From contig NZ_OZ253579.1 of the NCBI RefSeq assembly GCF_965263005.1, positions 1,155,668 through 1,219,667 on the forward strand: a stretch of DNA of 64,000 nt, in the 5' to 3' direction. Below are positions 1 to 64,000 of the stretch, in pieces. Made by a program: the position numbers and the translations under genes. Under the pieces are notes generated by a model. The model had not been told where the DNA came from and did no database searches. It saw only the letters and a program-made list of their open reading frames with translations. The DNA is from Candidatus Rariloculus sp. (GTDB lineage: Bacteria > Pseudomonadota > Gammaproteobacteria > Steroidobacterales > Rariloculaceae). How positions within the stretch are numbered: position 1 is the first letter of the stretch; every line of letters starts with the position of its first letter.

Positions 1-113
1 ACGGCGAGACGAACCGGCAATTCCTCGGTGCAAAGCGAGCAACAGATGTCGGGACCGATGCCGGCCGGTTCGCCGGAACTCACCGCCAGCGCTGGCGATT
101 CCCGGCTCAACAC
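1..113 (-). CDS. pdxA: 4-hydroxythreonine-4-phosphate dehydrogenase PdxA, N-terminal part (gene continues past the window start)
   Basis: The minus-strand translation from GTG at 113 (or TTG at 110) reads VLSRESPALAVSSGEPAGIGPDICCSL. GEPAGIGPD is the conserved PdxA N-terminal motif. The gene lies directly downstream of surA, as in the conserved lptD-surA-pdxA order. Confidence 0.7.
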   Translation of the reverse strand, partial: MLSRESPALAVSSGEPAGIGPDICCSLCTEELPVRLA

Positions 114-157
114 AGGCTGCGTGCAGGCAAGCTCGACAGTCGCGATCGGCTGCTACG

Positions 158-1495
158 CTATAAGCGCGTGTCGATGAACGCCTGGTCCCGCAAGCGCCGC
201 AGCCACATTTGCTTCTCTTCTTCGGTTTTCGTCGCACGAATCTCTACGGCGCATTGCTGCTCCTTGACGTCGTCTGTCTGGTCGTAGGAGCGGTGTTCAA
301 GCACCTCGAGAATGTGCCAGCCGAAGCGAGTCTGGAAAGGCTCGCTGAGCTCGCCGATCGGCAGCGACGTCATCACTTCGGCGAATTCCGGGACGAAGGA
401 GTCGGGCTCCATAAAACCGAGATCCCCGCCGTCGGCGGCCGAGACGGTATCCTCGGACACGGCCAGAGCGATCGTCGAAAAATCGTCGCCGCCGAGGATC
501 TGGTCTCTTATGCCGCGCAGCCGCTGCATGGCGGCGTCGTCATCGAGCACCTCGTTCGTCGTGATCAGTACGTGGCGGGCGCGCACCTGGTCGACCATGA
601 CGCGCTGGTCCCCGCGCATGTTGTTCAGGCGAACGAGATTGAAGCCGCTGCCGCTCTGGATCGGTTCGGAGACGTCTCCCGGCTGCATCTGCGTCACCGC
701 GTCGGAGAACAGCGTCGGCAGCTCGGAGCCCCGGCGCCAGCCGAGCGAGCCGCCCTCGAGCGCCGTCGGCGAGTCAGAATAAGTCACGGCGAGTTGCCCG
801 AAATCCTCGCCCGCCTCGACCCGCGTGAGAATTTCGCTGACTTCCCGTTGTCCGGCCGCGAGGTTTTCGGGGCTCGCCGCGGAGGACACACCGACGAGAA
901 TGTGGGATATGTTGTAGAGGAACTCGTTGGTCAGCGATGCCTCGGCGCGTTGCAGGCACTGCTCGAGTTCTCGCGGCGTGATCGCGATGCGGCTGATCAC
1001 GTCGCGCTGCTCGAGCTGGTTGATGATGAGATCCTGGCGGCTGTCCTCGCGATACATCGCGTAGTCGATATTCTCTTGCGCGAGGGCCTCGGGCAGTTGC
1101 TCGAGCGTCAGCCCGAGCTGGTCGGCTACCGACGACAGCGCTTCGTTCAGGAAATCGTCGCCAATCTCGATGCCGAGGCGGTCGGCTCTCTGCAACTGAA
1201 CTTCCTTGAGGACGAGCTGCTCAAGCACCTGACTTTCGATCACCGAAAGCGGCGGCAGCGGACTGCGCTGCTCGGCGGGCAGCTGCTCCTGTTGCTGCGT
1301 CAGGTTGTCGACGACCAGGGACATGCGGGTCGCAAGCTCGCTCTTGAGCACCATGCCCTCGTCGACGAGGGCCGCGACGCCGTCGAGCAGGACACCGCTC
1401 GACCCCAGTTCCCTGGTCTGCGCCTGCACGTCCGCGCACGCGAATGCTGCCGCCGCCCCGAGGGCGGCGAAGAACGATGATGTTCGTAGGCTCAT
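158..1495 (-). CDS. surA: periplasmic chaperone / peptidyl-prolyl isomerase SurA
   Basis: This lies in ORF 158..1675, trimmed to the internal Met that begins the signal peptide MSLRTSSFFAALGAAAAFACADVQA. It has the SurA N-domain and two parvulin-like blocks (ISHILV..., ARHVLI...GGDLGF). Its start codon overlaps the lptD stop at 1492-1495. Confidence 0.9.
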   Translation of the reverse strand: MSLRTSSFFAALGAAAAFACADVQAQTRELGSSGVLLDGVAALVDEGMVLKSELATRMSLVVDNLTQQQEQLPAEQRSPLPPLSVIESQVLEQLVLKEVQLQRADRLGIEIGDDFLNEALSSVADQLGLTLEQLPEALAQENIDYAMYREDSRQDLIINQLEQRDVISRIAITPRELEQCLQRAEASLTNEFLYNISHILVGVSSAASPENLAAGQREVSEILTRVEAGEDFGQLAVTYSDSPTALEGGSLGWRRGSELPTLFSDAVTQMQPGDVSEPIQSGSGFNLVRLNNMRGDQRVMVDQVRARHVLITTNEVLDDDAAMQRLRGIRDQILGGDDFSTIALAVSEDTVSAADGGDLGFMEPDSFVPEFAEVMTSLPIGELSEPFQTRFGWHILEVLEHRSYDQTDDVKEQQCAVEIRATKTEEEKQMWLRRLRDQAFIDTRL

Positions 1496-3702
1496 TGGAC
1501 GGTGGACCCCGCGAGACTTCGGTAGCCTAGAATACCACGGTCGAGCAAGTCCTCGGGGGCGCTTGTAGCCTGACTGAGCCCCTTGAGTTCGAGCTGAATC
1601 GAGATTGCGCTGTCGGTTTCGCCGGTGCGGCGGCTCACGTAGCGGCGGCCGACCAGGCGCACGCGCCAGCAACACGCTTCGTACTCCCAGCCGATAAACT
1701 GCTCGAGCGGCTCCTCCTCAAGCAGCGAATAGCTGTAGCGGGCGATCGCGCGCCAGCGCTCGCCCAGGGGCCAGACCATCGACAGGTCGCCCTGCTCGAG
1801 CAAGCCGCGGCGGTATCTGTAGCCGAAGCCAAACAGCCGGTCATCACGCGGCCGGAACTCGAACCTGGTCTCGGCTCGAGCCGTGGCGTCGGTCTCGCTG
1901 TTCCATTGGTAGCCGATGTCGAGATTCCACGTATCGCTCAGGCGCAGCGCCATTTCCGCGACATAGTCGGATGCGTTGGCATCGTTCGGCCGCTCGTTCG
2001 GCAGGCTCACCCTCTGCGCTTGTAGGTAGCGCGTTTGCCCGAGCGTCGCGCGCAATCGTTCCTTGCCGGTCGCGCTGTCGATGAGCCGAGTGGAGATGCC
2101 GAGGCTGACCTGATCCGTATCGGTGATTCGATCCGGCCCGACGAACTGGTACTTTCTGAACAGCTGAACGAGATTGAAGTCCGGAACGATCGTGTCGAAT
2201 ACGGGCAGCCGGTCCTGATCCTCAAACGGGACGTGAACATAGAGCATTCGCGGTTCGAGCGTCTGGATCCAGCTTGCCGTCTTGCCGGCTGGCCTTTCGA
2301 ACGTGAGTCCCGTGTCGATGCTTGCGATCGGCAGGCCTCGAGTCATGTTCCTGGCCTGTCCCGGCTCGGGGTTATCAAGCCAGTAGTTGGTCTGCCGGTA
2401 CGCGACCGCGGGTGTCAGGTACATTCCGGCGCGCGCCAGGAGCACGCTGAGTTCCTGCGTCGAGTCGAAACGCCAACCGGTCGTCGCGATATCGCGGTCG
2501 AAATTCACGAGTTCGGTCGTCGACTCGAAGCCGACGAGATTGCCCGACCAGCGGCCATCGAAGACGAGTTGCGGCACGCGTTCGTACGGGCGGTCCTCGG
2601 CCTCGATCAACGCATCGATGGTCTGATAATTCTGAAACCGCGAACGAAGAGACCAGTTGTCGGCGTAAAAACCGACGTCGAGATAGCGGTTCAGATGGGT
2701 CTGACTCGTAATGCTCAGGCTGTCGCCCAGATCTTCGAAGTACGCATCGTCAGAGACTTCCTCTATGCCGGTCAGCAGTTGCCAGCCGCGCCCGAAAAAC
2801 GTCTCGTGCGCGAAGTTGACGTATCGGCGCGTGCGGTCGATCTGCGAGTCGTCGGGCAGGTACTCGAAGCTCAATTGCCCCGTGCTGGACTGCGTGAGGT
2901 AGCGGAAGTCGCCGTTGATCTGCACACCGCGCTTGCTCAGATATCGCGGCTCGAGCGTCAGGTCGTAGTTCGGAGCAAGATTGAGGTAATACGGAACGCC
3001 GATATCGAGTCCCGTGCGGTCGCGTTCGGCGAAGTGTGGAGTCAGGAAGCCGCTCTTGCGCCGAGTGTCGATTGGAAACGTGAAGTAAGGCGCGTACATG
3101 ATCGGCACGCCCCTGAACGCGAGCTTGACGCCTCGCGCCGTGCCGAAACCCCGATCGACGTCGAGCAGGATCTCGCGGGCAAGCAGTTCCCAGGCGACGC
3201 GCTCGGGCGGGCAGGTGGTGAAATTGACGGCCGAAAGCTCCACGGTGTTGTCGTTGCGCAGCAGCAGGTCTTCGGCCGAACCTCGTGCGGATCGGCTGAG
3301 CAATTCGAACCCGGCGCGGTCAAAGAATATTTGTTCGTCGTCCGTGCGCAGCTCCGCGCCTTCGGCGAACACGCTGAGGTCGGAGTTGCGGAACGTCGCG
3401 CGGCCGATGATCTGCACGGTTTCGCTGCCGCGGTCGTAGCTCGCGCGCTCGGCTGACAGACTGCCGTCCCGGTAACGTATCTCGACCTGCTCGGAAAAAT
3501 CGGCCGTGTCGCCGCCTGCGATGTCGATCCGCCCGGCCGTGATGACGAGCGGTTCCCGATCCGTCTCGCCTGACGCTGGCGGCAACGGCGTCACGGGCAC
3601 TTCGGGAGCCGTCAGCAGACACACGCCCTGAGCAGCGCCCTGGCGGACCGCGCACAGGCACACAAAAAAAACGAGAATCCGCAATCGATTGCTCAGGGAC
3701 AA
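1492..3702 (-). CDS. lptD: LPS-assembly outer-membrane protein LptD (OstA/Imp)
   Basis: This 736-aa ORF starts at TTG and has a signal peptide (LRILVFFVCLCAVRQGAAQ). It shows OstA-like N-terminal and beta-barrel sequence (GFLTPHFAERDRTGLDIGVPYYLNLAPNYDLTLEPRY) and is in synteny with surA. Confidence 0.9.
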   Translation of the reverse strand: MSLSNRLRILVFFVCLCAVRQGAAQGVCLLTAPEVPVTPLPPASGETDREPLVITAGRIDIAGGDTADFSEQVEIRYRDGSLSAERASYDRGSETVQIIGRATFRNSDLSVFAEGAELRTDDEQIFFDRAGFELLSRSARGSAEDLLLRNDNTVELSAVNFTTCPPERVAWELLAREILLDVDRGFGTARGVKLAFRGVPIMYAPYFTFPIDTRRKSGFLTPHFAERDRTGLDIGVPYYLNLAPNYDLTLEPRYLSKRGVQINGDFRYLTQSSTGQLSFEYLPDDSQIDRTRRYVNFAHETFFGRGWQLLTGIEEVSDDAYFEDLGDSLSITSQTHLNRYLDVGFYADNWSLRSRFQNYQTIDALIEAEDRPYERVPQLVFDGRWSGNLVGFESTTELVNFDRDIATTGWRFDSTQELSVLLARAGMYLTPAVAYRQTNYWLDNPEPGQARNMTRGLPIASIDTGLTFERPAGKTASWIQTLEPRMLYVHVPFEDQDRLPVFDTIVPDFNLVQLFRKYQFVGPDRITDTDQVSLGISTRLIDSATGKERLRATLGQTRYLQAQRVSLPNERPNDANASDYVAEMALRLSDTWNLDIGYQWNSETDATARAETRFEFRPRDDRLFGFGYRYRRGLLEQGDLSMVWPLGERWRAIARYSYSLLEEEPLEQFIGWEYEACCWRVRLVGRRYVSRRTGETDSAISIQLELKGLSQATSAPEDLLDRGILGYRSLAGSTVQ

Positions 3703-3814
3703 GAACTGGAGCCGCCCAAAGGCAGCTACAATGGCACAGATCGTACTTGGCCTTCAATCGCTTCCACGAATAGCCGCTGCTGATGCCCGAATGCGCTCGC
3801 GTGCACCTAAAGCC

Positions 3815-4528
3815 ATGATTCTAGCGGCCGGACGGGGTGAGCGAATGGGGACCCTGACGCACAATCGTCCCAAGCCGCTGCTCGAAGTCGGCGCGGAGTC
3901 GCTGATCGAGCGGCACCTCCGACGCCTCTCCGAGTCCGGCACGACGCACGTCGTGATCAACCTGTCGTACCGCGGCGAGCAGATTCGCACGCAGCTCGGC
4001 GACGGGGCGCGCTGGAACCTGAGCATCAACTACAGCGAGGAGGGCGAGCCGCCGCTGGAAACAGGCGGCGGAATCATCAGGGTGCTGCCGCGGCTCGGTC
4101 GCGAGCCTTTTCTCCTGATCAACGCCGACGTGCTCACCGATTTCGACTTCTCGGCACTGCGGCTGGGGGACGCGTCGGGTGTGCTCGTGTTGGCGCCCAA
4201 CCCGGCCTTCCGCACGCACGGGGACTTTGGTCTGGACGAGCGATCGATGGTGACGCAGGCACCGCCAAGCTATACGTTTACCGGCGTTTCCATGCTTGAT
4301 CCGGCGCTGTTCGAGCCATTCGAGCCTGGCCGCCAGCCTCTCAAGCCGATTCTCGATGCAGCGATCGCACGCCGCGCACTCAGGGGCGAGCTCCATGAAG
4401 GATTGTGGCTCGACGTAGGAACACAGGAACGCCTGTACGAGGCGAGGCGCCTGCTCGGCGGGCCTGCTGTCCGGCAGCCCGTGGCGAAAGCCCCGCGTGG
4501 CACCGGGACCGGCGAGGCGCCCGCCTGA
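3815..4528 (+). CDS. murU: N-acetylmuramate alpha-1-phosphate uridylyltransferase (MurU-type nucleotidyltransferase)
   Basis: MILAAGRGERMGTLTHNRPKPLLEVG...GEPPLETGGGI...FLLINADVLTDFDF closely follows the Pseudomonas MurU pattern, and the gene is divergent from lptD as in pseudomonads. ORF 3689..4528 was trimmed to the Met before the G-rich NTP loop; 3791 is an alternative start. The last roughly 17 codons and the stop lie inside repeat copy A. Confidence 0.8.
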   Translation: MILAAGRGERMGTLTHNRPKPLLEVGAESLIERHLRRLSESGTTHVVINLSYRGEQIRTQLGDGARWNLSINYSEEGEPPLETGGGIIRVLPRLGREPFLLINADVLTDFDFSALRLGDASGVLVLAPNPAFRTHGDFGLDERSMVTQAPPSYTFTGVSMLDPALFEPFEPGRQPLKPILDAAIARRALRGELHEGLWLDVGTQERLYEARRLLGGPAVRQPVAKAPRGTGTGEAPA

Positions 4529-4668
4529 CAAGGCGCGAGGAGTGAGAATATTGGACATATTCGAACGACGAGCAACGCAGCTCAGGCGGGATGCATCGCC
4601 GGTTGATCAGCCGTCTTCGGCGAGGCGGTCTGCCGCCCCATGCAGCGGGGCTTTTGCCACGGGCTGCT
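4474..4668 (-). repeat. Palindromic MITE/REP-like element, copy A (long form, about 195 bp)
   Basis: Its termini are GCAGCCCGTGGCGAAAGCCCCGC and GCGGGGCTTTTGCCACGGGCTGCT, which are inverted. The core is GAGAATATTGGACATATTCGAAC. It aligns along its whole length with the copies at 14183, 25018 and 26683. Confidence 0.9.
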
Positions 4669-4702
4669 AGTGTACCGTCCCGGGTTTTTTGGAGAACCGT
4701 CA

Positions 4703-5350
4703 GTGGCTCTAAGGCTCTACACCTACTTTCGCAGCTCCGCCGCGTTTCGAGTGCGCATCGCGCTCAATCTCAAGGGCCTCGAGTACGAGCCCGTACCCGT
4801 GCATTTTTCGCGCGGCGGCGGGGAGCATCGCAAGCCGGAATTCGCGAGCCTGAATCCGCAGGGTTTGCTGCCCGTGCTGGATCACGACGGCACGGTCCTG
4901 ACGCAGTCGCTCGCGATCATCGAGTACCTCGATGCCTGTTTTCCGGAGCCGGGACTGATCCCCGCAGGCCCCGTCGAGCGGGCGCGCGTTCAGGCGCTTG
5001 CGCAGCTTATCGCCTGCGAGACTCATCCGCTCAACAACCTCAGAGTGTTGCGCTATCTGCGCGGCGAGTTCGATCTCGCTGAGCCGGACATCGAGCGCTG
5101 GTACCGGCACTGGGTAGCGGAGTCCTTTCGCGCGCTCGAAACTTTGCTCGTCAGGTACAGCGGCGGGCAGTACTGCTACGGCGATGCGGTCGGCCTGGCC
5201 GATGTCTGCCTCGTCCCGCAGGTCTACAACGCGAGGCGGTTCGGCTGCGAGCTCGATGCCTACCCGACGCTGACTCGAATCGCCGACACGCTTGCCGGGC
5301 AGGCGGCGTTCGCGCGGGCCGCCCCCGAGAACCAACCCGACGCCGAATAG
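4703..5350 (+). CDS. maiA: maleylacetoacetate isomerase (zeta-class glutathione S-transferase)
   Basis: A GTG start at 4703 is preceded by GGAGA. The sequence LRLYTYFRSSAAFRVRIALNLKGLEYEPVPVHF...NPQGLLPVL...LAIIEYLD matches the GST-zeta/MaiA signature (SSxxxRVRIAL). Confidence 0.85.
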   Translation: MALRLYTYFRSSAAFRVRIALNLKGLEYEPVPVHFSRGGGEHRKPEFASLNPQGLLPVLDHDGTVLTQSLAIIEYLDACFPEPGLIPAGPVERARVQALAQLIACETHPLNNLRVLRYLRGEFDLAEPDIERWYRHWVAESFRALETLLVRYSGGQYCYGDAVGLADVCLVPQVYNARRFGCELDAYPTLTRIADTLAGQAAFARAAPENQPDAE

Positions 5351-5477
5351 GCGTTGGGCAACGCGGCCGGTGCGGGACCAAACGCCGCCGGCGGATGCGG
5401 CCGGCGGCGCCGTCCGATAGGCTGCTCGCCGCCCGGTTTCGGGAGCTTCACTGAGCGCGCACCGTCCCGAATCGGGA

Positions 5478-6290
5478 TCAGTGGGTCATCGCGTAGATCA
5501 GGTAGTTGACGGCGAATCGGTAGGCCAGCGCCGTCATCGGTTCCGGGTAACGTGGATCGTCGGCGTGCTCCCAGGCATCGCCCAGATCCATGTTGTGATT
5601 GATCGCGACCATGAGCCGGCCGTCGTCATCGTAGACACCGCGCCAGTGCGGTGTGACTCCGTCGCGCTCGTAGGTCACGCCGTACGACAGCGCCGCAATA
5701 CCGGGAATCTGGATGCGCTGATCGAGATCGTAGAGCACGTGCAGCACTTCATCGTTCTCGGGAATGTCGATGATCGGGCGGTCGGGAAACACGCGGGTCA
5801 TCGACTCCATGAAGCCAGCCCATTCGTAGCTGCCGTGGAAATCGTCGACCATGAGGAATCCGCCGCGCAGGAGATATTCCCTGAGCCGCGCGGCCTCGAT
5901 CTCGTTCAGGTACCAGCGGCCGACCTCGACCGCATAGAGCCACGGGTAGTCGAAAATCGCGTCGTCGGTCAGTCCGATGATGCGGCTTTCGTTACGATCG
6001 CTCGCCTCCACCCGGGTCAGGCGTGTCACGCCCTGAAGAAAGTGTGTCTCGGCTTCAGGCCAGTCAACTTCCCAGCTTCCCCTGTAGCCGAAGCCGCCGC
6101 CGCGGTCGGAGTAGAGCAATCTGGTGAAATGAAACTCGGCCGTCGGCCGCTCGGCGCTGTAGGCGTATTCGTCGCCGCGGGCCGCAAGCCCAAGCCCAAG
6201 CGCAAGCGCAAGCGCGATCAGCGCCGTTGCCGCCAAGGCGAGGATCAAGCGCGCCGAAGCCATGCCCGTGTGTTCATTTCGCCGATTCAT
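5478..6290 (-). CDS. DUF4159 domain-containing membrane-anchored protein
   Basis: ORF 5478..6590 was trimmed to Met 101 (6263 is an alternative start). It has an N-terminal TM (LILALAATALIALALALGLGLAA). The block FHFTRLLYSD...WEVDWPEAETHFLQGVTRLT...FDYPWLYAVEVGRW...GGFLMVDDFHG is typical of DUF4159, a family usually linked to MoxR/DUF58/VWA clusters. Confidence 0.8.
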   Translation of the reverse strand: MNRRNEHTGMASARLILALAATALIALALALGLGLAARGDEYAYSAERPTAEFHFTRLLYSDRGGGFGYRGSWEVDWPEAETHFLQGVTRLTRVEASDRNESRIIGLTDDAIFDYPWLYAVEVGRWYLNEIEAARLREYLLRGGFLMVDDFHGSYEWAGFMESMTRVFPDRPIIDIPENDEVLHVLYDLDQRIQIPGIAALSYGVTYERDGVTPHWRGVYDDDGRLMVAINHNMDLGDAWEHADDPRYPEPMTALAYRFAVNYLIYAMTH

Positions 6291-6408
6291 GTTCCGAGTC
6301 CGTCTGCCGCATGTTCCGCTTTGGCCGCCTCGTGCGCAAGTCTGCCGGGATTCGGCCCGGCCGCGCCCCCGTGGCAGTCGATCGCGCGGCCCGGGAGATG
6401 CGGTGGCT

Positions 6409-6648
6409 TCACCGGCTCTGCGGCTCCGATAACCACTCGTCGAGCGCACCGGTTGCGAGTTCCTCGATCGTATACTCGTTGAACGTCCTGTAGGCGGTCC
6501 AGTGGCTGATCTTGTCCTGCAGCTCGAGTTCCTGCCAGCCCGATGCCGCGCCGAGCCGATCCGTGTAGGCAGCGAGCCTGGTCGCGGCATATTCGTTACA
6601 GTGGGCCAGAAACGCGGCCACGAGCGTCTTTTTTTCCTGCACAGTCAT
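6409..6648 (-). CDS. small hypothetical protein (79 aa)
   Basis: This is the internal Met of ORF 6409..6762 (MTVQEKKTLVAAFLAHCNEY...). It is preceded by a good SD (GAGGAA, 5 nt spacer), has a coding-like composition and lies upstream of the DUF4159 gene on the same strand. I recognise no family. Confidence 0.5.
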   Translation of the reverse strand: MTVQEKKTLVAAFLAHCNEYAATRLAAYTDRLGAASGWQELELQDKISHWTAYRTFNEYTIEELATGALDEWLSEPQSR

Positions 6649-6660
6649 CTTGTTCCTCGA

Positions 6661-6756
6661 TCGTTCGGTCGACCACACCGTCGATAGCCGGCACGGCCAT
6701 GAGTGCGGCGACGATGCTATTATGCTCGCGTGGTGGCACTTCGTTCGGTCGATAGC
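6661..6756. promoter_or_regulatory. Pair of exact 12-bp direct repeats (TCGTTCGGTCGA, each followed by TCGATAGC) in the divergent promoter region
   Basis: TCGTTCGGTCGA occurs at 6661-6672 and 6741-6752. TCGATAGC follows at 6681-6688 and 6749-6756. Both lie in the 165-bp gap between the small ORF (minus strand) and the VWA operon (plus strand). Confidence 0.3.
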
Positions 6757-6813
6757 TGTCACATTACTCTAACGTAACGGTCACACGAATCGCCAAGCGA
6801 TCAAGGGCAGTCC

Positions 6814-9057
6814 TTGTTCGAACTGTTCTTCAAATACTCTCGCCGCACGTTCGAGCAGGGCGAGCTATTGTTTGCCAGCGGTTGGCCGCTCTGGCTGCTC
6901 GCCATGCTGGTGCTGCTCGGTGTGGCCGTCATCGCATTCACGCTGTACCGGAACCGCCAGGACCTGGGCCTCGGCAAGCTCATCGCGCTCGGCGCCTTGC
7001 AGACGCTGATCTGGGCCATCGCACTGACGCTGCTGTGGCGCCCGGCGCTTCTGAGCCAGACCCTGCGCCCGCAGGAAAATGCCGTCGCGTTGTTGGTCGA
7101 CACGTCGGCGAGCATGAGCTATGGAAACGGCGAGCAATCGCGTCTGCAGGAGGCGATGCTGGCGCTCAATGAGCGCGCGCTGCCGGCACTTCGGGCCGAC
7201 TTTGAGATCGACGCGTTCGCGTTCTCGGACCAGACGCTTGCACTTGAATCATTGGACCTCCTGCCGGCTCCGGGTCCCATGACCCGCATCGGCGACGCCG
7301 TTCTGACCGTGCTTCGCGGCGCCAACGCCGGCGCACTCGGCGCCCTCGTGCTGATCAGCGACGGCGCCGACAATTCCGGCGATCTCGACGCTGTCAGAAT
7401 TGCCGAGATCGCGGGTTTCGGCGTTCCCGTTCATACCCTCGGTGTCGGTCGCGAGGATCTCGACGATGACATCGAACTCGAGGACGTGATTCTGCCGGCC
7501 CAGGGCATTCCCGGATCCACGGTCGGCGCGCAGGTCAGCATCCGTCATGGGAGTGCCTCGCAGGCGCAGCTCAAGGTCTACGACGGCGACAGCATCATTG
7601 CATCGGAACAGATCGATCTGCCGCCGCAAGCCGGGGTGACGACGCGTTGGATCGATATCGACGTCGGCGACGCGGGCGTCAGGGATCTGCGTTTTTCGGT
7701 CGATGCGATTGGCGATGAGCCGAATCTCGTCAACAATACCCAGATTCGGCCTCTCGAGGTTCCCGAGCGCCGGCGCCGCATCCTTTACGTCGAGGGCGAG
7801 CCGCGCTGGGAGTACAAATTCATCCGCCGGGCGCTCGACGAGGATGCGCCGGTTGGACTGGCGACCTTGTTGCGCACGACGCCGAACAAGTTCTACCGGC
7901 AGGGCGTCGATTCGGCCGAGGAGCTCGCCGACGGCCTGCCCAGCGACGAGCGCACGTTGTTCGCTTACGACGCATTGATCATCGGCAGCTACGAAGCGTC
8001 GGTTCTGAGCCCCGAGCAGCAGGAAATGATTCGCGACTTCGTGAGCCGGCGCGGCGGCAGCCTGCTCATGCTCGGAGGCCGGCGCGGGCTTGCCGACGGC
8101 GGCTGGGGTGCGTCACCCGTGGCAGAAGTCCTGCCCGCGCAGTTGCCCGAGATCGACGCGCCGAGTTTCTTCCGCTACCCGGCCAAGGCCGTGCTGACCA
8201 ACGAAGGCGAGCTGTCGCTGCTCACGCGCCTGGATGCCGACGATGCGGTTAACCGCAGATTGTGGGAAGAGCTGCCGGAGCTCGCCGACTTCCAGTATGT
8301 CAGCGACTTGAAGCCCGGCGCGGCGGTGCTGCTCGAAGCCGAGATTCAAGGCAGCACGGAGCCGTTGCTGATCCACCACCGCTTCGGATTGGGAAACGCA
8401 TACATTTTCGCGAGCGGCGGCACCTGGCGTTGGCAGATGCAGCTGCCGCACGAGGATCAGCGCCACGAGACCTTCTGGAGACAGCTCCTGCAGGCGCTCG
8501 CGGCGAGCGCGCCGGAGCCTGTCATGCTGTCGACGCAGCAGGTTTTCTACGCCGATCAGACCACCGTGTCGCTGCGTGCCGAAGTAAGAGACCCGGAGTT
8601 TCGGCCGGCCGGCGACGCGACCGTCACGGTGTCGATCGACGATGCGCTGAACCCGGCGGTCTCCGCCGAAATGACGCCAGTGCCCGGCGAGCCCGGTGTG
8701 TACGAGTTGAACTACGAGGCTGAGCGGCCCGGGATTTACCGGTTCGAGGCAACGGCCGAGCTCGACGGCGAGGTGCTGGGTGACGCCCGTGTCGCCATTC
8801 GGCGCGAAGACGGGATCGCTGAGCATTTCCGGATTCAACAGGACCGCGCATTGCTCGAGCGCCTTGCGGACGCTACGGGCGGCCGCTACTTTAGGCTCGA
8901 CGATGTCGATGAGCTCCCTGAGGCCGTCCAGTTCTCCGAGGCGGGCATCGTGGAGAGGCAGATACTGGATCTATGGAACATGCCGGTCAATTTCCTGCTG
9001 CTGTTGTTGCTCAAGGCCGGAGAATGGCTGTTCCGGCTCCGTTGGGGCCGGCTGTGA
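6814..9057 (+). CDS. VWA-domain membrane protein with GATase1-like middle region (Bat-cluster type)
   Basis: This 747-aa ORF starts at TTG and has an N-terminal double TM. It carries a MIDAS motif (VALLVDTSASMSYG). The block ILYVEGEPRWEYKFIRRAL...ALIIGSY...GGSLLMLGG is typical of the amidotransferase-like domain of these proteins. A C-terminal TM is present (VNFLLLLLLKAGEWLF). Confidence 0.85.
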   Translation: MFELFFKYSRRTFEQGELLFASGWPLWLLAMLVLLGVAVIAFTLYRNRQDLGLGKLIALGALQTLIWAIALTLLWRPALLSQTLRPQENAVALLVDTSASMSYGNGEQSRLQEAMLALNERALPALRADFEIDAFAFSDQTLALESLDLLPAPGPMTRIGDAVLTVLRGANAGALGALVLISDGADNSGDLDAVRIAEIAGFGVPVHTLGVGREDLDDDIELEDVILPAQGIPGSTVGAQVSIRHGSASQAQLKVYDGDSIIASEQIDLPPQAGVTTRWIDIDVGDAGVRDLRFSVDAIGDEPNLVNNTQIRPLEVPERRRRILYVEGEPRWEYKFIRRALDEDAPVGLATLLRTTPNKFYRQGVDSAEELADGLPSDERTLFAYDALIIGSYEASVLSPEQQEMIRDFVSRRGGSLLMLGGRRGLADGGWGASPVAEVLPAQLPEIDAPSFFRYPAKAVLTNEGELSLLTRLDADDAVNRRLWEELPELADFQYVSDLKPGAAVLLEAEIQGSTEPLLIHHRFGLGNAYIFASGGTWRWQMQLPHEDQRHETFWRQLLQALAASAPEPVMLSTQQVFYADQTTVSLRAEVRDPEFRPAGDATVTVSIDDALNPAVSAEMTPVPGEPGVYELNYEAERPGIYRFEATAELDGEVLGDARVAIRREDGIAEHFRIQQDRALLERLADATGGRYFRLDDVDELPEAVQFSEAGIVERQILDLWNMPVNFLLLLLLKAGEWLFRLRWGRL

Positions 9058-9950
9058 GAACGTTGGCCGGCGCGTTCGCGGCGGGCCTGCTCGCAGCCGC
9101 GCCCGTTGCGCAGGCGGAACTCTACTATCTTATCGTCGGCGGCCTTGGCGGCGAGACGACCTACGAGGAAAACTTCGCCGCCTATACGCAATCGCTCGCC
9201 GAGGCGGCCCGGCGGACGGTTGGCGAGGAGTCGCGCGTGGCGGTGCTTGCGGGCGCGGACGCAAGCCTCGAGGCGCTTCGCGAGAGCCTGTCAGGGCTTG
9301 CCGAGCGCGCCGGCGAAACGGATAGCCTGGCAGTCTTTCTGGTTGGTCATGGGAGCTACGACGGCAGTCAGTACAAGTTCAATCTTCCGGGCCCCGATAT
9401 CGACGGCAATGAGCTTGGCGAGTTGCTCGCGGGCGTGCCGGCCCGCACTCAGCTCATCGTCAATGCGACGAGCGCGAGCGGTGCGGTGCTCGAGGATTGG
9501 AGCGCCGAGAACAGAACGGTGATCACGGCGACCCGCAGCGGCGCCGAGCGCAACGCCACGCGCTTCGCCGAGCATTGGGCCGAGGCGCTGTCGACGGACG
9601 AGTCCGACCTCGACAAGAACGGTGTGATTACCGCCCGGGAGGCTTTCGATTACGCGTCGCGCAAGGTCGCCGACAGCTACGAGTCCGAAGGCACGCTTGC
9701 GACCGAGCATCCGCAGATCGCGGGCGATACCGCGGCGCGGTTCGATGTCGCAAGGCTTACGGCGCGGGTCGCCGATACGCCGCAGATGCAGACGCTCATC
9801 ACGGAGCTTGAGGGGCTGGAGGAACAGATTGCGGCGCTGCGCTTACTCCGCGACGAGATGCCTGTCGAGGATTACCTGGCGCAGCTTCAGGACCTGCTCG
9901 TACAGCTCGCCCTCGCGCAGCAACAGATCGACGAGGCCGAGGCGCAGTAG
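9054..9950 (+). CDS. secreted legumain/C13 (caspase-fold)-like protein with Ser at the expected nucleophile position
   Basis: A GTG start at 9054 overlaps the upstream stop (GTGA). The signal peptide is VRTLAGAFAAGLLAAAPVAQA. The sequence reads LAVFLVGHGSYDG...QLIVNATSASG, with the His codon at 9348-9350 and Ser (AGC, 9471-9473) 41 residues later, where C13 enzymes have Cys. The C-terminus is coiled-coil. Confidence 0.65.
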   Translation: MRTLAGAFAAGLLAAAPVAQAELYYLIVGGLGGETTYEENFAAYTQSLAEAARRTVGEESRVAVLAGADASLEALRESLSGLAERAGETDSLAVFLVGHGSYDGSQYKFNLPGPDIDGNELGELLAGVPARTQLIVNATSASGAVLEDWSAENRTVITATRSGAERNATRFAEHWAEALSTDESDLDKNGVITAREAFDYASRKVADSYESEGTLATEHPQIAGDTAARFDVARLTARVADTPQMQTLITELEGLEEQIAALRLLRDEMPVEDYLAQLQDLLVQLALAQQQIDEAEAQ

Positions 9951-9954
9951 ACCG

Positions 9955-12212
9955 ATGAGGCTTAAAGCCCGCTATCTCTGGCTCGCGCTCGCCGTCGCCG
10001 CACCTCAATCGCACGCGTTCAGGATCGAATACGGCGCAGACCGGCAAGAGGAGCTCGCGGCCTGCGACCGGGCGCTCTACACGGGCCAGCGCGGCGAAGC
10101 CGGAAGCTGTTATCGAACCCTGCTCGCCACGCACGATGACGTCCGGGTCAAAGCTGAGGCCGCCCGCTCGCTCGGCGACCTGCGCGCCGCGAACGGGTTC
10201 TTTCAGACCGCGCTCGAAGCCTATCCCGACGATGCCGCGGTCCGCGCCAGATGGGCCGAGCTGTTTGTCGAAACACATCAGGACAACGAGGCCGTGAAGC
10301 TCTATCAGGAGAGCCTGAGCCTTGCGCCGGATCATGCCCCCGCGATTCTCGGTCTCGCGAAAATCTCCGCGGGCCGTTTCGAGGAAAGGACGCGCGAGTG
10401 GGTCGACGAGGTCCTCGATCTCGAGCCGGAACACGTCGGTGCTCATCTGCTGCTCGCCCGCATGAATCTCGAGGAAGGTGACATCGACGAGGGTGACGAG
10501 CAGCTGACGCACGCGCTCGCGATCGTCGAGGAACGCGGTCTGCCGCCGCTCGAGATATATGCGCTCAAGGCTTCGGTCGACCTGCTGCGAGGCATCGAGC
10601 AGAGCCCGTGGGCGGATCGCGCGCTCGAATACAACGCGGGCTACGGGGAAATTTTCGCGACGCCCGCGCACTTCTACGTGATCACGCGACGTTATCGTGA
10701 AGCGATCGAGCTGTATCGCCGCGCCGTCGAGATTCAGCCGGACCTCTATTCGGCCCATGCCGAGCTTGGCATCAACCTGCTGCGCGAGAACAAGGTCGCC
10801 GAGGCGCAGAGGCATCTTGCGCTGGCTTACCGGGGAGACCCCTACAGCGCAGGTATCGTCAACACGCTGCGGCTGATCGACAGTTTCGACAACTTTGTCG
10901 TCACGGAGCACGGCACGGCCATCGACGAGAACAGCGCCGAGCCAGGCGCGATCCTGCGCCTGCACCGCGACGAAGATCTTTTCATCAGGCCCTATGTGCT
11001 CGATCTCGTGCACCGCAGCATTGACGTGTTCTCCGAGCGCTACAACTTCGAGCTCGAAGCGCCCGTCGTCGTGGAGCTCTATCCCGAGCACGACGACTTC
11101 GCAGTCCGTATCTCGGGCCTGCCCGGCATCAGCCTGCTTGGTGTCACGTTCGGCTATCTGGTCGCGATGGACAGCCCGTCGGGGCGCGCCGAGGGTGACT
11201 TCCACTGGGGCACGACGCTATGGCACGAGATAGCGCACGTGTTCACGCTCGAGGCGACGGATCATCTCGTGCCGCGCTGGTTCAGCGAGGGCGTGTCGGT
11301 ATACGAGGAATGGAGCACGGGACCGCTGCCGGGCCGCCACATCCCGCCGCACGTGTTGCAGGCGATCGACGAGGACAAGCTGCTGCCCATCGCGGAGCTC
11401 GATCAGGGCTTCATCCGGCCGACCTACGAGAACCAGGTCATCGTCTCCTATATGCAGGCCGGGTTGATCTGCGAGTACATCGCGGCGAACTGGGGCCAGA
11501 AAACTCTGCAGGCGATGCTCGGACATTACAGGGACGGCCTCGAGACGGGCGAGGCGGTCGAGCGCGCTCTCGGTATCACGGCCGAGCAGTTCGACGACGG
11601 ATTCGATGCGTTTGTCGCGGACGAGTTCGGTACGGTGCTCGGCAATCTCGAAGATTGGCAGCAAGCGCAGGGCGCAGCTTACGAGAGCGCCGCGCAGGGC
11701 GCGTGGCGCGAGGCGTTGGCGGATGCGTCGCGAGCGATCGGGTTCTTTCCCGAGTATGTCGACGACGGCACTGCCTACCTCGTCAAGTCCAGAGCGCATG
11801 AGGAACTCGGCGAGCACGATGCGGCGCTGGAGGCGCTGCGCGAGTACCGAAGGCGCGGCGGCCACGATCCCGGGGCGCTCAATCAGCTTGCCGGCTGGCT
11901 GCGTGACGCCGGCAGAGACGCCGAGGCGATCAGCGTCCTCGAGGATGTCATCCAGGTCGCGCCGCTGCAGGAAGAGCTTCACGTCCGGCTCGGGGATTGG
12001 CTGCTCGAGGCCGGGCGCGCGGACCAGGCACTGAACGAGTATCAGGTGTTGGCCGCGATGAATCCCCACGACCAGGCTTCGGTCCATTTCCGGCTTGCGA
12101 AAGCCTATCGCGAGCTAGAGCATCCGGATCTGACGCGCGAGCATGTATTGCGTGCCCTTGAAATCGCGCCCCATTACCGCGAGGCGCAGCAACTATTACT
12201 GGAGATCGTACG

Positions 12213-12216
<4 letters not shown>
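9955..12216 (+). CDS. TPR-repeat protein with HExxH (peptidase MA-like) domain
   Basis: ORF 9697..12216 was trimmed to MRLKARYLWLALAVAAPQSHA (signal peptide). TPR-like repeats lie on both sides of WHEIAHVFTLEATDHLVPRWFSEGVSVYEE (HEIAH at 11224-11238), which is a gluzincin-type HExxH...E arrangement. Confidence 0.8.
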
Positions 12217-13262
<1,046 letters not shown>

Positions 13263-13270
13263 CGGCGGCG

Positions 13271-14179
13271 ATGAGCGGACGGGCCTCGGTTGCACCGCAA
13301 CACCTTCTCCAGCCGGAGGTGCTGGCCAGCTTGTCCAATCTCGATCTCGTGGCCCGGGCAGTCGCCGAAGGCTTTCTCAATGGCCTGCACCGCTCGCCGT
13401 TCTTCGGCTTCAGCCAGGAGTTCGCAGAGTATCGCGCCTACTCCGAGGGCGACGACCCCCGCTTCGTGGACTGGAACGTGTACGCGCGCACCGAGCGTAC
13501 CTACATCAAGCGCTACATCGGCGAGACCAACACCCACCTCGTACTGCTTCTCGATGCCAGCGCATCGATGGCTTACGGCACGGGCAGCGTGAGCAGGCTT
13601 CAGTACGGGAAATTCCTCGCCGCGACGCTCGCCTACCTCGCGGGCCGGCAACACGACGCGGTCGGCCTGATCATCTTTGACGAAGACGTTCGCGAGCACA
13701 GGCGGCCGTCGTCGCGCGCCGGTCACTTGCAGGGGGTGTTTCACGCGATCGACCGTGCCGAGCCGGGTGCCGGCACCGATATCGACGCGCCTTTCGAACG
13801 CTTCCGGGAGTTCGAGAAGGGGCGAGGCCTCGTCGCCGTGATTTCCGATTTCTATTGCGATCCGGAGGCGTTGCTCAAGGGCGTGCAGCCGCTCGCGTAC
13901 CAGGGTCAGGACGTGATTCTCTTTCAGCTTCTCGACCCGGAGGAGCTCGATCCCCAGCTCAAGGAATCGGCGTTGTTCGAGGACATGGAGACGCAGGAGA
14001 CCATGGAGGTGTCGCCGATCTTCATGCGGACACGCTATCGCGAGCGTATCGACACGCACATCGATGCGCTGAAGACAGCAGCGGTCGGCATCGGCGCGGA
14101 CCACACGCTGGTCAATATCGCCGCGCCGCTCAACGAAGCGCTCAAGGACTATCTGACGTTCAGGCAGCGCCGTGGCTGA
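13271..14179 (+). CDS. DUF58 domain-containing protein (VWA-like, MoxR partner)
   Basis: The sequence GLHRSPFFGFSQEFAEYRAYSEGDDPRFVDWNVYARTERTYIKRY...LVLLLDASASMAYG is the canonical DUF58 N-terminal motif plus a DxSxS MIDAS. It starts 8 bp after the MoxR gene. Confidence 0.9.
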   Translation: MSGRASVAPQHLLQPEVLASLSNLDLVARAVAEGFLNGLHRSPFFGFSQEFAEYRAYSEGDDPRFVDWNVYARTERTYIKRYIGETNTHLVLLLDASASMAYGTGSVSRLQYGKFLAATLAYLAGRQHDAVGLIIFDEDVREHRRPSSRAGHLQGVFHAIDRAEPGAGTDIDAPFERFREFEKGRGLVAVISDFYCDPEALLKGVQPLAYQGQDVILFQLLDPEELDPQLKESALFEDMETQETMEVSPIFMRTRYRERIDTHIDALKTAAVGIGADHTLVNIAAPLNEALKDYLTFRQRRG

Positions 14180-14182
14180 CCG

Positions 14183-14344
14183 AGCAGCCCGTGGCAAAAG
14201 CCCCGCTGCATTCCACCGGCGATGCATCCCGCCTGAGCTGCGTTGCTCGTCGCTCGAATATGTCCAATATTCTCGCTCCTCGCGCCTTGTCAGGCGGGCG
14301 CCTCGCCGGTCTCGGTGCGACGCGGGGTTCTGCCACGGGCTGCT
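14183..14344 (+). repeat. Palindromic MITE/REP-like element, copy B (short form, about 162 bp), inside the MoxR operon
   Basis: It reads AGCAGCCCGTGGCAAAAGCCCCGCTGCAT...CGAATATGTCCAATATTCTCG...GCGGGGTTCTGCCACGGGCTGCT. It fills most of the 192-bp gap between the DUF58 and BatA-like genes. Confidence 0.9.
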
Positions 14345-14371
14345 GGCTCGAATGTTCGCGAGATCGCTGCC

Positions 14372-16372
14372 ATGACCCTGCTTGCACCGGCGTTCCTGCT
14401 CGGACTGCTGGCGATCGGGCTGCCGATCTGGCTGCATCGGCTGTCGTCAGAGAACCCGAATCGGCAACCGTTCAGCTCGCTGATGTTTCTTGAAGCCGGT
14501 GAACCGCGCCGCGTACTGGCCAAGAACCTGCAGTATCTGTTGTTGTTGGCGTTGCGCATCGGAGTCCTGGCACTGCTCGCGCTCGCCTTCGCTCACCCCG
14601 CGTTGTGGCGAGAGCCGAGCGCGGCCTCGGGCGGCACGGCACAAATCCAGATCATCGTGCTCGATGCATCGGCCTCTATGTCGTACGGCGACCGCTGGGA
14701 GCGTGCGCAAAGCGCTGCACTTGATCTGATCGGGACGTTCGCGCCTGAAGACAGAGCGCAGCTCGTTTACGGCGGGCGCGTGACCGAGCTGCTCACGGGC
14801 CAGACCGTCGATCGGGCAGTGCTTCGCCAAGGCATCGCGACGGCGGCGCCAGGTGTGTTCTTCGTCGACTACGGGCAGCTCGCGCGCACGCTCGACGGCG
14901 TTTTGCGCGGCGCAGAGCTTCCGGTCGTGCTCCATTTGATCACTGACGGCCAACAGAGCGCGCTGCCGACGAGGTTCGCGGAGCTTGCGCCGACGCAGCT
15001 CGCGGAGCTTCGGATCCACAACATCGCCGTCGCCGGGGAAGGCAATTGGGGCGTCGACAGCCTCGTGGGCTCGGCCCTGACTGGCGAGGTTCAGGCGAGT
15101 GTGCGCAGCTTCTCATCGAGTCCGATCGACAAGACGCTGCTTCTTGCACTCAACGGCCGGCAGATCGATGAGCGGCGGCTCGAGATCGAGCCCGGGGGGC
15201 GCGCCCGGGCCAACTTCGGCGCGCTCGAGCTCGCTTCGGGTGCGAACCGGGTGAGTGTCTCGCTGACTCCGGGCGACGGCATGGCCCAGGACGACACGCG
15301 AATCATCGCGCTCAAGCGGGCTGAGCCGAGACCTGTTCTGCTCGTGTCCGGCGATCTCAGGATGCGCGACACGCTGTTCGTCGCATCGGCGTTGGAATCG
15401 CTGTCGGGGCTTGCGCTCGTCGCCAACACGGTGGCGGCGGCGGAACTCGGTGAACAGACGCTTGCCGATTACCACTTCGTTGTCGTCGCCGACGCCGGCG
15501 CGCTCGGCGCTGCGCAGGTTCAACAGCTCGAGGATTACGTTGTGTCGGGCGGCGCGCTGCTGATGGCTCTCGGACCGCGCTCGGCCGCGCAAAGTGCGGT
15601 GCCGCTGACGGGCCAGCAGTTCGAGTCGGACACGGGGGCGCTGCTCGGCGGCTCCGACGACTACGCTTCGATCGGCGCGCTCGACGCTACCCACCCGGCG
15701 CTGCAGGGCGTGGAGATGCTTCGTGCAGCGAGGTTCTTCCGCCATACGGCGATCGCGGCCGCAGCCGAGGACCAGGTGTTGATGCGCCTCGACACCGGCT
15801 CACCTTTACTATTGGAACGCGAACTCGGTGAGGGGCGCGTGTTGGTGTTCACATCGTCGCTCGACCGAGCATGGAACGATCTGCCCGTGCAGCCCGTGTT
15901 CGTGCCGCTCCTCGCCGGTGTCGCGAATCATCTGCTCGGCGGCGCCGGGTTCAGCAGTGAACGAGGCCTCGGCAGCACGCTGGCGCTCAGGGCCATGGGT
16001 CTTCGCGGCGGGCAGATTTTCGACCCGGACGGCGATGCCGCTCTCGGCCTCGGCGGCGGAACCGACGACGTGTTGCTCGATCAGATCGGATTCTACGAGA
16101 TCACCTCGGGCGGCAGCACCGATTTGGTGGCGGTGAATTTCGACATCAGGGAGTCGGACCTGACGACGATCGACGCGGCAACGATCGAGCGCTGGCAGGC
16201 TCTCGGCCGCCGCGGCGCTGAGCAGTCCGCGGCGGGCGCGGTGTCCGAGGATCGGGCGCCGGTGCTGGCATCGCTGGCGCAATTGATATTGATTGTGCTG
16301 CTCGTTGCCGTAATCATGGAATCCTGGGTTGGAAACTGGCATCTTAGGGTGCGACGAGGGATGGCTGGATGA
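14372..16372 (+). CDS. BatA-N-terminal-domain / VWA-domain membrane protein
   Basis: ORF 14243..16372 was trimmed to the Met outside the repeat. MTLLAPAFLLGLLAIGLPIWLHR is the aerotolerance-regulator (BatA) N-terminal double-TM signature. The MIDAS motif is IIVLDASASMSYGD, and a C-terminal TM is present (LILIVLLVAVIMESW). Confidence 0.85.
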   Translation: MTLLAPAFLLGLLAIGLPIWLHRLSSENPNRQPFSSLMFLEAGEPRRVLAKNLQYLLLLALRIGVLALLALAFAHPALWREPSAASGGTAQIQIIVLDASASMSYGDRWERAQSAALDLIGTFAPEDRAQLVYGGRVTELLTGQTVDRAVLRQGIATAAPGVFFVDYGQLARTLDGVLRGAELPVVLHLITDGQQSALPTRFAELAPTQLAELRIHNIAVAGEGNWGVDSLVGSALTGEVQASVRSFSSSPIDKTLLLALNGRQIDERRLEIEPGGRARANFGALELASGANRVSVSLTPGDGMAQDDTRIIALKRAEPRPVLLVSGDLRMRDTLFVASALESLSGLALVANTVAAAELGEQTLADYHFVVVADAGALGAAQVQQLEDYVVSGGALLMALGPRSAAQSAVPLTGQQFESDTGALLGGSDDYASIGALDATHPALQGVEMLRAARFFRHTAIAAAAEDQVLMRLDTGSPLLLERELGEGRVLVFTSSLDRAWNDLPVQPVFVPLLAGVANHLLGGAGFSSERGLGSTLALRAMGLRGGQIFDPDGDAALGLGGGTDDVLLDQIGFYEITSGGSTDLVAVNFDIRESDLTTIDAATIERWQALGRRGAEQSAAGAVSEDRAPVLASLAQLILIVLLVAVIMESWVGNWHLRVRRGMAG

Positions 16373-19300
16373 CCGCACAGACGCAACTCGAAGCCTATCT
16401 GGCAGACTTTCGGCGCCGCTTGAAGTCGCTGATCATGGCGCGCGGCGCCGCGGCGCTATGCGCGTTCGCGCTCGTCCTGACGCTGACGGCCGTGTACTTC
16501 GGCACGCGCAGGGCGTTCGATCCCGAGTTCATCATCGGCGCGCGCGTGGTCCTCGTGCTCGTGCTCGGCGCCGCGCTGGTCGGGTTACTGGCTTATCCGC
16601 TTCGCGCGTTGCGGCGCAGCCGCGGCGTCGCGGACATCGAACGCCGTGCCCCGGACCTTGACGGCCGTATCGAGACCTATGACGGTCTGAAGCAGTCCGA
16701 GCGCGGACGGGCTTCGCCGTTTCTCGGACTCCTCGCCGCGGACGCGCTCAAGCTGGCTGCCCGAATCCCGGTCGCGTTTCGCATCCCGCGCCGCGAGCTT
16801 TCGATCCCGACGATCATCGCCGTCGTCGCCGCCGCGACGCTTGTCTGGTTCGGCGCGTACGGCCCTGACAATTGGCGCTACGGCGTGCGGCATCTTTGGG
16901 CCGGCTGGGTGCTCGACGACACGCTGCCGCCGCAACGCATCGCCGTGAATCCGGGCGACCGCGCTGTCCGCCGCGGCGGCGACCTCGCCATCGGAGCGCG
17001 CGCCGAGGGTTTCGACCCCGTGTCGATGGAAGTGTTCGCGCGGTTCGAGGGCGACGAGGATTGGCAGAGCGCTCCGATGAACGCCGGAGGCGAGGAGTTC
17101 GAATTCACGTTCTTCGCCGTGCGCGAACCGATGCGCTATTACGTGTCGGCCGTCGGCGTGCGCAGCCAGGAATTCGACGTGCAAGTCGTTGACCTGCCCG
17201 AGATCGAGCGGATCACGCTGAGCTATGCGTATCCCGACTGGGCGGACCTCGAACCGCTCGTCGAGGACCCAGGCTATTACATCCGCGCCGTAGCGGGCAC
17301 CGAGGTCACCGTCGAGGTTCACACTGACGCGCCGCTCAATGCGCCGACGCTGACAGCGAACGGCGAAACACTTCAGATGCGCACCGACAGCAACGTCGCC
17401 ACGGCGACGCTTGAAGTGTCGGACGAGGGCGAGTACTTCATATCGACGCTGTTCGAGCAGGACCCGGTCAAGCTCACGGAAGATTATTTCATCAGCGTCG
17501 TCCCCGACAACGAGCCGGTGGTCAAGGTTGTCAGGCCGGGCCGCGATTGGCGGGCGAGCAATATCGAGGAGGTTTCCGTCGCGATCGAGGCGAGCGACGA
17601 TTTCGGTCTCGACGGGCTTGAGCTGCGTTACACCGTCAACGGCGGTGAATGGCAAACGATCGAGCTCGATGTCGAGGGGACCGAAGCCAGCGGCGAGGAG
17701 ATCCTTTACCTCGAAGAAATGAGGCAGCCGGTTCGCCAGGCGGTTTCGAGCCCGGGCTCGCCGCGCGGCCAACCGTTCCCGGTCACTCTCGAGGAGTTGC
17801 GCGCCTTGCGGGACGAACTCGAGCAGGAGAACGCGCCGGACGAACCGGAAGGCGAGCCGCCGGCACCGACGGTCCGTAATCTCGAGCCAGGGGATCTGAT
17901 TTCCTATTACGCCGTCGCCGAAGATCGCGGCCGGAACGTCCAGACTGACCTGTTCTTCGTCGAAGTGCAGCCCTTCGACCGCAGCTACTCGCAGTCGAGC
18001 CAAGCCGGCGGTGGCGGTGGCGGCGGCGGCGGCCAGCAACAGGATGAAATTTCCCGGCGGCAGAAGGAAATTCTCGTTGCGACCTGGAACCTGATCCGCG
18101 AGCGCGACGAGGAGGAACAGAGCTTCCTCGACGAGCAGGCGCTCAACGACAACGCGAGGATGCTCGCAGAGTTGCAGCAGACGCTCGCCGATCAGGCGCG
18201 TACGCTCGCAAGTCGGACGCGCGCCCGCCAGTTGACGAACGCCGACGAACGCATTCAGAAGTTTGTCGAGAACCTCGAGTTGGCCGCCGAGGCCATGGCA
18301 CCCGCGTCCGAGCGGCTCGCCGAGGTCGAGTTGGCCGAAGCCGTACCGGCAGAGCAGGAAGCTCTCCAATACCTGTTGCGCGCCGAGGCCGTGTTCACGG
18401 AGATACAGGTCGCGTTTCAACGCGGCGGCGGCGGTGGCGGCGGAGGCGGGCTGGCGGGCCGCGACTTGAGTGAGCTATTCGAGCTTGAGATGGATCTGGA
18501 CAAGAATCAGTACGAGACCGAGGCGCCTGTCGCATTCGAGCAGGAGCAGGAGAACGAGGTCGACGAAGCGATCGCGAAGCTGCAGGAGCTTGCGCGCCGC
18601 CAGGAGCAATTGGCGCGCCAGGCCGGCCGCAGAAACGATCAATTGACCGAACAGGAGCGCTGGGAGCAGGAATCGCTGCGCCGTGAGACCGAGGAACTCA
18701 GGCGTCAGCTCGAAGATCTGCAGCAGCGCATCGCTCAAGCCGAGCAACAGCAGGGTCAACAGGGTCAACAGGGTCAACAGGGCCAGCAGGGCCAACAGGG
18801 CCAGCAGCAGGGTCAGCCCGGTGCGGGCGGCGGCCAGAGCGCTCAGACCGCGCAAACGATTCAGCAGCTCGAAGAAGCTTTGCAGGCGATGAACCGTGCA
18901 GGCCAGCCGGGCGGCAACGTCGATCCCGAGCAGGCCAGGCGCGCGATCGAGCAGGCGAGACGGCAACTGCAGCAGGCGCTCGAACAGATGACCGCGCAGC
19001 GTCAGCAAGCGGCCGGCGAGGCGTTTTCGGATCTCGCGGATCGGTCGAGCGACATCTATGAAGAGCAGCGGCAATTGGCCGCCGAGCTGCAACGGGAGTT
19101 GCAGAACGCGCTTGACGACCAGATCGACAGCGGAGCCGCGACCGGTGGTTTGGACCGTCGAGTCGCCCAGGACCTCTCCGACCGCAAGTACGACTTGCAG
19201 CAGGAGCTCGAAGCCCTTGAGCAGGATATTCAGCGCATCGCGCAGGAGTACCGGAATCAGACGCCGGGGGCGAGCGAGGAACTCAGCGCCGCGCTTGCAG

Positions 19301-20094
19301 ATCTACAGCAGTCGCAGGTGCTGTTACGCATGCTCTATGCGGCTGAGTACATTCGGCGCGGCGCGGCGAACCAGGTCGCGGCGACCGAGGCCGTGACGAC
19401 GGCGGCGTTGCGCGATCTCGAGCGCAGCGCGCAGGAGGCGCTCGCGCTTGCGACCCGTGAAGCCGTGGAAGGCGAACAGGAGGAGTTCAATCCCAACGCC
19501 GAACTCGTCGCCGAGCTGCAGGCGCTGCGCCGCGAGTTGGCCGAGCTGACGGAAGGGCAGCGCGCGGCGGCAGGCGGGCAACAAGGCGGGAACCAGCAGG
19601 CGCAAGCAGGCGGCGCTCAGCAAGGCGACACCCAACAGGGCGGCGCGCGCGGCGGCGGAGCCAATGACAGGTTCGGTTTCGGCGGCGGACGTTTCAACGA
19701 CTGGGCGCGAGACGGGATCTGGGACCCGCGAAGCAACGGATTCTGGCAAGACGAGCAAGCCGTGGCCGATCTGCAGGATCGCCTGGTCGATGCGGGACGG
19801 GACCTGCTGACGCTCGGCGCGCAACTGCGGGCCGAAGGCCTGAGCGACGAGGAGCTTCGTGCCGTGCGCGAACTCGGCGACGCGTTGCGCGCTGGCCTGA
19901 CCGGCAACCCGGAACTCGTGGAGGCCGAGTTTCAAGCGCTCGTCAATCTTGCGGAGCAGCTTGAGATTCAGCTTCAAGCCGATGGCGCCGCGGAAAGATC
20001 GGTCGTGCGGACCGAGGCCCCGGCCCAGGTGGCCCAAGGCTTCGAGGACGTCGTCGCGGAGTACTATCGTCGTTTGAGCCGCGCGACGCCCTAG
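16369..20094 (+). CDS. large (1241 aa) membrane-anchored, coiled-coil, low-complexity protein (possibly DUF4175-like)
   Basis: The ATG overlaps the upstream stop (ATGA). N-terminal TM helices are followed by Ig-like beta-rich repeats (VVDLPEIERITLSYAYPDW..., VKVVRPGRDWRAS...ASDDFGLDGLELRYTV). Two Gly9 tracts, a QQG repeat and long E/Q/R-rich coiled coil follow. Confidence 0.8.
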   Translation: MTAQTQLEAYLADFRRRLKSLIMARGAAALCAFALVLTLTAVYFGTRRAFDPEFIIGARVVLVLVLGAALVGLLAYPLRALRRSRGVADIERRAPDLDGRIETYDGLKQSERGRASPFLGLLAADALKLAARIPVAFRIPRRELSIPTIIAVVAAATLVWFGAYGPDNWRYGVRHLWAGWVLDDTLPPQRIAVNPGDRAVRRGGDLAIGARAEGFDPVSMEVFARFEGDEDWQSAPMNAGGEEFEFTFFAVREPMRYYVSAVGVRSQEFDVQVVDLPEIERITLSYAYPDWADLEPLVEDPGYYIRAVAGTEVTVEVHTDAPLNAPTLTANGETLQMRTDSNVATATLEVSDEGEYFISTLFEQDPVKLTEDYFISVVPDNEPVVKVVRPGRDWRASNIEEVSVAIEASDDFGLDGLELRYTVNGGEWQTIELDVEGTEASGEEILYLEEMRQPVRQAVSSPGSPRGQPFPVTLEELRALRDELEQENAPDEPEGEPPAPTVRNLEPGDLISYYAVAEDRGRNVQTDLFFVEVQPFDRSYSQSSQAGGGGGGGGGQQQDEISRRQKEILVATWNLIRERDEEEQSFLDEQALNDNARMLAELQQTLADQARTLASRTRARQLTNADERIQKFVENLELAAEAMAPASERLAEVELAEAVPAEQEALQYLLRAEAVFTEIQVAFQRGGGGGGGGGLAGRDLSELFELEMDLDKNQYETEAPVAFEQEQENEVDEAIAKLQELARRQEQLARQAGRRNDQLTEQERWEQESLRRETEELRRQLEDLQQRIAQAEQQQGQQGQQGQQGQQGQQGQQQGQPGAGGGQSAQTAQTIQQLEEALQAMNRAGQPGGNVDPEQARRAIEQARRQLQQALEQMTAQRQQAAGEAFSDLADRSSDIYEEQRQLAAELQRELQNALDDQIDSGAATGGLDRRVAQDLSDRKYDLQQELEALEQDIQRIAQEYRNQTPGASEELSAALADLQQSQVLLRMLYAAEYIRRGAANQVAATEAVTTAALRDLERSAQEALALATREAVEGEQEEFNPNAELVAELQALRRELAELTEGQRAAAGGQQGGNQQAQAGGAQQGDTQQGGARGGGANDRFGFGGGRFNDWARDGIWDPRSNGFWQDEQAVADLQDRLVDAGRDLLTLGAQLRAEGLSDEELRAVRELGDALRAGLTGNPELVEAEFQALVNLAEQLEIQLQADGAAERSVVRTEAPAQVAQGFEDVVAEYYRRLSRATP
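18745..18816 (+). repeat. In-frame 9-bp tandem repeat (CAG GGY CAR, encoding QQG about 7 times)
   Basis: The sequence is caacagcagggtcaacagggtcaacagggtcaacagggccagcagggccaacagggccagcagcagggtcag. It translates as QQQGQQGQQGQQGQQGQQGQQQGQ inside the 1241-aa protein. Confidence 0.95.
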
Positions 20095-20316
20095 CAGCCC
20101 GCGGCGTGGTTCGGGGTTCGCCTCCAGGGGTGCCCGCCGGCGCCGCGCGCGGGAACATCCTGACCGTTGGCGCTGTCTTCATAGTCAAGAATTCTTTAGA
20201 GGCGCCCCAAACGCCGGTCCCGGCACGGGGTACGCTCGAATTGATGAGATAATCGACGGGCGAAGCAATCGATTCAGACGACACATTGTCGAGGCGCGAG
20301 CGGCGTAAGCGATGCC

Positions 20317-21018
20317 ATGGACAACGCGATCATTCGGACGCACGACCTGCAGCGCCACTATCGCATGGGCGGCGAGTTCATTCATGCGCTGAGCGGTGTT
20401 GATCTCATCATCGAACGCGGCGAATACGTTGCGATCATGGGGCCGTCGGGCTCGGGCAAGTCGACGTTGATGAATATGATAGGCTGTCTGGATACGCCCG
20501 ACCGCGGCGAGTACTGGCTCAACGGCAAACTCGTATCGGCAATGAACGATCGCGAGCTTGCGGGCATACGCAACACGGAAGTCGGTTTCGTCTTCCAGAC
20601 GTTCAATTTGTTGCCGCGCGCGAACGCGCTGCACAACGTCGAGATGCCGCTGATCTACGCCGGTTTGAAGCGCAAGGAGCGCATCGCGCGCGCGGAATTC
20701 GCCTTGCAGCGCGTTGGTCTGGGGGATCGCATGCTGCATCGGCCGAGCGAGATGTCGGGCGGCCAACGGCAACGGGTCGCGGTGGCGCGAGCGCTCGTTA
20801 CCGAGCCCAGCATCCTGTTGGCCGACGAGCCGACCGGTAACCTGGATTCGGTCACGGGCGTTGAAATCATGGCATTGTTTCGAGAACTCCACACGAGCGG
20901 AAACACGATACTGGTGGTGACACACGAAGCGGAAATCGCGGAGAAGGCGGAGCGTGTCATCTACTTGCGCGACGGCACGATCGCCGAGGACCACCGCAAA
21001 GAGAAAGTGAGGCACTGA
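20317..21018 (+). CDS. ABC transporter ATP-binding protein (MacB/LolD-type stand-alone ATPase)
   Basis: Walker A is GPSGSGKST, the signature is [15 protein letters not shown] and Walker B is [12 protein letters not shown]. The [10 protein letters not shown] block is typical of the MacB/LolD family. Confidence 0.9.
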
Positions 21019-21019
21019 T

Positions 21020-22567
21020 ATGCGCGCTTGGCTAATTGTCGTTCCTGCCGCCGCCGGGCTGCTCGCGGGCGGTTGCGAGACCGAAACCGAGACGACCGTC
21101 GCGCCGCTCTACGACACGGCGCCGCTCGAGCGCCGCGACATACAGGTCACGGTCGAGGCCGCCGGCGTGATCGAGCCCGAGACCACAGTCGAGGTCAAGT
21201 CCAAGGCGTCAGGCGAAATCCTCGCCGTGCATGCGGAAACGGGCGATGTCGTCGACGCCCAGACGCTGCTCGTCGAGGTCGACAAACGGACGCCGAGAAA
21301 CCGCCTGGCCGAGACCGAGGCAAACCTGATCGCGGCACAGGCGCGGCGCACGATCGCTCAGACGCAGATGGAGCGCGCGCAGACGCTGTTCGAATCCGGT
21401 ACGCTCACGGAGTTCGACTTCGAGCAATCGCAGCTCGAGTTCGCCAATGCGCAGGCACAGGTCGTAAGCACGGAAGTGGCGCTTGAGAACTCGCGGATCG
21501 CCATGGACGACACCGATGTGCGCGCGCCGATTACGGGAACGGTCATCGAGAAAGCGGTGGAGCCCGGGATGGTGATCTCCTCACCCACCCAGGCGGTCAG
21601 CGACGGCACGATTCTGATGAAGATGGCCAATCTCGACGCGGTTCAGGTACGCACGCTCGTAGACGAAACCGACATCGGCAAGATCCGGCCCAACATGCCG
21701 AGCCACGTAACGGTCGCCGCATATCCCAATCAACCTTTCGATGGCGTCGTACTCAAGATCGAGCCGCTCGCCATCGTCGAGCAGAACGTAACGATGTTTG
21801 CCGTGCTCATCCGTCTGGAGAATCGCGGCGGTTTGTTGATGCCGGGCATGAACGCCGAGGTGGAGATCGAGATTGCCGATCGTGAGTCGGTCGCCACGAT
21901 ACCGACAGCGGCGTTGCGGGCCGAGACCGATTTTGCGTCGACCGCTGCGATGCTGGGCATGAGCGAAGCTCAATTCCGTGCCGAGCTTGGCGGCGGGGTG
22001 CCGGACACGGCGAGCCCACCGCGCAACGTGTTGTCGGTCGGGGGCCGCGAGATCGAGCTGCCGAGCGGCGTGGATGCCGATCAGCTTACGGCGTTGATCG
22101 AGAAGCGCCGCAACGGCGGGACCCTGTCGGCCGACGAGCGGGCCATGTTGCGTCCCATCATGCAGCAAATGTTCGCCGACGGTGGCCCGGCCGGCGGCTT
22201 CGGTGGCGGTCCCGGGGGACCAGCCGGCCAGGACTTCGGCGGCGGTCCTGGTGGCGAAGGCTTTGGAAGCGGCCGCCGCGCGCCGCCGTCGAACGTCACG
22301 AACTATCAATTCGGCGGAGAGTACTGGGTCATCGCGCTACGCGACGGCAATCCTGTTCCGGTGACCGTTCAGACCGGTCTGACCGACCTGCAATACACGG
22401 AAATCGTTGCCGGTCTCGAACCTGGAGACACCGTCCTGCTGCTGCCGAGCTCGAGCCTGTTCGAGCAACAGACGATGTTGCGGGAGATGATCTCGAGCCG
22501 GTTTTCCTCGACACCGTTCCAGCAACAGCAAGGAGGCGGAATGCGGGGAATTTGGATGTTCCGCTGA
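21020..22567 (+). CDS. efflux transporter periplasmic adaptor (HlyD/MacA family) lipoprotein with Gly-rich insertion
   Basis: The lipobox is LLAGGC. Biotinyl-lipoyl and hairpin blocks are present (VKSKASGEILAVHAETGDVV, DVRAPITGTVIE). An unusual insertion of about 120 aa includes GGPAGGFGGGPGGPAGQDFGGGPGGEGFG. Confidence 0.85.
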   Translation: MRAWLIVVPAAAGLLAGGCETETETTVAPLYDTAPLERRDIQVTVEAAGVIEPETTVEVKSKASGEILAVHAETGDVVDAQTLLVEVDKRTPRNRLAETEANLIAAQARRTIAQTQMERAQTLFESGTLTEFDFEQSQLEFANAQAQVVSTEVALENSRIAMDDTDVRAPITGTVIEKAVEPGMVISSPTQAVSDGTILMKMANLDAVQVRTLVDETDIGKIRPNMPSHVTVAAYPNQPFDGVVLKIEPLAIVEQNVTMFAVLIRLENRGGLLMPGMNAEVEIEIADRESVATIPTAALRAETDFASTAAMLGMSEAQFRAELGGGVPDTASPPRNVLSVGGREIELPSGVDADQLTALIEKRRNGGTLSADERAMLRPIMQQMFADGGPAGGFGGGPGGPAGQDFGGGPGGEGFGSGRRAPPSNVTNYQFGGEYWVIALRDGNPVPVTVQTGLTDLQYTEIVAGLEPGDTVLLLPSSSLFEQQTMLREMISSRFSSTPFQQQQGGGMRGIWMFR

Positions 22568-22571
22568 TCCC

Positions 22572-23435
22572 TTGAATCCCGAGGAGCGGGAATTCTCGCT
22601 GCCGGGCATCAAGCTCGCGGCGCGAGAGTGGGGCGCGTCGGGTCAGTTGCCCGTTCTTGCAATCCATGGCTGGCTCGATAATGCGGGCAGCTTCGATCTG
22701 CTCGCGCCGCTGCTCGGCGGCTGCCATTTGCTCGCGCTGGACTGCGCCGGCCACGGCAAGAGCAGCCACCGCTCCCCCGACGCGTCGTACAACATCTGGC
22801 AGGACGTCGGCGACATCGTCGAGGTTGCCGATCAAATGGGCTGGTCACGATTCAGCGTGATCGGACACTCTCGAGGAGGGGCGATCGCGACGCTGGTGGC
22901 TGGCGCTTTTCCGGCGCGCGTAGCTCGCCTCGTTCTCCTCGAAGGCGGCGTGCCGATTGTCGGCGAAGCGCAGGACGCGCCGGAAAATCTTGCCAGCGCG
23001 CTGACCGAGCGCCACGCACTGCGCAACCGGACGGGACGCGTTTATACCTCCAGGGAAGCCGCACTGCGCGGACGAGCCGAAGGCTTCTCGAGTGTTGCCC
23101 ACTCGACTGCCGAGGTTCTCGCGCGCAGGTCCTTGCGGCGCGTCGAGGGCGGGTTCCGCTGGGATTCGGACCGAAAACTCAAGGCGAGGTCGGAATTCAG
23201 GTTGACCGAAGAGCAAGTCGATGCCTTCATCGCTCGAATACGGTCCCCGGTGCTTGCATTCCTGGCCGAGCGCAGTCCATTCGCGAATCTCCCTCGATTC
23301 GACAGGCTGCTCAGTGTCTTCCGTGACATCGAGCGGGTGACGCTGCCGGGCGGCCACCATTTTCACCTGGAAGGCGCCGAAACGGAGATCGCGCGACGGA
23401 CACGGGCGTTTCTCGGGTTGGCGAACGACGCCTGA
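22572..23435 (+). CDS. alpha/beta-fold hydrolase
   Basis: It starts at TTG. The oxyanion HG motif is LAIHGWLDNAGSF, the nucleophile elbow is GHSRGG, and the C-terminal sequence GGHHFHLE contains the catalytic His. Confidence 0.8.
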   Translation: MNPEEREFSLPGIKLAAREWGASGQLPVLAIHGWLDNAGSFDLLAPLLGGCHLLALDCAGHGKSSHRSPDASYNIWQDVGDIVEVADQMGWSRFSVIGHSRGGAIATLVAGAFPARVARLVLLEGGVPIVGEAQDAPENLASALTERHALRNRTGRVYTSREAALRGRAEGFSSVAHSTAEVLARRSLRRVEGGFRWDSDRKLKARSEFRLTEEQVDAFIARIRSPVLAFLAERSPFANLPRFDRLLSVFRDIERVTLPGGHHFHLEGAETEIARRTRAFLGLANDA

Positions 23436-23644
23436 GGGCGTCCCGCTGCCGATCCTCCGCCGGCAAAGTCCACCATGTCGCCGCGCTTCGGATTGACGCA
23501 GGCGCTCAAAACTCGCGATCGCGGAACGCCGGATAGTCCGGGCCGAACTTGTAGATCCGGTATATGCGTCCGGGGCCGGGCACCCGGTAATCGAGCACGC
23601 GCTCGCCCTGCTAGCCTCTCAAGTGTCTGTCATTGCAAGCCGAT

Positions 23645-24985
23645 TCAGGGACCGGCCATGTAGTCCATGATCAGGTGTGTGAGCACGCGTACGCCCGTTA
23701 CCAGCGCCGCCTCATCCGCGAAAAAGAGCGGCGAATGATTGGCGGGAGCCGTGGAAGCATCGACATCCGGCGGCGTCACCCCGAGCGTGAGATAGAGCCC
23801 CGGGACTTCCAGGGCGAAGAACGAAAAGTCTTCGGCAACGGTGCGAGGCACTCCTTCCACCATATTTTCGCGTCCGACCACCCGTTCGATGGTCGGCAGC
23901 ATCTGCCGCAGCAACTCCGGATCGTTCGCCGTCACCGGGTACTGATCGAAGATTTGCAACTCCGCCTCCGCTCCCGCCGCCTCGGCAATGTTCTGCACCA
24001 TCCTGTGAAACCGCTCATGCACCAGCTCCCGCGTTCCCATGTCGAGATTTCGGATGGTTCCGATCAACTCCACCTCGTCCGGAATGATGTTGCTGCGGAT
24101 CCCTCCATTGATCGCGCCGAACGTCACTACCGCCGGCGCCCTTGTGAGGTCCACCTGACGACTCACGATGATCTGCACCCCGGTGATGATCTGCGCCGCC
24201 ACTACGATCGGATCAACGCCGTCCCAGGGACGCGCTCCGTGGGTCTGGCGGCCCCTCACGGTCAGCTCGAACCGGTCCGCGCTCGCCATGATCCCACCGG
24301 CCCGGTGACCGATCTCACCGGTGTTGAGATTCGAGAACGAGTGCATGCCAAAGACCACGTCCGGAGCGTACCGCTCGAACAGACCTTCCTTCAGCATCAG
24401 CTCCGCTCCGCCCTCCTCGCCCTCCGGCGCACCCTCCTCGGCGGGCTGGAAAATGAACAGCACCGAACCCGGCAAGTCGTCCTTCAGCGCCACCAGGTTC
24501 TGCGCCACACCGAGCTGCATCGCCATGTGCGTGTCGTGGCCGCAGGCATGCATCACGCCCACTTCCTGGCCCCGAAATTGCGTGGTTACGGTGGAGGCAA
24601 AGGGCAGCTCCGTGGCCTCCGTCACGGGCAGCCCGTCCATGTCGGCGCGAATGGCCACGAGTGGGCGTTCCCGAGCCCCGCGCAGATAGGCGACCACACC
24701 CGTGTGGGCGATGCCGGTCTCCACTTCCAGCCCCATCTCGCGCAGCGCCTCCGCCACCATCTCGGAGGTGCGGAATTCCCGGTTGCTCAGTTCCGGATGC
24801 TGATGAAAGTCCCGCCGCCAAGCGATGACCTGAGCCTCGCCTTCGGCCGTGAGCCGGTCGATGGGCGATTCCTGGCCAACGGCGGATTGCGCGAGTAAAC
24901 CGGCGGCCACCATGATGGCGGCCAGTCCTCCCAATGCCGCGCGCCAGGGCGCACGGCCGGACAGTCGCGCCGGGATTTCTTGCAT
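23645..24985 (-). CDS. M20-family amidohydrolase (hippurate hydrolase / aminoacylase-like), secreted
   Basis: ORF 23645..25429 was trimmed to the Met outside repeat C (MQEIPARLSGRAPW...AAGLLAQSAVG signal). FHQHPELSNREFRTSE, RADMDGLPV and MHACGHDTH are M20D signature blocks. Confidence 0.85.
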   Translation of the reverse strand: MQEIPARLSGRAPWRAALGGLAAIMVAAGLLAQSAVGQESPIDRLTAEGEAQVIAWRRDFHQHPELSNREFRTSEMVAEALREMGLEVETGIAHTGVVAYLRGARERPLVAIRADMDGLPVTEATELPFASTVTTQFRGQEVGVMHACGHDTHMAMQLGVAQNLVALKDDLPGSVLFIFQPAEEGAPEGEEGGAELMLKEGLFERYAPDVVFGMHSFSNLNTGEIGHRAGGIMASADRFELTVRGRQTHGARPWDGVDPIVVAAQIITGVQIIVSRQVDLTRAPAVVTFGAINGGIRSNIIPDEVELIGTIRNLDMGTRELVHERFHRMVQNIAEAAGAEAELQIFDQYPVTANDPELLRQMLPTIERVVGRENMVEGVPRTVAEDFSFFALEVPGLYLTLGVTPPDVDASTAPANHSPLFFADEAALVTGVRVLTHLIMDYMAGP

Positions 24986-25017
24986 GCAAACGACTGAATT
25001 CACGAAGCGTAGCCTTG

Positions 25018-25213
25018 AGCAGCCCGTGGCAAAAGCCCCGCTGCATGGGGCGGAAGACCGCCTCGCCGAAGACGTCTGATCAACCGGCGATGCATCCCGG
25101 CTGAGCTGCGTTGCTCGTCGCTCAAGTATGTTCAATATTCTTACTCCTCGCGCCTTGTCAGGCGGGCGCCTCGCCGGTCTCGGTGCAACGCGGGGGATTT
25201 GCCACGGGTTGCT
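25018..25213 (+). repeat. Palindromic MITE/REP-like element, copy C (long form, about 196 bp)
   Basis: It reads AGCAGCCCGTGGCAAAAGCCCCGCTGCATGGGGCGGAAGACCGCCTCGCCGAAGACG...CAAGTATGTTCAATATTCTTAC...GCGGGGGATTTGCCACGGGTTGCT. It lies in the divergent promoter gap between the M20 and NHL genes. Confidence 0.9.
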
Positions 25214-25442
25214 GGATGAGCTGATACGATGCCGGCATGATCGTGCCCCACCCTTTACGGGTTGGCAAGCTGGTTGCAACGAAGCGGGAAGGACCGTCCC
25301 TTGAGGCACGCAGTTCCTGTGCAGGCGGAATGCCGTTAACATGAAGCACGGCCGTTCCTGCCAGCAGTGTGTCTCGCCCGGTCCTTTTCGGGAGCGGGCG
25401 AGACAGGTGCTCGACCGGCGCACACACAAGAAGGGGGATGGT

Positions 25443-26651
25443 GTGAATACGAAATCGTGGACCGTCGCGGCGCTTGCCGCAGTGTTGTTGCTGACCTTGA
25501 CGGGTTGTTCGCAGGACCAATCATCGATGCCGGCGGACCAATCATCGGCACCGGAGGAACAGAGCGATGCCGGAGCCGGCAGTACGTCCGGCTCAGACGT
25601 GCCTCGCTACGAAGTCGATGCCGCGTGGCCCGGACCGCTTCCCGAAAACTGGATACTTGGCCAGGTCGCGGGAATCGCGGTCGATTCGCGCGATCACGTC
25701 TGGTTCGTGCATCGGCCAAGAACGATCACGGCGCACGAAGCAGGCGCCGTCCAGAATCCGCCGACGGCGGACTGCTGCACACCGGCGCCGTCGGTCGTCG
25801 AATTCGATGCCGACGGCCAGTTCGTCCAGGCCTGGGGCGGCCCGACCTGGGATCAGGAATCCGGTGCATGGATCGATTCCGAAGACGACTGGCCGTTCAA
25901 CGAGCACGGCATCTTCGTCGATGCCGAGGACAACGTGTGGGTCGCCGGGAACGGCGACACCGACCACATCGTGCTCAAGCTGCGTCCCGATGGGACGCGG
26001 CTGTTGACGATCGGCCGGCTGAACGAGAACGGCGGCAGCAACGACACCGAACGCCTCGGCCGGCCGGCCGATATCGCCGTTGATGTCGATGCGCGCGAGG
26101 TCTATGTGGCGGATGGGTATCTCAACCGGCGCGTCATCGTCTTCAATCTGGATACCGGCGCATACAAGCGCCATTGGGGCGCGTACGGCAATATGCCGTC
26201 AGACGACGCGTTACCCGCTTACGAGCCCGGAGGCGAGCCGTTTCGCGATTTCAGCGGGCCCGTGCACGGGATCGAGCTTACTAGCGACGGCCGGGTCTAC
26301 GTGGCCGATAGAACCAGCAATCGGATCCAGGTGTTCGAGCGTGACGGAACCTTCCTGTCCGAGCACATCATCGCCCCGTGGACGCTCGACCAGGGGGGCG
26401 TATGGGATATCGAGCGGGCCGCGTTCGCGGACGAGGCCTGGCTCTTCGTCGCCGATGGCCACAACAAGAAAATCTGGATACTCGAGCGCGAAACGATGGA
26501 GGTGGTTGGCTCGATCGGCCGCGGCGGCAGGCAAGCCGGGCAGTTCGAATGGGTGCACAATATCGCGTCCGACTCCGAGGGCAATCTCTACACATCTGAA
26601 GTCAACACCGGCAAGCGCGTTCAGAAGTTTCGCCGTATCGTCACCGAATAG
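25443..26651 (+). CDS. NHL-repeat beta-propeller lipoprotein
   Basis: A GTG start is preceded by AAGGGGGA. The lipobox is LLLTLTGC. There are repeated NHL-like blades (RPADIAVD...VYVADGYLNRRVIVF; VHGIELTSDGRVYVADRTSNRIQVF; VHNIASDSEGNLYTSEVNTGKRVQKF). Confidence 0.75.
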   Translation: MNTKSWTVAALAAVLLLTLTGCSQDQSSMPADQSSAPEEQSDAGAGSTSGSDVPRYEVDAAWPGPLPENWILGQVAGIAVDSRDHVWFVHRPRTITAHEAGAVQNPPTADCCTPAPSVVEFDADGQFVQAWGGPTWDQESGAWIDSEDDWPFNEHGIFVDAEDNVWVAGNGDTDHIVLKLRPDGTRLLTIGRLNENGGSNDTERLGRPADIAVDVDAREVYVADGYLNRRVIVFNLDTGAYKRHWGAYGNMPSDDALPAYEPGGEPFRDFSGPVHGIELTSDGRVYVADRTSNRIQVFERDGTFLSEHIIAPWTLDQGGVWDIERAAFADEAWLFVADGHNKKIWILERETMEVVGSIGRGGRQAGQFEWVHNIASDSEGNLYTSEVNTGKRVQKFRRIVTE

Positions 26652-26682
26652 CAAAGCCCCCGGTACGGCGCGGAAGGGGCTG

Positions 26683-26843
26683 GCAGCCCATGGCGAAAGC
26701 CCCTCTGCATTCGACCCGCGATGCGGCCCGGACCACCGCGTCGCTCGTCGGTCGAATATGCCCGGTTCTCTCACTCCTCGCGCCTTGCCGGCCGGGCGCC
26801 CGGCCGGTCTTGGTGTGACGCGGGACTCTTGTCACGGGCTGGC
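26683..26843 (+). repeat. Palindromic MITE/REP-like element, copy D (short, more diverged)
   Basis: It reads GCAGCCCATGGCGAAAGCCCCTCTGCAT...CGAATATGCCCGGTTCTCTCAC...GCGGGACTCTTGTCACGGGCTGG and aligns end to end with copy B. Confidence 0.85.
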
Positions 26844-26932
26844 AGGCTTGGCACGGGTCCGGTCCACGATGGAATCGCGCTCGCATTCCGCTCCGCGGAC
26901 GTTTATATTTCTTCCCGAATGGAGGAAAGGTA

Positions 26933-27556
26933 ATGGCGACGAGCATTGCGCTCCAAACCCTGTCGGCAAACGAGGCCGCCTGCGTTACCGGCATTCCCCT
27001 GAAACAGGTGCACCGCATCATCGACACCGGCCTGTTGGGGAGCGCCGCAAAAAACCGCAAAGGCTCCCGCGTTGTTCTTCGCGGCGGCCTGGTGGGTCTG
27101 AAGCTCGCTTACGAGACGACGGACATCCTCACCCTCGATGGACGTCGGCGACTCGTGCGCTATCTTCTCGACCATCCGCGGGCTACGGCGGCGCGCGAGA
27201 GCAACGTGTCCGTCAACGTACAGCCCATGAAGGGTGAAGTACGAAAAGGGTTGTCCATGCTTGCAAGGGCCAGAAAAATGATCGCGGCCGACAAGGGCAT
27301 ATTGTCCGGGACCGCGTGCATCAAGGGAACGCGCGTTCCCGCTCACGACATTGCCGAAATGCTCGCCAATGGCGACAGCGTTCGGGCCATCCGGAAGGCT
27401 TATCCTGCGCTCACCGACGCGCAGATCGAGGCAGCGGCCCTCTACGCACGGGCCTACCCCCGCCGTGGCCGTCCCCGCCGCGGACCCTCTTGGCGCGACC
27501 GCAAGCAGATCGTCTCGAACGAGGCCGCGTTTGACGAGTTGCCTCTATCCCGTTGA
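26933..27556 (+). CDS. DUF433 domain-containing protein (antitoxin-like, HTH N-terminus)
   Basis: The SD is GGAGGAAAGG. The C-terminal sequence ILSGTACIKGTRVPAHDIAEMLANGDSVRAIRKAYPALTDAQIEAAALYA is the DUF433 pattern. The N-terminus is MerR-like (ANEAACVTGIPLKQVHRII). Confidence 0.75.
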   Translation: MATSIALQTLSANEAACVTGIPLKQVHRIIDTGLLGSAAKNRKGSRVVLRGGLVGLKLAYETTDILTLDGRRRLVRYLLDHPRATAARESNVSVNVQPMKGEVRKGLSMLARARKMIAADKGILSGTACIKGTRVPAHDIAEMLANGDSVRAIRKAYPALTDAQIEAAALYARAYPRRGRPRRGPSWRDRKQIVSNEAAFDELPLSR

Positions 27557-27678
27557 AATTCCTGATTGACGAATGTCTGAGCCCCGCGCCCGCGGTCATC
27601 GCCCGAAATCGGGGGTTCCCGCAATCCACGCACGTGTGGTCAGCGACAATTAAAACTTTCATTTTGATTGCACTGTAG
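27553..27678 (+). pseudogene. truncated DUF5615 / PIN-like toxin gene (only about 29 N-terminal codons retained)
   Basis: The TTG overlaps the DUF433 stop (TTGA). LKFLIDECLSPAPAVIARNRGFPQSTHVW matches the M(K/R)FLxDENLxxxLxxxLxxxGhxxxHV start of DUF5615 proteins. The sequence then becomes AT-rich and stops after 41 codons, whereas family members are about 110-120 aa. Confidence 0.45.
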
Positions 27679-27849
27679 ACGAGACGATCCATTCGGTCCG
27701 CGGCTCTGCACGAGGTACGTCTTGCGCCCCATGCAATAGAGCCGCACCCCGAGGCCCGGCAGGCCCCGATCCCAAAACACGAGGTGCTTGCCATCGGCAA
27801 ACAACGCATCCACCATGCGGTTGGAAATTCTGTAAGACTGTCGTCGAGG
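27679..27849 (-). pseudogene. tyrosine integrase fragment (N-terminal Arm/DUF4102-type domain only)
   Basis: Within ORF 27640..27978, RISNRMVDALFADGKHLVFWDRGLPGLGVRLYCMGRKTYLVQSRGPNGSSR matches the xFWDxxLxGFGVRVxxSGxKxYxVQxR motif of phage/ICE integrase N-termini. The catalytic domain is absent and there is no convincing start codon. Confidence 0.55.
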
Positions 27850-28146
27850 CAAGGAACCATCAGCGTCTCGATGGATTTTCGGTCTCCGAAAAGAATAAGC
27901 GAAACGCAAGCGAGTAAACTCAAAAGCCGAGGCATATTGAAGCGCAACCGGGATCGGAATGAAGCGCCAGACCGCCATGAAATGGGCTTTAAGTTAATTA
28001 ATATCAAAGAATAAGCGTAATTCCGGGTACTTCTAGCGTGACCATGACGGTAAGCCAGAAATCCATATACTGATTTGGCCCCTTTTCAGTTTCACGTCGG
28101 CAGCACGGCAGTTTTGGATGGCTCCAGCAACAGGTAGGGACGATTC

Positions 28147-30054
28147 ATGGCGCGTGCCCTGACGCTACTCGAGAAGCTCTATCTCGCGGCGATCATCGTT
28201 GTCGGCGTCGGCTGGATCACGGCAGTCCCGAGGTACGTGGGTGTCTCGCTGATCGCGGCGGAATGGATTGGACTGCTGCTCGGCGTCGGGGTCGCGGGCG
28301 CGTTGCTCAAGTATCCGTATTGCGAGCGCTTCAGAATCGTCGATGCGCTGCTCGGCGTCGTCGCGCTCGGCTGCTGGCTATGGATGTCGGTCAACTACAA
28401 CGACTGGATCATCGACGTCTCCGGCTACACGGCCGACAAATTCGTTCCCGGCATCGTTGCGATCGTGCTGCTCATGGAAGCGATGAGGAAAGCCGCAGGC
28501 CTGCCGATCACGGTGCTCGTCTGGTTGCTCATCGCCTACGGACTGTTCGGTTACCTGCTGCCGTCGCCGATTCAGGCCGAGCAGCTGCCGGCGCCGGCGT
28601 TCGTGATGTATGTCTATGCGGATACGAACGGGATACCCGGCCTCGTCATGACCGTGGTCGGCACGTTGGTGCTCGCGTTCGTCGTGCTCGGCCGCCTGAT
28701 GCAGGTCAGCGGCGCGACGAAATTCTTCACCGATCTCGCGCTCGCGGGCATGGGACACAAGCGGGGCGGCCCGGCGAAGGTTGCAATCGTCGCCTCAAGC
28801 ATATTCGGCACGATCAACGGTACGGCGATCGGCAACATCATGTCTACCGGGATCGTGACGATCCCGTTGATGAAGAAGTCCGGGTTCAAGGCGCATTTCG
28901 CCGCGGCAATCGAGGCCGTCGCATCGAACGGCGGGCAGATCGCGCCGCCGGTCATGGGTGCGACGGCTTTTTTGATCGCGGAATTCCTGCAGCTCAGCTA
29001 CGTTGAGGTCGTCATTGCCGCGCTCGTGCCGGCGTTGCTTTACTACGTGTGCCTGTTCGTACAGGTCGATGCAATTGCGGCACGCCACGGCTTGGACGGC
29101 ATCGACAAGAGCGATCTGCCGGACGCGCGCTCGCTGCTCAAGACGGGCTGGGTGTTCCTGCTGCCGCTGCTCGTGCTGATCTACCTGCTGTTCGGCCGCG
29201 GCTTTGACCCCGCCCTGTCGGCCATGGCCGCCGTCGCTACGCTGTACGTGCTCATGTCGATCCTGAGACGACGCCTCGTGAGTCTCAAGGAGATCGCTGC
29301 AATGGTTGTCGGCGGGGGAGAGAACATGTTGCCGTTGCTGATGATCGCCGGCGGCGCGGGCATTGTGATCGGCGTCATGAACATCACGGGTCTCGGCTTC
29401 TCGCTCTCGATCATGCTGAGCCAGATAGGCCAGAACGCCGGCATCTTTGCCATGCTGGTCCTGACGGCGGCCATCTCGATCGTGCTCGGCATGGGGATGC
29501 CTACGACGGCGATCTATGTCGTGCTGTCGGTTGTGCTCGCGCCCGCGATCGTCCGGATGGGCGTTGAGCCGATGGCGGCGCATTTGTTCATTTTCTACTT
29601 CGGTCTGCTGTCGTTTCTCACTCCGCCCGTCGCGATCGCGAGTTTCGTCGCCGCGAACCTGGCGGGCAGCGGCATGTGGAGGACAGCGTTCGAGGGCATG
29701 AAGCTTGCGACGGTCGCCTATCTGTTGCCGTTCCTGTGGTGCTTCAACCCGGCGTTGATCATGGACGGCTCGCCGATCGAGATTATCTACGCGGTCGGGA
29801 CGGCGCTCGTCGGCGCGCTCATGATCGCTCAGGGCATGCAATGGACGCGGCTCACGGTCGTCAGGGATCTCGCGCTCGGCCTCACGCTGTTCGGTGGGGC
29901 TGTCGCGGTGGGCGGAAGCACGATCTGGTTCGGGGCCGACTCGGCGCTCAACGGGCTCGCGGGGCTGGCCGGAATCGCGCTGCTGCTGGTCGCACGCAGA
30001 GGCGCCGGAGCCAGACTTGGCCGAATGAAGGCCGACCGGGCACTGCGCCGGTAG
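28147..30054 (+). CDS. TRAP transporter fused 4TM/12TM permease (TAXI-type system membrane component)
   Basis: This is a 635-aa polytopic protein. The blocks GPAKVAIVASSIFGTINGTAIGNIMSTGIVTIPLMKK and AVASNGGQIAPPVMGATAFLIAEF are characteristic of the fused DctQM-like permease. Confidence 0.85.
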   Translation: MARALTLLEKLYLAAIIVVGVGWITAVPRYVGVSLIAAEWIGLLLGVGVAGALLKYPYCERFRIVDALLGVVALGCWLWMSVNYNDWIIDVSGYTADKFVPGIVAIVLLMEAMRKAAGLPITVLVWLLIAYGLFGYLLPSPIQAEQLPAPAFVMYVYADTNGIPGLVMTVVGTLVLAFVVLGRLMQVSGATKFFTDLALAGMGHKRGGPAKVAIVASSIFGTINGTAIGNIMSTGIVTIPLMKKSGFKAHFAAAIEAVASNGGQIAPPVMGATAFLIAEFLQLSYVEVVIAALVPALLYYVCLFVQVDAIAARHGLDGIDKSDLPDARSLLKTGWVFLLPLLVLIYLLFGRGFDPALSAMAAVATLYVLMSILRRRLVSLKEIAAMVVGGGENMLPLLMIAGGAGIVIGVMNITGLGFSLSIMLSQIGQNAGIFAMLVLTAAISIVLGMGMPTTAIYVVLSVVLAPAIVRMGVEPMAAHLFIFYFGLLSFLTPPVAIASFVAANLAGSGMWRTAFEGMKLATVAYLLPFLWCFNPALIMDGSPIEIIYAVGTALVGALMIAQGMQWTRLTVVRDLALGLTLFGGAVAVGGSTIWFGADSALNGLAGLAGIALLLVARRGAGARLGRMKADRALRR

Positions 30055-30127
30055 GGCGGACCGGGCACCGCACGCGTAGCGCGGCCGCGGGGCGCCGTTT
30101 CACGCCCGTCCCGGGCTTCGCCGCCAT

Positions 30128-31558
30128 TCAGGCGGTTCCGAACGCCGGCCAGAACGTTGCGAGCAGGTAGCCGGCCGAGACGAGCACGACCAGGATCAGG
30201 GCGGTCAGCCACAAGCCGCGCGAGAACATCGTCTTCAGGTTCACGCCGTAACCGGCGGCGAGTGCGGGGCCGCCCGACGAGGACGGCAGCATGATGCCGT
30301 AGTTCCCGGCCGCGGCGACAATGTAGACGAACGGCATGGGGTTCATGTCGAGACTCTGAAACGTCGTGATCGTGATCGGCACGATGATTGCGACGGCCGC
30401 CGTGTTGTTCGTGATCTGGGTCATGAGCACGGTCAGGGAGGCAAACACGACGACCGCAACGAAGCCGCCGCCGCCGGCCAGCGGAATGAGCTGATCCGCG
30501 AGGAACCGGGCCGTGCCGGTTTCGCTCAGGATCATGCCGAGCGCCGATCCGCCCGCGAACAGATAGATCAGGCCCCAGACCATGTGGCGCTGCGCGTATT
30601 GCCACTCGAGCAGCGGCTCGCCCTTGTGCCGAACGGCGAAGCTCAGGACCCCGAATACGAGAAACGCGAACGCGGGCGTCAGTCCGGGCAGAATGTCCGC
30701 GTAGAGCTGGCGCGTAAAGGCAAGCAGCGTCGCCGCAACGAAAAAACCGAGTCCCCATTTCTCCGGTACGCTCATCTTGCCGAGCGCATCGAGTTCGCGG
30801 GCGAACCAGGTCCGCGTACCTTCGACGCGGTCCATCTCGGGCTTGAGCGCAAAGCGCATGAAGATGAACGTGACGGCGCAAATCAGCGCGGTCAGCGGAA
30901 GCAGGCGCACGGCCCAGGTCGAGAACAGGAATTCACCGTCGATGAGCTGCTGCTCGACGAACTGCACCGTCAGCAGATTCGGCGCGCCGCCCATCGGCGT
31001 TCCGGACCCGCCGACGGCTGTCCCCCACGCGACGGCGATCAGCAGGGCCGACCCGAACGCGCTCTTGCCCACATCCTCGATGCCGATGAAACGCAGCATC
31101 GCGAGGACGATCGGCATCATCGTCGCGGCTACGACCGTGTTCGGCAGGAACGTGCTCAAGACCGCAGCGATCGCGAACCATGCGAGGATGTGCTGGCGCG
31201 TGCTCGTGCCGATGCCCATGAGCGAAGCGAGCGCGATGCGGCGGTCGAGTCCCCATCGCGACCACAACGATGCGAGCATGTTGGCGCCAAGCAGCAGGAT
31301 GACGAGCTGCTGGGCGTAAGCCGGCAGCACCGTGGCGACGGGCAGGAAGTCGAACAGCGCGAGCACCACGAGCGGCAGGAAGCCCGTGACGGCGAGGTGG
31401 ACGGGTTGAAAGATCCACCACCACGACATCCAGATGAGCAGCCCGATGCTGCCGCGTACCGGATAGGGCATGCCAGGCAGGGGCAGCATGACCAGCAGCG
31501 CGAATACGGCCGGGCCGCCGGCAATGTGGAACAACCGCGAGCCGCGTTCCGAGGTCAC
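30128..31558 (-). CDS. SLC13/DASS-family anion:sodium symporter-type permease
   Basis: ORF 30128..31735 was trimmed to the GTG at 31558, which overlaps the stop of the upstream ThrC-like gene (GTGA). The protein is polytopic. FLPNTVVAATMMPI and TNNTAAVAIIVPI are the paired hairpin-loop motifs of the DASS/ArsB-NhaD superfamily. Confidence 0.8.
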   Translation of the reverse strand: MTSERGSRLFHIAGGPAVFALLVMLPLPGMPYPVRGSIGLLIWMSWWWIFQPVHLAVTGFLPLVVLALFDFLPVATVLPAYAQQLVILLLGANMLASLWSRWGLDRRIALASLMGIGTSTRQHILAWFAIAAVLSTFLPNTVVAATMMPIVLAMLRFIGIEDVGKSAFGSALLIAVAWGTAVGGSGTPMGGAPNLLTVQFVEQQLIDGEFLFSTWAVRLLPLTALICAVTFIFMRFALKPEMDRVEGTRTWFARELDALGKMSVPEKWGLGFFVAATLLAFTRQLYADILPGLTPAFAFLVFGVLSFAVRHKGEPLLEWQYAQRHMVWGLIYLFAGGSALGMILSETGTARFLADQLIPLAGGGGFVAVVVFASLTVLMTQITNNTAAVAIIVPITITTFQSLDMNPMPFVYIVAAAGNYGIMLPSSSGGPALAAGYGVNLKTMFSRGLWLTALILVVLVSAGYLLATFWPAFGTA

Positions 31559-32736
31559 GTTGCGAGCGCTTCCTGCCAGATGTCGGCGTACTTGTATCCG
31601 CTGCCGGTGTTGAACAGCACGACCATTTCGCCGCGCAAGATTTTGCCCTGCGCCACGAGCTTGCGCACGGCGACGAGGCCCGCACCGCCTTCGGGTGCGG
31701 CGAAGATGCCTTCGAGGCGGGCCAGGTCCCGGCACGCGCTCATGAGTTCGGCGTCGCTGGCCGCGACGGCTTCACCGCGGCTTGCGTAGATGTCCGCGAG
31801 GATCAGGAAATCACCTAGCGCTTTCGGCACACGCAGGCCGGCGGCCACTGTTTCGGCATGCTCGAAGAATTCCGATTCGGCGGCGCCTTGCTCGAAGGCG
31901 CGGACGATCGGTGCGCAGCCTTCAGCCTGCGCAGAAATCATCCTCGGGCGCGTGCCTCCGACGAGACCCATGGCGCCGAGTTCCTCGAAAGCCTTCCACA
32001 TGCCGATCAGACCGACGCCGCCTCCGGTCGGATAGACGATCACGTCGGGAAGCTCGCCGCCGAGATCCTCCCAGAGCTCGTAGCCCATCGTCTTCTTGCC
32101 CTCGATGCGCCAGGGCTCCTTCAGGGTCGACACTTCGAACCAGCCTTCGCTGGCCGCGCGCTCGGCGATGTATTTGCCGCAGTCCGAGATCAGGCCGTCG
32201 ATCATGCGTACGTCCGCGCCGAACGCGCGTGACTCGATGACGTTCGCGGCGGGCGTGTCCGATGGCATCGCAATTACGCAGCGGAGATCCGCCGCGGCCG
32301 CGTATGCGGCAGCCGCGCCGCCGGCGTTGCCCGCCGTCGGCAGCGCTATGGCGGCCGCGCCGAGTGCTTTCGCCATGCTTACGGCCGCCGAGAGTCCGCG
32401 CGCCTTGAACGACCCGGTCGGGTTCAGCCCTTCGTCCTTGATGAACAACCGCTCGAGGCCGAGCTGCTCGCCCAGGCGGCGGGCGTGAATCAGCGGCGTC
32501 ATACCCTCGCCGAGCGTCACCGGCGCCGCGCCGGGCAATACCTCTGCGTAACGCCACATCGACCGCGTGCGCGGCTTGAGCGCGTCGAGCGTCAGCGTCT
32601 CGCGAGCCGCGGCCAGATCGTACCGGGCAAGTACAGGAGAGCTGCAGGCCGGGCAGAGATTGGCTGCCTCGGCGTGACTGAGTTGCCTGGCGCAAGCCGG
32701 GCGCGAGCATTCGAGGTGGGAAAGTGTCGACCGCAT
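31555..32736 (-). CDS. threonine synthase-like PLP enzyme with N-terminal Cys4 zinc ribbon
   Basis: ORF 31555..32943 was trimmed to the Met outside repeat E (MRSTLSHLEC). The zinc ribbon reads CSRPAC...CPAC. The PLP-lysine block is NPTGSFKARG, followed by TAGNAGGA and the GGGVGLIG loop. This is the short archaeal-type ThrC/PALP fold. Confidence 0.8.
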   Translation of the reverse strand: MRSTLSHLECSRPACARQLSHAEAANLCPACSSPVLARYDLAAARETLTLDALKPRTRSMWRYAEVLPGAAPVTLGEGMTPLIHARRLGEQLGLERLFIKDEGLNPTGSFKARGLSAAVSMAKALGAAAIALPTAGNAGGAAAAYAAAADLRCVIAMPSDTPAANVIESRAFGADVRMIDGLISDCGKYIAERAASEGWFEVSTLKEPWRIEGKKTMGYELWEDLGGELPDVIVYPTGGGVGLIGMWKAFEELGAMGLVGGTRPRMISAQAEGCAPIVRAFEQGAAESEFFEHAETVAAGLRVPKALGDFLILADIYASRGEAVAASDAELMSACRDLARLEGIFAAPEGGAGLVAVRKLVAQGKILRGEMVVLFNTGSGYKYADIWQEALAT

Positions 32737-32749
32737 CGGGCGGCAGTCT

Positions 32750-32853
32750 AGCACCCCGTGGCAAGAGTCCCGCTGCATGGGGCGGAAGACCGCCTTGCCG
32801 GCCGGGCGCCTCGCCGGTCTCGGTGCGACGCGGGACTTTCGCCACGGGGTGCT
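32750..32853 (+). repeat. Palindromic MITE/REP-like element, copy E (internally deleted, about 104 bp)
   Basis: It reads AGCACCCCGTGGCAAGAGTCCCGCTGCATGGGGCGGAAGACCGCCTTGCCGGCCGGGCGCCTCGCCGGTCTCGGTGCGACGCGGGACTTTCGCCACGGGGTGCT. Both termini are present, but the central GAATAT...AATATTC core is missing. Confidence 0.8.
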
Positions 32854-32920
32854 GCCCCGGGAGAGGTCGAACCAGTGGATGCTCCGTTGCCGGGAACCCC
32901 TGGTCGGCCCGATCAGCGCA

Positions 32921-35011
32921 TCAGAACTGCCATTTGACCCCAACGCGCAGGGTTCGCGGCTCCTGGGCCCGGCTCATGCGGCAATTGACGGCACCGCAGT
33001 CGATATCCTCGGAGGTGAGCCCCGGGGGATCCAATCCAGCCACGTGAGCTTCATACCAGTAGACGATGTCTTTGCCGTCCGCATCGAGCACGTTTATCAG
33101 GTCCGCATAGAAAGTGACGTCGCGCAACGTGTAGGCGCCTCGCAAGCTTATCGTCGTCTCGGAGCCTGCGCGCTCGGAATTGTCGGGCACGAGCGCATAG
33201 GGCCCGAGATAGCGCATGCGCAGACTGGCTTCCCAGTTATCCTTCGTTGCCGCGAAACCGATCTGACCGGCATGCTCCACGGACCCCTCGATGTTACGGC
33301 CGTCCGGGTTATCGACATAGTGCGCGTTGCTGCCGGTGTAGACCGCATCGACGCCGAGCCAATCGAGGGGCTGCCAGAACACGGTGAGCTCGTACCCGTC
33401 GCGCTCGGATGCGCCCCTGGGCTCGACGGAATTCGAATCGCCGACGAAGATCAGCTCGCTGTCGAGATTGAGCCACCAGTATGCGGAGGTGATCTTGACG
33501 CCGCCGAATTCCAGGCGCGCGCCGGCCTCGTAGCCGGTTCCGGGCGCGAGGCCCGGCAGCGGGTCTTCGGCGTTGACGACGCCTCGGGCATCGTTGGAAT
33601 GAAAGCCCTTGCCCCAGTTGCCGTACAACTCGACGTTGTCGCTCGGGGCGTAGGCCAGGCCGAATTTAGGCGACACGCGGCTATCGGTCTCGCTGCCCGC
33701 GAAGCTCCCGGCCCTGTTCGCGGTGACGTCGAACTTGTAGTAGTCAGCGCGTGCGCCGGCGAGCAATCTGAGCCTGCCGGTCGGTGCCCAGCTCGCTTCG
33801 GCATGGAACCCGACCGAACTCTCGCCGATATTGTTGTTCGCGATATCGGCGACGTATCGGCCCGCTTCGTGTTCCTCTACGCCGACCGGGCCTATGTCGT
33901 CGTGACGGAACTCGCCGCCGACCGTGAAGTCGAGACGCTCTGTCTCGATCAGTGTCCGGTCATAACGGCCGCCCGCGATCCAGCGCTTGTCGAACTGGTT
34001 GATCTGAGCGTCGTAAGTCGGGTTCGACTGCATGTGCCAGTCGTAATATTGCAGGTAACCCGACGCGTCCCAGTCTGCGCCACCGAGCTGCACGCCGCCG
34101 ATCCATCGTGAGGTATTGCCGCCGGCTGTCGGATCCAGCGTGCAGAACGCGTCGGCGCAGACACTCGTGCCGATCGCCCGCTCGGGAACCTGCTCGGTCG
34201 GGTGCCAGTCGCCCTCATAGCCCGACAACGTAAACGACATGTCGCCGAAGCTCGTCTGCCGCAGGTACTTCGCCCAGACCGATGTGTGCTCGAGGCCCTC
34301 GGGATGCTGCCACGGCCCGTCATAGGTCTTGACCTCGCCGAGCGCGGTCAGCGTGCCGTCGCCAAGCTCGGTCGTACCGCCTGCCGCGAGCCGGCCCCAG
34401 CCGCGATGGCCGGACTCCAGCGCCACGAACGGGGCATCGAGTCTGTCGATCGTCGTGATGAACGACGAGGCGGCCATCGAGAAATCGCCGACGTCGGCGC
34501 GATACGTGCCCTTGCGGTAGTCCAGGCGGTCGACGATCTCCGGCAGCAGGCCGTTGATGTCCAGGTAGCCCTGACCGTGGCCGTGCGAGCGGAAATTCCA
34601 TGGCACGCCGTCGACGTATGTCGTGAAGTCGGTGCCGTGATCGAGGTTGAAGCCGCGCAGGAAGTACTGGTTCGCCTTGCCGCTGCCGGAGTGCTGGACG
34701 GCCACCATGCCGGGCACGGCTTCGAGCAGATCCGCGGTACGCAACATCGGCTTGACGAGCAGGTCGGCACCGCCGACGGAGCCTTCGCTCGCGGCCTCGG
34801 CCGACCCGAGCAGCGCGATGCCGCGGCCGAAGACGATGATCTCCTCGAGCGGTCCGACAGTCGGTTCGTCAGCGTCGGCAGTGCGCTCGTCTTGCGCGGG
34901 TCCGTCCTCGGTATCCTGGGCGAGGGCGGCCCGCGGCCCGATGGACATGGCCGCGAGCAGCGCGCAGATCGAGCTGGTGAGACTCAACGCGCCCGAAAAT
35001 CGCCCATCCAT
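32921..35011 (-). CDS. TonB-dependent outer-membrane receptor
   Basis: ORF 32921..35050 was trimmed to MDGRFSGALSL...AALAQ (signal peptide), with an SD GAGGA upstream. The plug region is EEIIVFGRG...VAVQHSGSGKANQYFLRGFNLDHGTDF. The C-terminal beta-barrel ends in the aromatic sequence VGVKWQF. Confidence 0.9.
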   Translation of the reverse strand: MDGRFSGALSLTSSICALLAAMSIGPRAALAQDTEDGPAQDERTADADEPTVGPLEEIIVFGRGIALLGSAEAASEGSVGGADLLVKPMLRTADLLEAVPGMVAVQHSGSGKANQYFLRGFNLDHGTDFTTYVDGVPWNFRSHGHGQGYLDINGLLPEIVDRLDYRKGTYRADVGDFSMAASSFITTIDRLDAPFVALESGHRGWGRLAAGGTTELGDGTLTALGEVKTYDGPWQHPEGLEHTSVWAKYLRQTSFGDMSFTLSGYEGDWHPTEQVPERAIGTSVCADAFCTLDPTAGGNTSRWIGGVQLGGADWDASGYLQYYDWHMQSNPTYDAQINQFDKRWIAGGRYDRTLIETERLDFTVGGEFRHDDIGPVGVEEHEAGRYVADIANNNIGESSVGFHAEASWAPTGRLRLLAGARADYYKFDVTANRAGSFAGSETDSRVSPKFGLAYAPSDNVELYGNWGKGFHSNDARGVVNAEDPLPGLAPGTGYEAGARLEFGGVKITSAYWWLNLDSELIFVGDSNSVEPRGASERDGYELTVFWQPLDWLGVDAVYTGSNAHYVDNPDGRNIEGSVEHAGQIGFAATKDNWEASLRMRYLGPYALVPDNSERAGSETTISLRGAYTLRDVTFYADLINVLDADGKDIVYWYEAHVAGLDPPGLTSEDIDCGAVNCRMSRAQEPRTLRVGVKWQF

Positions 35012-35120
35012 AAAGAAATTCCTCAGGAGGTGTCGAAACTGCCGCGCCACAATCCGTCATCCGTCGGGTTCGGCAGCGAGCGTGCGAGTATCGGGGGTTT
35101 GAAGCCGGATTTTCAGGCTA

Positions 35121-35140
35121 TTAACGGTTATTTACGGTTA
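35121..35140. promoter_or_regulatory. 10-bp tandem direct repeat TT(A/T)ACGGTTA x2 upstream of the TonB-dependent receptor
   Basis: ttaacggtta (35121-35130) is followed immediately by tttacggtta (35131-35140). This lies about 110-130 bp upstream of the receptor start, in a 397-bp divergent intergenic region. Confidence 0.25.
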
Positions 35141-35408
35141 ACGCGAGGCGGGCGTGATCCATTTGCCTCTCGATTCCGGCCCGTGACGATATCAGGGAGC
35201 CGATCGAAGGGTTTCCGGGAACGCGCTTCTACCGGATTCAGGGGGCGGAGGATACGCTTGAAAGAAAGAGCTTCAGGGAATGTAACGCTTCTTGGGCCGG
35301 TGGACTCTGGTGCGTGGTCGCGATATGTTTCGGGCCGCGCGCGCAAGGGCGCGGCCGCGCCACTTCCCGCATAACGATTAGGTAACGATCAGCACGTGAG
35401 GATAAACG

Positions 35409-36398
35409 ATGAATGTCTATGAGGTTGTACGGGGCAGCACAAGCATAGATGGCCTGCGGCGCGCCGAAAGGGTGCGGCCGGCGCCCGGACCGTCCGAAGT
35501 GCTCGTTCGCGTGCGGGCCGCATCGCTCAATTTTCGCGATATAGCGATCGTCAGGGGCAAATACATCGGCGGACCGCTGACTCACGACACGATCCCGTTG
35601 TCCGACGGCGCCGGCGAGGTCGAAGCGGTCGGCGCGGGTGTGGATGAGTTCGCCGTCGGCGATCGCGTCGTCGCGACGTTCGCGCAAGGGCGCCCGCCTG
35701 CCGCTCTCGGCTCGCCGCTCGACGGCATGTTGACCGAGTACATTTGCCTGAACGTGGATGGTCTGCTCCGAGTTCCTGCCGGGTTGTCGTACGAGGAAGC
35801 AGCCACGCTGCCGTGCGCGGGTGTGACGGCATGGAACGCACTGACCGAGGGCAAGGCTGTCCGCCCCGGAGACACCGTGCTGACGCTGGGCACAGGCGGC
35901 GTTTCGCTGTTTGCGCTGCAGATCGCCAAGACTGCCGGTGCGCGCGTGATCATCACGTCCTCGAGCGATGAAAAGCTTGAGCGGGCGAGGGCGCTCGGCG
36001 CAGACGAGACGATCAACTACAAGCGCGAGCCTGCCTGGGAACGCGCCGTGCTCGAACTCACCGACGGACTGGGCGCGGACCATGTCGTCGAGCTTGGAGG
36101 CTCCGGCACGCTGCCTCACTCCTACCGGGCCGTCGGCCCGCGCGGCGAGATTTCACTGATCGGGGTGATGACGCTGCCCGAAGGCGACCTGAGCCCGCAC
36201 GCGATGATGTTCAAGGGCGCCACGATGCGAGGCATTTTCGTCGGCGACAAGCATCTGTTCATCGGCCTGAACAAGGCGATCGCCGTCAATGGCCTGAAGC
36301 CGGTCATCGACACCGTCTTCGAGTTCGATGCCGCCGTCGAGGCGTATCGATACCTCCGGTCCGCCAAGCACTTCGGCAAGGTCGTGATCAGGATCTAG
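35409..36398 (+). CDS. NADPH:quinone oxidoreductase / zinc-type alcohol dehydrogenase superfamily (MDR) protein
   Basis: It has a GroES-like N-domain (PGPSEVLVRVRAASLNFRD), a Rossmann block (GDTVLTLGTGGVSLFALQIAKTAGARVI) and the C-terminal sequence KHFGKVVIRI. Confidence 0.85.
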   Translation: MNVYEVVRGSTSIDGLRRAERVRPAPGPSEVLVRVRAASLNFRDIAIVRGKYIGGPLTHDTIPLSDGAGEVEAVGAGVDEFAVGDRVVATFAQGRPPAALGSPLDGMLTEYICLNVDGLLRVPAGLSYEEAATLPCAGVTAWNALTEGKAVRPGDTVLTLGTGGVSLFALQIAKTAGARVIITSSSDEKLERARALGADETINYKREPAWERAVLELTDGLGADHVVELGGSGTLPHSYRAVGPRGEISLIGVMTLPEGDLSPHAMMFKGATMRGIFVGDKHLFIGLNKAIAVNGLKPVIDTVFEFDAAVEAYRYLRSAKHFGKVVIRI

Positions 36399-36440
36399 CA
36401 GCTCGCGGCTGCGGTTCCGCGTCGCGCAGAGAGCGGCGCA

Positions 36441-36463
36441 GCGTTAGCCACGGGCTGCTAGCG
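36441..36463. repeat. Solo terminal fragment of the MITE/REP-like element
   Basis: GCGTTAGCCACGGGCTGCTAGCG matches only the element terminus (..GCCACGGGCTGCT) and has no body. It lies between two convergent genes. Confidence 0.4.
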
Positions 36464-36477
36464 TCCCGCGGCCTCGT

Positions 36478-37656
36478 TCAAGCGCCGGGCACGAGCGAAT
36501 ACCGGGGATCGGCGAGGCGGCACTCGGACTCCGGCACGCCAAGTTCCCGGCGCACGACGTTCGTGCCCTGCACGAGAGCGGCCATCTTGTACAACGCGTG
36601 CCGCCGGCTCATGCCCTCGCGCCCCATGCCGCAGTCGGACGAAATGACGAGCCGCTCGGCCGGAATGTGCGTCAGGGATTCGCGAATGTGCTCGGCTACG
36701 GCGTCGACGCGCTCGACCTGCAGCGAGTGGTGATCGATCACGCCGATCGTGACCTTCATATCGGTAATCAACTCGCCGATCGCCTTGAGGTCCATGCCGC
36801 CGGAGCTCACGGATTCGAACGTGATCACGTCGGCGTCGACGCGGTTCAGGATCTCGAGCGCGGGCTTGTAGCTCTGCACCTCGGCGAACATCCGCTGCTG
36901 TGATGGGTTCCCCCAGCAGGTATGGCACCAGACTTCGGTCTTGTCCCTGAGCCCGCGGACCGTGTTGTTGAACACTTCAAGCATGTATTCGGGGTTGATG
37001 ACATCGTCGACGACGCCGCGCGCCGCGAGCAGGTGGACTTGCGGCTCCTCCATCTGGATGACGGGGCAACCCGCATCGGCAAGCAGGTGCAGCTCCTCAT
37101 TGAGTGCATCGCTGATCGCCCAGATGCGTTCGCGGATGTCCTTGTAATAGTGGTCCTGGACGGCGAACGCGACGAGTTCGGGTGTCACCGTTCCGAACTT
37201 GACGGGCTTGTGCGTCATCCTCTGGGCTGCTTTCCACATCTCCACGTATTGCAGGTCCCCGCGCCCGACCGGACCGACGATGGCCGGCATGACCCGCGCC
37301 TCGATGTAGTCGTGAAGAATGTGTCCGCGCGGGAAAGCGATGCCGCCGCCGCCAGGGGGCGCCGCCTTCGGGATGCCGTCGAATCCGGACATGTGAAACG
37401 GCGGATAGCTCGTCCAGCTCTGGCCGCCGATATCCGCGGTAAAGCGCACGTCCCCGTCGCTGCAGATATCGAGCCCGGCGATCGACTGCTGATTCAGATA
37501 GACTGCCAGCGCGTCCTCGTATTGCTCGCGAAAGCGCGTCTCGACCATCGCGGCCAGAAACGTCCGCTGGCCCAGGTTTTCCGTATACCAGCTCGGCCGC
37601 GGTAGCGAGCCCGTGACCGTCGTAGGTAGAATCCTGTCTGCCGTAGCTCCCAGCAT
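36478..37656 (-). CDS. cobalamin-independent methionine synthase II (MetE C-terminal-like) family protein
   Basis: ORF 36478..37782 was trimmed to MLGATADRILPTTVTGSLPRPSWY, the typical family N-terminus. It has the UROD/MetE-like fold with conserved metal ligands near HTCWG and SSDCGMG. Confidence 0.8.
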   Translation of the reverse strand: MLGATADRILPTTVTGSLPRPSWYTENLGQRTFLAAMVETRFREQYEDALAVYLNQQSIAGLDICSDGDVRFTADIGGQSWTSYPPFHMSGFDGIPKAAPPGGGGIAFPRGHILHDYIEARVMPAIVGPVGRGDLQYVEMWKAAQRMTHKPVKFGTVTPELVAFAVQDHYYKDIRERIWAISDALNEELHLLADAGCPVIQMEEPQVHLLAARGVVDDVINPEYMLEVFNNTVRGLRDKTEVWCHTCWGNPSQQRMFAEVQSYKPALEILNRVDADVITFESVSSGGMDLKAIGELITDMKVTIGVIDHHSLQVERVDAVAEHIRESLTHIPAERLVISSDCGMGREGMSRRHALYKMAALVQGTNVVRRELGVPESECRLADPRYSLVPGA

Positions 37657-37796
37657 TTTTTCGATACTCCCTGAAATGAATCGCCAACGAAGATAGGCTA
37701 TTGTAGAACCCATCGATCCAGGAACACTAACGCCAATGCGCTCCGGCCTTTCGTTCCGTCGTCGATAAGCCCCCCCGATCACACAAGGAGATTTGC

Positions 37797-38999
37797 ATGG
37801 ATTTGGGTCATGGCCTGGGTCTTTTGACCTACTCGACTCTCGTACACCCGGGCGACACCTGGGCGGAAATGTGGGAAAGTCTCACGACCTACGTTCCCCA
37901 GGTGAAGCAGCGCGTGTCGCCAAACGACCCGTTCGGCGTGTCGCTCAGAATCTCGGCCGCGTCGGCGCAGACGCTGACCGCAGACTCCGGCGAGCGGGCG
38001 CGGCTCAAGGCGTTTCTCGCCGACAACGACATGTATCTTTATACCGTCAACGCGTTCCCCTACGGACCCTTCAAGAACACGATCGTCAAGGAGCAGGTCT
38101 ACGAGCCCGATTGGCGCAGCGACGAGCGGGCCGTGTACACGATGCAGGTCGCCGATATCCTCGCGGAGGTCGCCCCACCGAACATTGAGCCGACGATCCA
38201 GAGTCCGCCGCTCGGCTTCAAGCCGCGAGTCACGGGTCCGGACGTCGTCGCCGCCTTCACGCGGCAGGTGATTCGCGTCGCCGCGCATCTCGTCAAGCTC
38301 CGCGAGCGCACAGGACGCAACGTGCGCCTGGCGCTCGAGCCGGAACCTGCCTGCTTTCTCGAGACGACGGACGAAGCCATCGACTATTTCACGAATCATC
38401 TTTATGCGCCCGTGTCGGCCGCGTCGCTGGCGCAACTGACGGGGTTGTCCAAGGCGGATGCTGCGGCGGCGCTGCGCAACCACCTGGGCATGGTCTACGA
38501 CATCTGTCACCAGGCCGTCGAATACGAAGACATCAGCGTGTCCCTGCAGCGCCTCGCTGATGCCGGCATCCCGGTCTTCAAGCTGCAGGAGGCAGCCGCA
38601 GTGCGCGTGCCCGAGGTTACCCAGGCGACTGTCGACTCGCTTCGCCGCTTCGCCGACACGGTCTATCTGACTCAGACCGTCGAGCGCCGGAACGGCAAGC
38701 TTGAGCGCTTTCTCAATCTCGAGGATGCGTTCGAGGCCTGGGAACGGGACCCTGGGCCTCGCGAGTGGCGCACGCACTTTCACGTGCCCGTATTTCTCGA
38801 CGACCTCGGCGACTTCAAGACCACGCGCTTTGCGATCGAGGATGCGCTCGCATTTCACAAAAAGAACAAGCTGTCGCCGCATCTCGAAATCGAGACCTAC
38901 ACGTGGGACGTTCTGCCGGAGCACTTGAAGACCGGCGACATCGTCGACTACGTCGTGCTCGAGATCGAGTGGGTGCGCGAGCAGCTCCTGGGCGCCTGA
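37797..38999 (+). CDS. xylose-isomerase-like TIM-barrel protein, EboE-like (about 400 aa)
   Basis: LLTYSTLVHPGDTWAEMWESL...VSPNDPFGVSLRIS...YLYTVNAFPYGPFK...VYEPDW resembles the pattern I recall for EboE (LxYCTNIHPGExW...FGxGLRLS...NGFPYGxFH...VYxPDW), and the length matches. The opposite-strand ORF 37779..39077 is a shadow. Confidence 0.65.
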   Translation: MDLGHGLGLLTYSTLVHPGDTWAEMWESLTTYVPQVKQRVSPNDPFGVSLRISAASAQTLTADSGERARLKAFLADNDMYLYTVNAFPYGPFKNTIVKEQVYEPDWRSDERAVYTMQVADILAEVAPPNIEPTIQSPPLGFKPRVTGPDVVAAFTRQVIRVAAHLVKLRERTGRNVRLALEPEPACFLETTDEAIDYFTNHLYAPVSAASLAQLTGLSKADAAAALRNHLGMVYDICHQAVEYEDISVSLQRLADAGIPVFKLQEAAAVRVPEVTQATVDSLRRFADTVYLTQTVERRNGKLERFLNLEDAFEAWERDPGPREWRTHFHVPVFLDDLGDFKTTRFAIEDALAFHKKNKLSPHLEIETYTWDVLPEHLKTGDIVDYVVLEIEWVREQLLGA

Positions 39000-39045
39000 C
39001 GCCCGCGCACTGCCGGATAAGGGAATCACTGAGGAGAACGACATC

Positions 39046-39924
39046 ATGGACGTTGGTTTCATTGGATTGGGCCGCATGGGCCAGGCGATTGCGGGCCGAA
39101 TTCTCGACGGCGGTCACGATCTGATCGTCTACAACCGCACGCGCTCGAAGGCCGGCGATCTCGAGCAGCGCGGCGCGAAGGTGGCAGAAACCATTGCCGA
39201 CGCCTGTGCCGGGCAGGAAGTCGTGATCACGATGCTGACCGACGACAAGGCGCTCGACGAAGTCGCTGGCGGTGGTTTGCTCGAGGCGCTGCCTGAAGGC
39301 TCGATCCACGTCCCGATGGGCACGCACAGCGTCACGGCGCTCGCCAAGCTCGCTGCGGCGCACGATGCTGCCGGACAAGTGCTCGTCGCGGCGCCCGTGC
39401 TCGGCCGTCCCGACGCCGCCGCGGCGGGTCAGCTCGGTGTCGTACCGGCCGGTCCGGCCGATGCGATCGAGAAGCTCGCGCCGCTGTTCGACATCATCGG
39501 CAGGCGCACGTTCGTCGCGGGCACGAACCCCGCGGGCGCGGCGGCGGTCAAGCTCGCCAATAACATGGTGCTCGGCTGCGCGATCGAAGCCATGGCCGAG
39601 GGATTTGCGTTGACGCGTAAATTCGGCGTGGCCCCGGCCGTATTCAACGAGGTGCTGACTGACGGGCTGTTCTCTGCACCGGCATACAAGGTTTACGGCG
39701 GAATCATTTCGGCCGGAGCCTACGATCAGGCGGGTTTCACGACCTTGCTCGGTCTCAAGGACTCGAATCTAATCCTCGCGGCCGGACACGCGGCCAGCGT
39801 GCCGCTGCCGAGCTGCAATGTCTATCGCGACCGGCTGCTTGGCGCCGTGGCGCACGGCGACGGCGAGCGCGATTGGGCCGTGATGGCGCGCGTTCAGGCC
39901 CGGGCCAGCGGATTGGAAGACTAG
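39046..39924 (+). CDS. NAD(P)-dependent oxidoreductase, 3-hydroxyisobutyrate / 6-phosphogluconate dehydrogenase-like
   Basis: The dinucleotide fold is MDVGFIGLGRMGQAIAGRIL. Downstream it has AAAVKLANNMVLG, the HIBADH family signature. The SD is GAGGAGA. Confidence 0.85.
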   Translation: MDVGFIGLGRMGQAIAGRILDGGHDLIVYNRTRSKAGDLEQRGAKVAETIADACAGQEVVITMLTDDKALDEVAGGGLLEALPEGSIHVPMGTHSVTALAKLAAAHDAAGQVLVAAPVLGRPDAAAAGQLGVVPAGPADAIEKLAPLFDIIGRRTFVAGTNPAGAAAVKLANNMVLGCAIEAMAEGFALTRKFGVAPAVFNEVLTDGLFSAPAYKVYGGIISAGAYDQAGFTTLLGLKDSNLILAAGHAASVPLPSCNVYRDRLLGAVAHGDGERDWAVMARVQARASGLED

Positions 39925-39975
39925 CGGCGGCAGTCGCGGCCTCTCATCCGCGGCGCCCCGGGGAGGAAGAAACTG

Positions 39976-41001
39976 ATGATCAATGCCGGCATTGTAGGTC
40001 TCGGATGGTGGGGCAGGACTCTGGTGGAGGCGGTGTCGGGTCAAAGCGACACGATGCGCTTCGTCGCCGGCGCTACGCGCACGGTCACGTCCGACGTCGA
40101 GCGCTTCGCAGGCGAGCACGATTTCGCGCTCAAGGAGAGCTATGACGATTTGTTGGCGGATCCGAACGTCGATGCCGTCGTGCTCGCGACGCCGCATTCG
40201 ATGCACGTCAAACAGGCCGTCGCTGCCGCCGCCCGGGGCAAGCACATCTTCTGCGAGAAGCCGTTCGCGCTTACCCGGGCCGGCGCCGAGGAGGCTGTCG
40301 ACGCGGTCCGTCGGGCTGGCGTCACGCTTGGGCTCGGCTATAACCGCCGTTGGCATCCGGAAATGATTGCGCTGCGCGAGCGCATCGCGTCGGGCGATCT
40401 CGGTGTCGTTTTGCACATCGAGGCGACGATGACGTTCCCGAACGCGCTCTTTCTGAAGCCTGAGGCGTGGCGTGCGAACAGGGAGGAGACGCCTTGCGGG
40501 GGCTTGACGCCGATGGGCGTGCACGCCGTCGACGGCATGATAGACCTCTGCGGGGAGGTCGAAGAGGTCTATTGCCAGAGTTTTCGCCGCGCCGTAGAGG
40601 TCGATGCCGACGACACGACGTCGATCCTGTTCAGAATGAAGGACGGCATGTCAGGCTATCTCGGTACCATGACGGCGACCGGCGGCGGCTTCAGCTTCCA
40701 GGTCTATGGATCGAAGGGCTTCGTCCGGCTCGAGGGTATGACGCACGTCGCAGGCGCACCTTCGGAGGAGCGGCGTACGCGGTTGTTCGGAAACTGTATC
40801 TTCAAGCCGGCAAAAGGTCCGGCGGAGATGTGGCAGGCCGAGCCCTGCGATGTCAGCCGCGCGGCGCTGGAATCGTTCGCGCTCGCGGCGCAAGGCGAAC
40901 AGCCGTTCCTGATCCCCACCGACGAAATGATCCACGGGGCAGCCGTGACGGAGGCCATCATCAAGTCGGCCGCGTCGCACCAGGTCACCAAGGTGAGCTG
41001 A
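39976..41001 (+). CDS. Gfo/Idh/MocA-family oxidoreductase
   Basis: The Rossmann start is INAGIVGLGWWG. VDAVVLATPHSMH...AAAARGKHIFCEKP is the family EKP motif. Confidence 0.85.
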   Translation: MINAGIVGLGWWGRTLVEAVSGQSDTMRFVAGATRTVTSDVERFAGEHDFALKESYDDLLADPNVDAVVLATPHSMHVKQAVAAAARGKHIFCEKPFALTRAGAEEAVDAVRRAGVTLGLGYNRRWHPEMIALRERIASGDLGVVLHIEATMTFPNALFLKPEAWRANREETPCGGLTPMGVHAVDGMIDLCGEVEEVYCQSFRRAVEVDADDTTSILFRMKDGMSGYLGTMTATGGGFSFQVYGSKGFVRLEGMTHVAGAPSEERRTRLFGNCIFKPAKGPAEMWQAEPCDVSRAALESFALAAQGEQPFLIPTDEMIHGAAVTEAIIKSAASHQVTKVS

Positions 41002-41054
41002 GCCGTCCGCGGAGCCAGACCGGGAATTCGAACAAACAAGCAAGGAGACTGACC

Positions 41055-41957
41055 ATGTATGTGCTACGCCATTCTTACCTGCCGCTCGCCCTTTTGCTTG
41101 CCGCGTCCGCGGCAGCACAGCCGAACTTCGAAGAGCAGATCGCAGTAACCGAAGTCACATCGCAGCAACTCGGCGAGGGCTTGCATGTGCTGTTCGGCGT
41201 CGGCGGAGCGATCGCGGCCTCGATCGGCGATCAGGGCGTGCTGATCGTTGACGATCAGTTTCCGGGAATGGTGCCGAAGATCAGGGCGAAAGTGCGCGAA
41301 CTCGGCGGCGGGGACATCGATTTTGCGATCAACACGCATTTTCACTTCGATCATGCCGACGGCAACCTGGTCCTCGGGCCGGAAGGCACGTGGCTCGTCT
41401 CGCAGGAGAACTCCCGCGAGAAGCTCACCGGGGACAACGTCATCAATCTCGTCAACCAGACCATCGATCAACCCGCCTATCCGGACGACGCCTTGCCCTC
41501 GATCACGTTCGAGCGGCATATGCGGTTTCATTTCAACGGTGAGCCGATCGACCTGCTGCATTTCGGGCCGGCGCATACGGAGGGCGACGCTGCTGTCGTC
41601 TTTCGAGGACACAACGCCGTGCACATGGGCGACGTGTTCAACAACGCGGGCTATCCGTTCATCGACGCCGATAACGGCGGAAGTCTTGCCGGCATCATCG
41701 CGTTTTGCCAAGGCGTGCTCGAGGAGATCGACGCGAACACGGTCGTCGTCCCGGGCCACGGAGCGATCGCCGACAGCGCGGCGCTCGAGGACTACGTCAG
41801 CATGCTGAGCACGATCCACGATCGTATCGCGGCGCTGATTACGAGCGGCGCGTCGCTCGAGCAGGTTGTCGCCGCGAGACCTACGGCGGAGTGGGACGAG
41901 GAGCGCGGCGATCCGGCGAGCTTCCTGAATCGTTCGTATACGAGCATGACGCGCTAG
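41055..41957 (+). CDS. secreted MBL-fold metallo-hydrolase
   Basis: ORF 40467..41957 was trimmed to the Met after the SD AAGGAGA. The signal peptide is LPLALLLAASAAAQP. The metal motifs are INTHFHFDHADGN and a later PGHG. Confidence 0.85.
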   Translation: MYVLRHSYLPLALLLAASAAAQPNFEEQIAVTEVTSQQLGEGLHVLFGVGGAIAASIGDQGVLIVDDQFPGMVPKIRAKVRELGGGDIDFAINTHFHFDHADGNLVLGPEGTWLVSQENSREKLTGDNVINLVNQTIDQPAYPDDALPSITFERHMRFHFNGEPIDLLHFGPAHTEGDAAVVFRGHNAVHMGDVFNNAGYPFIDADNGGSLAGIIAFCQGVLEEIDANTVVVPGHGAIADSAALEDYVSMLSTIHDRIAALITSGASLEQVVAARPTAEWDEERGDPASFLNRSYTSMTR

Positions 41958-42136
41958 CGACTTGCACCGCAGAAAATCGCGATAGCAAATCAGCAGCCTG
42001 ACGTCCTGCGGCGCAGGCTTCTGAGGAGCGACGCTGGGCGGGCGCGCGCAAGCCGCTTCAGCTCGGTGCATGCTCTTCGCGAACGACCAGTGCAACGCCC
42101 ACCGCCCGGAGCATGGCGGCCGCCAGACCTGGTTGA

Positions 42137-43501
42137 TCAGGAGACCGATTTCTTCCGCGCGGTGAGTTCGACGGACTCTCCTCGCCCAATGCCGAAATAG
42201 CGGATACCGCGGCGTTCGAGCTCGCCGGAATCGTAGAGATTGCGGCCGTCGAAAATGACCGGATTGGCGAGCGTCGCCTTGATGACGTCGAAGTCCGGGC
42301 TGTTGAACTCCCGCCACTCCGTCACGATGGCGAGCGCATCGGCGCCTTCGATCGCTTGTTCGGCGCGCTCGCACAGGTGCAGGTCGCCGCGGCCCGGATA
42401 GAGCCGCCGGGCCTCGTCCATCGCTACCGGATCGTAGGCGCGCACTTCTGCGCCCGCATCCCATAGTGCTTCCATCAGCACGCGGCTCGACGCTTCGCGC
42501 ATGTCATCGGTGTTGGGCTTGAACGCGAGTCCCCACAACGCGATCGTCTTGCCGCGTAACTCACCGGCGAAGTAGTGACTGATCTTCTCGAACAGCAAGT
42601 GCTTCTGACGATTGTTGACGTGCTCGACAGCCGACAGGAGTTCGAGCCGATAGCCGTGGGCGCTGGCCGATGCCGTGAGCGCTCTGACGTCCTTGGGAAA
42701 GCAGGAGCCTCCGTAGCCCGCGCCGGGATAGATGTATGCGTGGCCGATGCGGGGATCCGAGCCGATCCCGACCCGGATCTGCTCGATATCGGCGCCGACG
42801 AGTTCGGCGAGGTTGGCCATTTCGTTCATGAAGCTGATCTTGGTCGCAAGCATCGCGTTGGCCGCGTACTTCGTCAGTTCCGCAGATCGAGTGTCCATGA
42901 TCAGCATGCGGTCGTGATTTCTGTTGAACGGCTGGTAGAGCCCGCGCAACAACTCCGCCGTGCGGGGGTGGTCCGTGCCGACGACGATTCGGGCGGGTTT
43001 CATGAAGTCCTCGACCGCGGCGCCTTCCTTGAGGAATTCCGGGTTCGATACGACGTCGAATTCGCACGAGACGCCTCGCCGGTCCAGCGCCGTACCGATC
43101 TCGGCGCGGACCCGGTCCGCCGTGCCAACCGGGACGGTCGACTTGTCGACGACGACCCGATACTCCTCGATGTGCTCACCGATGGAGCGGGCAACCGAGA
43201 GCACGTGCGTGAGGTCAGCCGAGCCGTCTTCGTCGGGAGGCGTGCCTACGGCGATGAACAGGAACAGGCCATGTGCAACGCCGGCGCCGATGTCGGCGGT
43301 GAACCTCAGCCGGCCCGATCGCGTCGCTTTGCGGACGATCGTACCGAGCCCCGGCTCGTATATCGGAATCTCGCCGTGGTTCAGCCGCTCGATCTTTTCC
43401 TTGTCCACGTCGATGCACAGAACATCGTTGCCGGCATCGGCGAGACATGCTCCCGTGACGAGACCGACGTGGCCCGCGCCGAAAATGGTGACGTAGTGCA
43501 T
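42137..43501 (-). CDS. ugd: UDP-glucose 6-dehydrogenase
   Basis: The NAD fold is [21 protein letters not shown]. The catalytic block is [22 protein letters not shown] is also present. Confidence 0.9.
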
Positions 43502-43626
43502 GAATGGCCCGGTTGCGCTGAGAGATGCGCAAGCGTACTACACTCAAGATACTGCAAGCCGGCGCCGCGGCTCGGCTGATCGAAAACCGGTTCCGGGGGA
43601 GGGTGGCAGCTCGGCTCGCGGCACGC

Positions 43627-43655
43627 TTGCGATGGAACGGCAAGGCGCGGACAAT
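43627..43655 (+). promoter_or_regulatory. candidate sigma70 promoter for tRNA-Val (TTGCGA-17-GACAAT)
   Basis: TTGCGA lies at 43627-43632 and GACAAT at 43650-43655 with a 17-nt spacer. This ends about 16 nt before the mature tRNA 5' end. Confidence 0.35.
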
Positions 43656-43671
43656 GACCGGAATCCGGGAC

Positions 43672-43746
43672 GGGCGATTAGCTCAGCGGGAGAGCGCTGC
43701 CTTCACACGGCAGAGGTCACTGGTTCAATCCCAGTATCGCCCACCA
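43672..43746 (+). tRNA. tRNA-Val (anticodon CAC)
   Basis: GGGCGATTAGCTCAGCGGGAGAGCGCTGCCTTCACACGGCAGAGGTCACTGGTTCAATCCCAGTATCGCCCACCA folds as a cloverleaf. The anticodon stem is CTGCC/GGCAG with loop TTCACAC, and CCA is encoded. Confidence 0.9.
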
Positions 43747-43765
43747 CCAATTCAAGCCTCGAATA

Positions 43766-45178
43766 ATGACAGTCCGCACGCGGTTCGCACCGAGCCCTAC
43801 CGGCCATCTCCACATCGGTAGCGTCCGCACGGCGCTTTACGCGTGGTTGTTAGCCCGTCATCACGGCGGCGAATACATACTGCGGATCGAGGACACGGAC
43901 CGCGAACGCTCCACGCAGGAAGCCATCGACGCCATCCTCGATGGGTTGAGCTGGCTCGGTATCGATGCAGACGAAGGCCCCGTGTATCAGAGCCGCAGAT
44001 TCGATCGCCACGCCGAAGTCCTGCAGCGCCTGCTCGACCAGGACCTGGCGTATCGCTGCTATTGCAGCCGCGAAGAGATCGATGCGATGCGGGCCGAGGC
44101 GCAAGCGAAAGGCTTGAAGCCCCGCTACGATGGCCGCTGCCGCGATGGCTCGCGCGCCCGGGACGATGTCGCGCCCGTGGTGCGATTCAAGAATCCGCTC
44201 GAAGGCCAGGTCGTTGTCGACGACCTCGTCAAGGGTCGAATAACGTTCAACAACGCCGAACTCGACGACTTGATCCTTGCCCGTTCAGATGGCTCGCCGA
44301 CCTACAACTTCGTCGTTGTCGTCGACGACACCGACATGCGGATCAGCCATGTCGTCAGGGGCGACGACCACCTCAACAACACGCCGCGCCAGATCAATCT
44401 GTTTCGCGCCCTGCGCACCGAGCCGCCGGCATTCGCGCATCTGCCGATGATTCACGGGCCGGACGACACGAAGCTCTCGAAGCGTCACGGCGCGGTCGAC
44501 GTCCTCGAATACCGGAAGATGGGATTCCTCCCCGAGGCGCTGCTCAACTATCTGTTGAGGCTCGGCTGGTCGCGCGGCGATCAGGAGATATTCACGCTCG
44601 ATGAGATGATCGATCTCTTCGGGCTCGAAGCGGTGAGCCGATCCGCGGCGAGATTCGATCCGCTGAAGCTGCTCTGGGTCAACCATCAGCACATTCAATC
44701 GGTGGACGCGGGGCGCCTGGCCGAGCTGCTCGCAAGTCAGCTTCGCGCGCAGGGGCTCGATCCGGCCAACGGGCCGCCGTTGCCCTTGACGGTCAAGGCC
44801 CTGAGCGAACGCAGCCAGACCGTGCTTGAGATGGCCGAGCGCGCGAATTGCTATTACGGGGAGTTCGAGGAATTCGACGCCAAGTCTGCCAAAGCGCATC
44901 TAAGACCGGTTGCGCGCAATGCGCTTGCCGCGGTGCGCGAGACGCTTGAGATACTGGAAACGTGGACTGAGGAATCGGCCCAGGCGGCAGTCGAAACCGT
45001 CGCGGATCGCCTCGAGCTCAAGCTCGGCAAGGTCGCTCAGCCCCTGCGTGTGGCGTTGACGGCCAAGGCCGCGTCGCCCGGGATCGGGACGACGCTGATG
45101 CTCGTTGGCCGCGAGCGGGCGCTGCTCAGGATCGATCGGGCGCTTGCGTACATAGATGCGCGCGCCGCCGGGCAATGA
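43766..45178 (+). CDS. gltX: glutamate--tRNA ligase
   Basis: RFAPSPTGHLHIGSVRTAL is the HIGH motif. LSKRHG is the KMSKS-equivalent motif. The length is 470 aa. Confidence 0.95.
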   Translation: MTVRTRFAPSPTGHLHIGSVRTALYAWLLARHHGGEYILRIEDTDRERSTQEAIDAILDGLSWLGIDADEGPVYQSRRFDRHAEVLQRLLDQDLAYRCYCSREEIDAMRAEAQAKGLKPRYDGRCRDGSRARDDVAPVVRFKNPLEGQVVVDDLVKGRITFNNAELDDLILARSDGSPTYNFVVVVDDTDMRISHVVRGDDHLNNTPRQINLFRALRTEPPAFAHLPMIHGPDDTKLSKRHGAVDVLEYRKMGFLPEALLNYLLRLGWSRGDQEIFTLDEMIDLFGLEAVSRSAARFDPLKLLWVNHQHIQSVDAGRLAELLASQLRAQGLDPANGPPLPLTVKALSERSQTVLEMAERANCYYGEFEEFDAKSAKAHLRPVARNALAAVRETLEILETWTEESAQAAVETVADRLELKLGKVAQPLRVALTAKAASPGIGTTLMLVGRERALLRIDRALAYIDARAAGQ

Positions 45179-45211
45179 GTGCCTGTCGATGAGCGCCCGT
45201 CGACTGGCGCC

Positions 45212-45239
45212 TTGACCGATTTTGCCGCGGTGCTAGACT
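45212..45239 (+). promoter_or_regulatory. candidate sigma70 promoter for the tRNA-Ala/tRNA-Glu pair (TTGACC-16-TAGACT)
   Basis: TTGACC lies at 45212-45217 and TAGACT at 45234-45239. This is about 20 nt upstream of the tRNA-Ala 5' end. Confidence 0.45.
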
Positions 45240-45259
45240 GCAACCGCTCAATCGACCGA

Positions 45260-45335
<76 letters not shown>

Positions 45336-45352
45336 ACCCTCTATCAACAGAC

Positions 45353-45428
45353 GTCCCCATCGTCTAGAGGCCTAGGACACCGCCCTTTCACGGCGGCAAC
45401 CGGGGTTCGAATCCCCGTGGGGACGCCA
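45353..45428 (+). tRNA. tRNA-Glu (anticodon UUC)
   Basis: GTCCCCATCGTCTAGAGGCCTAGGACACCGCCCTTTCACGGCGGCAACCGGGGTTCGAATCCCCGTGGGGACGCCA folds as a cloverleaf. The anticodon loop is CTTTCAC and CCA is encoded. Confidence 0.9.
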
Positions 45429-45465
45429 CTGTGAGACGGTCCATTCCGGGCACATGGTTTACAGT

Positions 45466-45727
45466 TTATTCTGGAGACATGGTTAACACTTTCTCCGGCA
45501 CGAAGGGATTGGGTGCGGGTTCGACGCGGCCCTCATCCTGATCAAAGAATCCTGAATCATGGCCGAGGAAGCTGACCAGCCAAATCCGGTCCTCGATCTC
45601 GCGGACGCCCACCACTTGGCCGGCGAAGTCCTGGCTAAGGTTGATTCTCCGTTTGCCGATGCACATGCGCGCGGACCGAATGAACGGGGAGGGGCAGCGC
45701 GCCGTTCGAATTCGACCGTAGGGTCAG
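45466..45727 (-). pseudogene. transposase remnant (C-terminal end of an rve/DDE integrase-core transposase, IS481/IS3-like)
   Basis: CIGKRRINLSQDFAGQVVGVREIEDRIWLVSFLGHDSGFFDQDEGRVEPAPNPFVPEKVLTMSPE matches the conserved C-terminal tail of this transposase type (..IWLVSF..YDLGFFD...VEP..NPF..KVLPMSP). The frame opens directly after a TGA at about 45727. No catalytic core or inverted repeats were seen. Confidence 0.55.
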
Positions 45728-45928
45728 GAGCTACGACCTGCGCTAGGCACGAGGACCGTTGCCGACGCGGTATCGGCACGGAAATCAGCAATACTTGATC
45801 GAACGCAACCCGCGCGATCACCTACCGCGCTACCCCCCTTCATTTCGCTATAACCAATTTTTGAGTCTGATCAGGGAATAGCATCGGGGTATTGAGTATT
45901 TGTGTAATACTGTGATATTAAAACTGGT

Positions 45929-46867
45929 ATGTCAGGTGCTGGCTCATATCGGATTCCGGCGGTCAGCACGCTGCTCGCTTTCGAAAGTGCGGCCCGAAAT
46001 GGCAGTTTCTCCGATGCGGCCAGCGAGTTACGCACCTCGCAATCCGCAATTAGCCGGCACATCGCCAGGCTCGAGCGGCAGCTTACGACTCGACTCTTCC
46101 ACCGGACCCGTGCGGGCGTGAGCTTGACAGCGGCCGGGCGTCATTTCCGCGACGCCGTCGTCGCGGGGCTCGGAGTCATCAGCGCGGGCGCCACGGAAGC
46201 CACCTACTTGTCCAATGGCGACCAGGTGGTCATCGCTTGTGGTCACGACATTTCCCATCTGGTCGTGTTTCAGCGCTACGATGTGTTACGGGCGACGCTC
46301 GGCAAGGATACCCGGGTGCGCCTTCTGACATACCAGCGCAACCCCAGGGCTATGCCCATCGATCCGATTGCCGATATCGTGTTGGCCTGGAACACCACGA
46401 ACGTGGCGGCTGAGGACATGGCGCTGGTTTTCAAGGAGGAGGTGCAATTGGTCTGCTCGCCCGGGTATGCGGCAACCCATGCGGACACCTTGAGCAAGCC
46501 CATTTCGGATTGGGGCGGTCTCACCTTTCTTGACGTCGATAGTCCCAACCTGGGTTGGGCCACCTGGTCGGACTGGTTCGAGACGGCCGGGTACCCCGTG
46601 CCGAGGCCTCGATTCGAAGGATTCGACAGCTACGTTCAGGTGCTGGAGGCCGCCTGCGCCGGGCTGGGTATCGCGCTGGGTTGGCGCAACTGCATCGAGC
46701 GGTATCTCGACTCCGGCGCGATCGAGATGCTCGCCGAAGGGTTCGTTGAATTCGACAACAGCTTCGTCGCCGCGCTGACGGCGAAGGGCCGTAGAAACGC
46801 GAGTGCCCGAAAGTGCCTCGCCTTCTTCGAACACTGGCCGCTGCGCGGAACCACTCCGACGCAGTAG
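45929..46867 (+). CDS. LysR-family transcriptional regulator
   Basis: The N-terminal wHTH is LLAFESAARNGSFSDAASELRTSQSAISRHIARLERQLTTRLFHR, followed by a LysR substrate-binding domain. An AT-rich region lies upstream. Confidence 0.85.
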   Translation: MSGAGSYRIPAVSTLLAFESAARNGSFSDAASELRTSQSAISRHIARLERQLTTRLFHRTRAGVSLTAAGRHFRDAVVAGLGVISAGATEATYLSNGDQVVIACGHDISHLVVFQRYDVLRATLGKDTRVRLLTYQRNPRAMPIDPIADIVLAWNTTNVAAEDMALVFKEEVQLVCSPGYAATHADTLSKPISDWGGLTFLDVDSPNLGWATWSDWFETAGYPVPRPRFEGFDSYVQVLEAACAGLGIALGWRNCIERYLDSGAIEMLAEGFVEFDNSFVAALTAKGRRNASARKCLAFFEHWPLRGTTPTQ

Positions 46868-46933
46868 CGATGCCGGCTGGTGTGGCGGCCCGGGCCGGTG
46901 CCGCGCGCTGTGATACCATCGGGCGCCGTGAAA

Positions 46934-47320
46934 ATGACGCCAACCGAATGGCTCGATGCCTATCGCAAAGCTTGGGTCGAGCGTGACGCAGATGCTGCGG
47001 CGGAACTGTTCACCCAGGACGCGACGTACGCCGAGCAACCCTACCAGGACGCGTTTGTCGGTCGTCGCGGCATCCACGAATATTGGGCGCGTGTGACCGC
47101 GGCTCAAGCCAACGTCGAGATTCGCTACGGCACGCCGATCACAGTCGGCGACCGCACGGCCGTGGAATGGTGGACAACGCTGACGAACGACGTCGTGCCG
47201 ATCACGCTCGCAGGCGCATTTATTCTCACTTTCGATGCGTCCGGGCTCTGCCGCACGTTGCGCGAGTACTGGAGCTTCGCCGAAGGGACGAAGCAACCGA
47301 AGAGCGGCTGGGGATCCTGA
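46934..47320 (+). CDS. SnoaL-like / NTF2-fold protein
   Basis: ORF 46880..47320 was trimmed to MTPTEWLDAYRKAWVERDADAAAELFTQDATY, a typical SnoaL-like opening. The length is 128 aa. Confidence 0.7.
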   Translation: MTPTEWLDAYRKAWVERDADAAAELFTQDATYAEQPYQDAFVGRRGIHEYWARVTAAQANVEIRYGTPITVGDRTAVEWWTTLTNDVVPITLAGAFILTFDASGLCRTLREYWSFAEGTKQPKSGWGS

Positions 47321-47351
47321 CAACCGGGGCTCCAATCCCCGTGGGGATGCC
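47321..47351 (+). repeat. Degenerate direct copy of the tRNA-Glu 3' end (att-like islet boundary)
   Basis: caaccggggCtcCaatccccgtggggaTgcc at 47321-47351 matches caaccggggTtcGaatccccgtggggaCgcc at 45397-45427 at 28 of 31 positions. Confidence 0.8.
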
Positions 47352-48000
47352 GATTGCCAAAATCGACGCGCGCGTGAGCAGCTTGAGCAACGAAGATTCC
47401 CCGTCGGCCCCACCGCTATGGGGCCTGGTGCTGGCAGGAGGCGAGAGCCGCAGGATGGGACGGGACAAGGGCCGGCTCGCCTATTTCGGAGAACCGCAAG
47501 CGTCCCGGGCGTGGCGGATGCTTGAGTCCGTGTGCCCGCGCGCGTTCGTATCCGTGCGCCCCGAGCAGGCCGGCGCCGAGCCGTATTCGCAACTTCCGTA
47601 CATCGTTGATGACGATACTGCCAAGGGTCCGGTCGCAGGCGTGTTGGCTGCCTGGGCGCAATGGGAAGGCGTCGCATGGCTATTGCTCGCGGCGGACATG
47701 CCGTTCGTCGATGAGGCGATGCTGCGCGAGCTGATACGCGCTCGCGATCCGACGGCGCTCGCAACGGCATTTCGCCATCGCGGCGGTGCGCCGGAGCCCT
47801 TGTGCACGATCTGGGAACCGCGTGCCCATCCGGCCGTGCTCGGACGCGCGCGCGCCAGGGAGCGCTCGCTGCGCGGTCTGCTCGAGGCGTCCCCGGTCCG
47901 ATGGGTCGACCCCCCGGACGCCTCAAGGCTCGCAAGCGTCAACACGCCCGAAGACTATGAGCGCGTCCGCGCCGCGCTTGGGCCGAGCCGCGCCCCGTAG
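47347..48000 (+). CDS. MobA-like NTP transferase (probable molybdenum cofactor guanylyltransferase)
   Basis: It has LVLAGGESRRMGRDKG (the GxxLAGGxxxRMG loop) and LLLAADMPF. The start is uncertain: the ATG at 47347 lies inside the att-like repeat, and in-frame alternatives are GTG 47374 and TTG 47383. Confidence 0.7.
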   Translation: MPIAKIDARVSSLSNEDSPSAPPLWGLVLAGGESRRMGRDKGRLAYFGEPQASRAWRMLESVCPRAFVSVRPEQAGAEPYSQLPYIVDDDTAKGPVAGVLAAWAQWEGVAWLLLAADMPFVDEAMLRELIRARDPTALATAFRHRGGAPEPLCTIWEPRAHPAVLGRARARERSLRGLLEASPVRWVDPPDASRLASVNTPEDYERVRAALGPSRAP

Positions 48001-48029
48001 CACAATTGAGCCAAAAGGTTGCCCGAGCC

Positions 48030-49193
48030 ATGCAGGTTCCGTTAATCGATCTCAAAGCGCAGTATTCCCAGATCAGAGACGAGGTCGAGCAATCGATCCG
48101 CACGGTCTGTGACAGCCAGTACTTCGTGCTCGGGCCGAACGTCGCGGAACTCGAACGGCGGATCGCGCAATACTCGCAGGCGCGATACGCGATCGGCGTA
48201 TCGTCCGGTACCGATGCTTTGCTCGTTGCCCTCACGGCGCTCGATGTTGGCCCCGGTGACGAGATCGTCACCACGCCGTATTCGTTTTTCGCAACGGCCG
48301 GCGTGATCGCCCGGCTTGGGGCGCGACCGCTTTTCTGCGATATCGACGAGCCGACCTTCAACCTTGCGCCGTCAGCCGTGGCCAGCGTCCTGAGCGGGCA
48401 ATGCGACCGGGTCGGAGCCGAACTCGTCAACACTCGCACGGGCGGACGCGTCAGAGCGATCATGCCCGTGCATCTGTTCGGCCAGATGGCTGACATGGAC
48501 GCGCTGCTCGAGATCGGCCGCCAGCACCGTCTGCTCGTCGTCGAGGATGCCGCTCAGGCGATCGGCGCGGAGCTCGGCGACGGACGCCGGGCCGGCAGTA
48601 TCGGCAATATCGGCTGTTTTTCCTTTTTCCCGACAAAGAACCTCGGCGCATTCGGCGATGCCGGCATGTGCGTCGTCAACGATGCGGAGCTTGCCGAGAG
48701 AATCCGGGCGCTTCGCGTCCACGGAGGCCGATCGGAGTACTTCCATGCCGAGGTCGGCGGGAACTTCAGATTGGACGAGCTTCAGGCCGCCGTGTTGCTG
48801 GTCAAGCTCAACTATCTCGATCGGTGGACGAAAGCCCGCCAGGACAACGCCGCACGCTATGACCGATTGATCGAGGATGCTGAGATCGCGGAATTCGTAA
48901 CAACTCCGATTGCGAAAGAGGGCCGCCACATTTTCAACCAATACGTGATTCGCGTGCAGCGTCGTGACGAGCTGCAATCGTATTTGGCCGAGCAGGGGAT
49001 CCGCACGGCAATCTATTACCCGTTGGCGCTGCATGAGCAGGCCTGCTTCGCGGACCTCGGCCACGACTCCGCGAATTTCCCGTACGCGAATCGGGCCGCT
49101 GCCGAGACGTTGGCCCTGCCGATCTATCCGGAGCTGAGCGGCGAGCAACTGGAGTATGTGGTCGCAGGGATCGCCGCGTTCTACGGGCCGTGA
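48030..49193 (+). CDS. DegT/DnrJ/EryC1/StrS-family PLP aminotransferase
   Basis: The opening is MQVPLIDLKAQY. GVSSGTDAL, VVEDAAQAIGA and CFSFFPTKNLGAFGDAG (PLP-Lys) are the family blocks. Confidence 0.85.
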   Translation: MQVPLIDLKAQYSQIRDEVEQSIRTVCDSQYFVLGPNVAELERRIAQYSQARYAIGVSSGTDALLVALTALDVGPGDEIVTTPYSFFATAGVIARLGARPLFCDIDEPTFNLAPSAVASVLSGQCDRVGAELVNTRTGGRVRAIMPVHLFGQMADMDALLEIGRQHRLLVVEDAAQAIGAELGDGRRAGSIGNIGCFSFFPTKNLGAFGDAGMCVVNDAELAERIRALRVHGGRSEYFHAEVGGNFRLDELQAAVLLVKLNYLDRWTKARQDNAARYDRLIEDAEIAEFVTTPIAKEGRHIFNQYVIRVQRRDELQSYLAEQGIRTAIYYPLALHEQACFADLGHDSANFPYANRAAAETLALPIYPELSGEQLEYVVAGIAAFYGP

Positions 49194-50014
49194 CCGGCAG
49201 GATGCATAGCGCCGGTTCGATTCTCGCCGACGACGAACCGCCGGCTTACGAACTCATTGAGGGATCGGGCCCGCGACCGATCATCATCGTCTGCGACCAC
49301 GCCGCCAACCGCGTGCCGCGATCGCTCGACATGCTTGGCCTGGCCGACCATCATCTGCACGACCACATCGGTTGGGACATCGGCGCGGCCGGAGTCGCGC
49401 GGCGGCTCGCGCAGTGGTTTGATGCGGACGCCGTGCTTGCCGTCTATTCGCGCCTCGTCGTCGATCTGAACCGGTCGCTGCACGATGCCGGCGCTTTTGC
49501 CGCGATCAGCGACGGGATACTCGTGCCGGGCAACGTCGGCTTGAGCATCGAGGCCAAGGCGGCAAGGGCCCGCGAACTCTATCACCCTTATCACCGCACG
49601 ATCAGAAAACTGATCGATGCCGGAACGAGCGCGGAGCACAGCCCGATATTCATCGGCATACACAGTTTCACGCCCCGCGCGAGCGGCATCGAGCGGCCCT
49701 GGCACATCGGCGTGCTCTGGGACAAGGATCCGCGGCTGCCGCTGCCCTTGATGCGCGGGCTCAGGACCGCTTCGGACATCGTCGTGGCCGACAACGAACC
49801 GTATTCGGGGCGTCATCCGGCCGACTTTACGATCGATCACCACGCCGAACTGCTCGGTCTCGCGCACGCGGGGATCGAGATACGCCAGGATCTGATCCGT
49901 GACGAGATCGGACAGGAGCGCTGGGCCGCGCGGCTGGCGGACGCGCTTCGGCCCGTGCTCGAGCACGAAGCGTTCTATACTCGATTGGAAACGATGGGCA
50001 AGGGAGCCGTGTGA
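49190..50014 (+). CDS. N-formylglutamate amidohydrolase (FGase)-family protein
   Basis: The GTG overlaps the DegT stop; ATG 49202 is an alternative start. IIIVCDHAANRVP, VDLNR, IGIHSFTP and IEIRQDL are FGase-family metal and active-site blocks. Confidence 0.8.
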   Translation: MTGRMHSAGSILADDEPPAYELIEGSGPRPIIIVCDHAANRVPRSLDMLGLADHHLHDHIGWDIGAAGVARRLAQWFDADAVLAVYSRLVVDLNRSLHDAGAFAAISDGILVPGNVGLSIEAKAARARELYHPYHRTIRKLIDAGTSAEHSPIFIGIHSFTPRASGIERPWHIGVLWDKDPRLPLPLMRGLRTASDIVVADNEPYSGRHPADFTIDHHAELLGLAHAGIEIRQDLIRDEIGQERWAARLADALRPVLEHEAFYTRLETMGKGAV

Positions 50015-51154
50015 ATGAATGAGCCGTCTTTCACGATCGGGGTCGAAGAGGAATACATGCTTGTCGACCGTGAGAGTCGGGATCTCGTCGCGAGGATGCC
50101 GAATGCGATGCTCGAGCAGTGCGCCTTGCTTGCGGAGGGGCAGCAGGTCACGCCGGAGTTTCTGAAATCGCAGATCGAAGTCGGCACGCGCGTGTGCACG
50201 AACATGGACGAGGTCAGGACGGCACTCACCTTGCTGCGCAGGTCCGTGATCGACGTTGCTGACCGGCACGGGCTCGCGCCGATCGCGGCGTCGACGCATC
50301 CGTTCGCCGACTGGGCAGTTCAGCAGCACACCGAGCGCTCCCGGTACGACGCGTTGTCGGAGGAGTTGCAGGCGGCGGCCCAGCGCCTTCTGATCTGCGG
50401 CATGCACGTGCATGTCGGCATCGAAGACGAAGAGCTCAGAATCGATCTGCTGAATCAGGCCAGCTATTTCCTGCCGCATTTGCTTGCGATGTCTTGCTCC
50501 TCGCCATTCTGGGAAGGCAAGGATACGGGCCTCAAGTCGTATCGCCTGACTGTCTTCGATGCCTTGCCGAGGACCGGCATACCCGAGCGCTTCGCGAGTT
50601 ACGCGGAGTACCAGCGCCTCGTCAAGGTCATGGTCGAGGCCGGCGTGATCCAGGACGCAACAAAAGTCTGGTGGGACATCAGGCCGAGCGCTCGCTACCC
50701 GACGCTCGAGGCGCGGATCATGGACGTGTGCACCGACATCGAGGATGCGCTGTGTCTCACGGCGATGATCTGCTGCCTGCTGCGGATGCTCTACAGACTG
50801 CGCCAGAGCAATCAGCGCTGGCGGGAATACGCGCCGATGCTGATCGGCGAGAATCGCTGGCGTGCGATGCGCTACAGTTTCGATCAGGGACTCATAGACC
50901 TCGGCCGCGGCCGGGTCATCCCGTTCCCGCAACTGCTCGAGGAGTTGCTCGATCTGATTCGAGAGGATGCCAAGGCGCTCGGTTGCGTGGGCCTTGTCGA
51001 GCACACGCGGACGATCCTCGCGCGCGGCACGAGCGCGCACCGGCAGATCGAAGTGCGCAGGAAGGCGCTCGCAGACGGCGCCTCGAAGCAAGAGGCTCAC
51101 CGCACCGTCGTCGATCACCTGATTGCGGAAACCGCCAAAGGCGTTGTCCCGTGA
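50015..51154 (+). CDS. carboxylate-amine ligase (GCS2 / YbdK family)
   Basis: FTIGVEEEYMLVD, GMHVHVGI, WWDIRPS..YPTLEARIMD are GCS2 signatures. It starts immediately after the FGase stop (TGAATG). Confidence 0.85.
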   Translation: MNEPSFTIGVEEEYMLVDRESRDLVARMPNAMLEQCALLAEGQQVTPEFLKSQIEVGTRVCTNMDEVRTALTLLRRSVIDVADRHGLAPIAASTHPFADWAVQQHTERSRYDALSEELQAAAQRLLICGMHVHVGIEDEELRIDLLNQASYFLPHLLAMSCSSPFWEGKDTGLKSYRLTVFDALPRTGIPERFASYAEYQRLVKVMVEAGVIQDATKVWWDIRPSARYPTLEARIMDVCTDIEDALCLTAMICCLLRMLYRLRQSNQRWREYAPMLIGENRWRAMRYSFDQGLIDLGRGRVIPFPQLLEELLDLIREDAKALGCVGLVEHTRTILARGTSAHRQIEVRRKALADGASKQEAHRTVVDHLIAETAKGVVP

Positions 51155-52164
51155 CGCCGCACAAGCTTTGCGTCGCGCCGATGATGGAGCGCACGGACCG
51201 GCATTGCCGTTACCTGATGAGGTCGATTGCGCCGAACGCCTGGGTCTACACGGAAATGATAACGGCCCCGGCGCTGTTGCACGGCGACTCGGAGCGATTT
51301 CTGCGCTTCGATCCCCGCGAGCACCCCGTCGCCTTGCAGCTTGGCGGGAGCGATCCCGGCCAACTCGCGGCAGCGGCGCGGCTCGGTGAAGCCGCGGGCT
51401 ACGATGAGGTCAATCTGAACGTCGGCTGCCCGAGCCCGCGCGTCAAGGCGGGCCGCTTCGGCGTGGTGCTGATGCTTGAACCGGAACTCGTCGCAAGCTG
51501 CGTTGAAGCCATGCGACGAGCCGTATGCGTTCCCGTGACCGTGAAATGCCGAATCGGCGTCGATGATCGCGACGACTATGCGTTCCTGTACGAATTTACC
51601 CGGCATGTCGTCGATGCCGGCTGCACGGCGCTCTTCGTGCACGCGCGCAAGGCATGGCTCAAGGGCTTGAGCCCGAAGCAGAATCGCGAAGTCCCGCCGC
51701 TCGACTATTCGCGCGTCCACCGATTGATAGCCGACTTCCCGGGGCTCGAAGTCGTCATCAACGGCGGGTTGGACACGGCCCGAACCGCCTTGCGCGAACT
51801 CGGGTTCGTCGACGGCATCATGCTCGGCAGAAGTGCGTACGCGGAACCGATGCTCATGGCCGAACTCGACCGGCGAATCTTTGCAGCCGGCGTGCCGAGA
51901 TCGCGCGCGGATATCGCTGAATCCTATGTCGCCCACGTGGAGTCGGAGCTCGCCTCGGGCACGCCGCTCAGGGTAATGACGCGCCACCTCATGGGCTTGT
52001 ATGCGCACCAGCCGGGCGCGCGCCGCTGGCGGCGCGAGCTAGGAGAATTGGCCGAAGGGAAACCGGGCTTCAGGGCGTTCAAGCGCCTGCTCGCCGCGCA
52101 GCGGGGAGGGTCCGCGGCGCCCTATGCAAAGTTTGCCTTCGATCTTGTTTGCGAAAGGGATTGA
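51151..52164 (+). CDS. dusA: tRNA-dihydrouridine(20/20a) synthase
   Basis: The GTG overlaps the upstream stop (GTGA). KLCVAPMMERTDRHCRYLMR...VYTEMI..., VNLNVGCPS and VTVKCRIG are DusA blocks. Confidence 0.9.
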   Translation: MTPHKLCVAPMMERTDRHCRYLMRSIAPNAWVYTEMITAPALLHGDSERFLRFDPREHPVALQLGGSDPGQLAAAARLGEAAGYDEVNLNVGCPSPRVKAGRFGVVLMLEPELVASCVEAMRRAVCVPVTVKCRIGVDDRDDYAFLYEFTRHVVDAGCTALFVHARKAWLKGLSPKQNREVPPLDYSRVHRLIADFPGLEVVINGGLDTARTALRELGFVDGIMLGRSAYAEPMLMAELDRRIFAAGVPRSRADIAESYVAHVESELASGTPLRVMTRHLMGLYAHQPGARRWRRELGELAEGKPGFRAFKRLLAAQRGGSAAPYAKFAFDLVCERD

Positions 52165-52202
52165 CGCCGCTGCCGTTTGGCATTGCACCGGGAGGTGAGT
52201 CG

Positions 52203-53576
52203 ATGATGGGTTTGGTCCGCAAATCGATAAGAGTCGTCGGGTTGTTGCCGTGCCTGGTCGCGGCGTGGCTGCTTACCTCGCCTGTGTTATGGGGCCAGGG
52301 CGATCCGGGTGATCGTGGCACTGCGTTTGTCGGGGGAACGCTGATCGACGGTTCCGGGTCTGCGCCGCTACCGGACAGCGTCGTGCTGGTTCGCGGAGAG
52401 CGAATTGAAGCGATTGGCACGGTCGGTTCCCTGGCGGTTCCTGACGACTACGTTGTGGTTCCGACTGAAGGTATGACCGTGTTGCCCGGTTTGTGGGACA
52501 TGCACACTCACTTGCAGTATTCGGCGCACGCCAACCTGTCCGAGTGGAACGCCAGATATCTGATGCAGATGGAGGGTGTGATCATGCCGGCGATCGCATC
52601 GCAGTTGCTCATGGCCGGCATTACGAGCGCCAGGGAAATGATGGCTCCGCTCGGTCCCGTTGTGCGTGTCCGCGATCGCATCGCTGCTGGCGAGATTCCA
52701 GGACCAACGATGTATGTCGCCGGGGCGCTGCTGGAGCACGAGGCGCCGCCGGGCACAGAGCAATTCCGATGGAGCGTTGCGGGGATCGACGACGCTCATG
52801 AGAAAGTCGATAGCCTGGCCGCCGCGGGCGTGGACATGATCAAGTTGCTGTGCGTTGCGGAGATGGCTGTAGAAGAAGCGACGGCCATAGTCGAGCGCGC
52901 TCACCAACAGGGTCTGATGGTCTTCGCGCATGGCAAAACGGACGATGAGATTCGAAAGTGTCTCGCCGCAGGTGTCGATGGCCTTGAGCATCTTGGTACG
53001 TCCGCGTTGCTTCCGGACGATATCGTTGAGGCGATTCGTCGCCGTACCTCGGCAGGCACGCTTTACTGGACTCCGACCGTCGGCGTAGCCGTCAACTACG
53101 GCTACCTGCGGGACAACCGGGAGATGCTGGACGATCCCGCGTGGCAGCGCGGCCTTCCGGAATCGATTGTCTTGGACGTGGCGCAGTCGTTGTCTTCATT
53201 TTCTGATGTGCTCGACGGGCTGAGTTTCCTCACGACCGAGAATCAGGTCATGTACCGGCAGAAGTTCCAGCAGTTGGTCGACTCCGGACCAACGCTGCTG
53301 GTCGGAAGCGATTCGGGGAATCCCGGTCATTTTCAGACATTCGGCCTGGCTGTCGAGATCGATGCATGGGTCAATCGATTCGGTGTTGACGCGATGGAAG
53401 TGATTCGTCGCTCGACCTCCCTCGCGGCTCAGGTAATGGGTGTCGGCGACGAGTACGGGACCCTGGAGCCGGGAAAGTTTGCAGACATTATCGTGGTGCC
53501 GGGAGATCCGCTGCGGCACGTTTCGAATCTGCGCTATCCCCGCGTCGTGATGAAGTACGGGCGACGGGTCAGGTAG
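52203..53576 (+). CDS. secreted amidohydrolase-superfamily metallo-hydrolase
   Basis: ORF 52149..53576 was trimmed to MMGLVRK after the SD GGGAGGTGA, and a signal peptide is present. It has GLWDMHTHL (HxH metal site), a later FAHG, and a C-terminal GSDS...G(K)FADIIVV motif. Confidence 0.8.
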   Translation: MMGLVRKSIRVVGLLPCLVAAWLLTSPVLWGQGDPGDRGTAFVGGTLIDGSGSAPLPDSVVLVRGERIEAIGTVGSLAVPDDYVVVPTEGMTVLPGLWDMHTHLQYSAHANLSEWNARYLMQMEGVIMPAIASQLLMAGITSAREMMAPLGPVVRVRDRIAAGEIPGPTMYVAGALLEHEAPPGTEQFRWSVAGIDDAHEKVDSLAAAGVDMIKLLCVAEMAVEEATAIVERAHQQGLMVFAHGKTDDEIRKCLAAGVDGLEHLGTSALLPDDIVEAIRRRTSAGTLYWTPTVGVAVNYGYLRDNREMLDDPAWQRGLPESIVLDVAQSLSSFSDVLDGLSFLTTENQVMYRQKFQQLVDSGPTLLVGSDSGNPGHFQTFGLAVEIDAWVNRFGVDAMEVIRRSTSLAAQVMGVGDEYGTLEPGKFADIIVVPGDPLRHVSNLRYPRVVMKYGRRVR

Positions 53577-53612
53577 CGCCGGCCCTCCGGTCTGTTTTCG
53601 CGCGCTTCTTGT

Positions 53613-55358
53613 TCAGGCTTCGAGCGCTCTTCGAATCTTGTCGTGCTCGCTGCTGAGTTCAGGCGGCAGCCGGTCGCCGAAGCTTGCAAGGTATTGGCCG
53701 ATATCGTCGAGCTCGGCACGCCACTGCGCGCTATCGACGCTCAGCAATTGCCGCAGCGTGTCTTCGGACACGTCGATCCCGGTGACATCGAGATCGCCGG
53801 GACGGGGCAGGTAGCCGATCGGCAGCTCGTCGGCGCCGATCCGGCCCGCGCAGCGCTCGATGATCCAGCGCAGCACGCGCAGGTTCTCGCCGAAGCCTGG
53901 CCACAGGAACCTGCCGCCGCTGTCGCGCCTGAACCAGTTGACTTGAAAAACCTTGGGCAGGCGGTCGGAGCGGTTCGCGAAACTGAGCCAGTGAGCCCAG
54001 TAGTCGCCATAGTTGTAGCCGCAGAATGGCTTCATGGCCATCGGATCGCGCCTGACGACGCCGACCTGACCCGTGGCCGCGGCGGTGGTTTCCGACGCGA
54101 CGCCCGCACCGACGAGCACCCCGTGCGCCCAGTCCCTGGCCTGAAAGACCAGCGGTGCCAGTTCGCTGCGGCGGCCGCCGAACACGACCGCCGAGATCGG
54201 CACGCCTTCCGGCGCATCGGCCAGCTCCGAGTAACACGGATTCTGCTTCGCCGAGACCGTGAACCGCGAGTTTGGATGAGCGGCCGGCCCGTTGGCCCTT
54301 TCGTACGGCTTGCCGACCCAGTCGAGCACGGGTTCGCCGGTTTCCCTGCCTTCCCACCAAGGCTGGTTATCGGCCGTGACCGCGACGTTCGTGAAAATCG
54401 TATCCGCTTCGATCATGTCGTAAGCGTTGGGATTGGTCTTGCGATTCGTGCCCGGCACGACTCCGAAATAGCCGGCCTCGGGGTTGATTGCGCGAAGCTG
54501 TCCCGAGCCGTCGAGATGCATCCAGGCGATGTCGTCGCCGAGCGTCCAGACCTTCCAGTCCTCGTAGCCCTCGGGAGGGATCAGCATTGCAAGGTTGGTC
54601 TTGCCGCACTGGGAAGGGAACGCGCAGGCCAGGTAGTGCGTTTCCCCCGCGGGACTCTGGATGCCGACGATCAGCATGTGCTCGGCAAGCCAGCCCTCCG
54701 AGCGGCCCTGATAGCTCGCGATTCTGAGCGCGTGGCATTTCTTGCCGAGTAGCGCGTTGCCGCCATACCCTGAGCCGTAGCTCATGATTGTGATCTCTTC
54801 GGGGAAGTGAACGATGTAGCGGCGCTCCGGATCAAGCTCGCCCGTCGAGTGCAGACCCTGCACGAAGTTGCCGTCGCGCTCGATACGCTTGAGCGCCGCG
54901 TCACCCATGCGCGTCATCAGATACATGTTGGCGACGACGTAGGGACTGTCCGTGATCTCTACGCCGCAACGGGCGTAAGGCGAGTCGAGCGGCCCCATGC
55001 AGTAAGGGATCACGTACATCGTGCGCCCGCGCATGCAAGTGCTGAAACATTCGCGCATCATGCGCTTCGCGTCGTCGGGAGATTTCCAGTTGTTGTTCGG
55101 ACCCGCATCGTCCGCATTGCTCGTACACACGAACGTCAGATGCTCGACGCGCGCGACGTCCAGCGGGTCCGAACGGTGCAGATAGCAACCGGGGTAGTGT
55201 TGCTGATTGAGCTCGATCAGCGTGCCGTCGCCGAGCATCTGCTCGATGAGCTGCCGGTATTCCTGCTCGCTACCCGAGCACCAGTGAATCCGGTCGGGCC
55301 GCGTAAGCTCGGCGACCTTGCGGACCCATTCATCGAGGGATTTAAGTTGAGTCGTCAC
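53613..55358 (-). CDS. pckG: phosphoenolpyruvate carboxykinase (GTP)
   Basis: ORF 53613..55598 was trimmed to a GTG (VTTQLKSLDEWVRKV...). The blocks YVIPYCMGP, FPSQCGKTNLAML, LGDDIAWM and WEG are GTP-PEPCK signatures. The start has no obvious SD, so it is the least certain part of the call. Confidence 0.88.
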   Translation of the reverse strand: MTTQLKSLDEWVRKVAELTRPDRIHWCSGSEQEYRQLIEQMLGDGTLIELNQQHYPGCYLHRSDPLDVARVEHLTFVCTSNADDAGPNNNWKSPDDAKRMMRECFSTCMRGRTMYVIPYCMGPLDSPYARCGVEITDSPYVVANMYLMTRMGDAALKRIERDGNFVQGLHSTGELDPERRYIVHFPEEITIMSYGSGYGGNALLGKKCHALRIASYQGRSEGWLAEHMLIVGIQSPAGETHYLACAFPSQCGKTNLAMLIPPEGYEDWKVWTLGDDIAWMHLDGSGQLRAINPEAGYFGVVPGTNRKTNPNAYDMIEADTIFTNVAVTADNQPWWEGRETGEPVLDWVGKPYERANGPAAHPNSRFTVSAKQNPCYSELADAPEGVPISAVVFGGRRSELAPLVFQARDWAHGVLVGAGVASETTAAATGQVGVVRRDPMAMKPFCGYNYGDYWAHWLSFANRSDRLPKVFQVNWFRRDSGGRFLWPGFGENLRVLRWIIERCAGRIGADELPIGYLPRPGDLDVTGIDVSEDTLRQLLSVDSAQWRAELDDIGQYLASFGDRLPPELSSEHDKIRRALEA

Positions 55359-55519
55359 GGATAGGATGAAATCAGTGTTTTCGAAGCGTGACAGTATACC
55401 CAGCCAGCATTGCCAAAGGGAGCCGAAGCGCTTGGGCGGTAGCGGGAACACGGTCAATTTCGTGCCGGGACAGGGATTTCGAGATCCTCCGGCACGCCGT
55501 ATCAGGCTATAGTTGCCCG

Positions 55520-57421
55520 ATGCCGTTGCTCGCGGAGGTTTTCGGTCCGGGCGGTAGCCTGTCGGCCCGCTTGCCCGGGTATACATACCGGGAAGCACAA
55601 CAGCGAATGGCCGAGCTCGTCCGTCAGGCGATAGACGACGGCAGGCACGCCGCGCTCGAAGCCGGGACCGGCATCGGCAAGACTTACGCCTATCTCGTAC
55701 CCGTACTGCTGTCCGGCCGTCGGGTGATCATCTCCACGGGCACGCGGACGTTGCAGGACCAATTGTTCAGCCGCGATTTGCCGTCACTGGGAGCCGTGCT
55801 CGGACGGCCGGTCGAAGTGGCGCTGCTCAAGGGCCGGAGCAATTACCTGTGTTGGCAGCGGTGCGAAACAGCGCGTCTGGACGGCCGCAACATGTTGTCG
55901 GCTGGCATGCTCGAGACGCTGTCGGCCTGGGGCCAATCGAGCGTGAGCGGCGACTTGGCCGAGCTCGACGAGCTGGCCGGCGAGCACGCGCTGCGCGGCC
56001 TGATCACCTCGACCGCCGACAACTGCCTCGGCAGCCGATGTCAGTTCCTCGACCGGTGCTTCGTCGCCGATGCGAGGCGCAAGGCGCTGGCTGCCCAGGT
56101 CGTCATCGTGAATCACCATCTGCTGCTTGCGGACCTCGCGCTCAAGGAAGCCGGTTTCGGCGATCTGCTGCCCGGCGCCGACGTGATCGTCGTCGACGAG
56201 GCGCACCAGTTCCCTGACGTCGCGCAGCGCGTCTTCGGGGTATCGATTACCAGCCGGGAGCTTGAATCGTTACTGCGTGACGTCGTGCGCGAAGGGAACG
56301 CCGCCGGCGTCGGCGGGCAGGCCGGTGACGCGGTGTCAGCACTTTCGAACGAGCTCGCCGAAGCGCGCATCGGCGCGGCCGGGGCGCCGGGGCGCTACGC
56401 CTGGGAGGCTGGGCCGCAAAAACTCGTGAGCTCGCTGGCGGGAGTGCGGCGGGCGTTGGCCGAGGCCGGCCAGGCGCTCGAGGTCATCGAATCGGCCACC
56501 GCGGGACTCGGCCGCTGCCGTGAGCGCTGCGAGGAAGTGTTGCGCCGGCTGGACACAGTCACGGCAGACGCTTCTACCGATGGGCTGCGCTGGCTTGAAA
56601 CGTCGGCGAAGTCCTTCGCCGTGCACTGGACGCCGCTCGACATTGGAGCTGCCCTCGCCGAGCGTGTTGCCGATCAGGCAGGCGTCTGGGTCTTTACGTC
56701 GGCAACACTCGCGGTCGGTGACGATTTCACGCATTTTCTTGCACACGTCGGGATCGACGATGCGCTCACGAGCACGCTGCCGAGCCCGTTCGACTATGCG
56801 GCAAACGGGCGGATTTACCTGCCGCGGGGATTGCCCGAACCCGGCGAGCCCGACCACGTCGCGGCACTCATGGAGGATGTCTGGCCGCTCATTGAAGCCG
56901 CGGGCGGCGGGGCGTTTCTCCTATTTACGAGCTATCGCGCACTCAACCTCGCGCGGGACTGGCTGGAGCCACGTTCGGCCCCCGGGCCGGTCCTGGTCCA
57001 GGGCGCCGGCTCGCGCAGCCAGCAGCTCGAGCAGTTTCGCGCTGCAGGCAATGCGCTGCTGCTCGGCACGAACAGCTTTTGGCAGGGAGTGGACGTGCGC
57101 GGCCGCGCATTGCGCATCGTCGTGATCGACAAGCTGCCGTTCGCAGCGCCCAACGATCCGTTGATCCAGGCCCGGATCGAAGCGGTCCGCCGCAATGGTG
57201 GGGATCCGTTCACCGAATTCCAGTTGCCCCAGGCCTTGCTCGCGCTCAAACAGGGCGCCGGTCGACTGATTCGCGATTTCGATGACCGCGGGCTCATCGT
57301 ACTCGGCGATCCGAGGCTGAGGACCCGATCGTACGGCCGCGCGTTTCTCGACAGCATGCCGCCGATGCCGTTGCTCGAGGATCGGGAATCTGCGCTCGAG
57401 TTTGCCGGGAGCCTGCGCTAG
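55520..57421 (+). CDS. ATP-dependent DNA helicase, DinG/YoaA (Rad3-like, Fe-S) family
   Basis: ORF 55388..57421 was trimmed to MPLLAEVF. Walker A is EAGTGIGKT and the DEAH box is VVDEAHQF. Cys residues are spaced as in the Fe-S cluster domain (CWQRC...C...C). The C-terminal helicase motifs are TSATL and QGxGRLIR. Confidence 0.85.
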   Translation: MPLLAEVFGPGGSLSARLPGYTYREAQQRMAELVRQAIDDGRHAALEAGTGIGKTYAYLVPVLLSGRRVIISTGTRTLQDQLFSRDLPSLGAVLGRPVEVALLKGRSNYLCWQRCETARLDGRNMLSAGMLETLSAWGQSSVSGDLAELDELAGEHALRGLITSTADNCLGSRCQFLDRCFVADARRKALAAQVVIVNHHLLLADLALKEAGFGDLLPGADVIVVDEAHQFPDVAQRVFGVSITSRELESLLRDVVREGNAAGVGGQAGDAVSALSNELAEARIGAAGAPGRYAWEAGPQKLVSSLAGVRRALAEAGQALEVIESATAGLGRCRERCEEVLRRLDTVTADASTDGLRWLETSAKSFAVHWTPLDIGAALAERVADQAGVWVFTSATLAVGDDFTHFLAHVGIDDALTSTLPSPFDYAANGRIYLPRGLPEPGEPDHVAALMEDVWPLIEAAGGGAFLLFTSYRALNLARDWLEPRSAPGPVLVQGAGSRSQQLEQFRAAGNALLLGTNSFWQGVDVRGRALRIVVIDKLPFAAPNDPLIQARIEAVRRNGGDPFTEFQLPQALLALKQGAGRLIRDFDDRGLIVLGDPRLRTRSYGRAFLDSMPPMPLLEDRESALEFAGSLR

Positions 57422-57464
57422 TGTCCTGTCCCGCAACCAGCATCGCATACAGAGTGAGCGGAAC

Positions 57465-57579
57465 GCGTCAGTACAAGGCGCGCTCCGCGGGCAGCATCGG
57501 GCATATTCGAGCGACGAACGGCACAGTCAGCCAGGATGCATCGTCGATCGAATGCAGCGGAGCTTTCGCCACGGGCCGC
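57465..57579 (-). repeat. Partial, degenerate MITE/REP-like element, copy G
   Basis: ACAAGGCGCG...CATATTCGAGCGACGAACGGCACAGTCAGCCAGGATGCATCG...ATGCAGCGGAGCTTTCGCCACGGGCCGCT aligns with the right half of copy A. Weaker similarity may extend left to about 57420. Confidence 0.65.
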
Positions 57580-57632
57580 TAAACGGCCGATCCGCTGCTT
57601 TCGCGTTCGGAACAAAGCACAATGTCGCTCTG

Positions 57633-58307
57633 ATGAAGCTGCTTGCGATCGAAACTTCGAGCGCCGTGGGCTCGCTCGCACTACTTGACGGCTCGGCCAT
57701 TTCGGAACGGTCGATCGCGACGCCGCGCGAGCAGTCCGACCGCGTGCTGCCGATGGCCGAGGAATTGTTCGCGGATGCCGGATTGTCGCTGGAGTCGCTC
57801 GACGCGATTGTATTCGGCCGCGGTCCGGGCTCGTTCAGCGGCATCCGAATGGCCGCGGCGGTCGCGCAAGGCCTGGCGCTGTCACGTTCGTTGCCCGTCA
57901 TTGCAGTATCGAGCCTGGCCGCGGCGGCGCAGCGCGCCTGGCGGGAGCACGGGGCCACCCGCTCGCTCGTGTGTGTCGATGCGCGGATGGGCGAGGTCTA
58001 CTGGGCTCGGTTCGGCATCGAGAACGGCCTGGCTGAGATCGATGGATCCGAGCGGCTCGGCGCGCCGCTGACCGTGGCCTGCCCGCCGGGCGAGCCCTGG
58101 AGCGCCGTCGGCAACGGCTTTACGGAATATCGGACCGAGCTTGAGAATCTGCTCGCTCAGGCCGCGGCCGTGCTCGGCGAGTGTCCGCCGACGGCCCGTG
58201 ACCTTTTGCCACGGGCCGAGCGCGACTGCGCGGCTGGGCGGTTCTGCCCTCCGGCATCGGCGCTACCCGTGTATCTGCGCGACGAGGGCGCGTGGCGCCG
58301 ACAATGA
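57633..58307 (+). CDS. tsaB: tRNA N6-threonylcarbamoyladenosine biosynthesis protein TsaB
   Basis: ORF 57402..58307 was trimmed to MKLLAIETSSAVGSLALL. The sequence GRGPGSFSGIRMAAAVAQGLA is the TsaB/YeaZ signature. Confidence 0.85.
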   Translation: MKLLAIETSSAVGSLALLDGSAISERSIATPREQSDRVLPMAEELFADAGLSLESLDAIVFGRGPGSFSGIRMAAAVAQGLALSRSLPVIAVSSLAAAAQRAWREHGATRSLVCVDARMGEVYWARFGIENGLAEIDGSERLGAPLTVACPPGEPWSAVGNGFTEYRTELENLLAQAAAVLGECPPTARDLLPRAERDCAAGRFCPPASALPVYLRDEGAWRRQ

Positions 58308-58537
58308 AGTACATGATCGGCGTTGCCGCATCGCCAGACACTTGCGATCGTCAGATTTGCTGCATCCTTTCGCGGAACCGAACAGGCAGAGCCGCTTTTC
58401 GGCTGTGCCCGCCGCGATAGCGCGACGCTCACGTTGTGTGCCGCTCCCGGGAAATCGAGCCTCCGGGAAGGTCGGTCCGGTTCATCGACGCCATCCGTTC
58501 AGCTCCCGCGACACGGGGCAAATCCGATCCTGCGCCA

Positions 58538-58572
58538 GCTTCACTAAACTGTAATAATGTCGGTCTTAAATG
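58538..58572 (+). promoter_or_regulatory. candidate Pho box plus -10 element upstream of phoB
   Basis: GCTTCAC-TAAA-CTGTAAT-AATG-TCGGTCT-TAAATG follows the 7-4-7-4-7 phasing of the E. coli phoB promoter (TTTTCAT-AAAT-CTGTCAT-AAAT-CTGACGC-ATAATG). The ATG is at 58602 after the SD GGAGTAAGG. Confidence 0.45.
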
Positions 58573-58601
58573 GGGGGACCGAGGTCTGATGGAGTAAGGC
58601 T

Positions 58602-59294
58602 ATGTCCCAAAAAACAGTGCTCGTGGTGGAAGACGAACGGCCGATACGCGATATGCTGGCGTTCAATCTGGGCCGCGCCGGGTACGAGGTGCAAGCGGTC
58701 GATGACGGCCGTGAGGCGCGCGCCGCCATTGCCAACAGATGCCCCGACGTGGTCCTGATGGACTGGATGCTGCCGGACGTCAGCGGCCTGGAGTTCACTA
58801 GACAGCTGAAGCGCGATCCCCGCACGCGCGAAATACCGGTAATCATGGTCACGGCGCTCGCCGACGAGGACGACCGGGTCACGGGACTCGATGCCGGCGC
58901 CGACGACTACATCGTCAAGCCGTTCTCGCAGCGGGAGTTGCTCGCACGAATTCGAGCGGCGCTGCGTCGCGGGACCGTCTCGGCCGACGAAGTGGTCACG
59001 GTCGGCCAGCTCAAGCTCAACTCAGCGAGCCTTCAGGTGACCGTGGGCGAGGAGATCATCCCATTGAGTCGAACCGAATACCGGCTGCTCGAGTTCTTCA
59101 TGCGCCATCCCGGCCGCGTCTATAGCCGCTCGCAGCTTCTCGATAGCGTATGGGGCGGCAACGTGTACGTCGAGGAGCGCACCGTCGACGTGCACATCAG
59201 GCGGCTGCGCAAGGCACTGACGCCGTCCGGCTACGACAAGCTGATCCGTACCTCGCGCGGCGCAGGCTATTGCTTCTCGCCCAGAGAGGTCTGA
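58602..59294 (+). CDS. phoB: phosphate regulon response regulator PhoB
   Basis: The receiver domain contains VLVVEDERPIRDML...DVVLMDWMLPDVSG...VIMVTA. The OmpR-type wHTH contains RTVDVHIRRLRKAL...IRTSRGAGY. Confidence 0.95.
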   Translation: MSQKTVLVVEDERPIRDMLAFNLGRAGYEVQAVDDGREARAAIANRCPDVVLMDWMLPDVSGLEFTRQLKRDPRTREIPVIMVTALADEDDRVTGLDAGADDYIVKPFSQRELLARIRAALRRGTVSADEVVTVGQLKLNSASLQVTVGEEIIPLSRTEYRLLEFFMRHPGRVYSRSQLLDSVWGGNVYVEERTVDVHIRRLRKALTPSGYDKLIRTSRGAGYCFSPREV

Positions 59295-59296
59295 CA

Positions 59297-60610
59297 TTGC
59301 CGCGAAGGTGGGCGAAACAAATCGCGCTACTGGCTGCCTGGATCGCGGCCGCCGCGCTGCTCGGCCTGTGGTTCGGCGCGCCCGCCTGGTGGTTGAGCGC
59401 CGCACTCGCGCTTTACGTCGCTCATACTCTGCGCCACCTCTATCTGCTCGATCGGGTGCTCGAAGGCGGCAAGCACGTTCCGCCGTTCGCAACGCGGGGA
59501 CTTTGGGCGGAGATTCTTGCCCGCGTCGACACGCTCAGGACCAAATCGAGAAACCGCAAGAAGAAGTTTCACCGCGTGCTCAAGGAGATCCGGGAAAGCA
59601 CGGGCGCGCTCAGGGACGGCGGCGTGATCCTCAATGCCGACAACGAGATCGTCTGGTTCAACCCGGCCGCCACCTGGCTGCTCGGTCTCGACCCGCGTAC
59701 CGATATCGGCCGCAGGATCGACAACCTGATCAGGTATCCGGAATTCGTCCGCTACCTTGCAGAGCCCGGCGGCGAGAGCATCACGATACCTTCGCCGAAA
59801 GTCGAATCCGGCTGGATCGCCGTGCAGCTCATCCCCTACGGGCGTAACCAGCGTATCGCGATCGTTCGCAACGCCACTCGCGAGATCACGCTCGAAAGGA
59901 CGCGCCGCGACTTCGTCGCTAACGCATCGCACGAGTTGCGTTCGCCGTTGACGGTGATCAGCGGCTATCTCGATACGCTTGCGGACGACGACGATTTGCC
60001 GGAGAGCTGGCAAGTGCCGATCACCGAGATGCTGCGTCAGGCGGACCGCATGACCCAGATTCTCCGTGACCTCATGGAGCTGGTGCGCCTCGAATCCGCT
60101 GAAAGCAACGCCGGTCATGACTTCGTTGACGTCTGCGCGATGCTCGATCGCATGGTCAGGGAATTCGACTCGGCGAGCGCCGAGCATCCGACGCTGAGTC
60201 TGAGCTTCGAGACCGATGCCGCCTTGCTTGGCAACGAGTCGGAGCTGCACTCGATCTTTTTCAATCTGCTTCACAACGCGGTGCGGTTCACGCCGGCATC
60301 CGGCAGTGTCGAAGTCGTTTGGCGCGCCGACGGCCAGGGCGGGGAGCTTAAAGTGACCGACACGGGTATCGGCATTCCCGAAGAAGAGATACCGCGGATC
60401 ACCGAGCGCTTCTATCGTGTCGACCCGGGCCGTTCGAGAGCCAAGGGCGGCACCGGACTTGGACTTGCGATCGTCAAGCACGCTTTGCAGCGGCACAATG
60501 GCACGCTCGAGATCAGCAGTGTCGAGGGTGAAGGGAGCGCGTTCCGCTGTCTATTCGCACCGCAACGGCTCGTTTTTCGCGGAGGTCGTGCCGAAGCTGC
60601 CGTATCATGA
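59297..60610 (+). CDS. phoR: phosphate regulon sensor histidine kinase PhoR
   Basis: ORF 59150..60610 was trimmed to the TTG 3 nt after the phoB stop. It has two N-terminal TMs and a PAS domain. The H-box is FVANASHELRSPLT, followed by the N and G boxes (LLHNAVRFT, DTGIGI, GGTGLGLAIVKH). Confidence 0.9.
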   Translation: MPRRWAKQIALLAAWIAAAALLGLWFGAPAWWLSAALALYVAHTLRHLYLLDRVLEGGKHVPPFATRGLWAEILARVDTLRTKSRNRKKKFHRVLKEIRESTGALRDGGVILNADNEIVWFNPAATWLLGLDPRTDIGRRIDNLIRYPEFVRYLAEPGGESITIPSPKVESGWIAVQLIPYGRNQRIAIVRNATREITLERTRRDFVANASHELRSPLTVISGYLDTLADDDDLPESWQVPITEMLRQADRMTQILRDLMELVRLESAESNAGHDFVDVCAMLDRMVREFDSASAEHPTLSLSFETDAALLGNESELHSIFFNLLHNAVRFTPASGSVEVVWRADGQGGELKVTDTGIGIPEEEIPRITERFYRVDPGRSRAKGGTGLGLAIVKHALQRHNGTLEISSVEGEGSAFRCLFAPQRLVFRGGRAEAAVS

Positions 60611-60640
60611 TCCGGCCGATTGGAGTCGGGGAGAGGCTCG

Positions 60641-61381
60641 ATGGAAGTTGAAGATCTCAGCCAACACATTTCACGCCGTTTCAATGAGGATATCGAAAGC
60701 CTCCAACACTCGGTGCTGGCGATGGGCGGGCTCGTCGAAGCGCAATTTGACCGCGCGATCAAGGCGCTCAGGGACAGAGACAGCGAGCTCGGCCTGCAGG
60801 TCGCGCAGGATGACATCGAGGTCAACCGCATGGAAGTCAGCATCGACGAGGATTGCAGCCGTATCCTCGCGACTCGCTCCCCGGCGGCGGGCGATCTTCG
60901 GCTGATTGTCGCGATCATCAAGACGATCACGGATCTTGAGCGTATCGGCGACGAAGCCGAGAAGATCGGTGCTCTCGCGGCCCGGCTGGCCGGCGTCGAG
61001 CGGCCGTCGACGAATCATCGCGAATTGAGGAATCTGGCGGGGCACGTCAAGCAGATGATCCGTGGAACGCTGGATGCGTTCGCGAGGCTCGATGCGACGG
61101 GCGCGCTCGACGTCGTCAAGGCCGACGAAATCGTCGACGAGGAATATGAATCGATCTATCGGCAGGCGATCACATTCATGATGGAGGACCCGCGCACGAT
61201 TTCGCGTTCCATGGACTCGATGTGGATGGCGCGCTCGCTCGAGCGGATCGGCGATCACGCGAAAAACATCTGCGAGTACGTGATCTTCATGGTGCACGGC
61301 AAGGATATTCGTCACACGAGCGTCGAAACCATCGAAGCCGAGGTCAGGCAAGCAACGCAACAATCGGAGGCATCGTCTTGA
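60641..61381 (+). CDS. phoU: phosphate signalling complex protein PhoU
   Basis: The ATG follows the SD GGGGAGAGG. There are two PhoU repeats with the motifs DLERIGDEAEKI and SLERIGDHAKNI. Confidence 0.9.
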   Translation: MEVEDLSQHISRRFNEDIESLQHSVLAMGGLVEAQFDRAIKALRDRDSELGLQVAQDDIEVNRMEVSIDEDCSRILATRSPAAGDLRLIVAIIKTITDLERIGDEAEKIGALAARLAGVERPSTNHRELRNLAGHVKQMIRGTLDAFARLDATGALDVVKADEIVDEEYESIYRQAITFMMEDPRTISRSMDSMWMARSLERIGDHAKNICEYVIFMVHGKDIRHTSVETIEAEVRQATQQSEASS

Positions 61382-61881
61382 TCAGAACGCGCGGCCAACG
61401 CCGCCTGTTGAACCTTGCCGGCACCGGTATGGTCGTCGGTCTCATGGCTTATGCGCTTTTTGCGCAATACGTCCTCGGTCTCGACGCATGTCCGCTGTGC
61501 ATATTCCAGCGCGTCGCGCTGATCGGCGTCGGTATCGTGATGCTCGCCGCCGGGCTCCATGGCCCGGCCGGCAAGTCGGCCCGCGTGTACGGATCGCTCG
61601 GCCTCGCAGTCGCGGCCGTCGGCGCGGCAATCGCGATACGCCACGTCTATCTGCAGAATTTGCCGCCCGAGGCCGTGCCGGCCTGCGGTCCCGGGCTCGA
61701 CTACATTCTTGACGCCTTTCCGTTGTTCGACGCGGTGCGGATGGTCTTCACGGGCTCAGGGGAGTGTGCCGAGATCAACTGGTCGTTTCTCGGCCTGAGC
61801 ATGCCGGCCTGGGTGCTCGTGTGGTTCGTGGCGCTCGGCGGGCTGAGCATCGCAGCGAACTGGGCGCAGGTGCGCCGGTAG
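61378..61881 (+). CDS. dsbB: disulfide bond formation protein DsbB
   Basis: ORF 61222..61881 was trimmed to the TTG overlapping the phoU stop (TTGA). The first periplasmic loop has the CxxC pair (DACPLCIFQR), a second Cys pair follows (PACGP...GECAE), and there are four TM helices. The exact start is uncertain. Confidence 0.8.
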   Translation: MIRTRGQRRLLNLAGTGMVVGLMAYALFAQYVLGLDACPLCIFQRVALIGVGIVMLAAGLHGPAGKSARVYGSLGLAVAAVGAAIAIRHVYLQNLPPEAVPACGPGLDYILDAFPLFDAVRMVFTGSGECAEINWSFLGLSMPAWVLVWFVALGGLSIAANWAQVRR

Positions 61882-61884
61882 GCG

Positions 61885-63012
61885 TTATTCGAGCAGCAGC
61901 AGCTCGGCGATCCTGAAGTAAATCCTCTCCAGCGCGAGGATGTCGGCGACGAGGACTTCCTCGTTGACCTTGTGAATCGTGCTGTTGACGGGGCCGATCT
62001 CGACGACCTCGATCCCGTAAGGCGCAATGAAGCGGCCGTCCGATGTGCCTCCGCCCGTGGACAGCTCCGCGGCAATCCCCGTCTCTTCCCTGACCGCGCG
62101 CACGACCGCTTCTGTCAGTCGTCCTTTCGTGGTCAAAAACGGTTCTCCGGCGAGCCGCCAACTCAGCTCATAGTCCAGTCCGAGCGCGTCGAGCGTGCTT
62201 TCGACGCGTGCGGCGAGAGTATGCCGATCCCACTGCGTGTTGTAGCGAAGATTGAAGCGGCAGTTGAGTTCGGCCGGGATGACGTTCGGCGCACCTGCGT
62301 CGCTCGTCACGTTGACCATCTGAAACGTCGTCGGCGGAAACCGGGCGTTGCCCTCGTCGATCGGTTCCGCGGTCATCGCCTGCACGAATCGGGCGAGAGC
62401 GTGTATCGCGTTTTCGGATCGAGGCGGATACGCCACGTGGCCCAGATCGCCCTTGATCGCCAATAGCCCCGACAGGCTGCCGCGGCGGCCGACGCGGACA
62501 GTGTCGCCGAGGCGCTCGCCGCTCGACGGCTCGCCGACGATGCAGTAGTCGAAGAGCTCGTCGCGGCGTTTTAGCGCCTCCATGACCTTGACGGTGCCGT
62601 CCTCGGCCGGCCCTTCCTCGTCGCTCGTCAAAAGCACGCCTATCGACCCCGGATGCTCCGGATACGCGGCAGCGAATCGCTGGCAGGCCCTGACCATGGC
62701 CGCCAGACTGCCCTTCATGTCGGCCGCGCCGCGCGCGTAGAGTGTTCCCTCAGCCACGGTGGCCTCGAACGGATCGCTGTGCCATTGCTCGCGCGGACCC
62801 GGCGGCACGACGTCGGTGTGGCCCGCGAAGACGACGACAGGCCCCGCATCGCCGCGCCGCGCCCAGAGGTTGTCGACGTCGCCAAACCGCATATGCTCGG
62901 TGCGAAAGCCCGATTGGCCAAGCAGCGCCGCGAGCAGCGCCTGACATCCAGCGTCGTCGGGTGTGATCGACCGCCGCCGGATCAACTCGCTTGTCAGTTC
63001 GAGAAGGTCCAT
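61885..63012 (-). CDS. dapE: succinyl-diaminopimelate desuccinylase
   Basis: LTSELIRRRSITPDDAGCQ, VVFAGHTDVVPPG, LLTSDEEG and GGTSDGRF are DapE/M20 blocks. The length is 375 aa. Confidence 0.9.
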   Translation of the reverse strand: MDLLELTSELIRRRSITPDDAGCQALLAALLGQSGFRTEHMRFGDVDNLWARRGDAGPVVVFAGHTDVVPPGPREQWHSDPFEATVAEGTLYARGAADMKGSLAAMVRACQRFAAAYPEHPGSIGVLLTSDEEGPAEDGTVKVMEALKRRDELFDYCIVGEPSSGERLGDTVRVGRRGSLSGLLAIKGDLGHVAYPPRSENAIHALARFVQAMTAEPIDEGNARFPPTTFQMVNVTSDAGAPNVIPAELNCRFNLRYNTQWDRHTLAARVESTLDALGLDYELSWRLAGEPFLTTKGRLTEAVVRAVREETGIAAELSTGGGTSDGRFIAPYGIEVVEIGPVNSTIHKVNEEVLVADILALERIYFRIAELLLLE

Positions 63013-63115
63013 GAGGGCACTGTCAGAGACGCCCGGTATTTTCTATTTAACATATTGTTTTTCATCTACAAAATGTCTTTCTTCGGGTCCGGCGGGGCTT
63101 CTTGCGGGCTCGCTG

Positions 63116-63137
63116 CTGTAATAAACTCGTAACATTC
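63116..63137 (+). promoter_or_regulatory. candidate Pho box upstream of pstS
   Basis: CTGTAAT-AAAC-TCGTAAC-ATTC compares with the E. coli pstS box CTGTCAT-AAAA-CTGTCAT-ATTC. It shares the CTGTAATAA core with the phoB-upstream site and lies about 80 bp upstream of the pstS ATG. Confidence 0.4.
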
Positions 63138-63213
63138 AGCGGCTACGCTAGCAAGCTGCTATGTTAACCCGCCACGACCGCCACGAAGTCCGAGGAACAA
63201 GGACGGAGGATCC

Positions 63214-64000
63214 ATGAGAATTCAGTTCATGACCGCAATCGGAGCGCGTCGAGGCGCTTGTCAAGCTGCCGGCGCGATGCTGTTTACAACGATGTTCCTG
63301 GGTGCCGGATATGCCTCCGCGCAAGCGGCGCGTGACTATATCAGTATTGTCGGATCGTCGACCGTCTACCCGTTTTCAACCGTCGTCGCTGAGCAGTTCG
63401 GCGATTCGACGCCGTTCAAGACCCCGAAGATCGAGTCGACGGGCAGCGGAGGCGGCTTCAAGCTGTTCTGCAACGGCATCGGCGTCGAGCATCCCGACAT
63501 CACCAACGCGTCGCGCAGGATCGTGGCGTCGGAAGTGCGTGCGTGCGCTGAAAACGGGGTCGACGACATAGTCGAAGTCAAGATCGGCTACGACGGCATC
63601 GTGATCGCCAACTCCAAAACCGGCCCTGAGTTTGACCTGACTCTGCGGGAAGTTTTCCTCGCGCTTGCGAAAAACGTTCCGGATCCTGCCGGCACGGGTA
63701 AGCTCGTGCCGAACCCCTACCGGCAGTGGGCGGACATCAATCCCGATCTTGTGGCCGTCGACATTGAGGTGCTCGGTCCGCCGCCGACCTCGGGGACCCG
63801 CGATGCCTTTCTTGAGATTGCGATGGAGGGCGGCTGCCAGACGTTCCCGACGATCGCGACGCTTGATGACCTCGAGTACGTCAGAACCTGTCACACGATT
63901 CGAGAGGACGGCGCCTATGTCGAAGCCGGCGAGAACGATAACCTGATCGTGCAGAAACTCGAGGCCAATTCCGACGCATTCGGGATCTTCGGTTACAGTT
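63214..64000 (+). CDS. pstS: phosphate ABC transporter substrate-binding protein PstS family, N-terminal about 262 codons (open to the window end)
   Basis: This gene is not in the ORF track because no stop is reached. The ATG follows the SD GGACGGAGGA. The translation is MRIQFMTAIGARRGACQAAGAMLFTTMFLGAGYASAQAARDYISIVGSSTVYPFSTVVAEQFG...KIESTGSGGGFKLFC...GPPPTSGTRDAF, which is the PstS/PBP-2 pattern, preceded by a signal peptide. Confidence 0.8.
   Translation, partial: MRIQFMTAIGARRGACQAAGAMLFTTMFLGAGYASAQAARDYISIVGSSTVYPFSTVVAEQFGDSTPFKTPKIESTGSGGGFKLFCNGIGVEHPDITNASRRIVASEVRACAENGVDDIVEVKIGYDGIVIANSKTGPEFDLTLREVFLALAKNVPDPAGTGKLVPNPYRQWADINPDLVAVDIEVLGPPPTSGTRDAFLEIAMEGGCQTFPTIATLDDLEYVRTCHTIREDGAYVEAGENDNLIVQKLEANSDAFGIFGYS

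Follow-up and report, generated by a model that had tools for sequence, protein, structure and literature searches.

A probable CTAG-targeting MITE family sharing its ends with an IS1182/IS5-type insertion sequence in uncultured symbiont bacteria

The Correia elements of Neisseria and the ERIC elements of enterobacteria are about 100 to 160 bp long and have inverted ends, long hairpins, and shorter, internally deleted forms. They adjoin genes and are cotranscribed with them, and some copies carry promoters. Correia elements, which are comparable to MITEs of the IS630/Tc1-mariner type, duplicate TA; we know of no identified transposase for them. BrickBuilt, MITE293, and MITE700 of Porphyromonas gingivalis and ATR of Neisseria (proposed parent, ISNme1) are Type II MITEs of IS5-family elements (PMC4596501), and IS5 of Escherichia coli is reported to duplicate CTAG (4 bp, CTAG/YTAR) (PMC10379815).

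Here, we describe a repeat family from a 64,000-nucleotide stretch of bacterial DNA (the window), which comes from Candidatus Rariloculus (Gammaproteobacteria), its GltX and the Candidatus Rariloculus sp. protein having 100% identity. The repeats are genuine copies of a small noncoding mobile element, a MITE. We consider it highly probable that this MITE is nonautonomous, targets CTAG, and shares only its terminal inverted repeats of about 19 bp with an IS encoding an IS1182/IS5-type DDE transposase. The kind of element is ordinary; the family itself seems to be undescribed.

Copies in the window and in other genomes

Seven copies lie in the window: four are full, two of them about 160 bp and two about 194 bp long, and the others are an internally deleted copy, a truncated copy, and a mini copy of 61 bp. 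All seven copies listed in the preliminary description were confirmed, with positions that agree exactly or to within a few bases, and the inverted termini that it reported are seen in them (GCAGCCCGTGGC...GCCACGGGCTGC; terminal ~19 nt, GCAGCCCGTGGYRAAAG). The first full copy, a 194-bp long form on the minus strand (4474..4667; nhmmer E = 7.7e-50 over 4474-4668), is directly adjoined by TAG at 4668-4670. The upstream NTP_transferase ORF (3689-4528) runs 55 nt into it, and in relatives its site is empty or holds another MITE family. A 160-bp short form on the plus strand (14184..14343; E = 7.6e-51 over 14183-14343) is placed between the DUF58 and BatA genes of a single operon, where the gap is 193 bp in the window versus 30 bp, and empty, in the relatives L205-L207. 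The second long form (25019..25212, plus strand; E = 2e-50 over 25018-25212) occupies a divergent gap between an M20 peptidase gene (minus strand) and an NHL-repeat gene (plus strand) and is missing from the same site in L117, L119, L121, and L123. A diverged short form (26683..26842, plus strand; E = 5.3e-43 over 26683-26841), with 78% identity to the copy at 14183, lies downstream of the NHL-repeat gene in a region that spans 1485 bp in the window versus 113 bp in L123. It adjoins the relic of an older copy (26843..26862, no strand assigned; GCAGGCTTGGCACGGGTCC), and L123 has the same relic (GCAGGAGGTTTGCGCCACGGGTGCC) at the corresponding position. The two long forms are 92% complementary over 199 nt (4470-4668 versus 25018-25216), and 4491-4606 is 96% complementary to 14212-14327 over 116 nt. 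The extra segment ascribed to the long forms is present, its length now being 33 nt rather than about 30 bp (GGGGCGGAAGACCGCCTCGCCGAAGACGTCTGA; 25047..25079, plus strand, alignment columns 42-74). A second example occupies 4607-4639 on the minus strand, and the copy at 32751 keeps a remnant; outside the window, this insert was not found in any of the genome DNA compared.

The internally deleted copy (32751..32852, plus strand; nhmmer E = 7e-11 over 32791-32852) consists of the left end and the start of the long-form insert fused to the right arm. Its CTA flank is at 32748-32750, and on its right side the window lacks about 850 bp that the relatives have. The truncated copy (57473..57579, minus strand; nhmmer model positions 2-108, E = 8.3e-18) has lost its right arm and lies downstream of a DinG-like helicase gene (ORF 55388-57421, Pfam). 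What had been taken for a solo terminus at 36441-36463 is actually the right part of the mini copy, which has both termini (36398..36458, minus strand; CTA-GCAGCTCGCGGC...GCCACGGGCTGC-TAG). ORF 35409-36398 uses the TAG on the left of this copy (36396-36398) as its stop codon.

Further copies, which the preliminary description had proposed to search for and whose absence it named as a refutation, were plentiful in other genomes. An nhmmer search with an HMM made from four of the window copies gave at least 162 nonoverlapping matches; those listed came from 116 loci plus the window and included 107 full-length copies, with a length mode of 159-162 bp. In a single Vicinamibacterales chromosome of 6.4 Mb, an exact 27-nt terminus was found in at least 31 separate 8-kb blocks. 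The hundreds of copies per genome suggested in the preliminary description are an extrapolation. The unit of about 160 bp is dispersed singly. Its GC content of 64% is the one point in favor of reading the similarity as a chance resemblance between GC-rich motifs or an assembly artifact, a reading to which we assign practically no probability: it is refuted by the E values of the full-length window matches (1e-43 to 1e-51), by the many independent assemblies (including chromosome-level ones), and by the sharp boundaries. We found no conserved ORF in the MITE copies. Overlapping ORFs are spurious or read through from neighboring genes, and the peptides MSNILAPRALSGGRLAG and PVAKAPLH, flagged as spurious from the start, are direct translations of the element.

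Matching insertion sequence and target site

A search for a transposase gene within IS ends like those of the MITE, also proposed earlier, was successful at the locus L057. The terminal ~19 nt match the inverted repeats of a 1.45- to 1.55-kb IS, represented by a 1467-bp element at 3996-5462 of L057 with a single 456-amino-acid ORF and the ends CTA-GCAGCCCGTGGTGAAAGTC...CTGCCACGGGCTGC-TAG. The ORF contains the Pfam domains DUF772 (N-terminal) and DDE_Tnp_1, and among the NCBIfam models it matches IS1182 best and IS5 next. The family label IS1182/IS5 is only approximate because the scores lie below the curated NCBIfam cutoffs (165.6 bits for the IS1182 model NF033551, with an equivalog cutoff of 270; 87 against a cutoff of 140 for IS5_4, with every IS5 model below its cutoff). 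Both ends were found, 1437-1557 bp apart, in 69 of the best 80 metagenomic relatives (61-95% amino acid identity), and nearly all were ctaGCAGCCCGTGGTGAAAGTC...CCACGGGCTGCtag. The 4-mers flanking the relatives were CTAG/CTAG (56 cases), CTAA/CTAA (3 cases), and TTAG/TTAG (2 cases). With the exception of L057, neither the window nor the further ~1 Mb of genome DNA compared yielded a transposase of this type. The existence of a matching IS makes the mechanism directly testable.

The MITE and the IS are both inserted in CTA-...-TAG. The boundary of the MITE is sharp, as the information content is about 0.1 bit at flank position -4; positions -3, -2, and -1 at both ends are C (72%), T (79%), and A (78%). 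Among the 132 MITE copies listed, 39 have CTA...TAG flanks. Inspection of the flanks for a target-site duplication, as the preliminary description had advised, also turned up copies with the same nonconsensus 4-mer on both sides (ATAG/ATAG and CTAT/CTAT twice each; ATAT/ATAT, CTAA/CTAA, and GTAG/GTAG). Wherever the base adjoining the MITE was other than G or C, the opposite flank had the identical base (9 of 9 cases). Matching nonconsensus flanks (CTAA/CTAA, TTAG/TTAG, and ATAG/ATAG) indicate that the target-site duplication is most likely a 4-bp one of the YTAR type, as for IS5, and the element proper would then be CAGCCCGTGG...CCACGGGCTG. GA...TG flanks border the copies at 14184 and 25019, whose empty sites yield no clean duplication.

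Some of the flanking sequence would also suit a MITE of the IS630/Tc1-mariner type, with a duplication of TA only and an element that truly begins with G and ends with C. TA adjoins GCAG...CTGC at both ends in 58 of the 132 copies listed, there is frequent independent variation in the outer base of the flank (CTA..TAA in five cases and TTA..TAG in three), and in 14 MITE copies, as in several IS copies, the mismatch is confined to the outer base of the 4-mer. At the empty site of the 32751 copy, TA is exactly at the junction (...CAGTT-TA-GCTCGC or ...CAGTG-TA-GCTCGC in relatives; CAGTC-TA-GCACCCCGTGG in the window). A 2-bp duplication does not, however, predict the same departing base in both flanks, as seen in those nine MITEs and in the CTAA/CTAA and TTAG/TTAG copies of the IS. 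Moreover, the sole IS with matching ends encodes a DUF772 plus DDE_Tnp_1 (IS5/IS1182-type) transposase, not an IS630 transposase. On this partner and the outer 4-mer bases that match on both sides, we rejected an IS630/Tc1-mariner derivation, which we regard as improbable.

Position relative to genes and hairpin structure

In these genomes, CTAG occurs 277 times versus 2966 expected (9% of expectation), and stop codons make up 23% of the free CTAG sites. In 30 of the 132 MITE copies listed (23%), a called gene has its stop codon in the boundary TAG, and 104 of the 107 full copies listed lie outside gene cores. The intergenic and gene-end placement noted in the preliminary description is upheld, and it is explained by insertion at CTAG and at TAG stop codons. 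The family clearly exemplifies a gene-end distribution for which target specificity by itself accounts. CTAG is about 10-fold depleted and is found largely in stop codons. Orientation relative to neighboring genes showed no bias (22 same versus 29 opposite; 11/11 in convergent gaps), and divergent (promoter) gaps are not avoided (22 of 95).

As proposed from the sequence at the outset, the short form folds as one long hairpin (-98.1 kcal/mol versus -64.5 +/- 3.6 for shuffles; z = -9.4). In the hairpin alignment, 89.4% of the cells are paired, and 25 of the 59 pairs have both-side changes (281 cells, compared with 94 +/- 7 after shuffling and 12-39 for slid controls). The compensatory change is strong, in a measure of covariation that shared descent or arm-to-arm template switching can inflate. 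Pairs 3-12 with 170-179 are retained in 77-80 of 80 copies, the exception being column 6/176 (paired in 39 of 80).

Such a covarying hairpin, the intergenic or gene-end location, and the finding that, in 80 of 80 copies, folding is better for one strand than for its complement would be compatible with a REP/BIME-like element moved by a RAYT (Y1) transposase, or with an ERIC-like hairpin retained chiefly for a function at the RNA level, for instance in stabilizing or processing mRNA, the similarity to IS ends being incidental. We consider this very unlikely. The ~160-bp element has true terminal inverted repeats whose ~19 terminal nucleotides match the IS in 69 of the 80 best relatives, its CTAG flanks are conserved, its orientation is unbiased, and it is found in divergent gaps. 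The element has no terminator-like T run. The Rfam search suggested earlier returned no family match: only tRNAs reached the gathering score in the window, and permissive searching with the element gave only chance matches to long miRNA hairpins (E = 0.17-0.38; the best, MIR918, at 20 bits versus 268). The label "REP-like" in the preliminary description is not supported, since REP/BIME sequences are 20- to 40-bp imperfect palindromes, often in clustered mosaic arrays and linked to a RAYT gene, whereas this unit of about 160 bp is dispersed singly; on size and arrangement, that candidate was rejected. The MITE reading offered alongside it is correct, and the data sharpen it. The repeats have the features by which bacterial MITEs are recognized: they are short (under about 500 bp), multicopy, and noncoding, with terminal inverted repeats, target-site duplication, ends in common with an autonomous IS, and sites that are occupied in one genome but empty in its relatives.

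Mobility, spread, and comparison with known systems

Five window copies have no counterpart at the same sites in the syntenic relatives L123, L124, and L205-L207, and empty sites were found in L117-L124 and L205-L207. In the L123/L124 comparison, the blastn segments shared by the window and L123 are 75-86% identical in nucleotide sequence; the DUF58 protein is 91-92% identical in L205-L207. From the flanks and the presence or absence at matching sites, we infer that the MITE has transposed. Full copies occur in chromosome-level MAGs of Vicinamibacterales, Bryobacterales, and Gammaproteobacteria. By the submitters' taxonomic labels, Vicinamibacterales and Bryobacterales (Acidobacteriota) have copies with about 90% identity, and Candidatus Palauibacter (Gemmatimonadota) has mini forms. 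For the copy at 14183, the nearest relative is 93.8% identical (OY762933), and the best Vicinamibacterales copy is 90.7% identical. Copies this similar in Gammaproteobacteria and Acidobacteriota, together with the mini forms in Gemmatimonadota, require horizontal spread. The family was not found on any plasmid. The record names of the bacteria carrying it point to sponge and coral hosts.

In the explanation that we favor, that of a nonautonomous MITE, the transposase would act in trans and bind both MITE ends. The element inserts into palindromic CTAG, or more loosely YTAR, and duplicates it, as the flanks show. Much of the CTAG left in these GC-rich genomes falls within TAG stop codons and intergenic DNA. 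Insertions into coding DNA are presumably purged by selection, so that the copies that build up, pointing either way, are those at the ends of genes and between genes. An insertion at a stop codon regenerates it. The palindromic interior, whose pairing is kept, probably forms a fold-back DNA or RNA structure that aids the meeting of the ends or is tolerated in transcripts. The element has moved horizontally among Gammaproteobacteria, Acidobacteriota, and, as mini forms, Gemmatimonadota, followed by separate amplification in each lineage.

A broader proposal, which we offer only tentatively, is that a single MITE family has spread among phylogenetically distant bacteria of sponge and coral microbiomes and persists because CTAG and TAG stop codons give it safe places to insert, its fold-back structure being under selection, as the compensatory change would show; some subfamilies might also serve as portable promoters or RNA hairpins. 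If true, this would make the family a community-wide, host-niche-specific mobile element and not a genome-specific repeat. The family also serves as a marker by which DNA exchange can be traced between phyla for which the record names indicate sponge and coral hosts. For annotation, the copies matter by seeding spurious ORFs, by extending real ones (NTP_transferase, by 55 nt), and by widening the spacing between genes of an operon (DUF58-BatA). With a model of the family, gene calls in many uncultured symbiont genomes would become cleaner.

Like the Type II MITEs of IS5-family elements, the present MITE is short and noncoding, has only terminal inverted repeats in common with its IS, has an unrelated interior, and is presumably mobilized in trans. 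It differs from them in its end sequence (GCAGCCCGTGGYRAAAG), in a partner that scores best as IS1182 rather than the classical IS5 group, in an interior that is a long covarying palindrome, and in its uncultured hosts from more than one phylum. Its target duplication is regularly CTAG, whereas that of BrickBuilt is variable. The partner IS resembles E. coli IS5 in its DDE_Tnp_1 transposase, CTAG insertion, and probable 4-bp duplication but differs in its length of 456 amino acids, its N-terminal DUF772, and its ends, which are unrelated to those of IS5. Kin of the transposase on pLB1 and on plasmids of Sphingobium, Novosphingobium, and Methylocystis have 50-53% identity over 88% of the length. 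The pLB1 IS (AB244976, BAF30450.1), annotated as IS5 family, has a transposase 51% identical to the L057 type, related ends (CAGGCCGTTGACGAAGTC versus CAGCCCGTGGTGAAAGTC), and CTAA flanks on both sides; it is only a distant relative of the partner IS. The likeness to Correia and ERIC elements lies in size, inverted ends, the long hairpin, placement beside genes, and the deleted forms. Unlike Correia elements, the present MITE has a matching IS and an apparent 4-bp duplication.

Copies in the window and in other genomes

Direct reading of the window recovered all copies listed in the preliminary description at their positions. Repeat detection aligned 4470-4668 with 25018-25216 (92% over 199 nt) and 4491-4606 with 14212-14327 (96% over 116 nt). 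We built a profile from four window copies and used it on the window and on loci fetched from other genomes (handles beginning with L). In the window, its plus-strand matches were 14183-14343 (E = 7.6e-51), 25018-25212 (E = 2e-50), 26683-26841 (E = 5e-43), and 32791-32852 (E = 7e-11); its minus-strand matches were 4474-4668 (E = 7.7e-50) and 57473-57579 (E = 8e-18, covering model positions 2-108). What had been taken for a solo terminus at 36441-36463 belongs, as the right end, to a mini copy of 61 bp (36398-36458) with both termini present; this copy is flanked by CTA...TAG, and the TAG on its left serves as stop codon for the ORF at 35409-36398. The extra segment of the long form was present as a 33-nt insert positioned after GCTGCAT.

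The NTP_transferase ORF (3689-4528) has lost the TGA of its relatives and continues for 55 nt within the 4474 copy; its last 18 codons and stop therefore come from the element. The stretch at 26652-28136 holds ~1.4 kb more DNA than is found in the relatives (113 bp in the syntenic relative L123), and this extra DNA contains the 26683 copy and an ORF with a DUF433 domain (26933-27556). A relic terminus at 26843-26862 is common to the window and L123.

Scanning one genome per species with the 27-nt left terminus gave at least 116 matching stretches. Among the matches listed, uncultured Vicinamibacterales formed the majority, with the rest in Bryobacterales, the Gammaproteobacteria chromosome OY762933, and Candidatus Palauibacter. 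The profile gave at least 162 non-overlapping matches in the listed loci and the window, at least 107 of them full length; the family described from a single window thus does have further copies. The lengths of full-length copies among the matches listed peaked sharply at 159-162 bp and extended up to 473 bp, and Palauibacter, among the same matches, had mini forms of 45-65 bp only. Mini copies of this size, which consist of two fused termini, directly adjoin tRNA genes in L092 (5488-5552; Ca. Palauibacter) and L005 (~330-391). Long copies carry nested short modules exactly where the window's long form has its 33-nt insert. Through such modules after GCTGCAT, Vicinamibacterales copies reach 200-473 bp (L028, L052, L058, L059, L088, L102, L106, and L111; e.g., L106 around 6285 and L059 2837-3135). 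The modules consist of a hairpin (GGGCAACCACAAGGGTTGCCCC), repeats of CCGCGGAATTCTGCG, and GCGGATCGGCGTTGAAGGCCGCCGATCCGC; they may form a class of their own, made up of tiny repeats that move or expand. A blastn search of 72,556 plasmids gave no match to the element, and an IMG/VR scan of viral contigs did not find the left terminus, so no phage vector is evident. The window and the fetched loci did not overlap except in the repeats.

Horizontal spread and evidence of movement

The window is gammaproteobacterial, as indicated by its glutamate-tRNA ligase (a 100% match to the Candidatus Rariloculus sp. enzyme, which is encoded on a 4.25-Mb contig, with further matches at 70-75% labelled Gammaproteobacteria), by the lineage of this organism (Gammaproteobacteria, Ca. 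Rariloculales), and by a PhoR above the proteobacterial equivalog cut-off. Most copies beyond the window, among the matches listed, are in Acidobacteriota (the assignments to Acidobacteriota and Gemmatimonadota are those given by the submitters). Compared with the 14183 copy, a copy in OY762933 is 93.8% identical and the best Vicinamibacterales copy 90.7% identical, and the Bryobacterales copies cluster together at 90-95%. Within genomes, mean identity was lowest for the two short copies of the window (0.78) and at most 0.98; where there were at least five copies, it lay at 0.81-0.96. Such similarity of non-coding DNA across phyla requires horizontal transfer, followed by amplification in each lineage. 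The MAG names (APA, RHO3, and Plut) and the Palauibacter epithets (irciniicola, poriticola, and rhopaloidicola) point to sponge and coral hosts.

We compared the window with its syntenic relatives, which contained no family copies over 21 kb each, versus five in the window. In the first group of relatives (L117-L124), blastn segments between the window and L123 were 75-86% identical in nucleotide sequence; in the second (L205-L207), the DUF58 protein was 91-92% identical to that of the window. At the site of the 32751 copy, CAGTC-TA in the window is followed by GCACCCCGTGG; the sequences in the relatives are CAGTT-TA-GCTCGC and CAGTG-TA-GCTCGC. Directly to the right of this internally deleted copy, ~850 bp is absent, including a 231-aa ORF held by two relatives (window 32853-32920 versus L123 15905-16762), which suggests an element-associated deletion. 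The gap between DUF58 and BatA is 193 bp in the window versus 30 bp in the relatives. Downstream of the NTP_transferase gene, the CTAG site is empty in L205, occupied by this MITE in the window, and occupied by a different MITE family in L206 and L207. The 14184 and 25019 copies have GA...TG flanks, and the empty sites of the relatives did not yield a clean duplication, the intergenic DNA having diverged too far. The relative L124 carries a Transposase_31 (PF04754) gene at 14855-15955 and other insertions in the otherwise syntenic DctM to Na_sulph_symp stretch, so this region varies among relatives for causes besides this MITE.

A second, unrelated MITE family, with ends GGAGCCTGCGCCG(C/T)AGGAA, also targets CTAG/TTAG. 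It has clean filled/empty pairs in relatives (L051 1675-1864 versus L101 ~1273; L206/L207 ~2019-2180 versus L205), one of them at the very CTAG where the window has the 4474 copy. In the window itself, a ~65-bp degenerate copy lies at 41958-42022, after the TAG stop of the ORF at 40467-41957.

Hairpin structure and placement at gene ends

The proposal that the whole element can fold into one long hairpin was borne out, with the short form at -98.1 kcal/mol versus -64.5 +/- 3.6 in shuffles (z = -9.4). When the fold of the 14183 copy was mapped onto 80 aligned short copies, 89.4% of cells were paired, versus 83.2% in shuffles. Both-sided changes occurred in 25 of the 59 pairs, and cells with such changes numbered 281, where shuffles gave 94 +/- 7 and slid controls 12-39; in column 35/144, for instance, the counts were GC 28, CG 19, UA 18, and AU 9. 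Selection for the fold is likely on these alignments but unproven, since the copies share ancestry and template switching between the two arms could look like selection.

The reverse-complement strand folded better in 80/80 copies (-96.7 versus -83.6 kcal/mol); orientation relative to genes is nonetheless random. A sigma-70-like match (CTGACA, 16 nt, AATATT/CATATT) was present on the reverse-complement strand in 28/80 short copies and on the other strand in 0/80. Examples in the window, on the element's minus strand, are at 14293-14266 and 25161-25134. The motif is directed outward through the left terminus and adjoins CGCCTTG, the most conserved internal block. No terminator-like T run was found in the element. 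We regard the strand difference in folding, the motif, and the missing T run as leads only. An Rfam search at gathering score found only three tRNAs in the window, and a permissive search with one copy gave only chance matches to long hairpin precursors; the check proposed earlier thus placed the element in no Rfam family.

To describe placement, genes were called by GC per codon position, with the caller checked against Pfam-supported genes. By these calls, 104 of the 107 full copies among the matches listed lay outside the cores of genes. Across the four kinds of intergenic gap, the copies numbered 27, 24, 22, and 22, against a background of 210, 217, 124, and 122. Orientation was unbiased: 22 copies ran in the direction of the flanking genes and 29 against it, and convergent gaps held 11 and 11. 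Over 984 kb (all fetched genome loci plus the window), CTAG was observed 277 times versus 2966 expected from base composition (9%), and the called genes ended in TGA (416), TAG (248), and TAA (49). Stop codons made up 23% of free CTAG sites, and the boundary TAG was the stop codon of a called gene in the same share of MITE copies (30/132; 23%). Together with the CTAG census, these equal shares indicate that target choice and the loss of coding insertions account for the placement; no gene-end function need be assumed.

Target site and a related insertion sequence

Alignment of the ends on the core (141 left-type and 89 right-type) gave an information content near 2 bits within the element; at position -4, it was down to ~0.1 bit. 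Both ends were flanked by the triplet C (72%), T (79%), and A (78%). In the commonest arrangement (39/132 copies), CTA precedes GCAG at the left end and TAG follows CTGC at the right; TA stood on both sides in 58/132 copies. This TA next to the ends had suggested our initial hypothesis, an IS630-type MITE with a TA-only duplication. At consensus sites, duplications of TA (2 bp) and CTAG (4 bp) are indistinguishable because CTAG is palindromic, and it is the exceptions that decide. Where the element-adjacent base was not G (left) or C (right), the opposite flank had the same base in 9/9 cases, as a 4-bp duplication predicts; the matching non-consensus 4-mers were ATAG/ATAG, CTAT/CTAT, ATAT/ATAT, CTAA/CTAA, and GTAG/GTAG. 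An asymmetry is unexplained: 14 copies mismatch in the outer base of the 4-mer only and 0 in the inner base only. The matching 4-mers and the transposase family of the partner IS both weaken the IS630-type reading, and the element fails the test for such a MITE. We favor a MITE of an IS5/IS1182-type IS, with a duplication of CTAG/YTAR that is likely 4 bp.

A transposase with matching IS ends, of the kind that the preliminary description proposed to look for, was found in another genome by searching for TA-flanked terminus pairs 0.8-2.6 kb apart (a 12-mer search allowing 2 mismatches gave too much noise). The sole real IS among these pairs, at L057 3996-5462 on the Vicinamibacterales chromosome richest in copies, is 1467 bp long, has one 456-aa ORF, and begins with GCAGCCCGTGGTGAAAGTCCCCC after CTA and ends with CCCCTTCTGCCACGGGCTGC before TAG. 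Its ORF matched Pfam DUF772 and DDE_Tnp_1; the best NCBIfam matches were both below cut-off, IS1182 scoring 165.6 bits where 270 is required and IS5_4 scoring 87 bits where 140 is required. The protein had >555 relatives in a metagenome scan. Among the best 80 of these (61-95% identity), 69 had both ends at a spacing of 1437-1557 bp, almost all of them of the form ctaGCAGCCCGTGGTGAAAGTC...CCACGGGCTGCtag, with flanking 4-mers CTAG/CTAG (56 times), CTAA/CTAA (3 times), and TTAG/TTAG (2 times). Plasmid pLB1 carries a 51%-identical IS that is assigned to the IS5 family in its annotation and has related ends and CTAA on both sides, and CTAG duplication has been reported for IS5 (PMC10379815). No L057-type transposase was found in the window or the other fetched genome loci, and an exact cluster look-up of the L057 transposase gave no match.

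Most of the terminus pairs were two inverted MITE copies enclosing an ordinary gene. Four candidates were rejected as IS on this ground, each with a single gene and outer ends CTA...TAG (L042 3487-5355, L076 3229-4370, L052 274-1444, and L004 2216-3947). A gene bracketed in this way could move as a composite transposon.

Judged by the tests applied to its sequence, the element qualifies as a bacterial MITE with ends derived from an IS5/IS1182-type IS; it fails the tests for a REP/BIME identity. Literature searches found no published description of the family. Its interest lies in the clear targeting of CTAG and stop codons, the strong fold-back covariation, and the cross-phylum distribution among symbionts. 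The likeness between MITE and IS is confined to the first ~19 nt of the MITE, and the interior is unrelated. The same "type II" pattern, with ends in common with the IS and an unrelated interior, has been described for IS5-family MITEs of Porphyromonas and Neisseria (PMC4596501).

Follow-up and report, generated by a model that had tools for sequence, protein, structure and literature searches.

Islands that are associated with tRNA genes and depend on P4-like tyrosine integrases insert at the 3′ part of the tRNA, carry a repeat of its 3′ segment, and leave a functional tRNA rebuilt on one side; they are present or absent among relatives, and one tRNA may be used by different elements. Integration sites in tRNA genes reportedly fall into sublocation classes, a scheme attributed to Williams (2002, Nucleic Acids Res). 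The islet described here lies beside a tRNA-Glu gene in a 64-kb stretch of DNA (the window) from an uncultured gammaproteobacterial lineage, recorded by NCBI for its proteins as Candidatus Rariloculus sp., and it resembles the P4-type islands in each of these respects. In addition, a P4-type integrase directly follows the same tRNA in one relative, L003. Unlike the P4-type islands, the islet has no integrase, measures only 1.9 kb, is near native in composition, and has undergone later patchwork. It is in all probability an ordinary scar of integrase-mediated insertion, of a well-known kind, and a textbook case of how foreign DNA accumulates at tRNA genes and is later left there without the means to move.

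In SCCmec-type arrays, elements accrete in tandem at one att site and short att cores are repeated. A similar arrangement is seen in the sister genome L082, where a younger element occupies the same tRNA end with a nested 15-nt repeat of its own (CCGTGGGGACGCCAC); the older junction comes next, having been pushed inwards. The window differs from such arrays in having one repeat pair, and the younger recombinase of L082 is known from a C-terminal remnant only.

A transposase remnant within the islet invites a different comparison. Its sequence aligns with the C-terminal end and the right inverted repeat of IS481-family elements whose intact transposases have LZ_Tnp_IS481 and rve domains. Classical members of the family, IS481 and IS1002, use a short target motif; unlike these, the clade of the remnant keeps a constant distance from tRNA T-arm DNA and always has the same orientation to it. 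Type V-K CRISPR-associated transposons, eukaryotic Ty3, and the Dictyostelium TRE elements all home to tRNA genes. Two reports deal with tRNA-targeting Tn7-like transposons (PMC9881144, PMC11837452). The IS is like all of these elements in its fixed short distance from an undisrupted tRNA, a safe landing site, and unlike them in being a 1.3-kb single-gene DDE IS without a TniQ/TnsD-like selector or a guide RNA. Bacteria, moreover, have no Pol III machinery.

The Duplicated tRNA-Glu 3′ End

The features of the locus are as follows.

45260-45335, plus strand: tRNA-Ala(GGC), conserved left flank (ARAGORN; Rfam 61.7 bits)
45353-45428, plus strand: tRNA-Glu(UUC) with encoded CCA, the integration target (ARAGORN; Rfam 58.9 bits)
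45397-45427, plus strand: proximal repeat, attL-side core, within the functional tRNA
45429-45438: spacer of 10 nt from the tRNA CCA end to the IS terminus
45439-45488, minus strand: IS481-family right inverted repeat (IRR), from alignment to the IRRs of intact copies L169, L170, and L174
45466-45669, minus strand: C-terminal 67 codons and stop of a transposase (tblastn to intact homologues)
45834-46908, plus strand: LysR cassette, comprising an AT-rich upstream region (45834-45928) and the coding sequence (45929-46867)
46893-47320, plus strand: SnoaL/NTF2 module common to L082 (Pfam SnoaL_2; coding sequence 46934-47320)
47321-47351, plus strand: distal repeat, attR-side core, a displaced non-functional tRNA-Glu 3′ end
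47352-47373: spacer of 22 nt from the distal repeat to the MobA-like start, presumed to be the ancestral tRNA-to-MobA spacer
47374-48000, plus strand: MobA-like NTP transferase, first gene of the conserved right flank (Pfam NTP_transf_3)

The first-pass annotation of this DNA had reported that the last 31 nt of the tRNA-Glu region recur with three mismatches immediately behind the stop codon of a SnoaL-like gene, and both observations hold. The sequences at 45397-45427 (CAACCGGGGTTCGAATCCCCGTGGGGACGCC) and 47321-47351 (CAACCGGGGCTCCAATCCCCGTGGGGATGCC) are identical at 28 of 31 positions, and the SnoaL stop codon (47318-47320) abuts the distal copy directly. These are the only two copies at ≤3 mismatches in the whole window; none is expected by chance at that threshold (100 shuffles), and the local alignment score of the pair is 23.5, as compared with a shuffle maximum of 12.5. 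Within the tRNA the repeat spans the variable loop, the T-arm, the 3′ acceptor strand, the discriminator, and the CC of the encoded CCA. The tRNA-Glu itself is intact (ARAGORN, Rfam), and its 76-nt sequence shows no difference in relatives or empty-site loci. Two of the three substitutions in the distal copy fall in the T-loop box.

A role for the distal repeat as a terminator or structured RNA was considered and dropped: its fold is no better than that of shuffled sequences (z = 0.13), and terminator prediction gives nothing at this position.

Occupancy of the Locus in Relatives

The left flank, consisting of tRNA-Val, gltX, tRNA-Ala, and tRNA-Glu, is conserved, and tRNA-Ala is syntenic in L002, L003, L006, L082, and L088. 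A protein-based scan located empty sites in four genomes (L090, L091, L097, and L100), in which an identical 76-nt tRNA-Glu is followed 4-28 nt on by the start of the MobA-like gene; in L097, DegT lies downstream of that gene. Comparison with related genomes for tRNA-Glu directly followed by the MobA-like gene, which had been proposed as a check on the insertion, thus finds that arrangement. The empty sites come from distant relatives whose MobA-like proteins are 50-54% identical, the closer relatives carrying other cargo. The 22 nt between the distal repeat and the conserved MobA-like start of the window match the tRNA-to-MobA spacing of the empty sites. A DNA pattern that required 35-65 nt between the tRNA-Glu end and the MobA-like N-terminus returned no empty site from metagenome contigs, being too narrow in both spacing and sequence.

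In closer relatives both flanks are retained, and the unrelated cargo that separates them ranges from 0.05 to >10 kb. The cargo amounts to 2.5 kb in L082, 9.7 kb in L083, and 3.9 kb in L088, and its gene content differs. Synteny with these three genomes breaks on the left at 45426-45429, that is, at the tRNA 3′ end. On the right it resumes at 47371-47374 in L083 and L088, and at 46893 in L082, which has the SnoaL module in common with the window. The orthologous distal repeat of L082 carries the same two T-loop substitutions as the window copy, which places the insertion before the split between the two. Repeats of the tRNA end are found elsewhere as well. In L095 a 22-nt scar copy begins 48 nt past the tRNA, and in L085, on contig ptg000568c, an exact 15-nt copy closes off an island that carries methylase and helicase genes as well as an ORF that we take to be AlpA-like. 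Mobile elements of at least three kinds have exploited this one tRNA-Glu in the lineage.

Tandem copies of tRNA genes are common in bacteria, and a deletion could also leave just a 3′ fragment. The distal copy might then be the leftover of a second, tandem tRNA-Glu whose 5′ two-thirds have been deleted or overwritten, with no att duplication at all. That the copy belongs to a second tRNA-like gene had been named beforehand as grounds for giving up the att interpretation, and such a gene was sought. None of the three tRNAs found by ARAGORN lies at 47321, and the Rfam tRNA model has no match at the distal repeat even at E ≤ 10. Two tRNA-Glu genes are present at the locus in no relative and in no empty site, and the distal copy is preceded by the intact SnoaL 3′ end, without similarity to a tRNA 5′ part. 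The boundary from variable loop to CC, together with the three tRNA-end repeats in other genomes, fits site-specific recombination instead. A tandem origin is thus very unlikely. The evidence supports the view that an islet, now immobile, was inserted here and is bracketed by att-type copies of the tRNA-Glu 3′ end.

The islet is regarded as immobile because it is without a recombinase and its repeat has degenerated. The absence of an integrase, as previously claimed, is borne out by Pfam searches of the ORFs and by tblastn with two integrase types that occupy this tRNA in relatives, neither of which found an integrase remnant in the islet. In L082, L083, and L088 a C-terminal integrase remnant abuts tRNA-Glu (PHROGs phrog_95, E 1.3e-6); tblastn of the relatives' integrase fragment against plasmids gave no match. 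Since integrases occur at the same tRNA in relatives and the islet retains none, it is filed as a remnant rather than as an active island, and the nature of its recombinase must be deduced. A search for a full-length island with an integrase, also suggested earlier, succeeded in part: L003 has an integrase at tRNA-Glu, and no island with an integrase and a SnoaL gene at its far end was found among the relatives examined.

Mosaic Cargo and a Possible History

Pfam confirms the LysR regulator (HTH_1 and LysR_substrate, coding sequence intact) and the SnoaL/NTF2-like gene that had been recognized between the repeats, and the AT-rich stretch noted near 45830-45930 turns out to occupy 45834-45928, where it forms the conserved DNA upstream of LysR in its cassette, with 38% GC. 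The LysR cassette is 88% identical over 1075 nt to DNA in an unrelated context in L173, and the SnoaL module, from 46893 on, is 96% identical in nucleotide sequence to L082. Selection on both genes is suggested by dN/dS ratios of 0.29 for LysR, relative to its L173 homologue, and 0.12 for SnoaL, whose coding sequence is also intact; a “decayed” island can retain selected cargo. Positions 45670-45833, a stretch of 164 nt that separates the IS remnant from the LysR cassette, have no Pfam match, and among all fetched loci their nucleotide homologues occur only in the same-species copies L171 and L172. By sequence comparison, then, the islet combines at least three modules whose histories differ (IS remnant, LysR cassette, and SnoaL module); it is a mosaic and not simply a shrunken island.

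SnoaL and LysR homologues in other genomes lie in ordinary chromosomal contexts, so that arrival with the original element is not required for either. For the same reason SnoaL was rejected as a marker of a full-length island; on the contig of L003, CAXXDW010000003.1, one homologue is separated from the locus by about 1 Mb. The compositional analysis recommended for the islet gives a mixed answer. Its GC content is mildly atypical (61.1% vs. 64.0%, 3.5th percentile), being pulled down by the IS remnant together with the AT-rich promoter region, and its GC3 and codon likelihood are within or near the range of the flanking genes. Composition is a weak sign of foreign origin here.

The turnover of cargo raises the possibility that the locus is a recombination hot spot, at which cargo is swapped through the conserved flanks and the 31-nt repeat was imported ready-made from a donor. 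The proximal part of the islet differs from L082 despite flanks that are 94-96% identical, and the LysR cassette has its 88% identical copy in an unrelated locus; both speak for such swapping. Exchange of this kind explains the turnover but not the duplication of a tRNA end, for which a site-specific event would still be needed somewhere. As a full account it is improbable; it adds to the explanation by insertion rather than replacing it.

Insertion of an integrative element at tRNA-Glu, with later loss and patchwork, is the best explanation of the locus and a highly probable one. The ancestral order would have been gltX, tRNA-Ala, tRNA-Glu, about 20 nt, the MobA-like gene, and DegT. Before the window and L082 split, an integrative element may have recombined via an att core identical to the last ~31 nt of tRNA-Glu, an event that would have restored a functional tRNA on the left side and stranded the displaced 3′ end, as a direct repeat, beside the MobA-like gene. 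A tyrosine integrase is the likely agent because the core is 31 nt. The element would then have shed its integrase along with most of what it carried; a tRNA-homing IS481-family IS would have inserted 10 nt past the rebuilt tRNA, to be truncated afterwards; and the LysR cassette would have joined onto the SnoaL module. The earlier description of a stranded remnant of a larger island is therefore retained as to insertion and immobility, on the strength of the empty sites, the spacing, and the cargo and integrases of relatives. The mosaic speaks against a single island that merely shrank.

The Start of the MobA-like Gene

The gene downstream of the distal repeat is called MobA-like because its product scores 90.5 bits against TIGR02665, below the equivalog cut-off of 151.85; only Pfam NTP_transf_3 passes. 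It had been suggested that the insertion redefined the 5′ end, promoter, or start of this gene, since its first in-frame ATG (47347) lies inside the distal repeat. The position and frame of the ATG are correct. The codon results from a lineage-specific C-to-T change, the corresponding triplet in L082 being ACG, and homologues begin with MSNLRNDD where the window has GTG 47374, L083 and L085 using GTG or TTG as the start codon. The start is thus most likely GTG 47374 rather than ATG 47347, and the start codon was probably not redefined. The upstream (promoter) context is another matter, for it has been replaced by the insertion. Since the gene no longer lies just after the tRNA operon, it would now have to be transcribed from within the islet. 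The GTG start is one of two annotation fixes, the other being a length of 312 aa for LysR.

An IS481-Family Remnant with a Fixed Position

The transposase remnant is real, and the span once given for it (45466-45727) runs too far. In tblastn only the last 66-67 codons align (45469-45669, minus strand; 55-57% identity, E about 1e-18), matching residues 322-387 and 333-398 of intact transposases, and the end is at 45669. The intact homologues contain LZ_Tnp_IS481 and rve and are assigned to the IS481 family by NCBI annotation. The IRR consists of two tandem units of about 25 nt, with a terminal unit ...CCATGTNNCCNGAAYGGAC and a terminus ...GGAC toward the tRNA. L169, L170, and L174 have a left inverted repeat (IRL) that matches the IRR, and the window has none. 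On sequence grounds the remnant belongs to an IS481-family IS, the remainder of which is deleted.

Because this IS adjoins the tRNA and its clade targets tRNA flanks, the IS itself, either by mobilizing neighboring DNA or through recombination of one IS copy with another, might have made the 31-nt duplication without any integrase. One plasmid copy, L195, is indeed followed by a truncated 16-nt tRNA-Ser fragment. The geometry speaks against such an origin: seen from the IRR, the distal repeat is on the far side of the IS remnant, and it has direct orientation, lies 1.9 kb off, and adjoins no IS end. The intact copy L169 has no tRNA copy at its left end, in the one left flank read; the repeat in L095 is without IS sequence, and no IS was seen beside that in L085. 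It is extremely unlikely that the IS produced the repeat. The IS most likely came later than the island, and the transposase remnant is probably part of a tRNA-homing IS rather than island cargo.

The spacing of 10-11 nt between tRNA and IS recurs in L002, L006, L093, L101, and rhizobial plasmid copies, and the distance from members of the clade to the tRNA T-loop box is constant, 26-28 nt, over about ten different targets. Intact copies are known from Rhizobium tumorigenes 932, among others, where two of them are identical. The IS thus appears to home to the 3′ flank of tRNA genes. A bolder and quite tentative proposal is that the clade, which spans Alpha- and Gammaproteobacteria, recognizes tRNA T-arm DNA and inserts in one orientation with its terminus 26-28 bp from the T-loop box, equivalent to 10-11 bp past CCA. 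It would then be a single-protein, tRNA-homing IS without a separate target selector. A literature search, itself incomplete and hence no proof of absence, turned up neither an account of IS481-type elements that home to tRNA genes nor one of ‘Rariloculus’. If the proposal is true, a 1.3-kb IS that recognizes the tRNA T-arm would be a simple model of target-site selection by DDE transposases, and tRNA-homing ISs would confound the tRNA-based prediction of islands. The IS is in this sense a more useful lead than the islet.

The ~43 nt that follow tRNA-Glu and are common to L002 and L006 were considered as ancestral chromosome, which would have counted against an insertion at the end of the tRNA; this reading was rejected, as they are the right inverted repeat of the IS.

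The direct repeat and the islet

The last 31 nucleotides of tRNA-Glu(UUC) short of its final A (45397-45427) recur with three mismatches at 47321-47351. This span takes in everything from the variable loop to the CC of the encoded CCA, including the T-arm and 3' acceptor strand. It has just two matches at three or fewer mismatches within the window and none in 100 shuffles, and local alignment of the copies gives a score of 23.5, where shuffled sequence reaches at most 12.5. The repeat described in the first-pass annotation is thus borne out, as is the placement of its distal copy, which starts on the base right after the SnoaL stop codon. Resembling a tRNA 3' end, the distal copy might be a decayed second tRNA gene, but it matches no tRNA model even at E ≤ 10, and that explanation is disfavoured.

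Features of the tRNA-Glu locus and islet
43672-43746, tRNA-Val (ARAGORN)
43766-45178, gltX, between tRNA-Val and tRNA-Ala
45260-45335, tRNA-Ala(GGC) (ARAGORN)
45353-45428, tRNA-Glu(UUC) (ARAGORN)
45429-45438, 10-nt spacer
45439-45669, right inverted repeat and last 67 transposase codons of an IS481-family insertion sequence (IS), 55-57% identical to intact transposases with LZ_Tnp_IS481 and rve
45670-45833, unassigned stretch between IS remnant and LysR cassette
45834-46908, LysR cassette including AT-rich upstream region, matching a locus in another genome (L173) at 88% over 1075 nt
45929-46867, LysR regulator CDS (Pfam)
46893-47320, SnoaL module, 96% identical to the sister genome (L082)
46934-47320, SnoaL_2/NTF2 protein CDS (Pfam)
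47321-47351, distal repeat

The islet is a mosaic. The transposase C-terminal remnant and the LysR and SnoaL genes were correctly recognized from the sequence, and no integrase remnant was detected in the islet, again as first described. The cargo is not decaying: dN/dS is 0.12 for SnoaL (against L082) and 0.29 for LysR (against its L173 homologue). Composition is only mildly atypical (GC 61.1% versus 64.0%), with near-native GC3. The SnoaL module and LysR cassette meet in a short overlap, GGCCGGTGCCG.

Together with the AT-rich region upstream, the LysR gene forms a discrete 1.07-kb cassette, whose homologue (L173 5906-6979) lies in unrelated context, adjoining a giant cadherin-like gene; this points to a cassette that may be mobile by some route. 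Several assemblies call the LysR protein as 249 aa without an HTH domain, a public call that looks wrong; the 312-aa open reading frame has an intact HTH_1 domain and matches 312-aa homologues.

Relatives and empty sites

Scanning of species genomes with gltX gave three relatives (L002, L003 and L006; GltX identity 83-84%), which are syntenic with the window from ~35.4 kb to tRNA-Glu and unrelated beyond it. Further contigs were reached through homologues of the MobA-like protein. The sister genome is 94-96% identical to the window in both flanks; for L083, L085, L086 and L088 identity is 75-88% across whichever flanks are in common. Pfam identifies a MobA-like NTP_transf_3 protein and a DegT aminotransferase in the right flank, which in these four contigs comprises MobA-like, DegT, FGase, GCS2, Dus and PEPCK genes. 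In L082, L083 and L088 homology to the window ends at 45426-45429, the last tRNA-Glu base; L083 and L088 regain it at 47371-47374; L082, having the SnoaL module in common with the window, does so at 46893. The differing genes between these breakpoints amount to 2.5 kb in L082, 9.7 kb in L083 and 3.9 kb in L088. Pure homologous exchange at the locus would account for such cargo turnover but leaves the origin of the repeat unexplained.

Empty sites, in which tRNA-Glu directly precedes the MobA-like gene, are the check called for in the first-pass annotation, and they support insertion. Scanning metagenomes with the MobA-like protein turned up relatives at a greater distance (50-54% identity), four of which (L090, L091, L097 and L100) have a tRNA-Glu identical across 76 nt and a MobA-like start 4-28 nt farther on; in L097 DegT follows downstream. 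In the window 22 nt separate the end of the distal repeat from the conserved MobA-like start, and thus the distal repeat holds the position of the tRNA 3' end in empty sites. Two other assemblies that are 99.9% identical to the window (L171, L172) carry the same islet. Comparative evidence gives good support to the core proposal of a stranded islet at tRNA-Glu with att boundaries.

Two more distant relatives, L004 and L005, lack tRNA-Ala and tRNA-Glu between gltX and the MobA-like gene that follows it. The interval contains a (CGCCGAAC)n tandem repeat in L004 (11460-11505) and, in L005, two minus-strand open reading frames (1466-2352) that by eye resemble a toxin-antitoxin pair.

A repeatedly used junction

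In L003 a P4-type tyrosine integrase (Arm-DNA-bind_3, Phage_int_M, Phage_integrase; 14272-15450) lies 150 nt past tRNA-Glu, in an island that continues past the 10 kb covered. L082, L083 and L088 have in common ~220 nt immediately 3' of tRNA-Glu, whose minus strand codes for the C-terminal end of an integrase (phrog_95, E 1.3e-6). L082 also contains, at 7400-9166, a ~1.75-kb element at the tRNA end bounded by a 15-nt repeat, CCGTGGGGACGCCAC, whose nested copy at 9151 is followed by ~30 nt homologous to window DNA 3' of tRNA-Glu; a younger element thus entered the same tRNA end, displacing the older junction inwards. Its contents include the integrase remnant and an intact Fic/SoFic-like gene. 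In L085, the AT-rich end of an island (>8 kb) with methylase and helicase genes and an open reading frame that we take to be AlpA-like is followed by an exact 15-nt tRNA-end copy. L095, in which a degenerate 22-nt copy begins 48 nt past the tRNA and 17 nt before the MobA-like ATG, is an islet almost wholly deleted. These integrases and further repeats mark the tRNA-Glu/MobA-like junction as a repeatedly used hot spot. A 2.2-kb insert with an AbiEii toxin gene lies between tRNA-Ala and tRNA-Glu in L003 (11789-14045), and the L082 element has a weak, below-cutoff HTH_21-like fragment, IS3-like in appearance.

It is possible to propose a history. An integrative element would have recombined with the tRNA-Glu 3' end, making the 31-nt repeat; two T-loop substitutions common to the window and L082 place this insertion before their split (dS about 0.07-0.15). 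The element would then have shed its recombinase and the bulk of its content, and a tRNA-homing IS would have inserted 10 nt past the rebuilt tRNA. In the window lineage the IS would have been truncated and the LysR cassette joined on; in L082 a second element would have integrated at the tRNA end. Duplication of the repeat by an IS, a remnant of which does lie in the islet, is disfavoured.

An IS481-family clade at tRNA genes

The islet is of a very well-known kind; the apparent tRNA homing of its IS clade is the part that deserves follow-up. Loci of the clade include window 45439-45669, L002, L006, L093, L101, L169, L170, L174, L180-L185 and L188-L193. Both in intact rhizobial plasmid copies and in the remnants seen here, the IS ends on the right (...GGAC) 10-11 nt past the tRNA CCA end, which explains the apparent conservation of 43 nt after tRNA-Glu in L002, L006, L093 and L101. 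Orientation is constant, with the transposase 3' end toward the tRNA 3' end; the intact copy in L169 is about 1291 bp. Among 22 loci, 20 ends were scored, leaving out one copy cut by another IS and one too-short remnant. A ATTCGAACC-like T-loop box lies 26-28 nt (mostly 26) from the terminus in 17 of the 20, where by our calculation about 0.4% per site would be expected by chance; L175 and L192 are exceptions, and in L195 there is just a tRNA-Ser fragment of 16 nt. L006, outside the scored table, likewise shows 10-nt spacing. Targets are tRNA-Arg(CCG), tRNA-Ser(CGA), tRNA-Glu(UUC) and several tRNA-like fragments, one beside an RtcB gene. Rhizobium tumorigenes 932 carries two copies with identical transposases at two different boxes; these are independent insertions. 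No description of tRNA homing by this clade was found in the searchable literature, where the only elements that similarly target tRNA genes were Tn7-like.

The MobA-like gene

The first-pass annotation suggested that the insertion may have redefined the 5' end, promoter or start of the MobA-like gene, whose product scores below every MobA equivalog cut-off. Homologues start MSNLRNDD..., corresponding to GTG 47374 (GTG in L083, TTG in L085). ATG 47347 exists because GACGCC in the repeat became GATGCC in the window lineage, with ACG kept in L082. Most probably, then, the insertion did not redefine the start codon, and this lineage-specific ATG explains why gene callers disagree (217 aa in L171/L172; 181 aa from an internal ATG in L082). 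Public calls that use ATG 47347 or the internal ATG rather than GTG 47374 (gene to 48000) look wrong.

The suggestion does hold for the upstream context, which has been replaced by SnoaL. Since the MobA-like start lies 4-28 nt past the tRNA in empty sites, the ancestral gene probably formed part of the tRNA operon's transcript; positions 45212-45239 resemble a promoter. Prediction gives no terminator in the interval from SnoaL to the MobA-like gene, and we infer that the two genes are now co-transcribed.

An interspersed repeat

A repeat of ~60-180 nt occurs at four window sites, 4474-4606 (+), 14184-14348 (-), 25080-25220 (-) and 32791-32853 (-), and also at L082 18571-18632 and L088 19941-20127. 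Its longest copy is bounded by inverted termini, AGCAGCCCGTGGCA ... TGCCACGGGCTGCT, and thus the repeat may be MITE- or REP-like.
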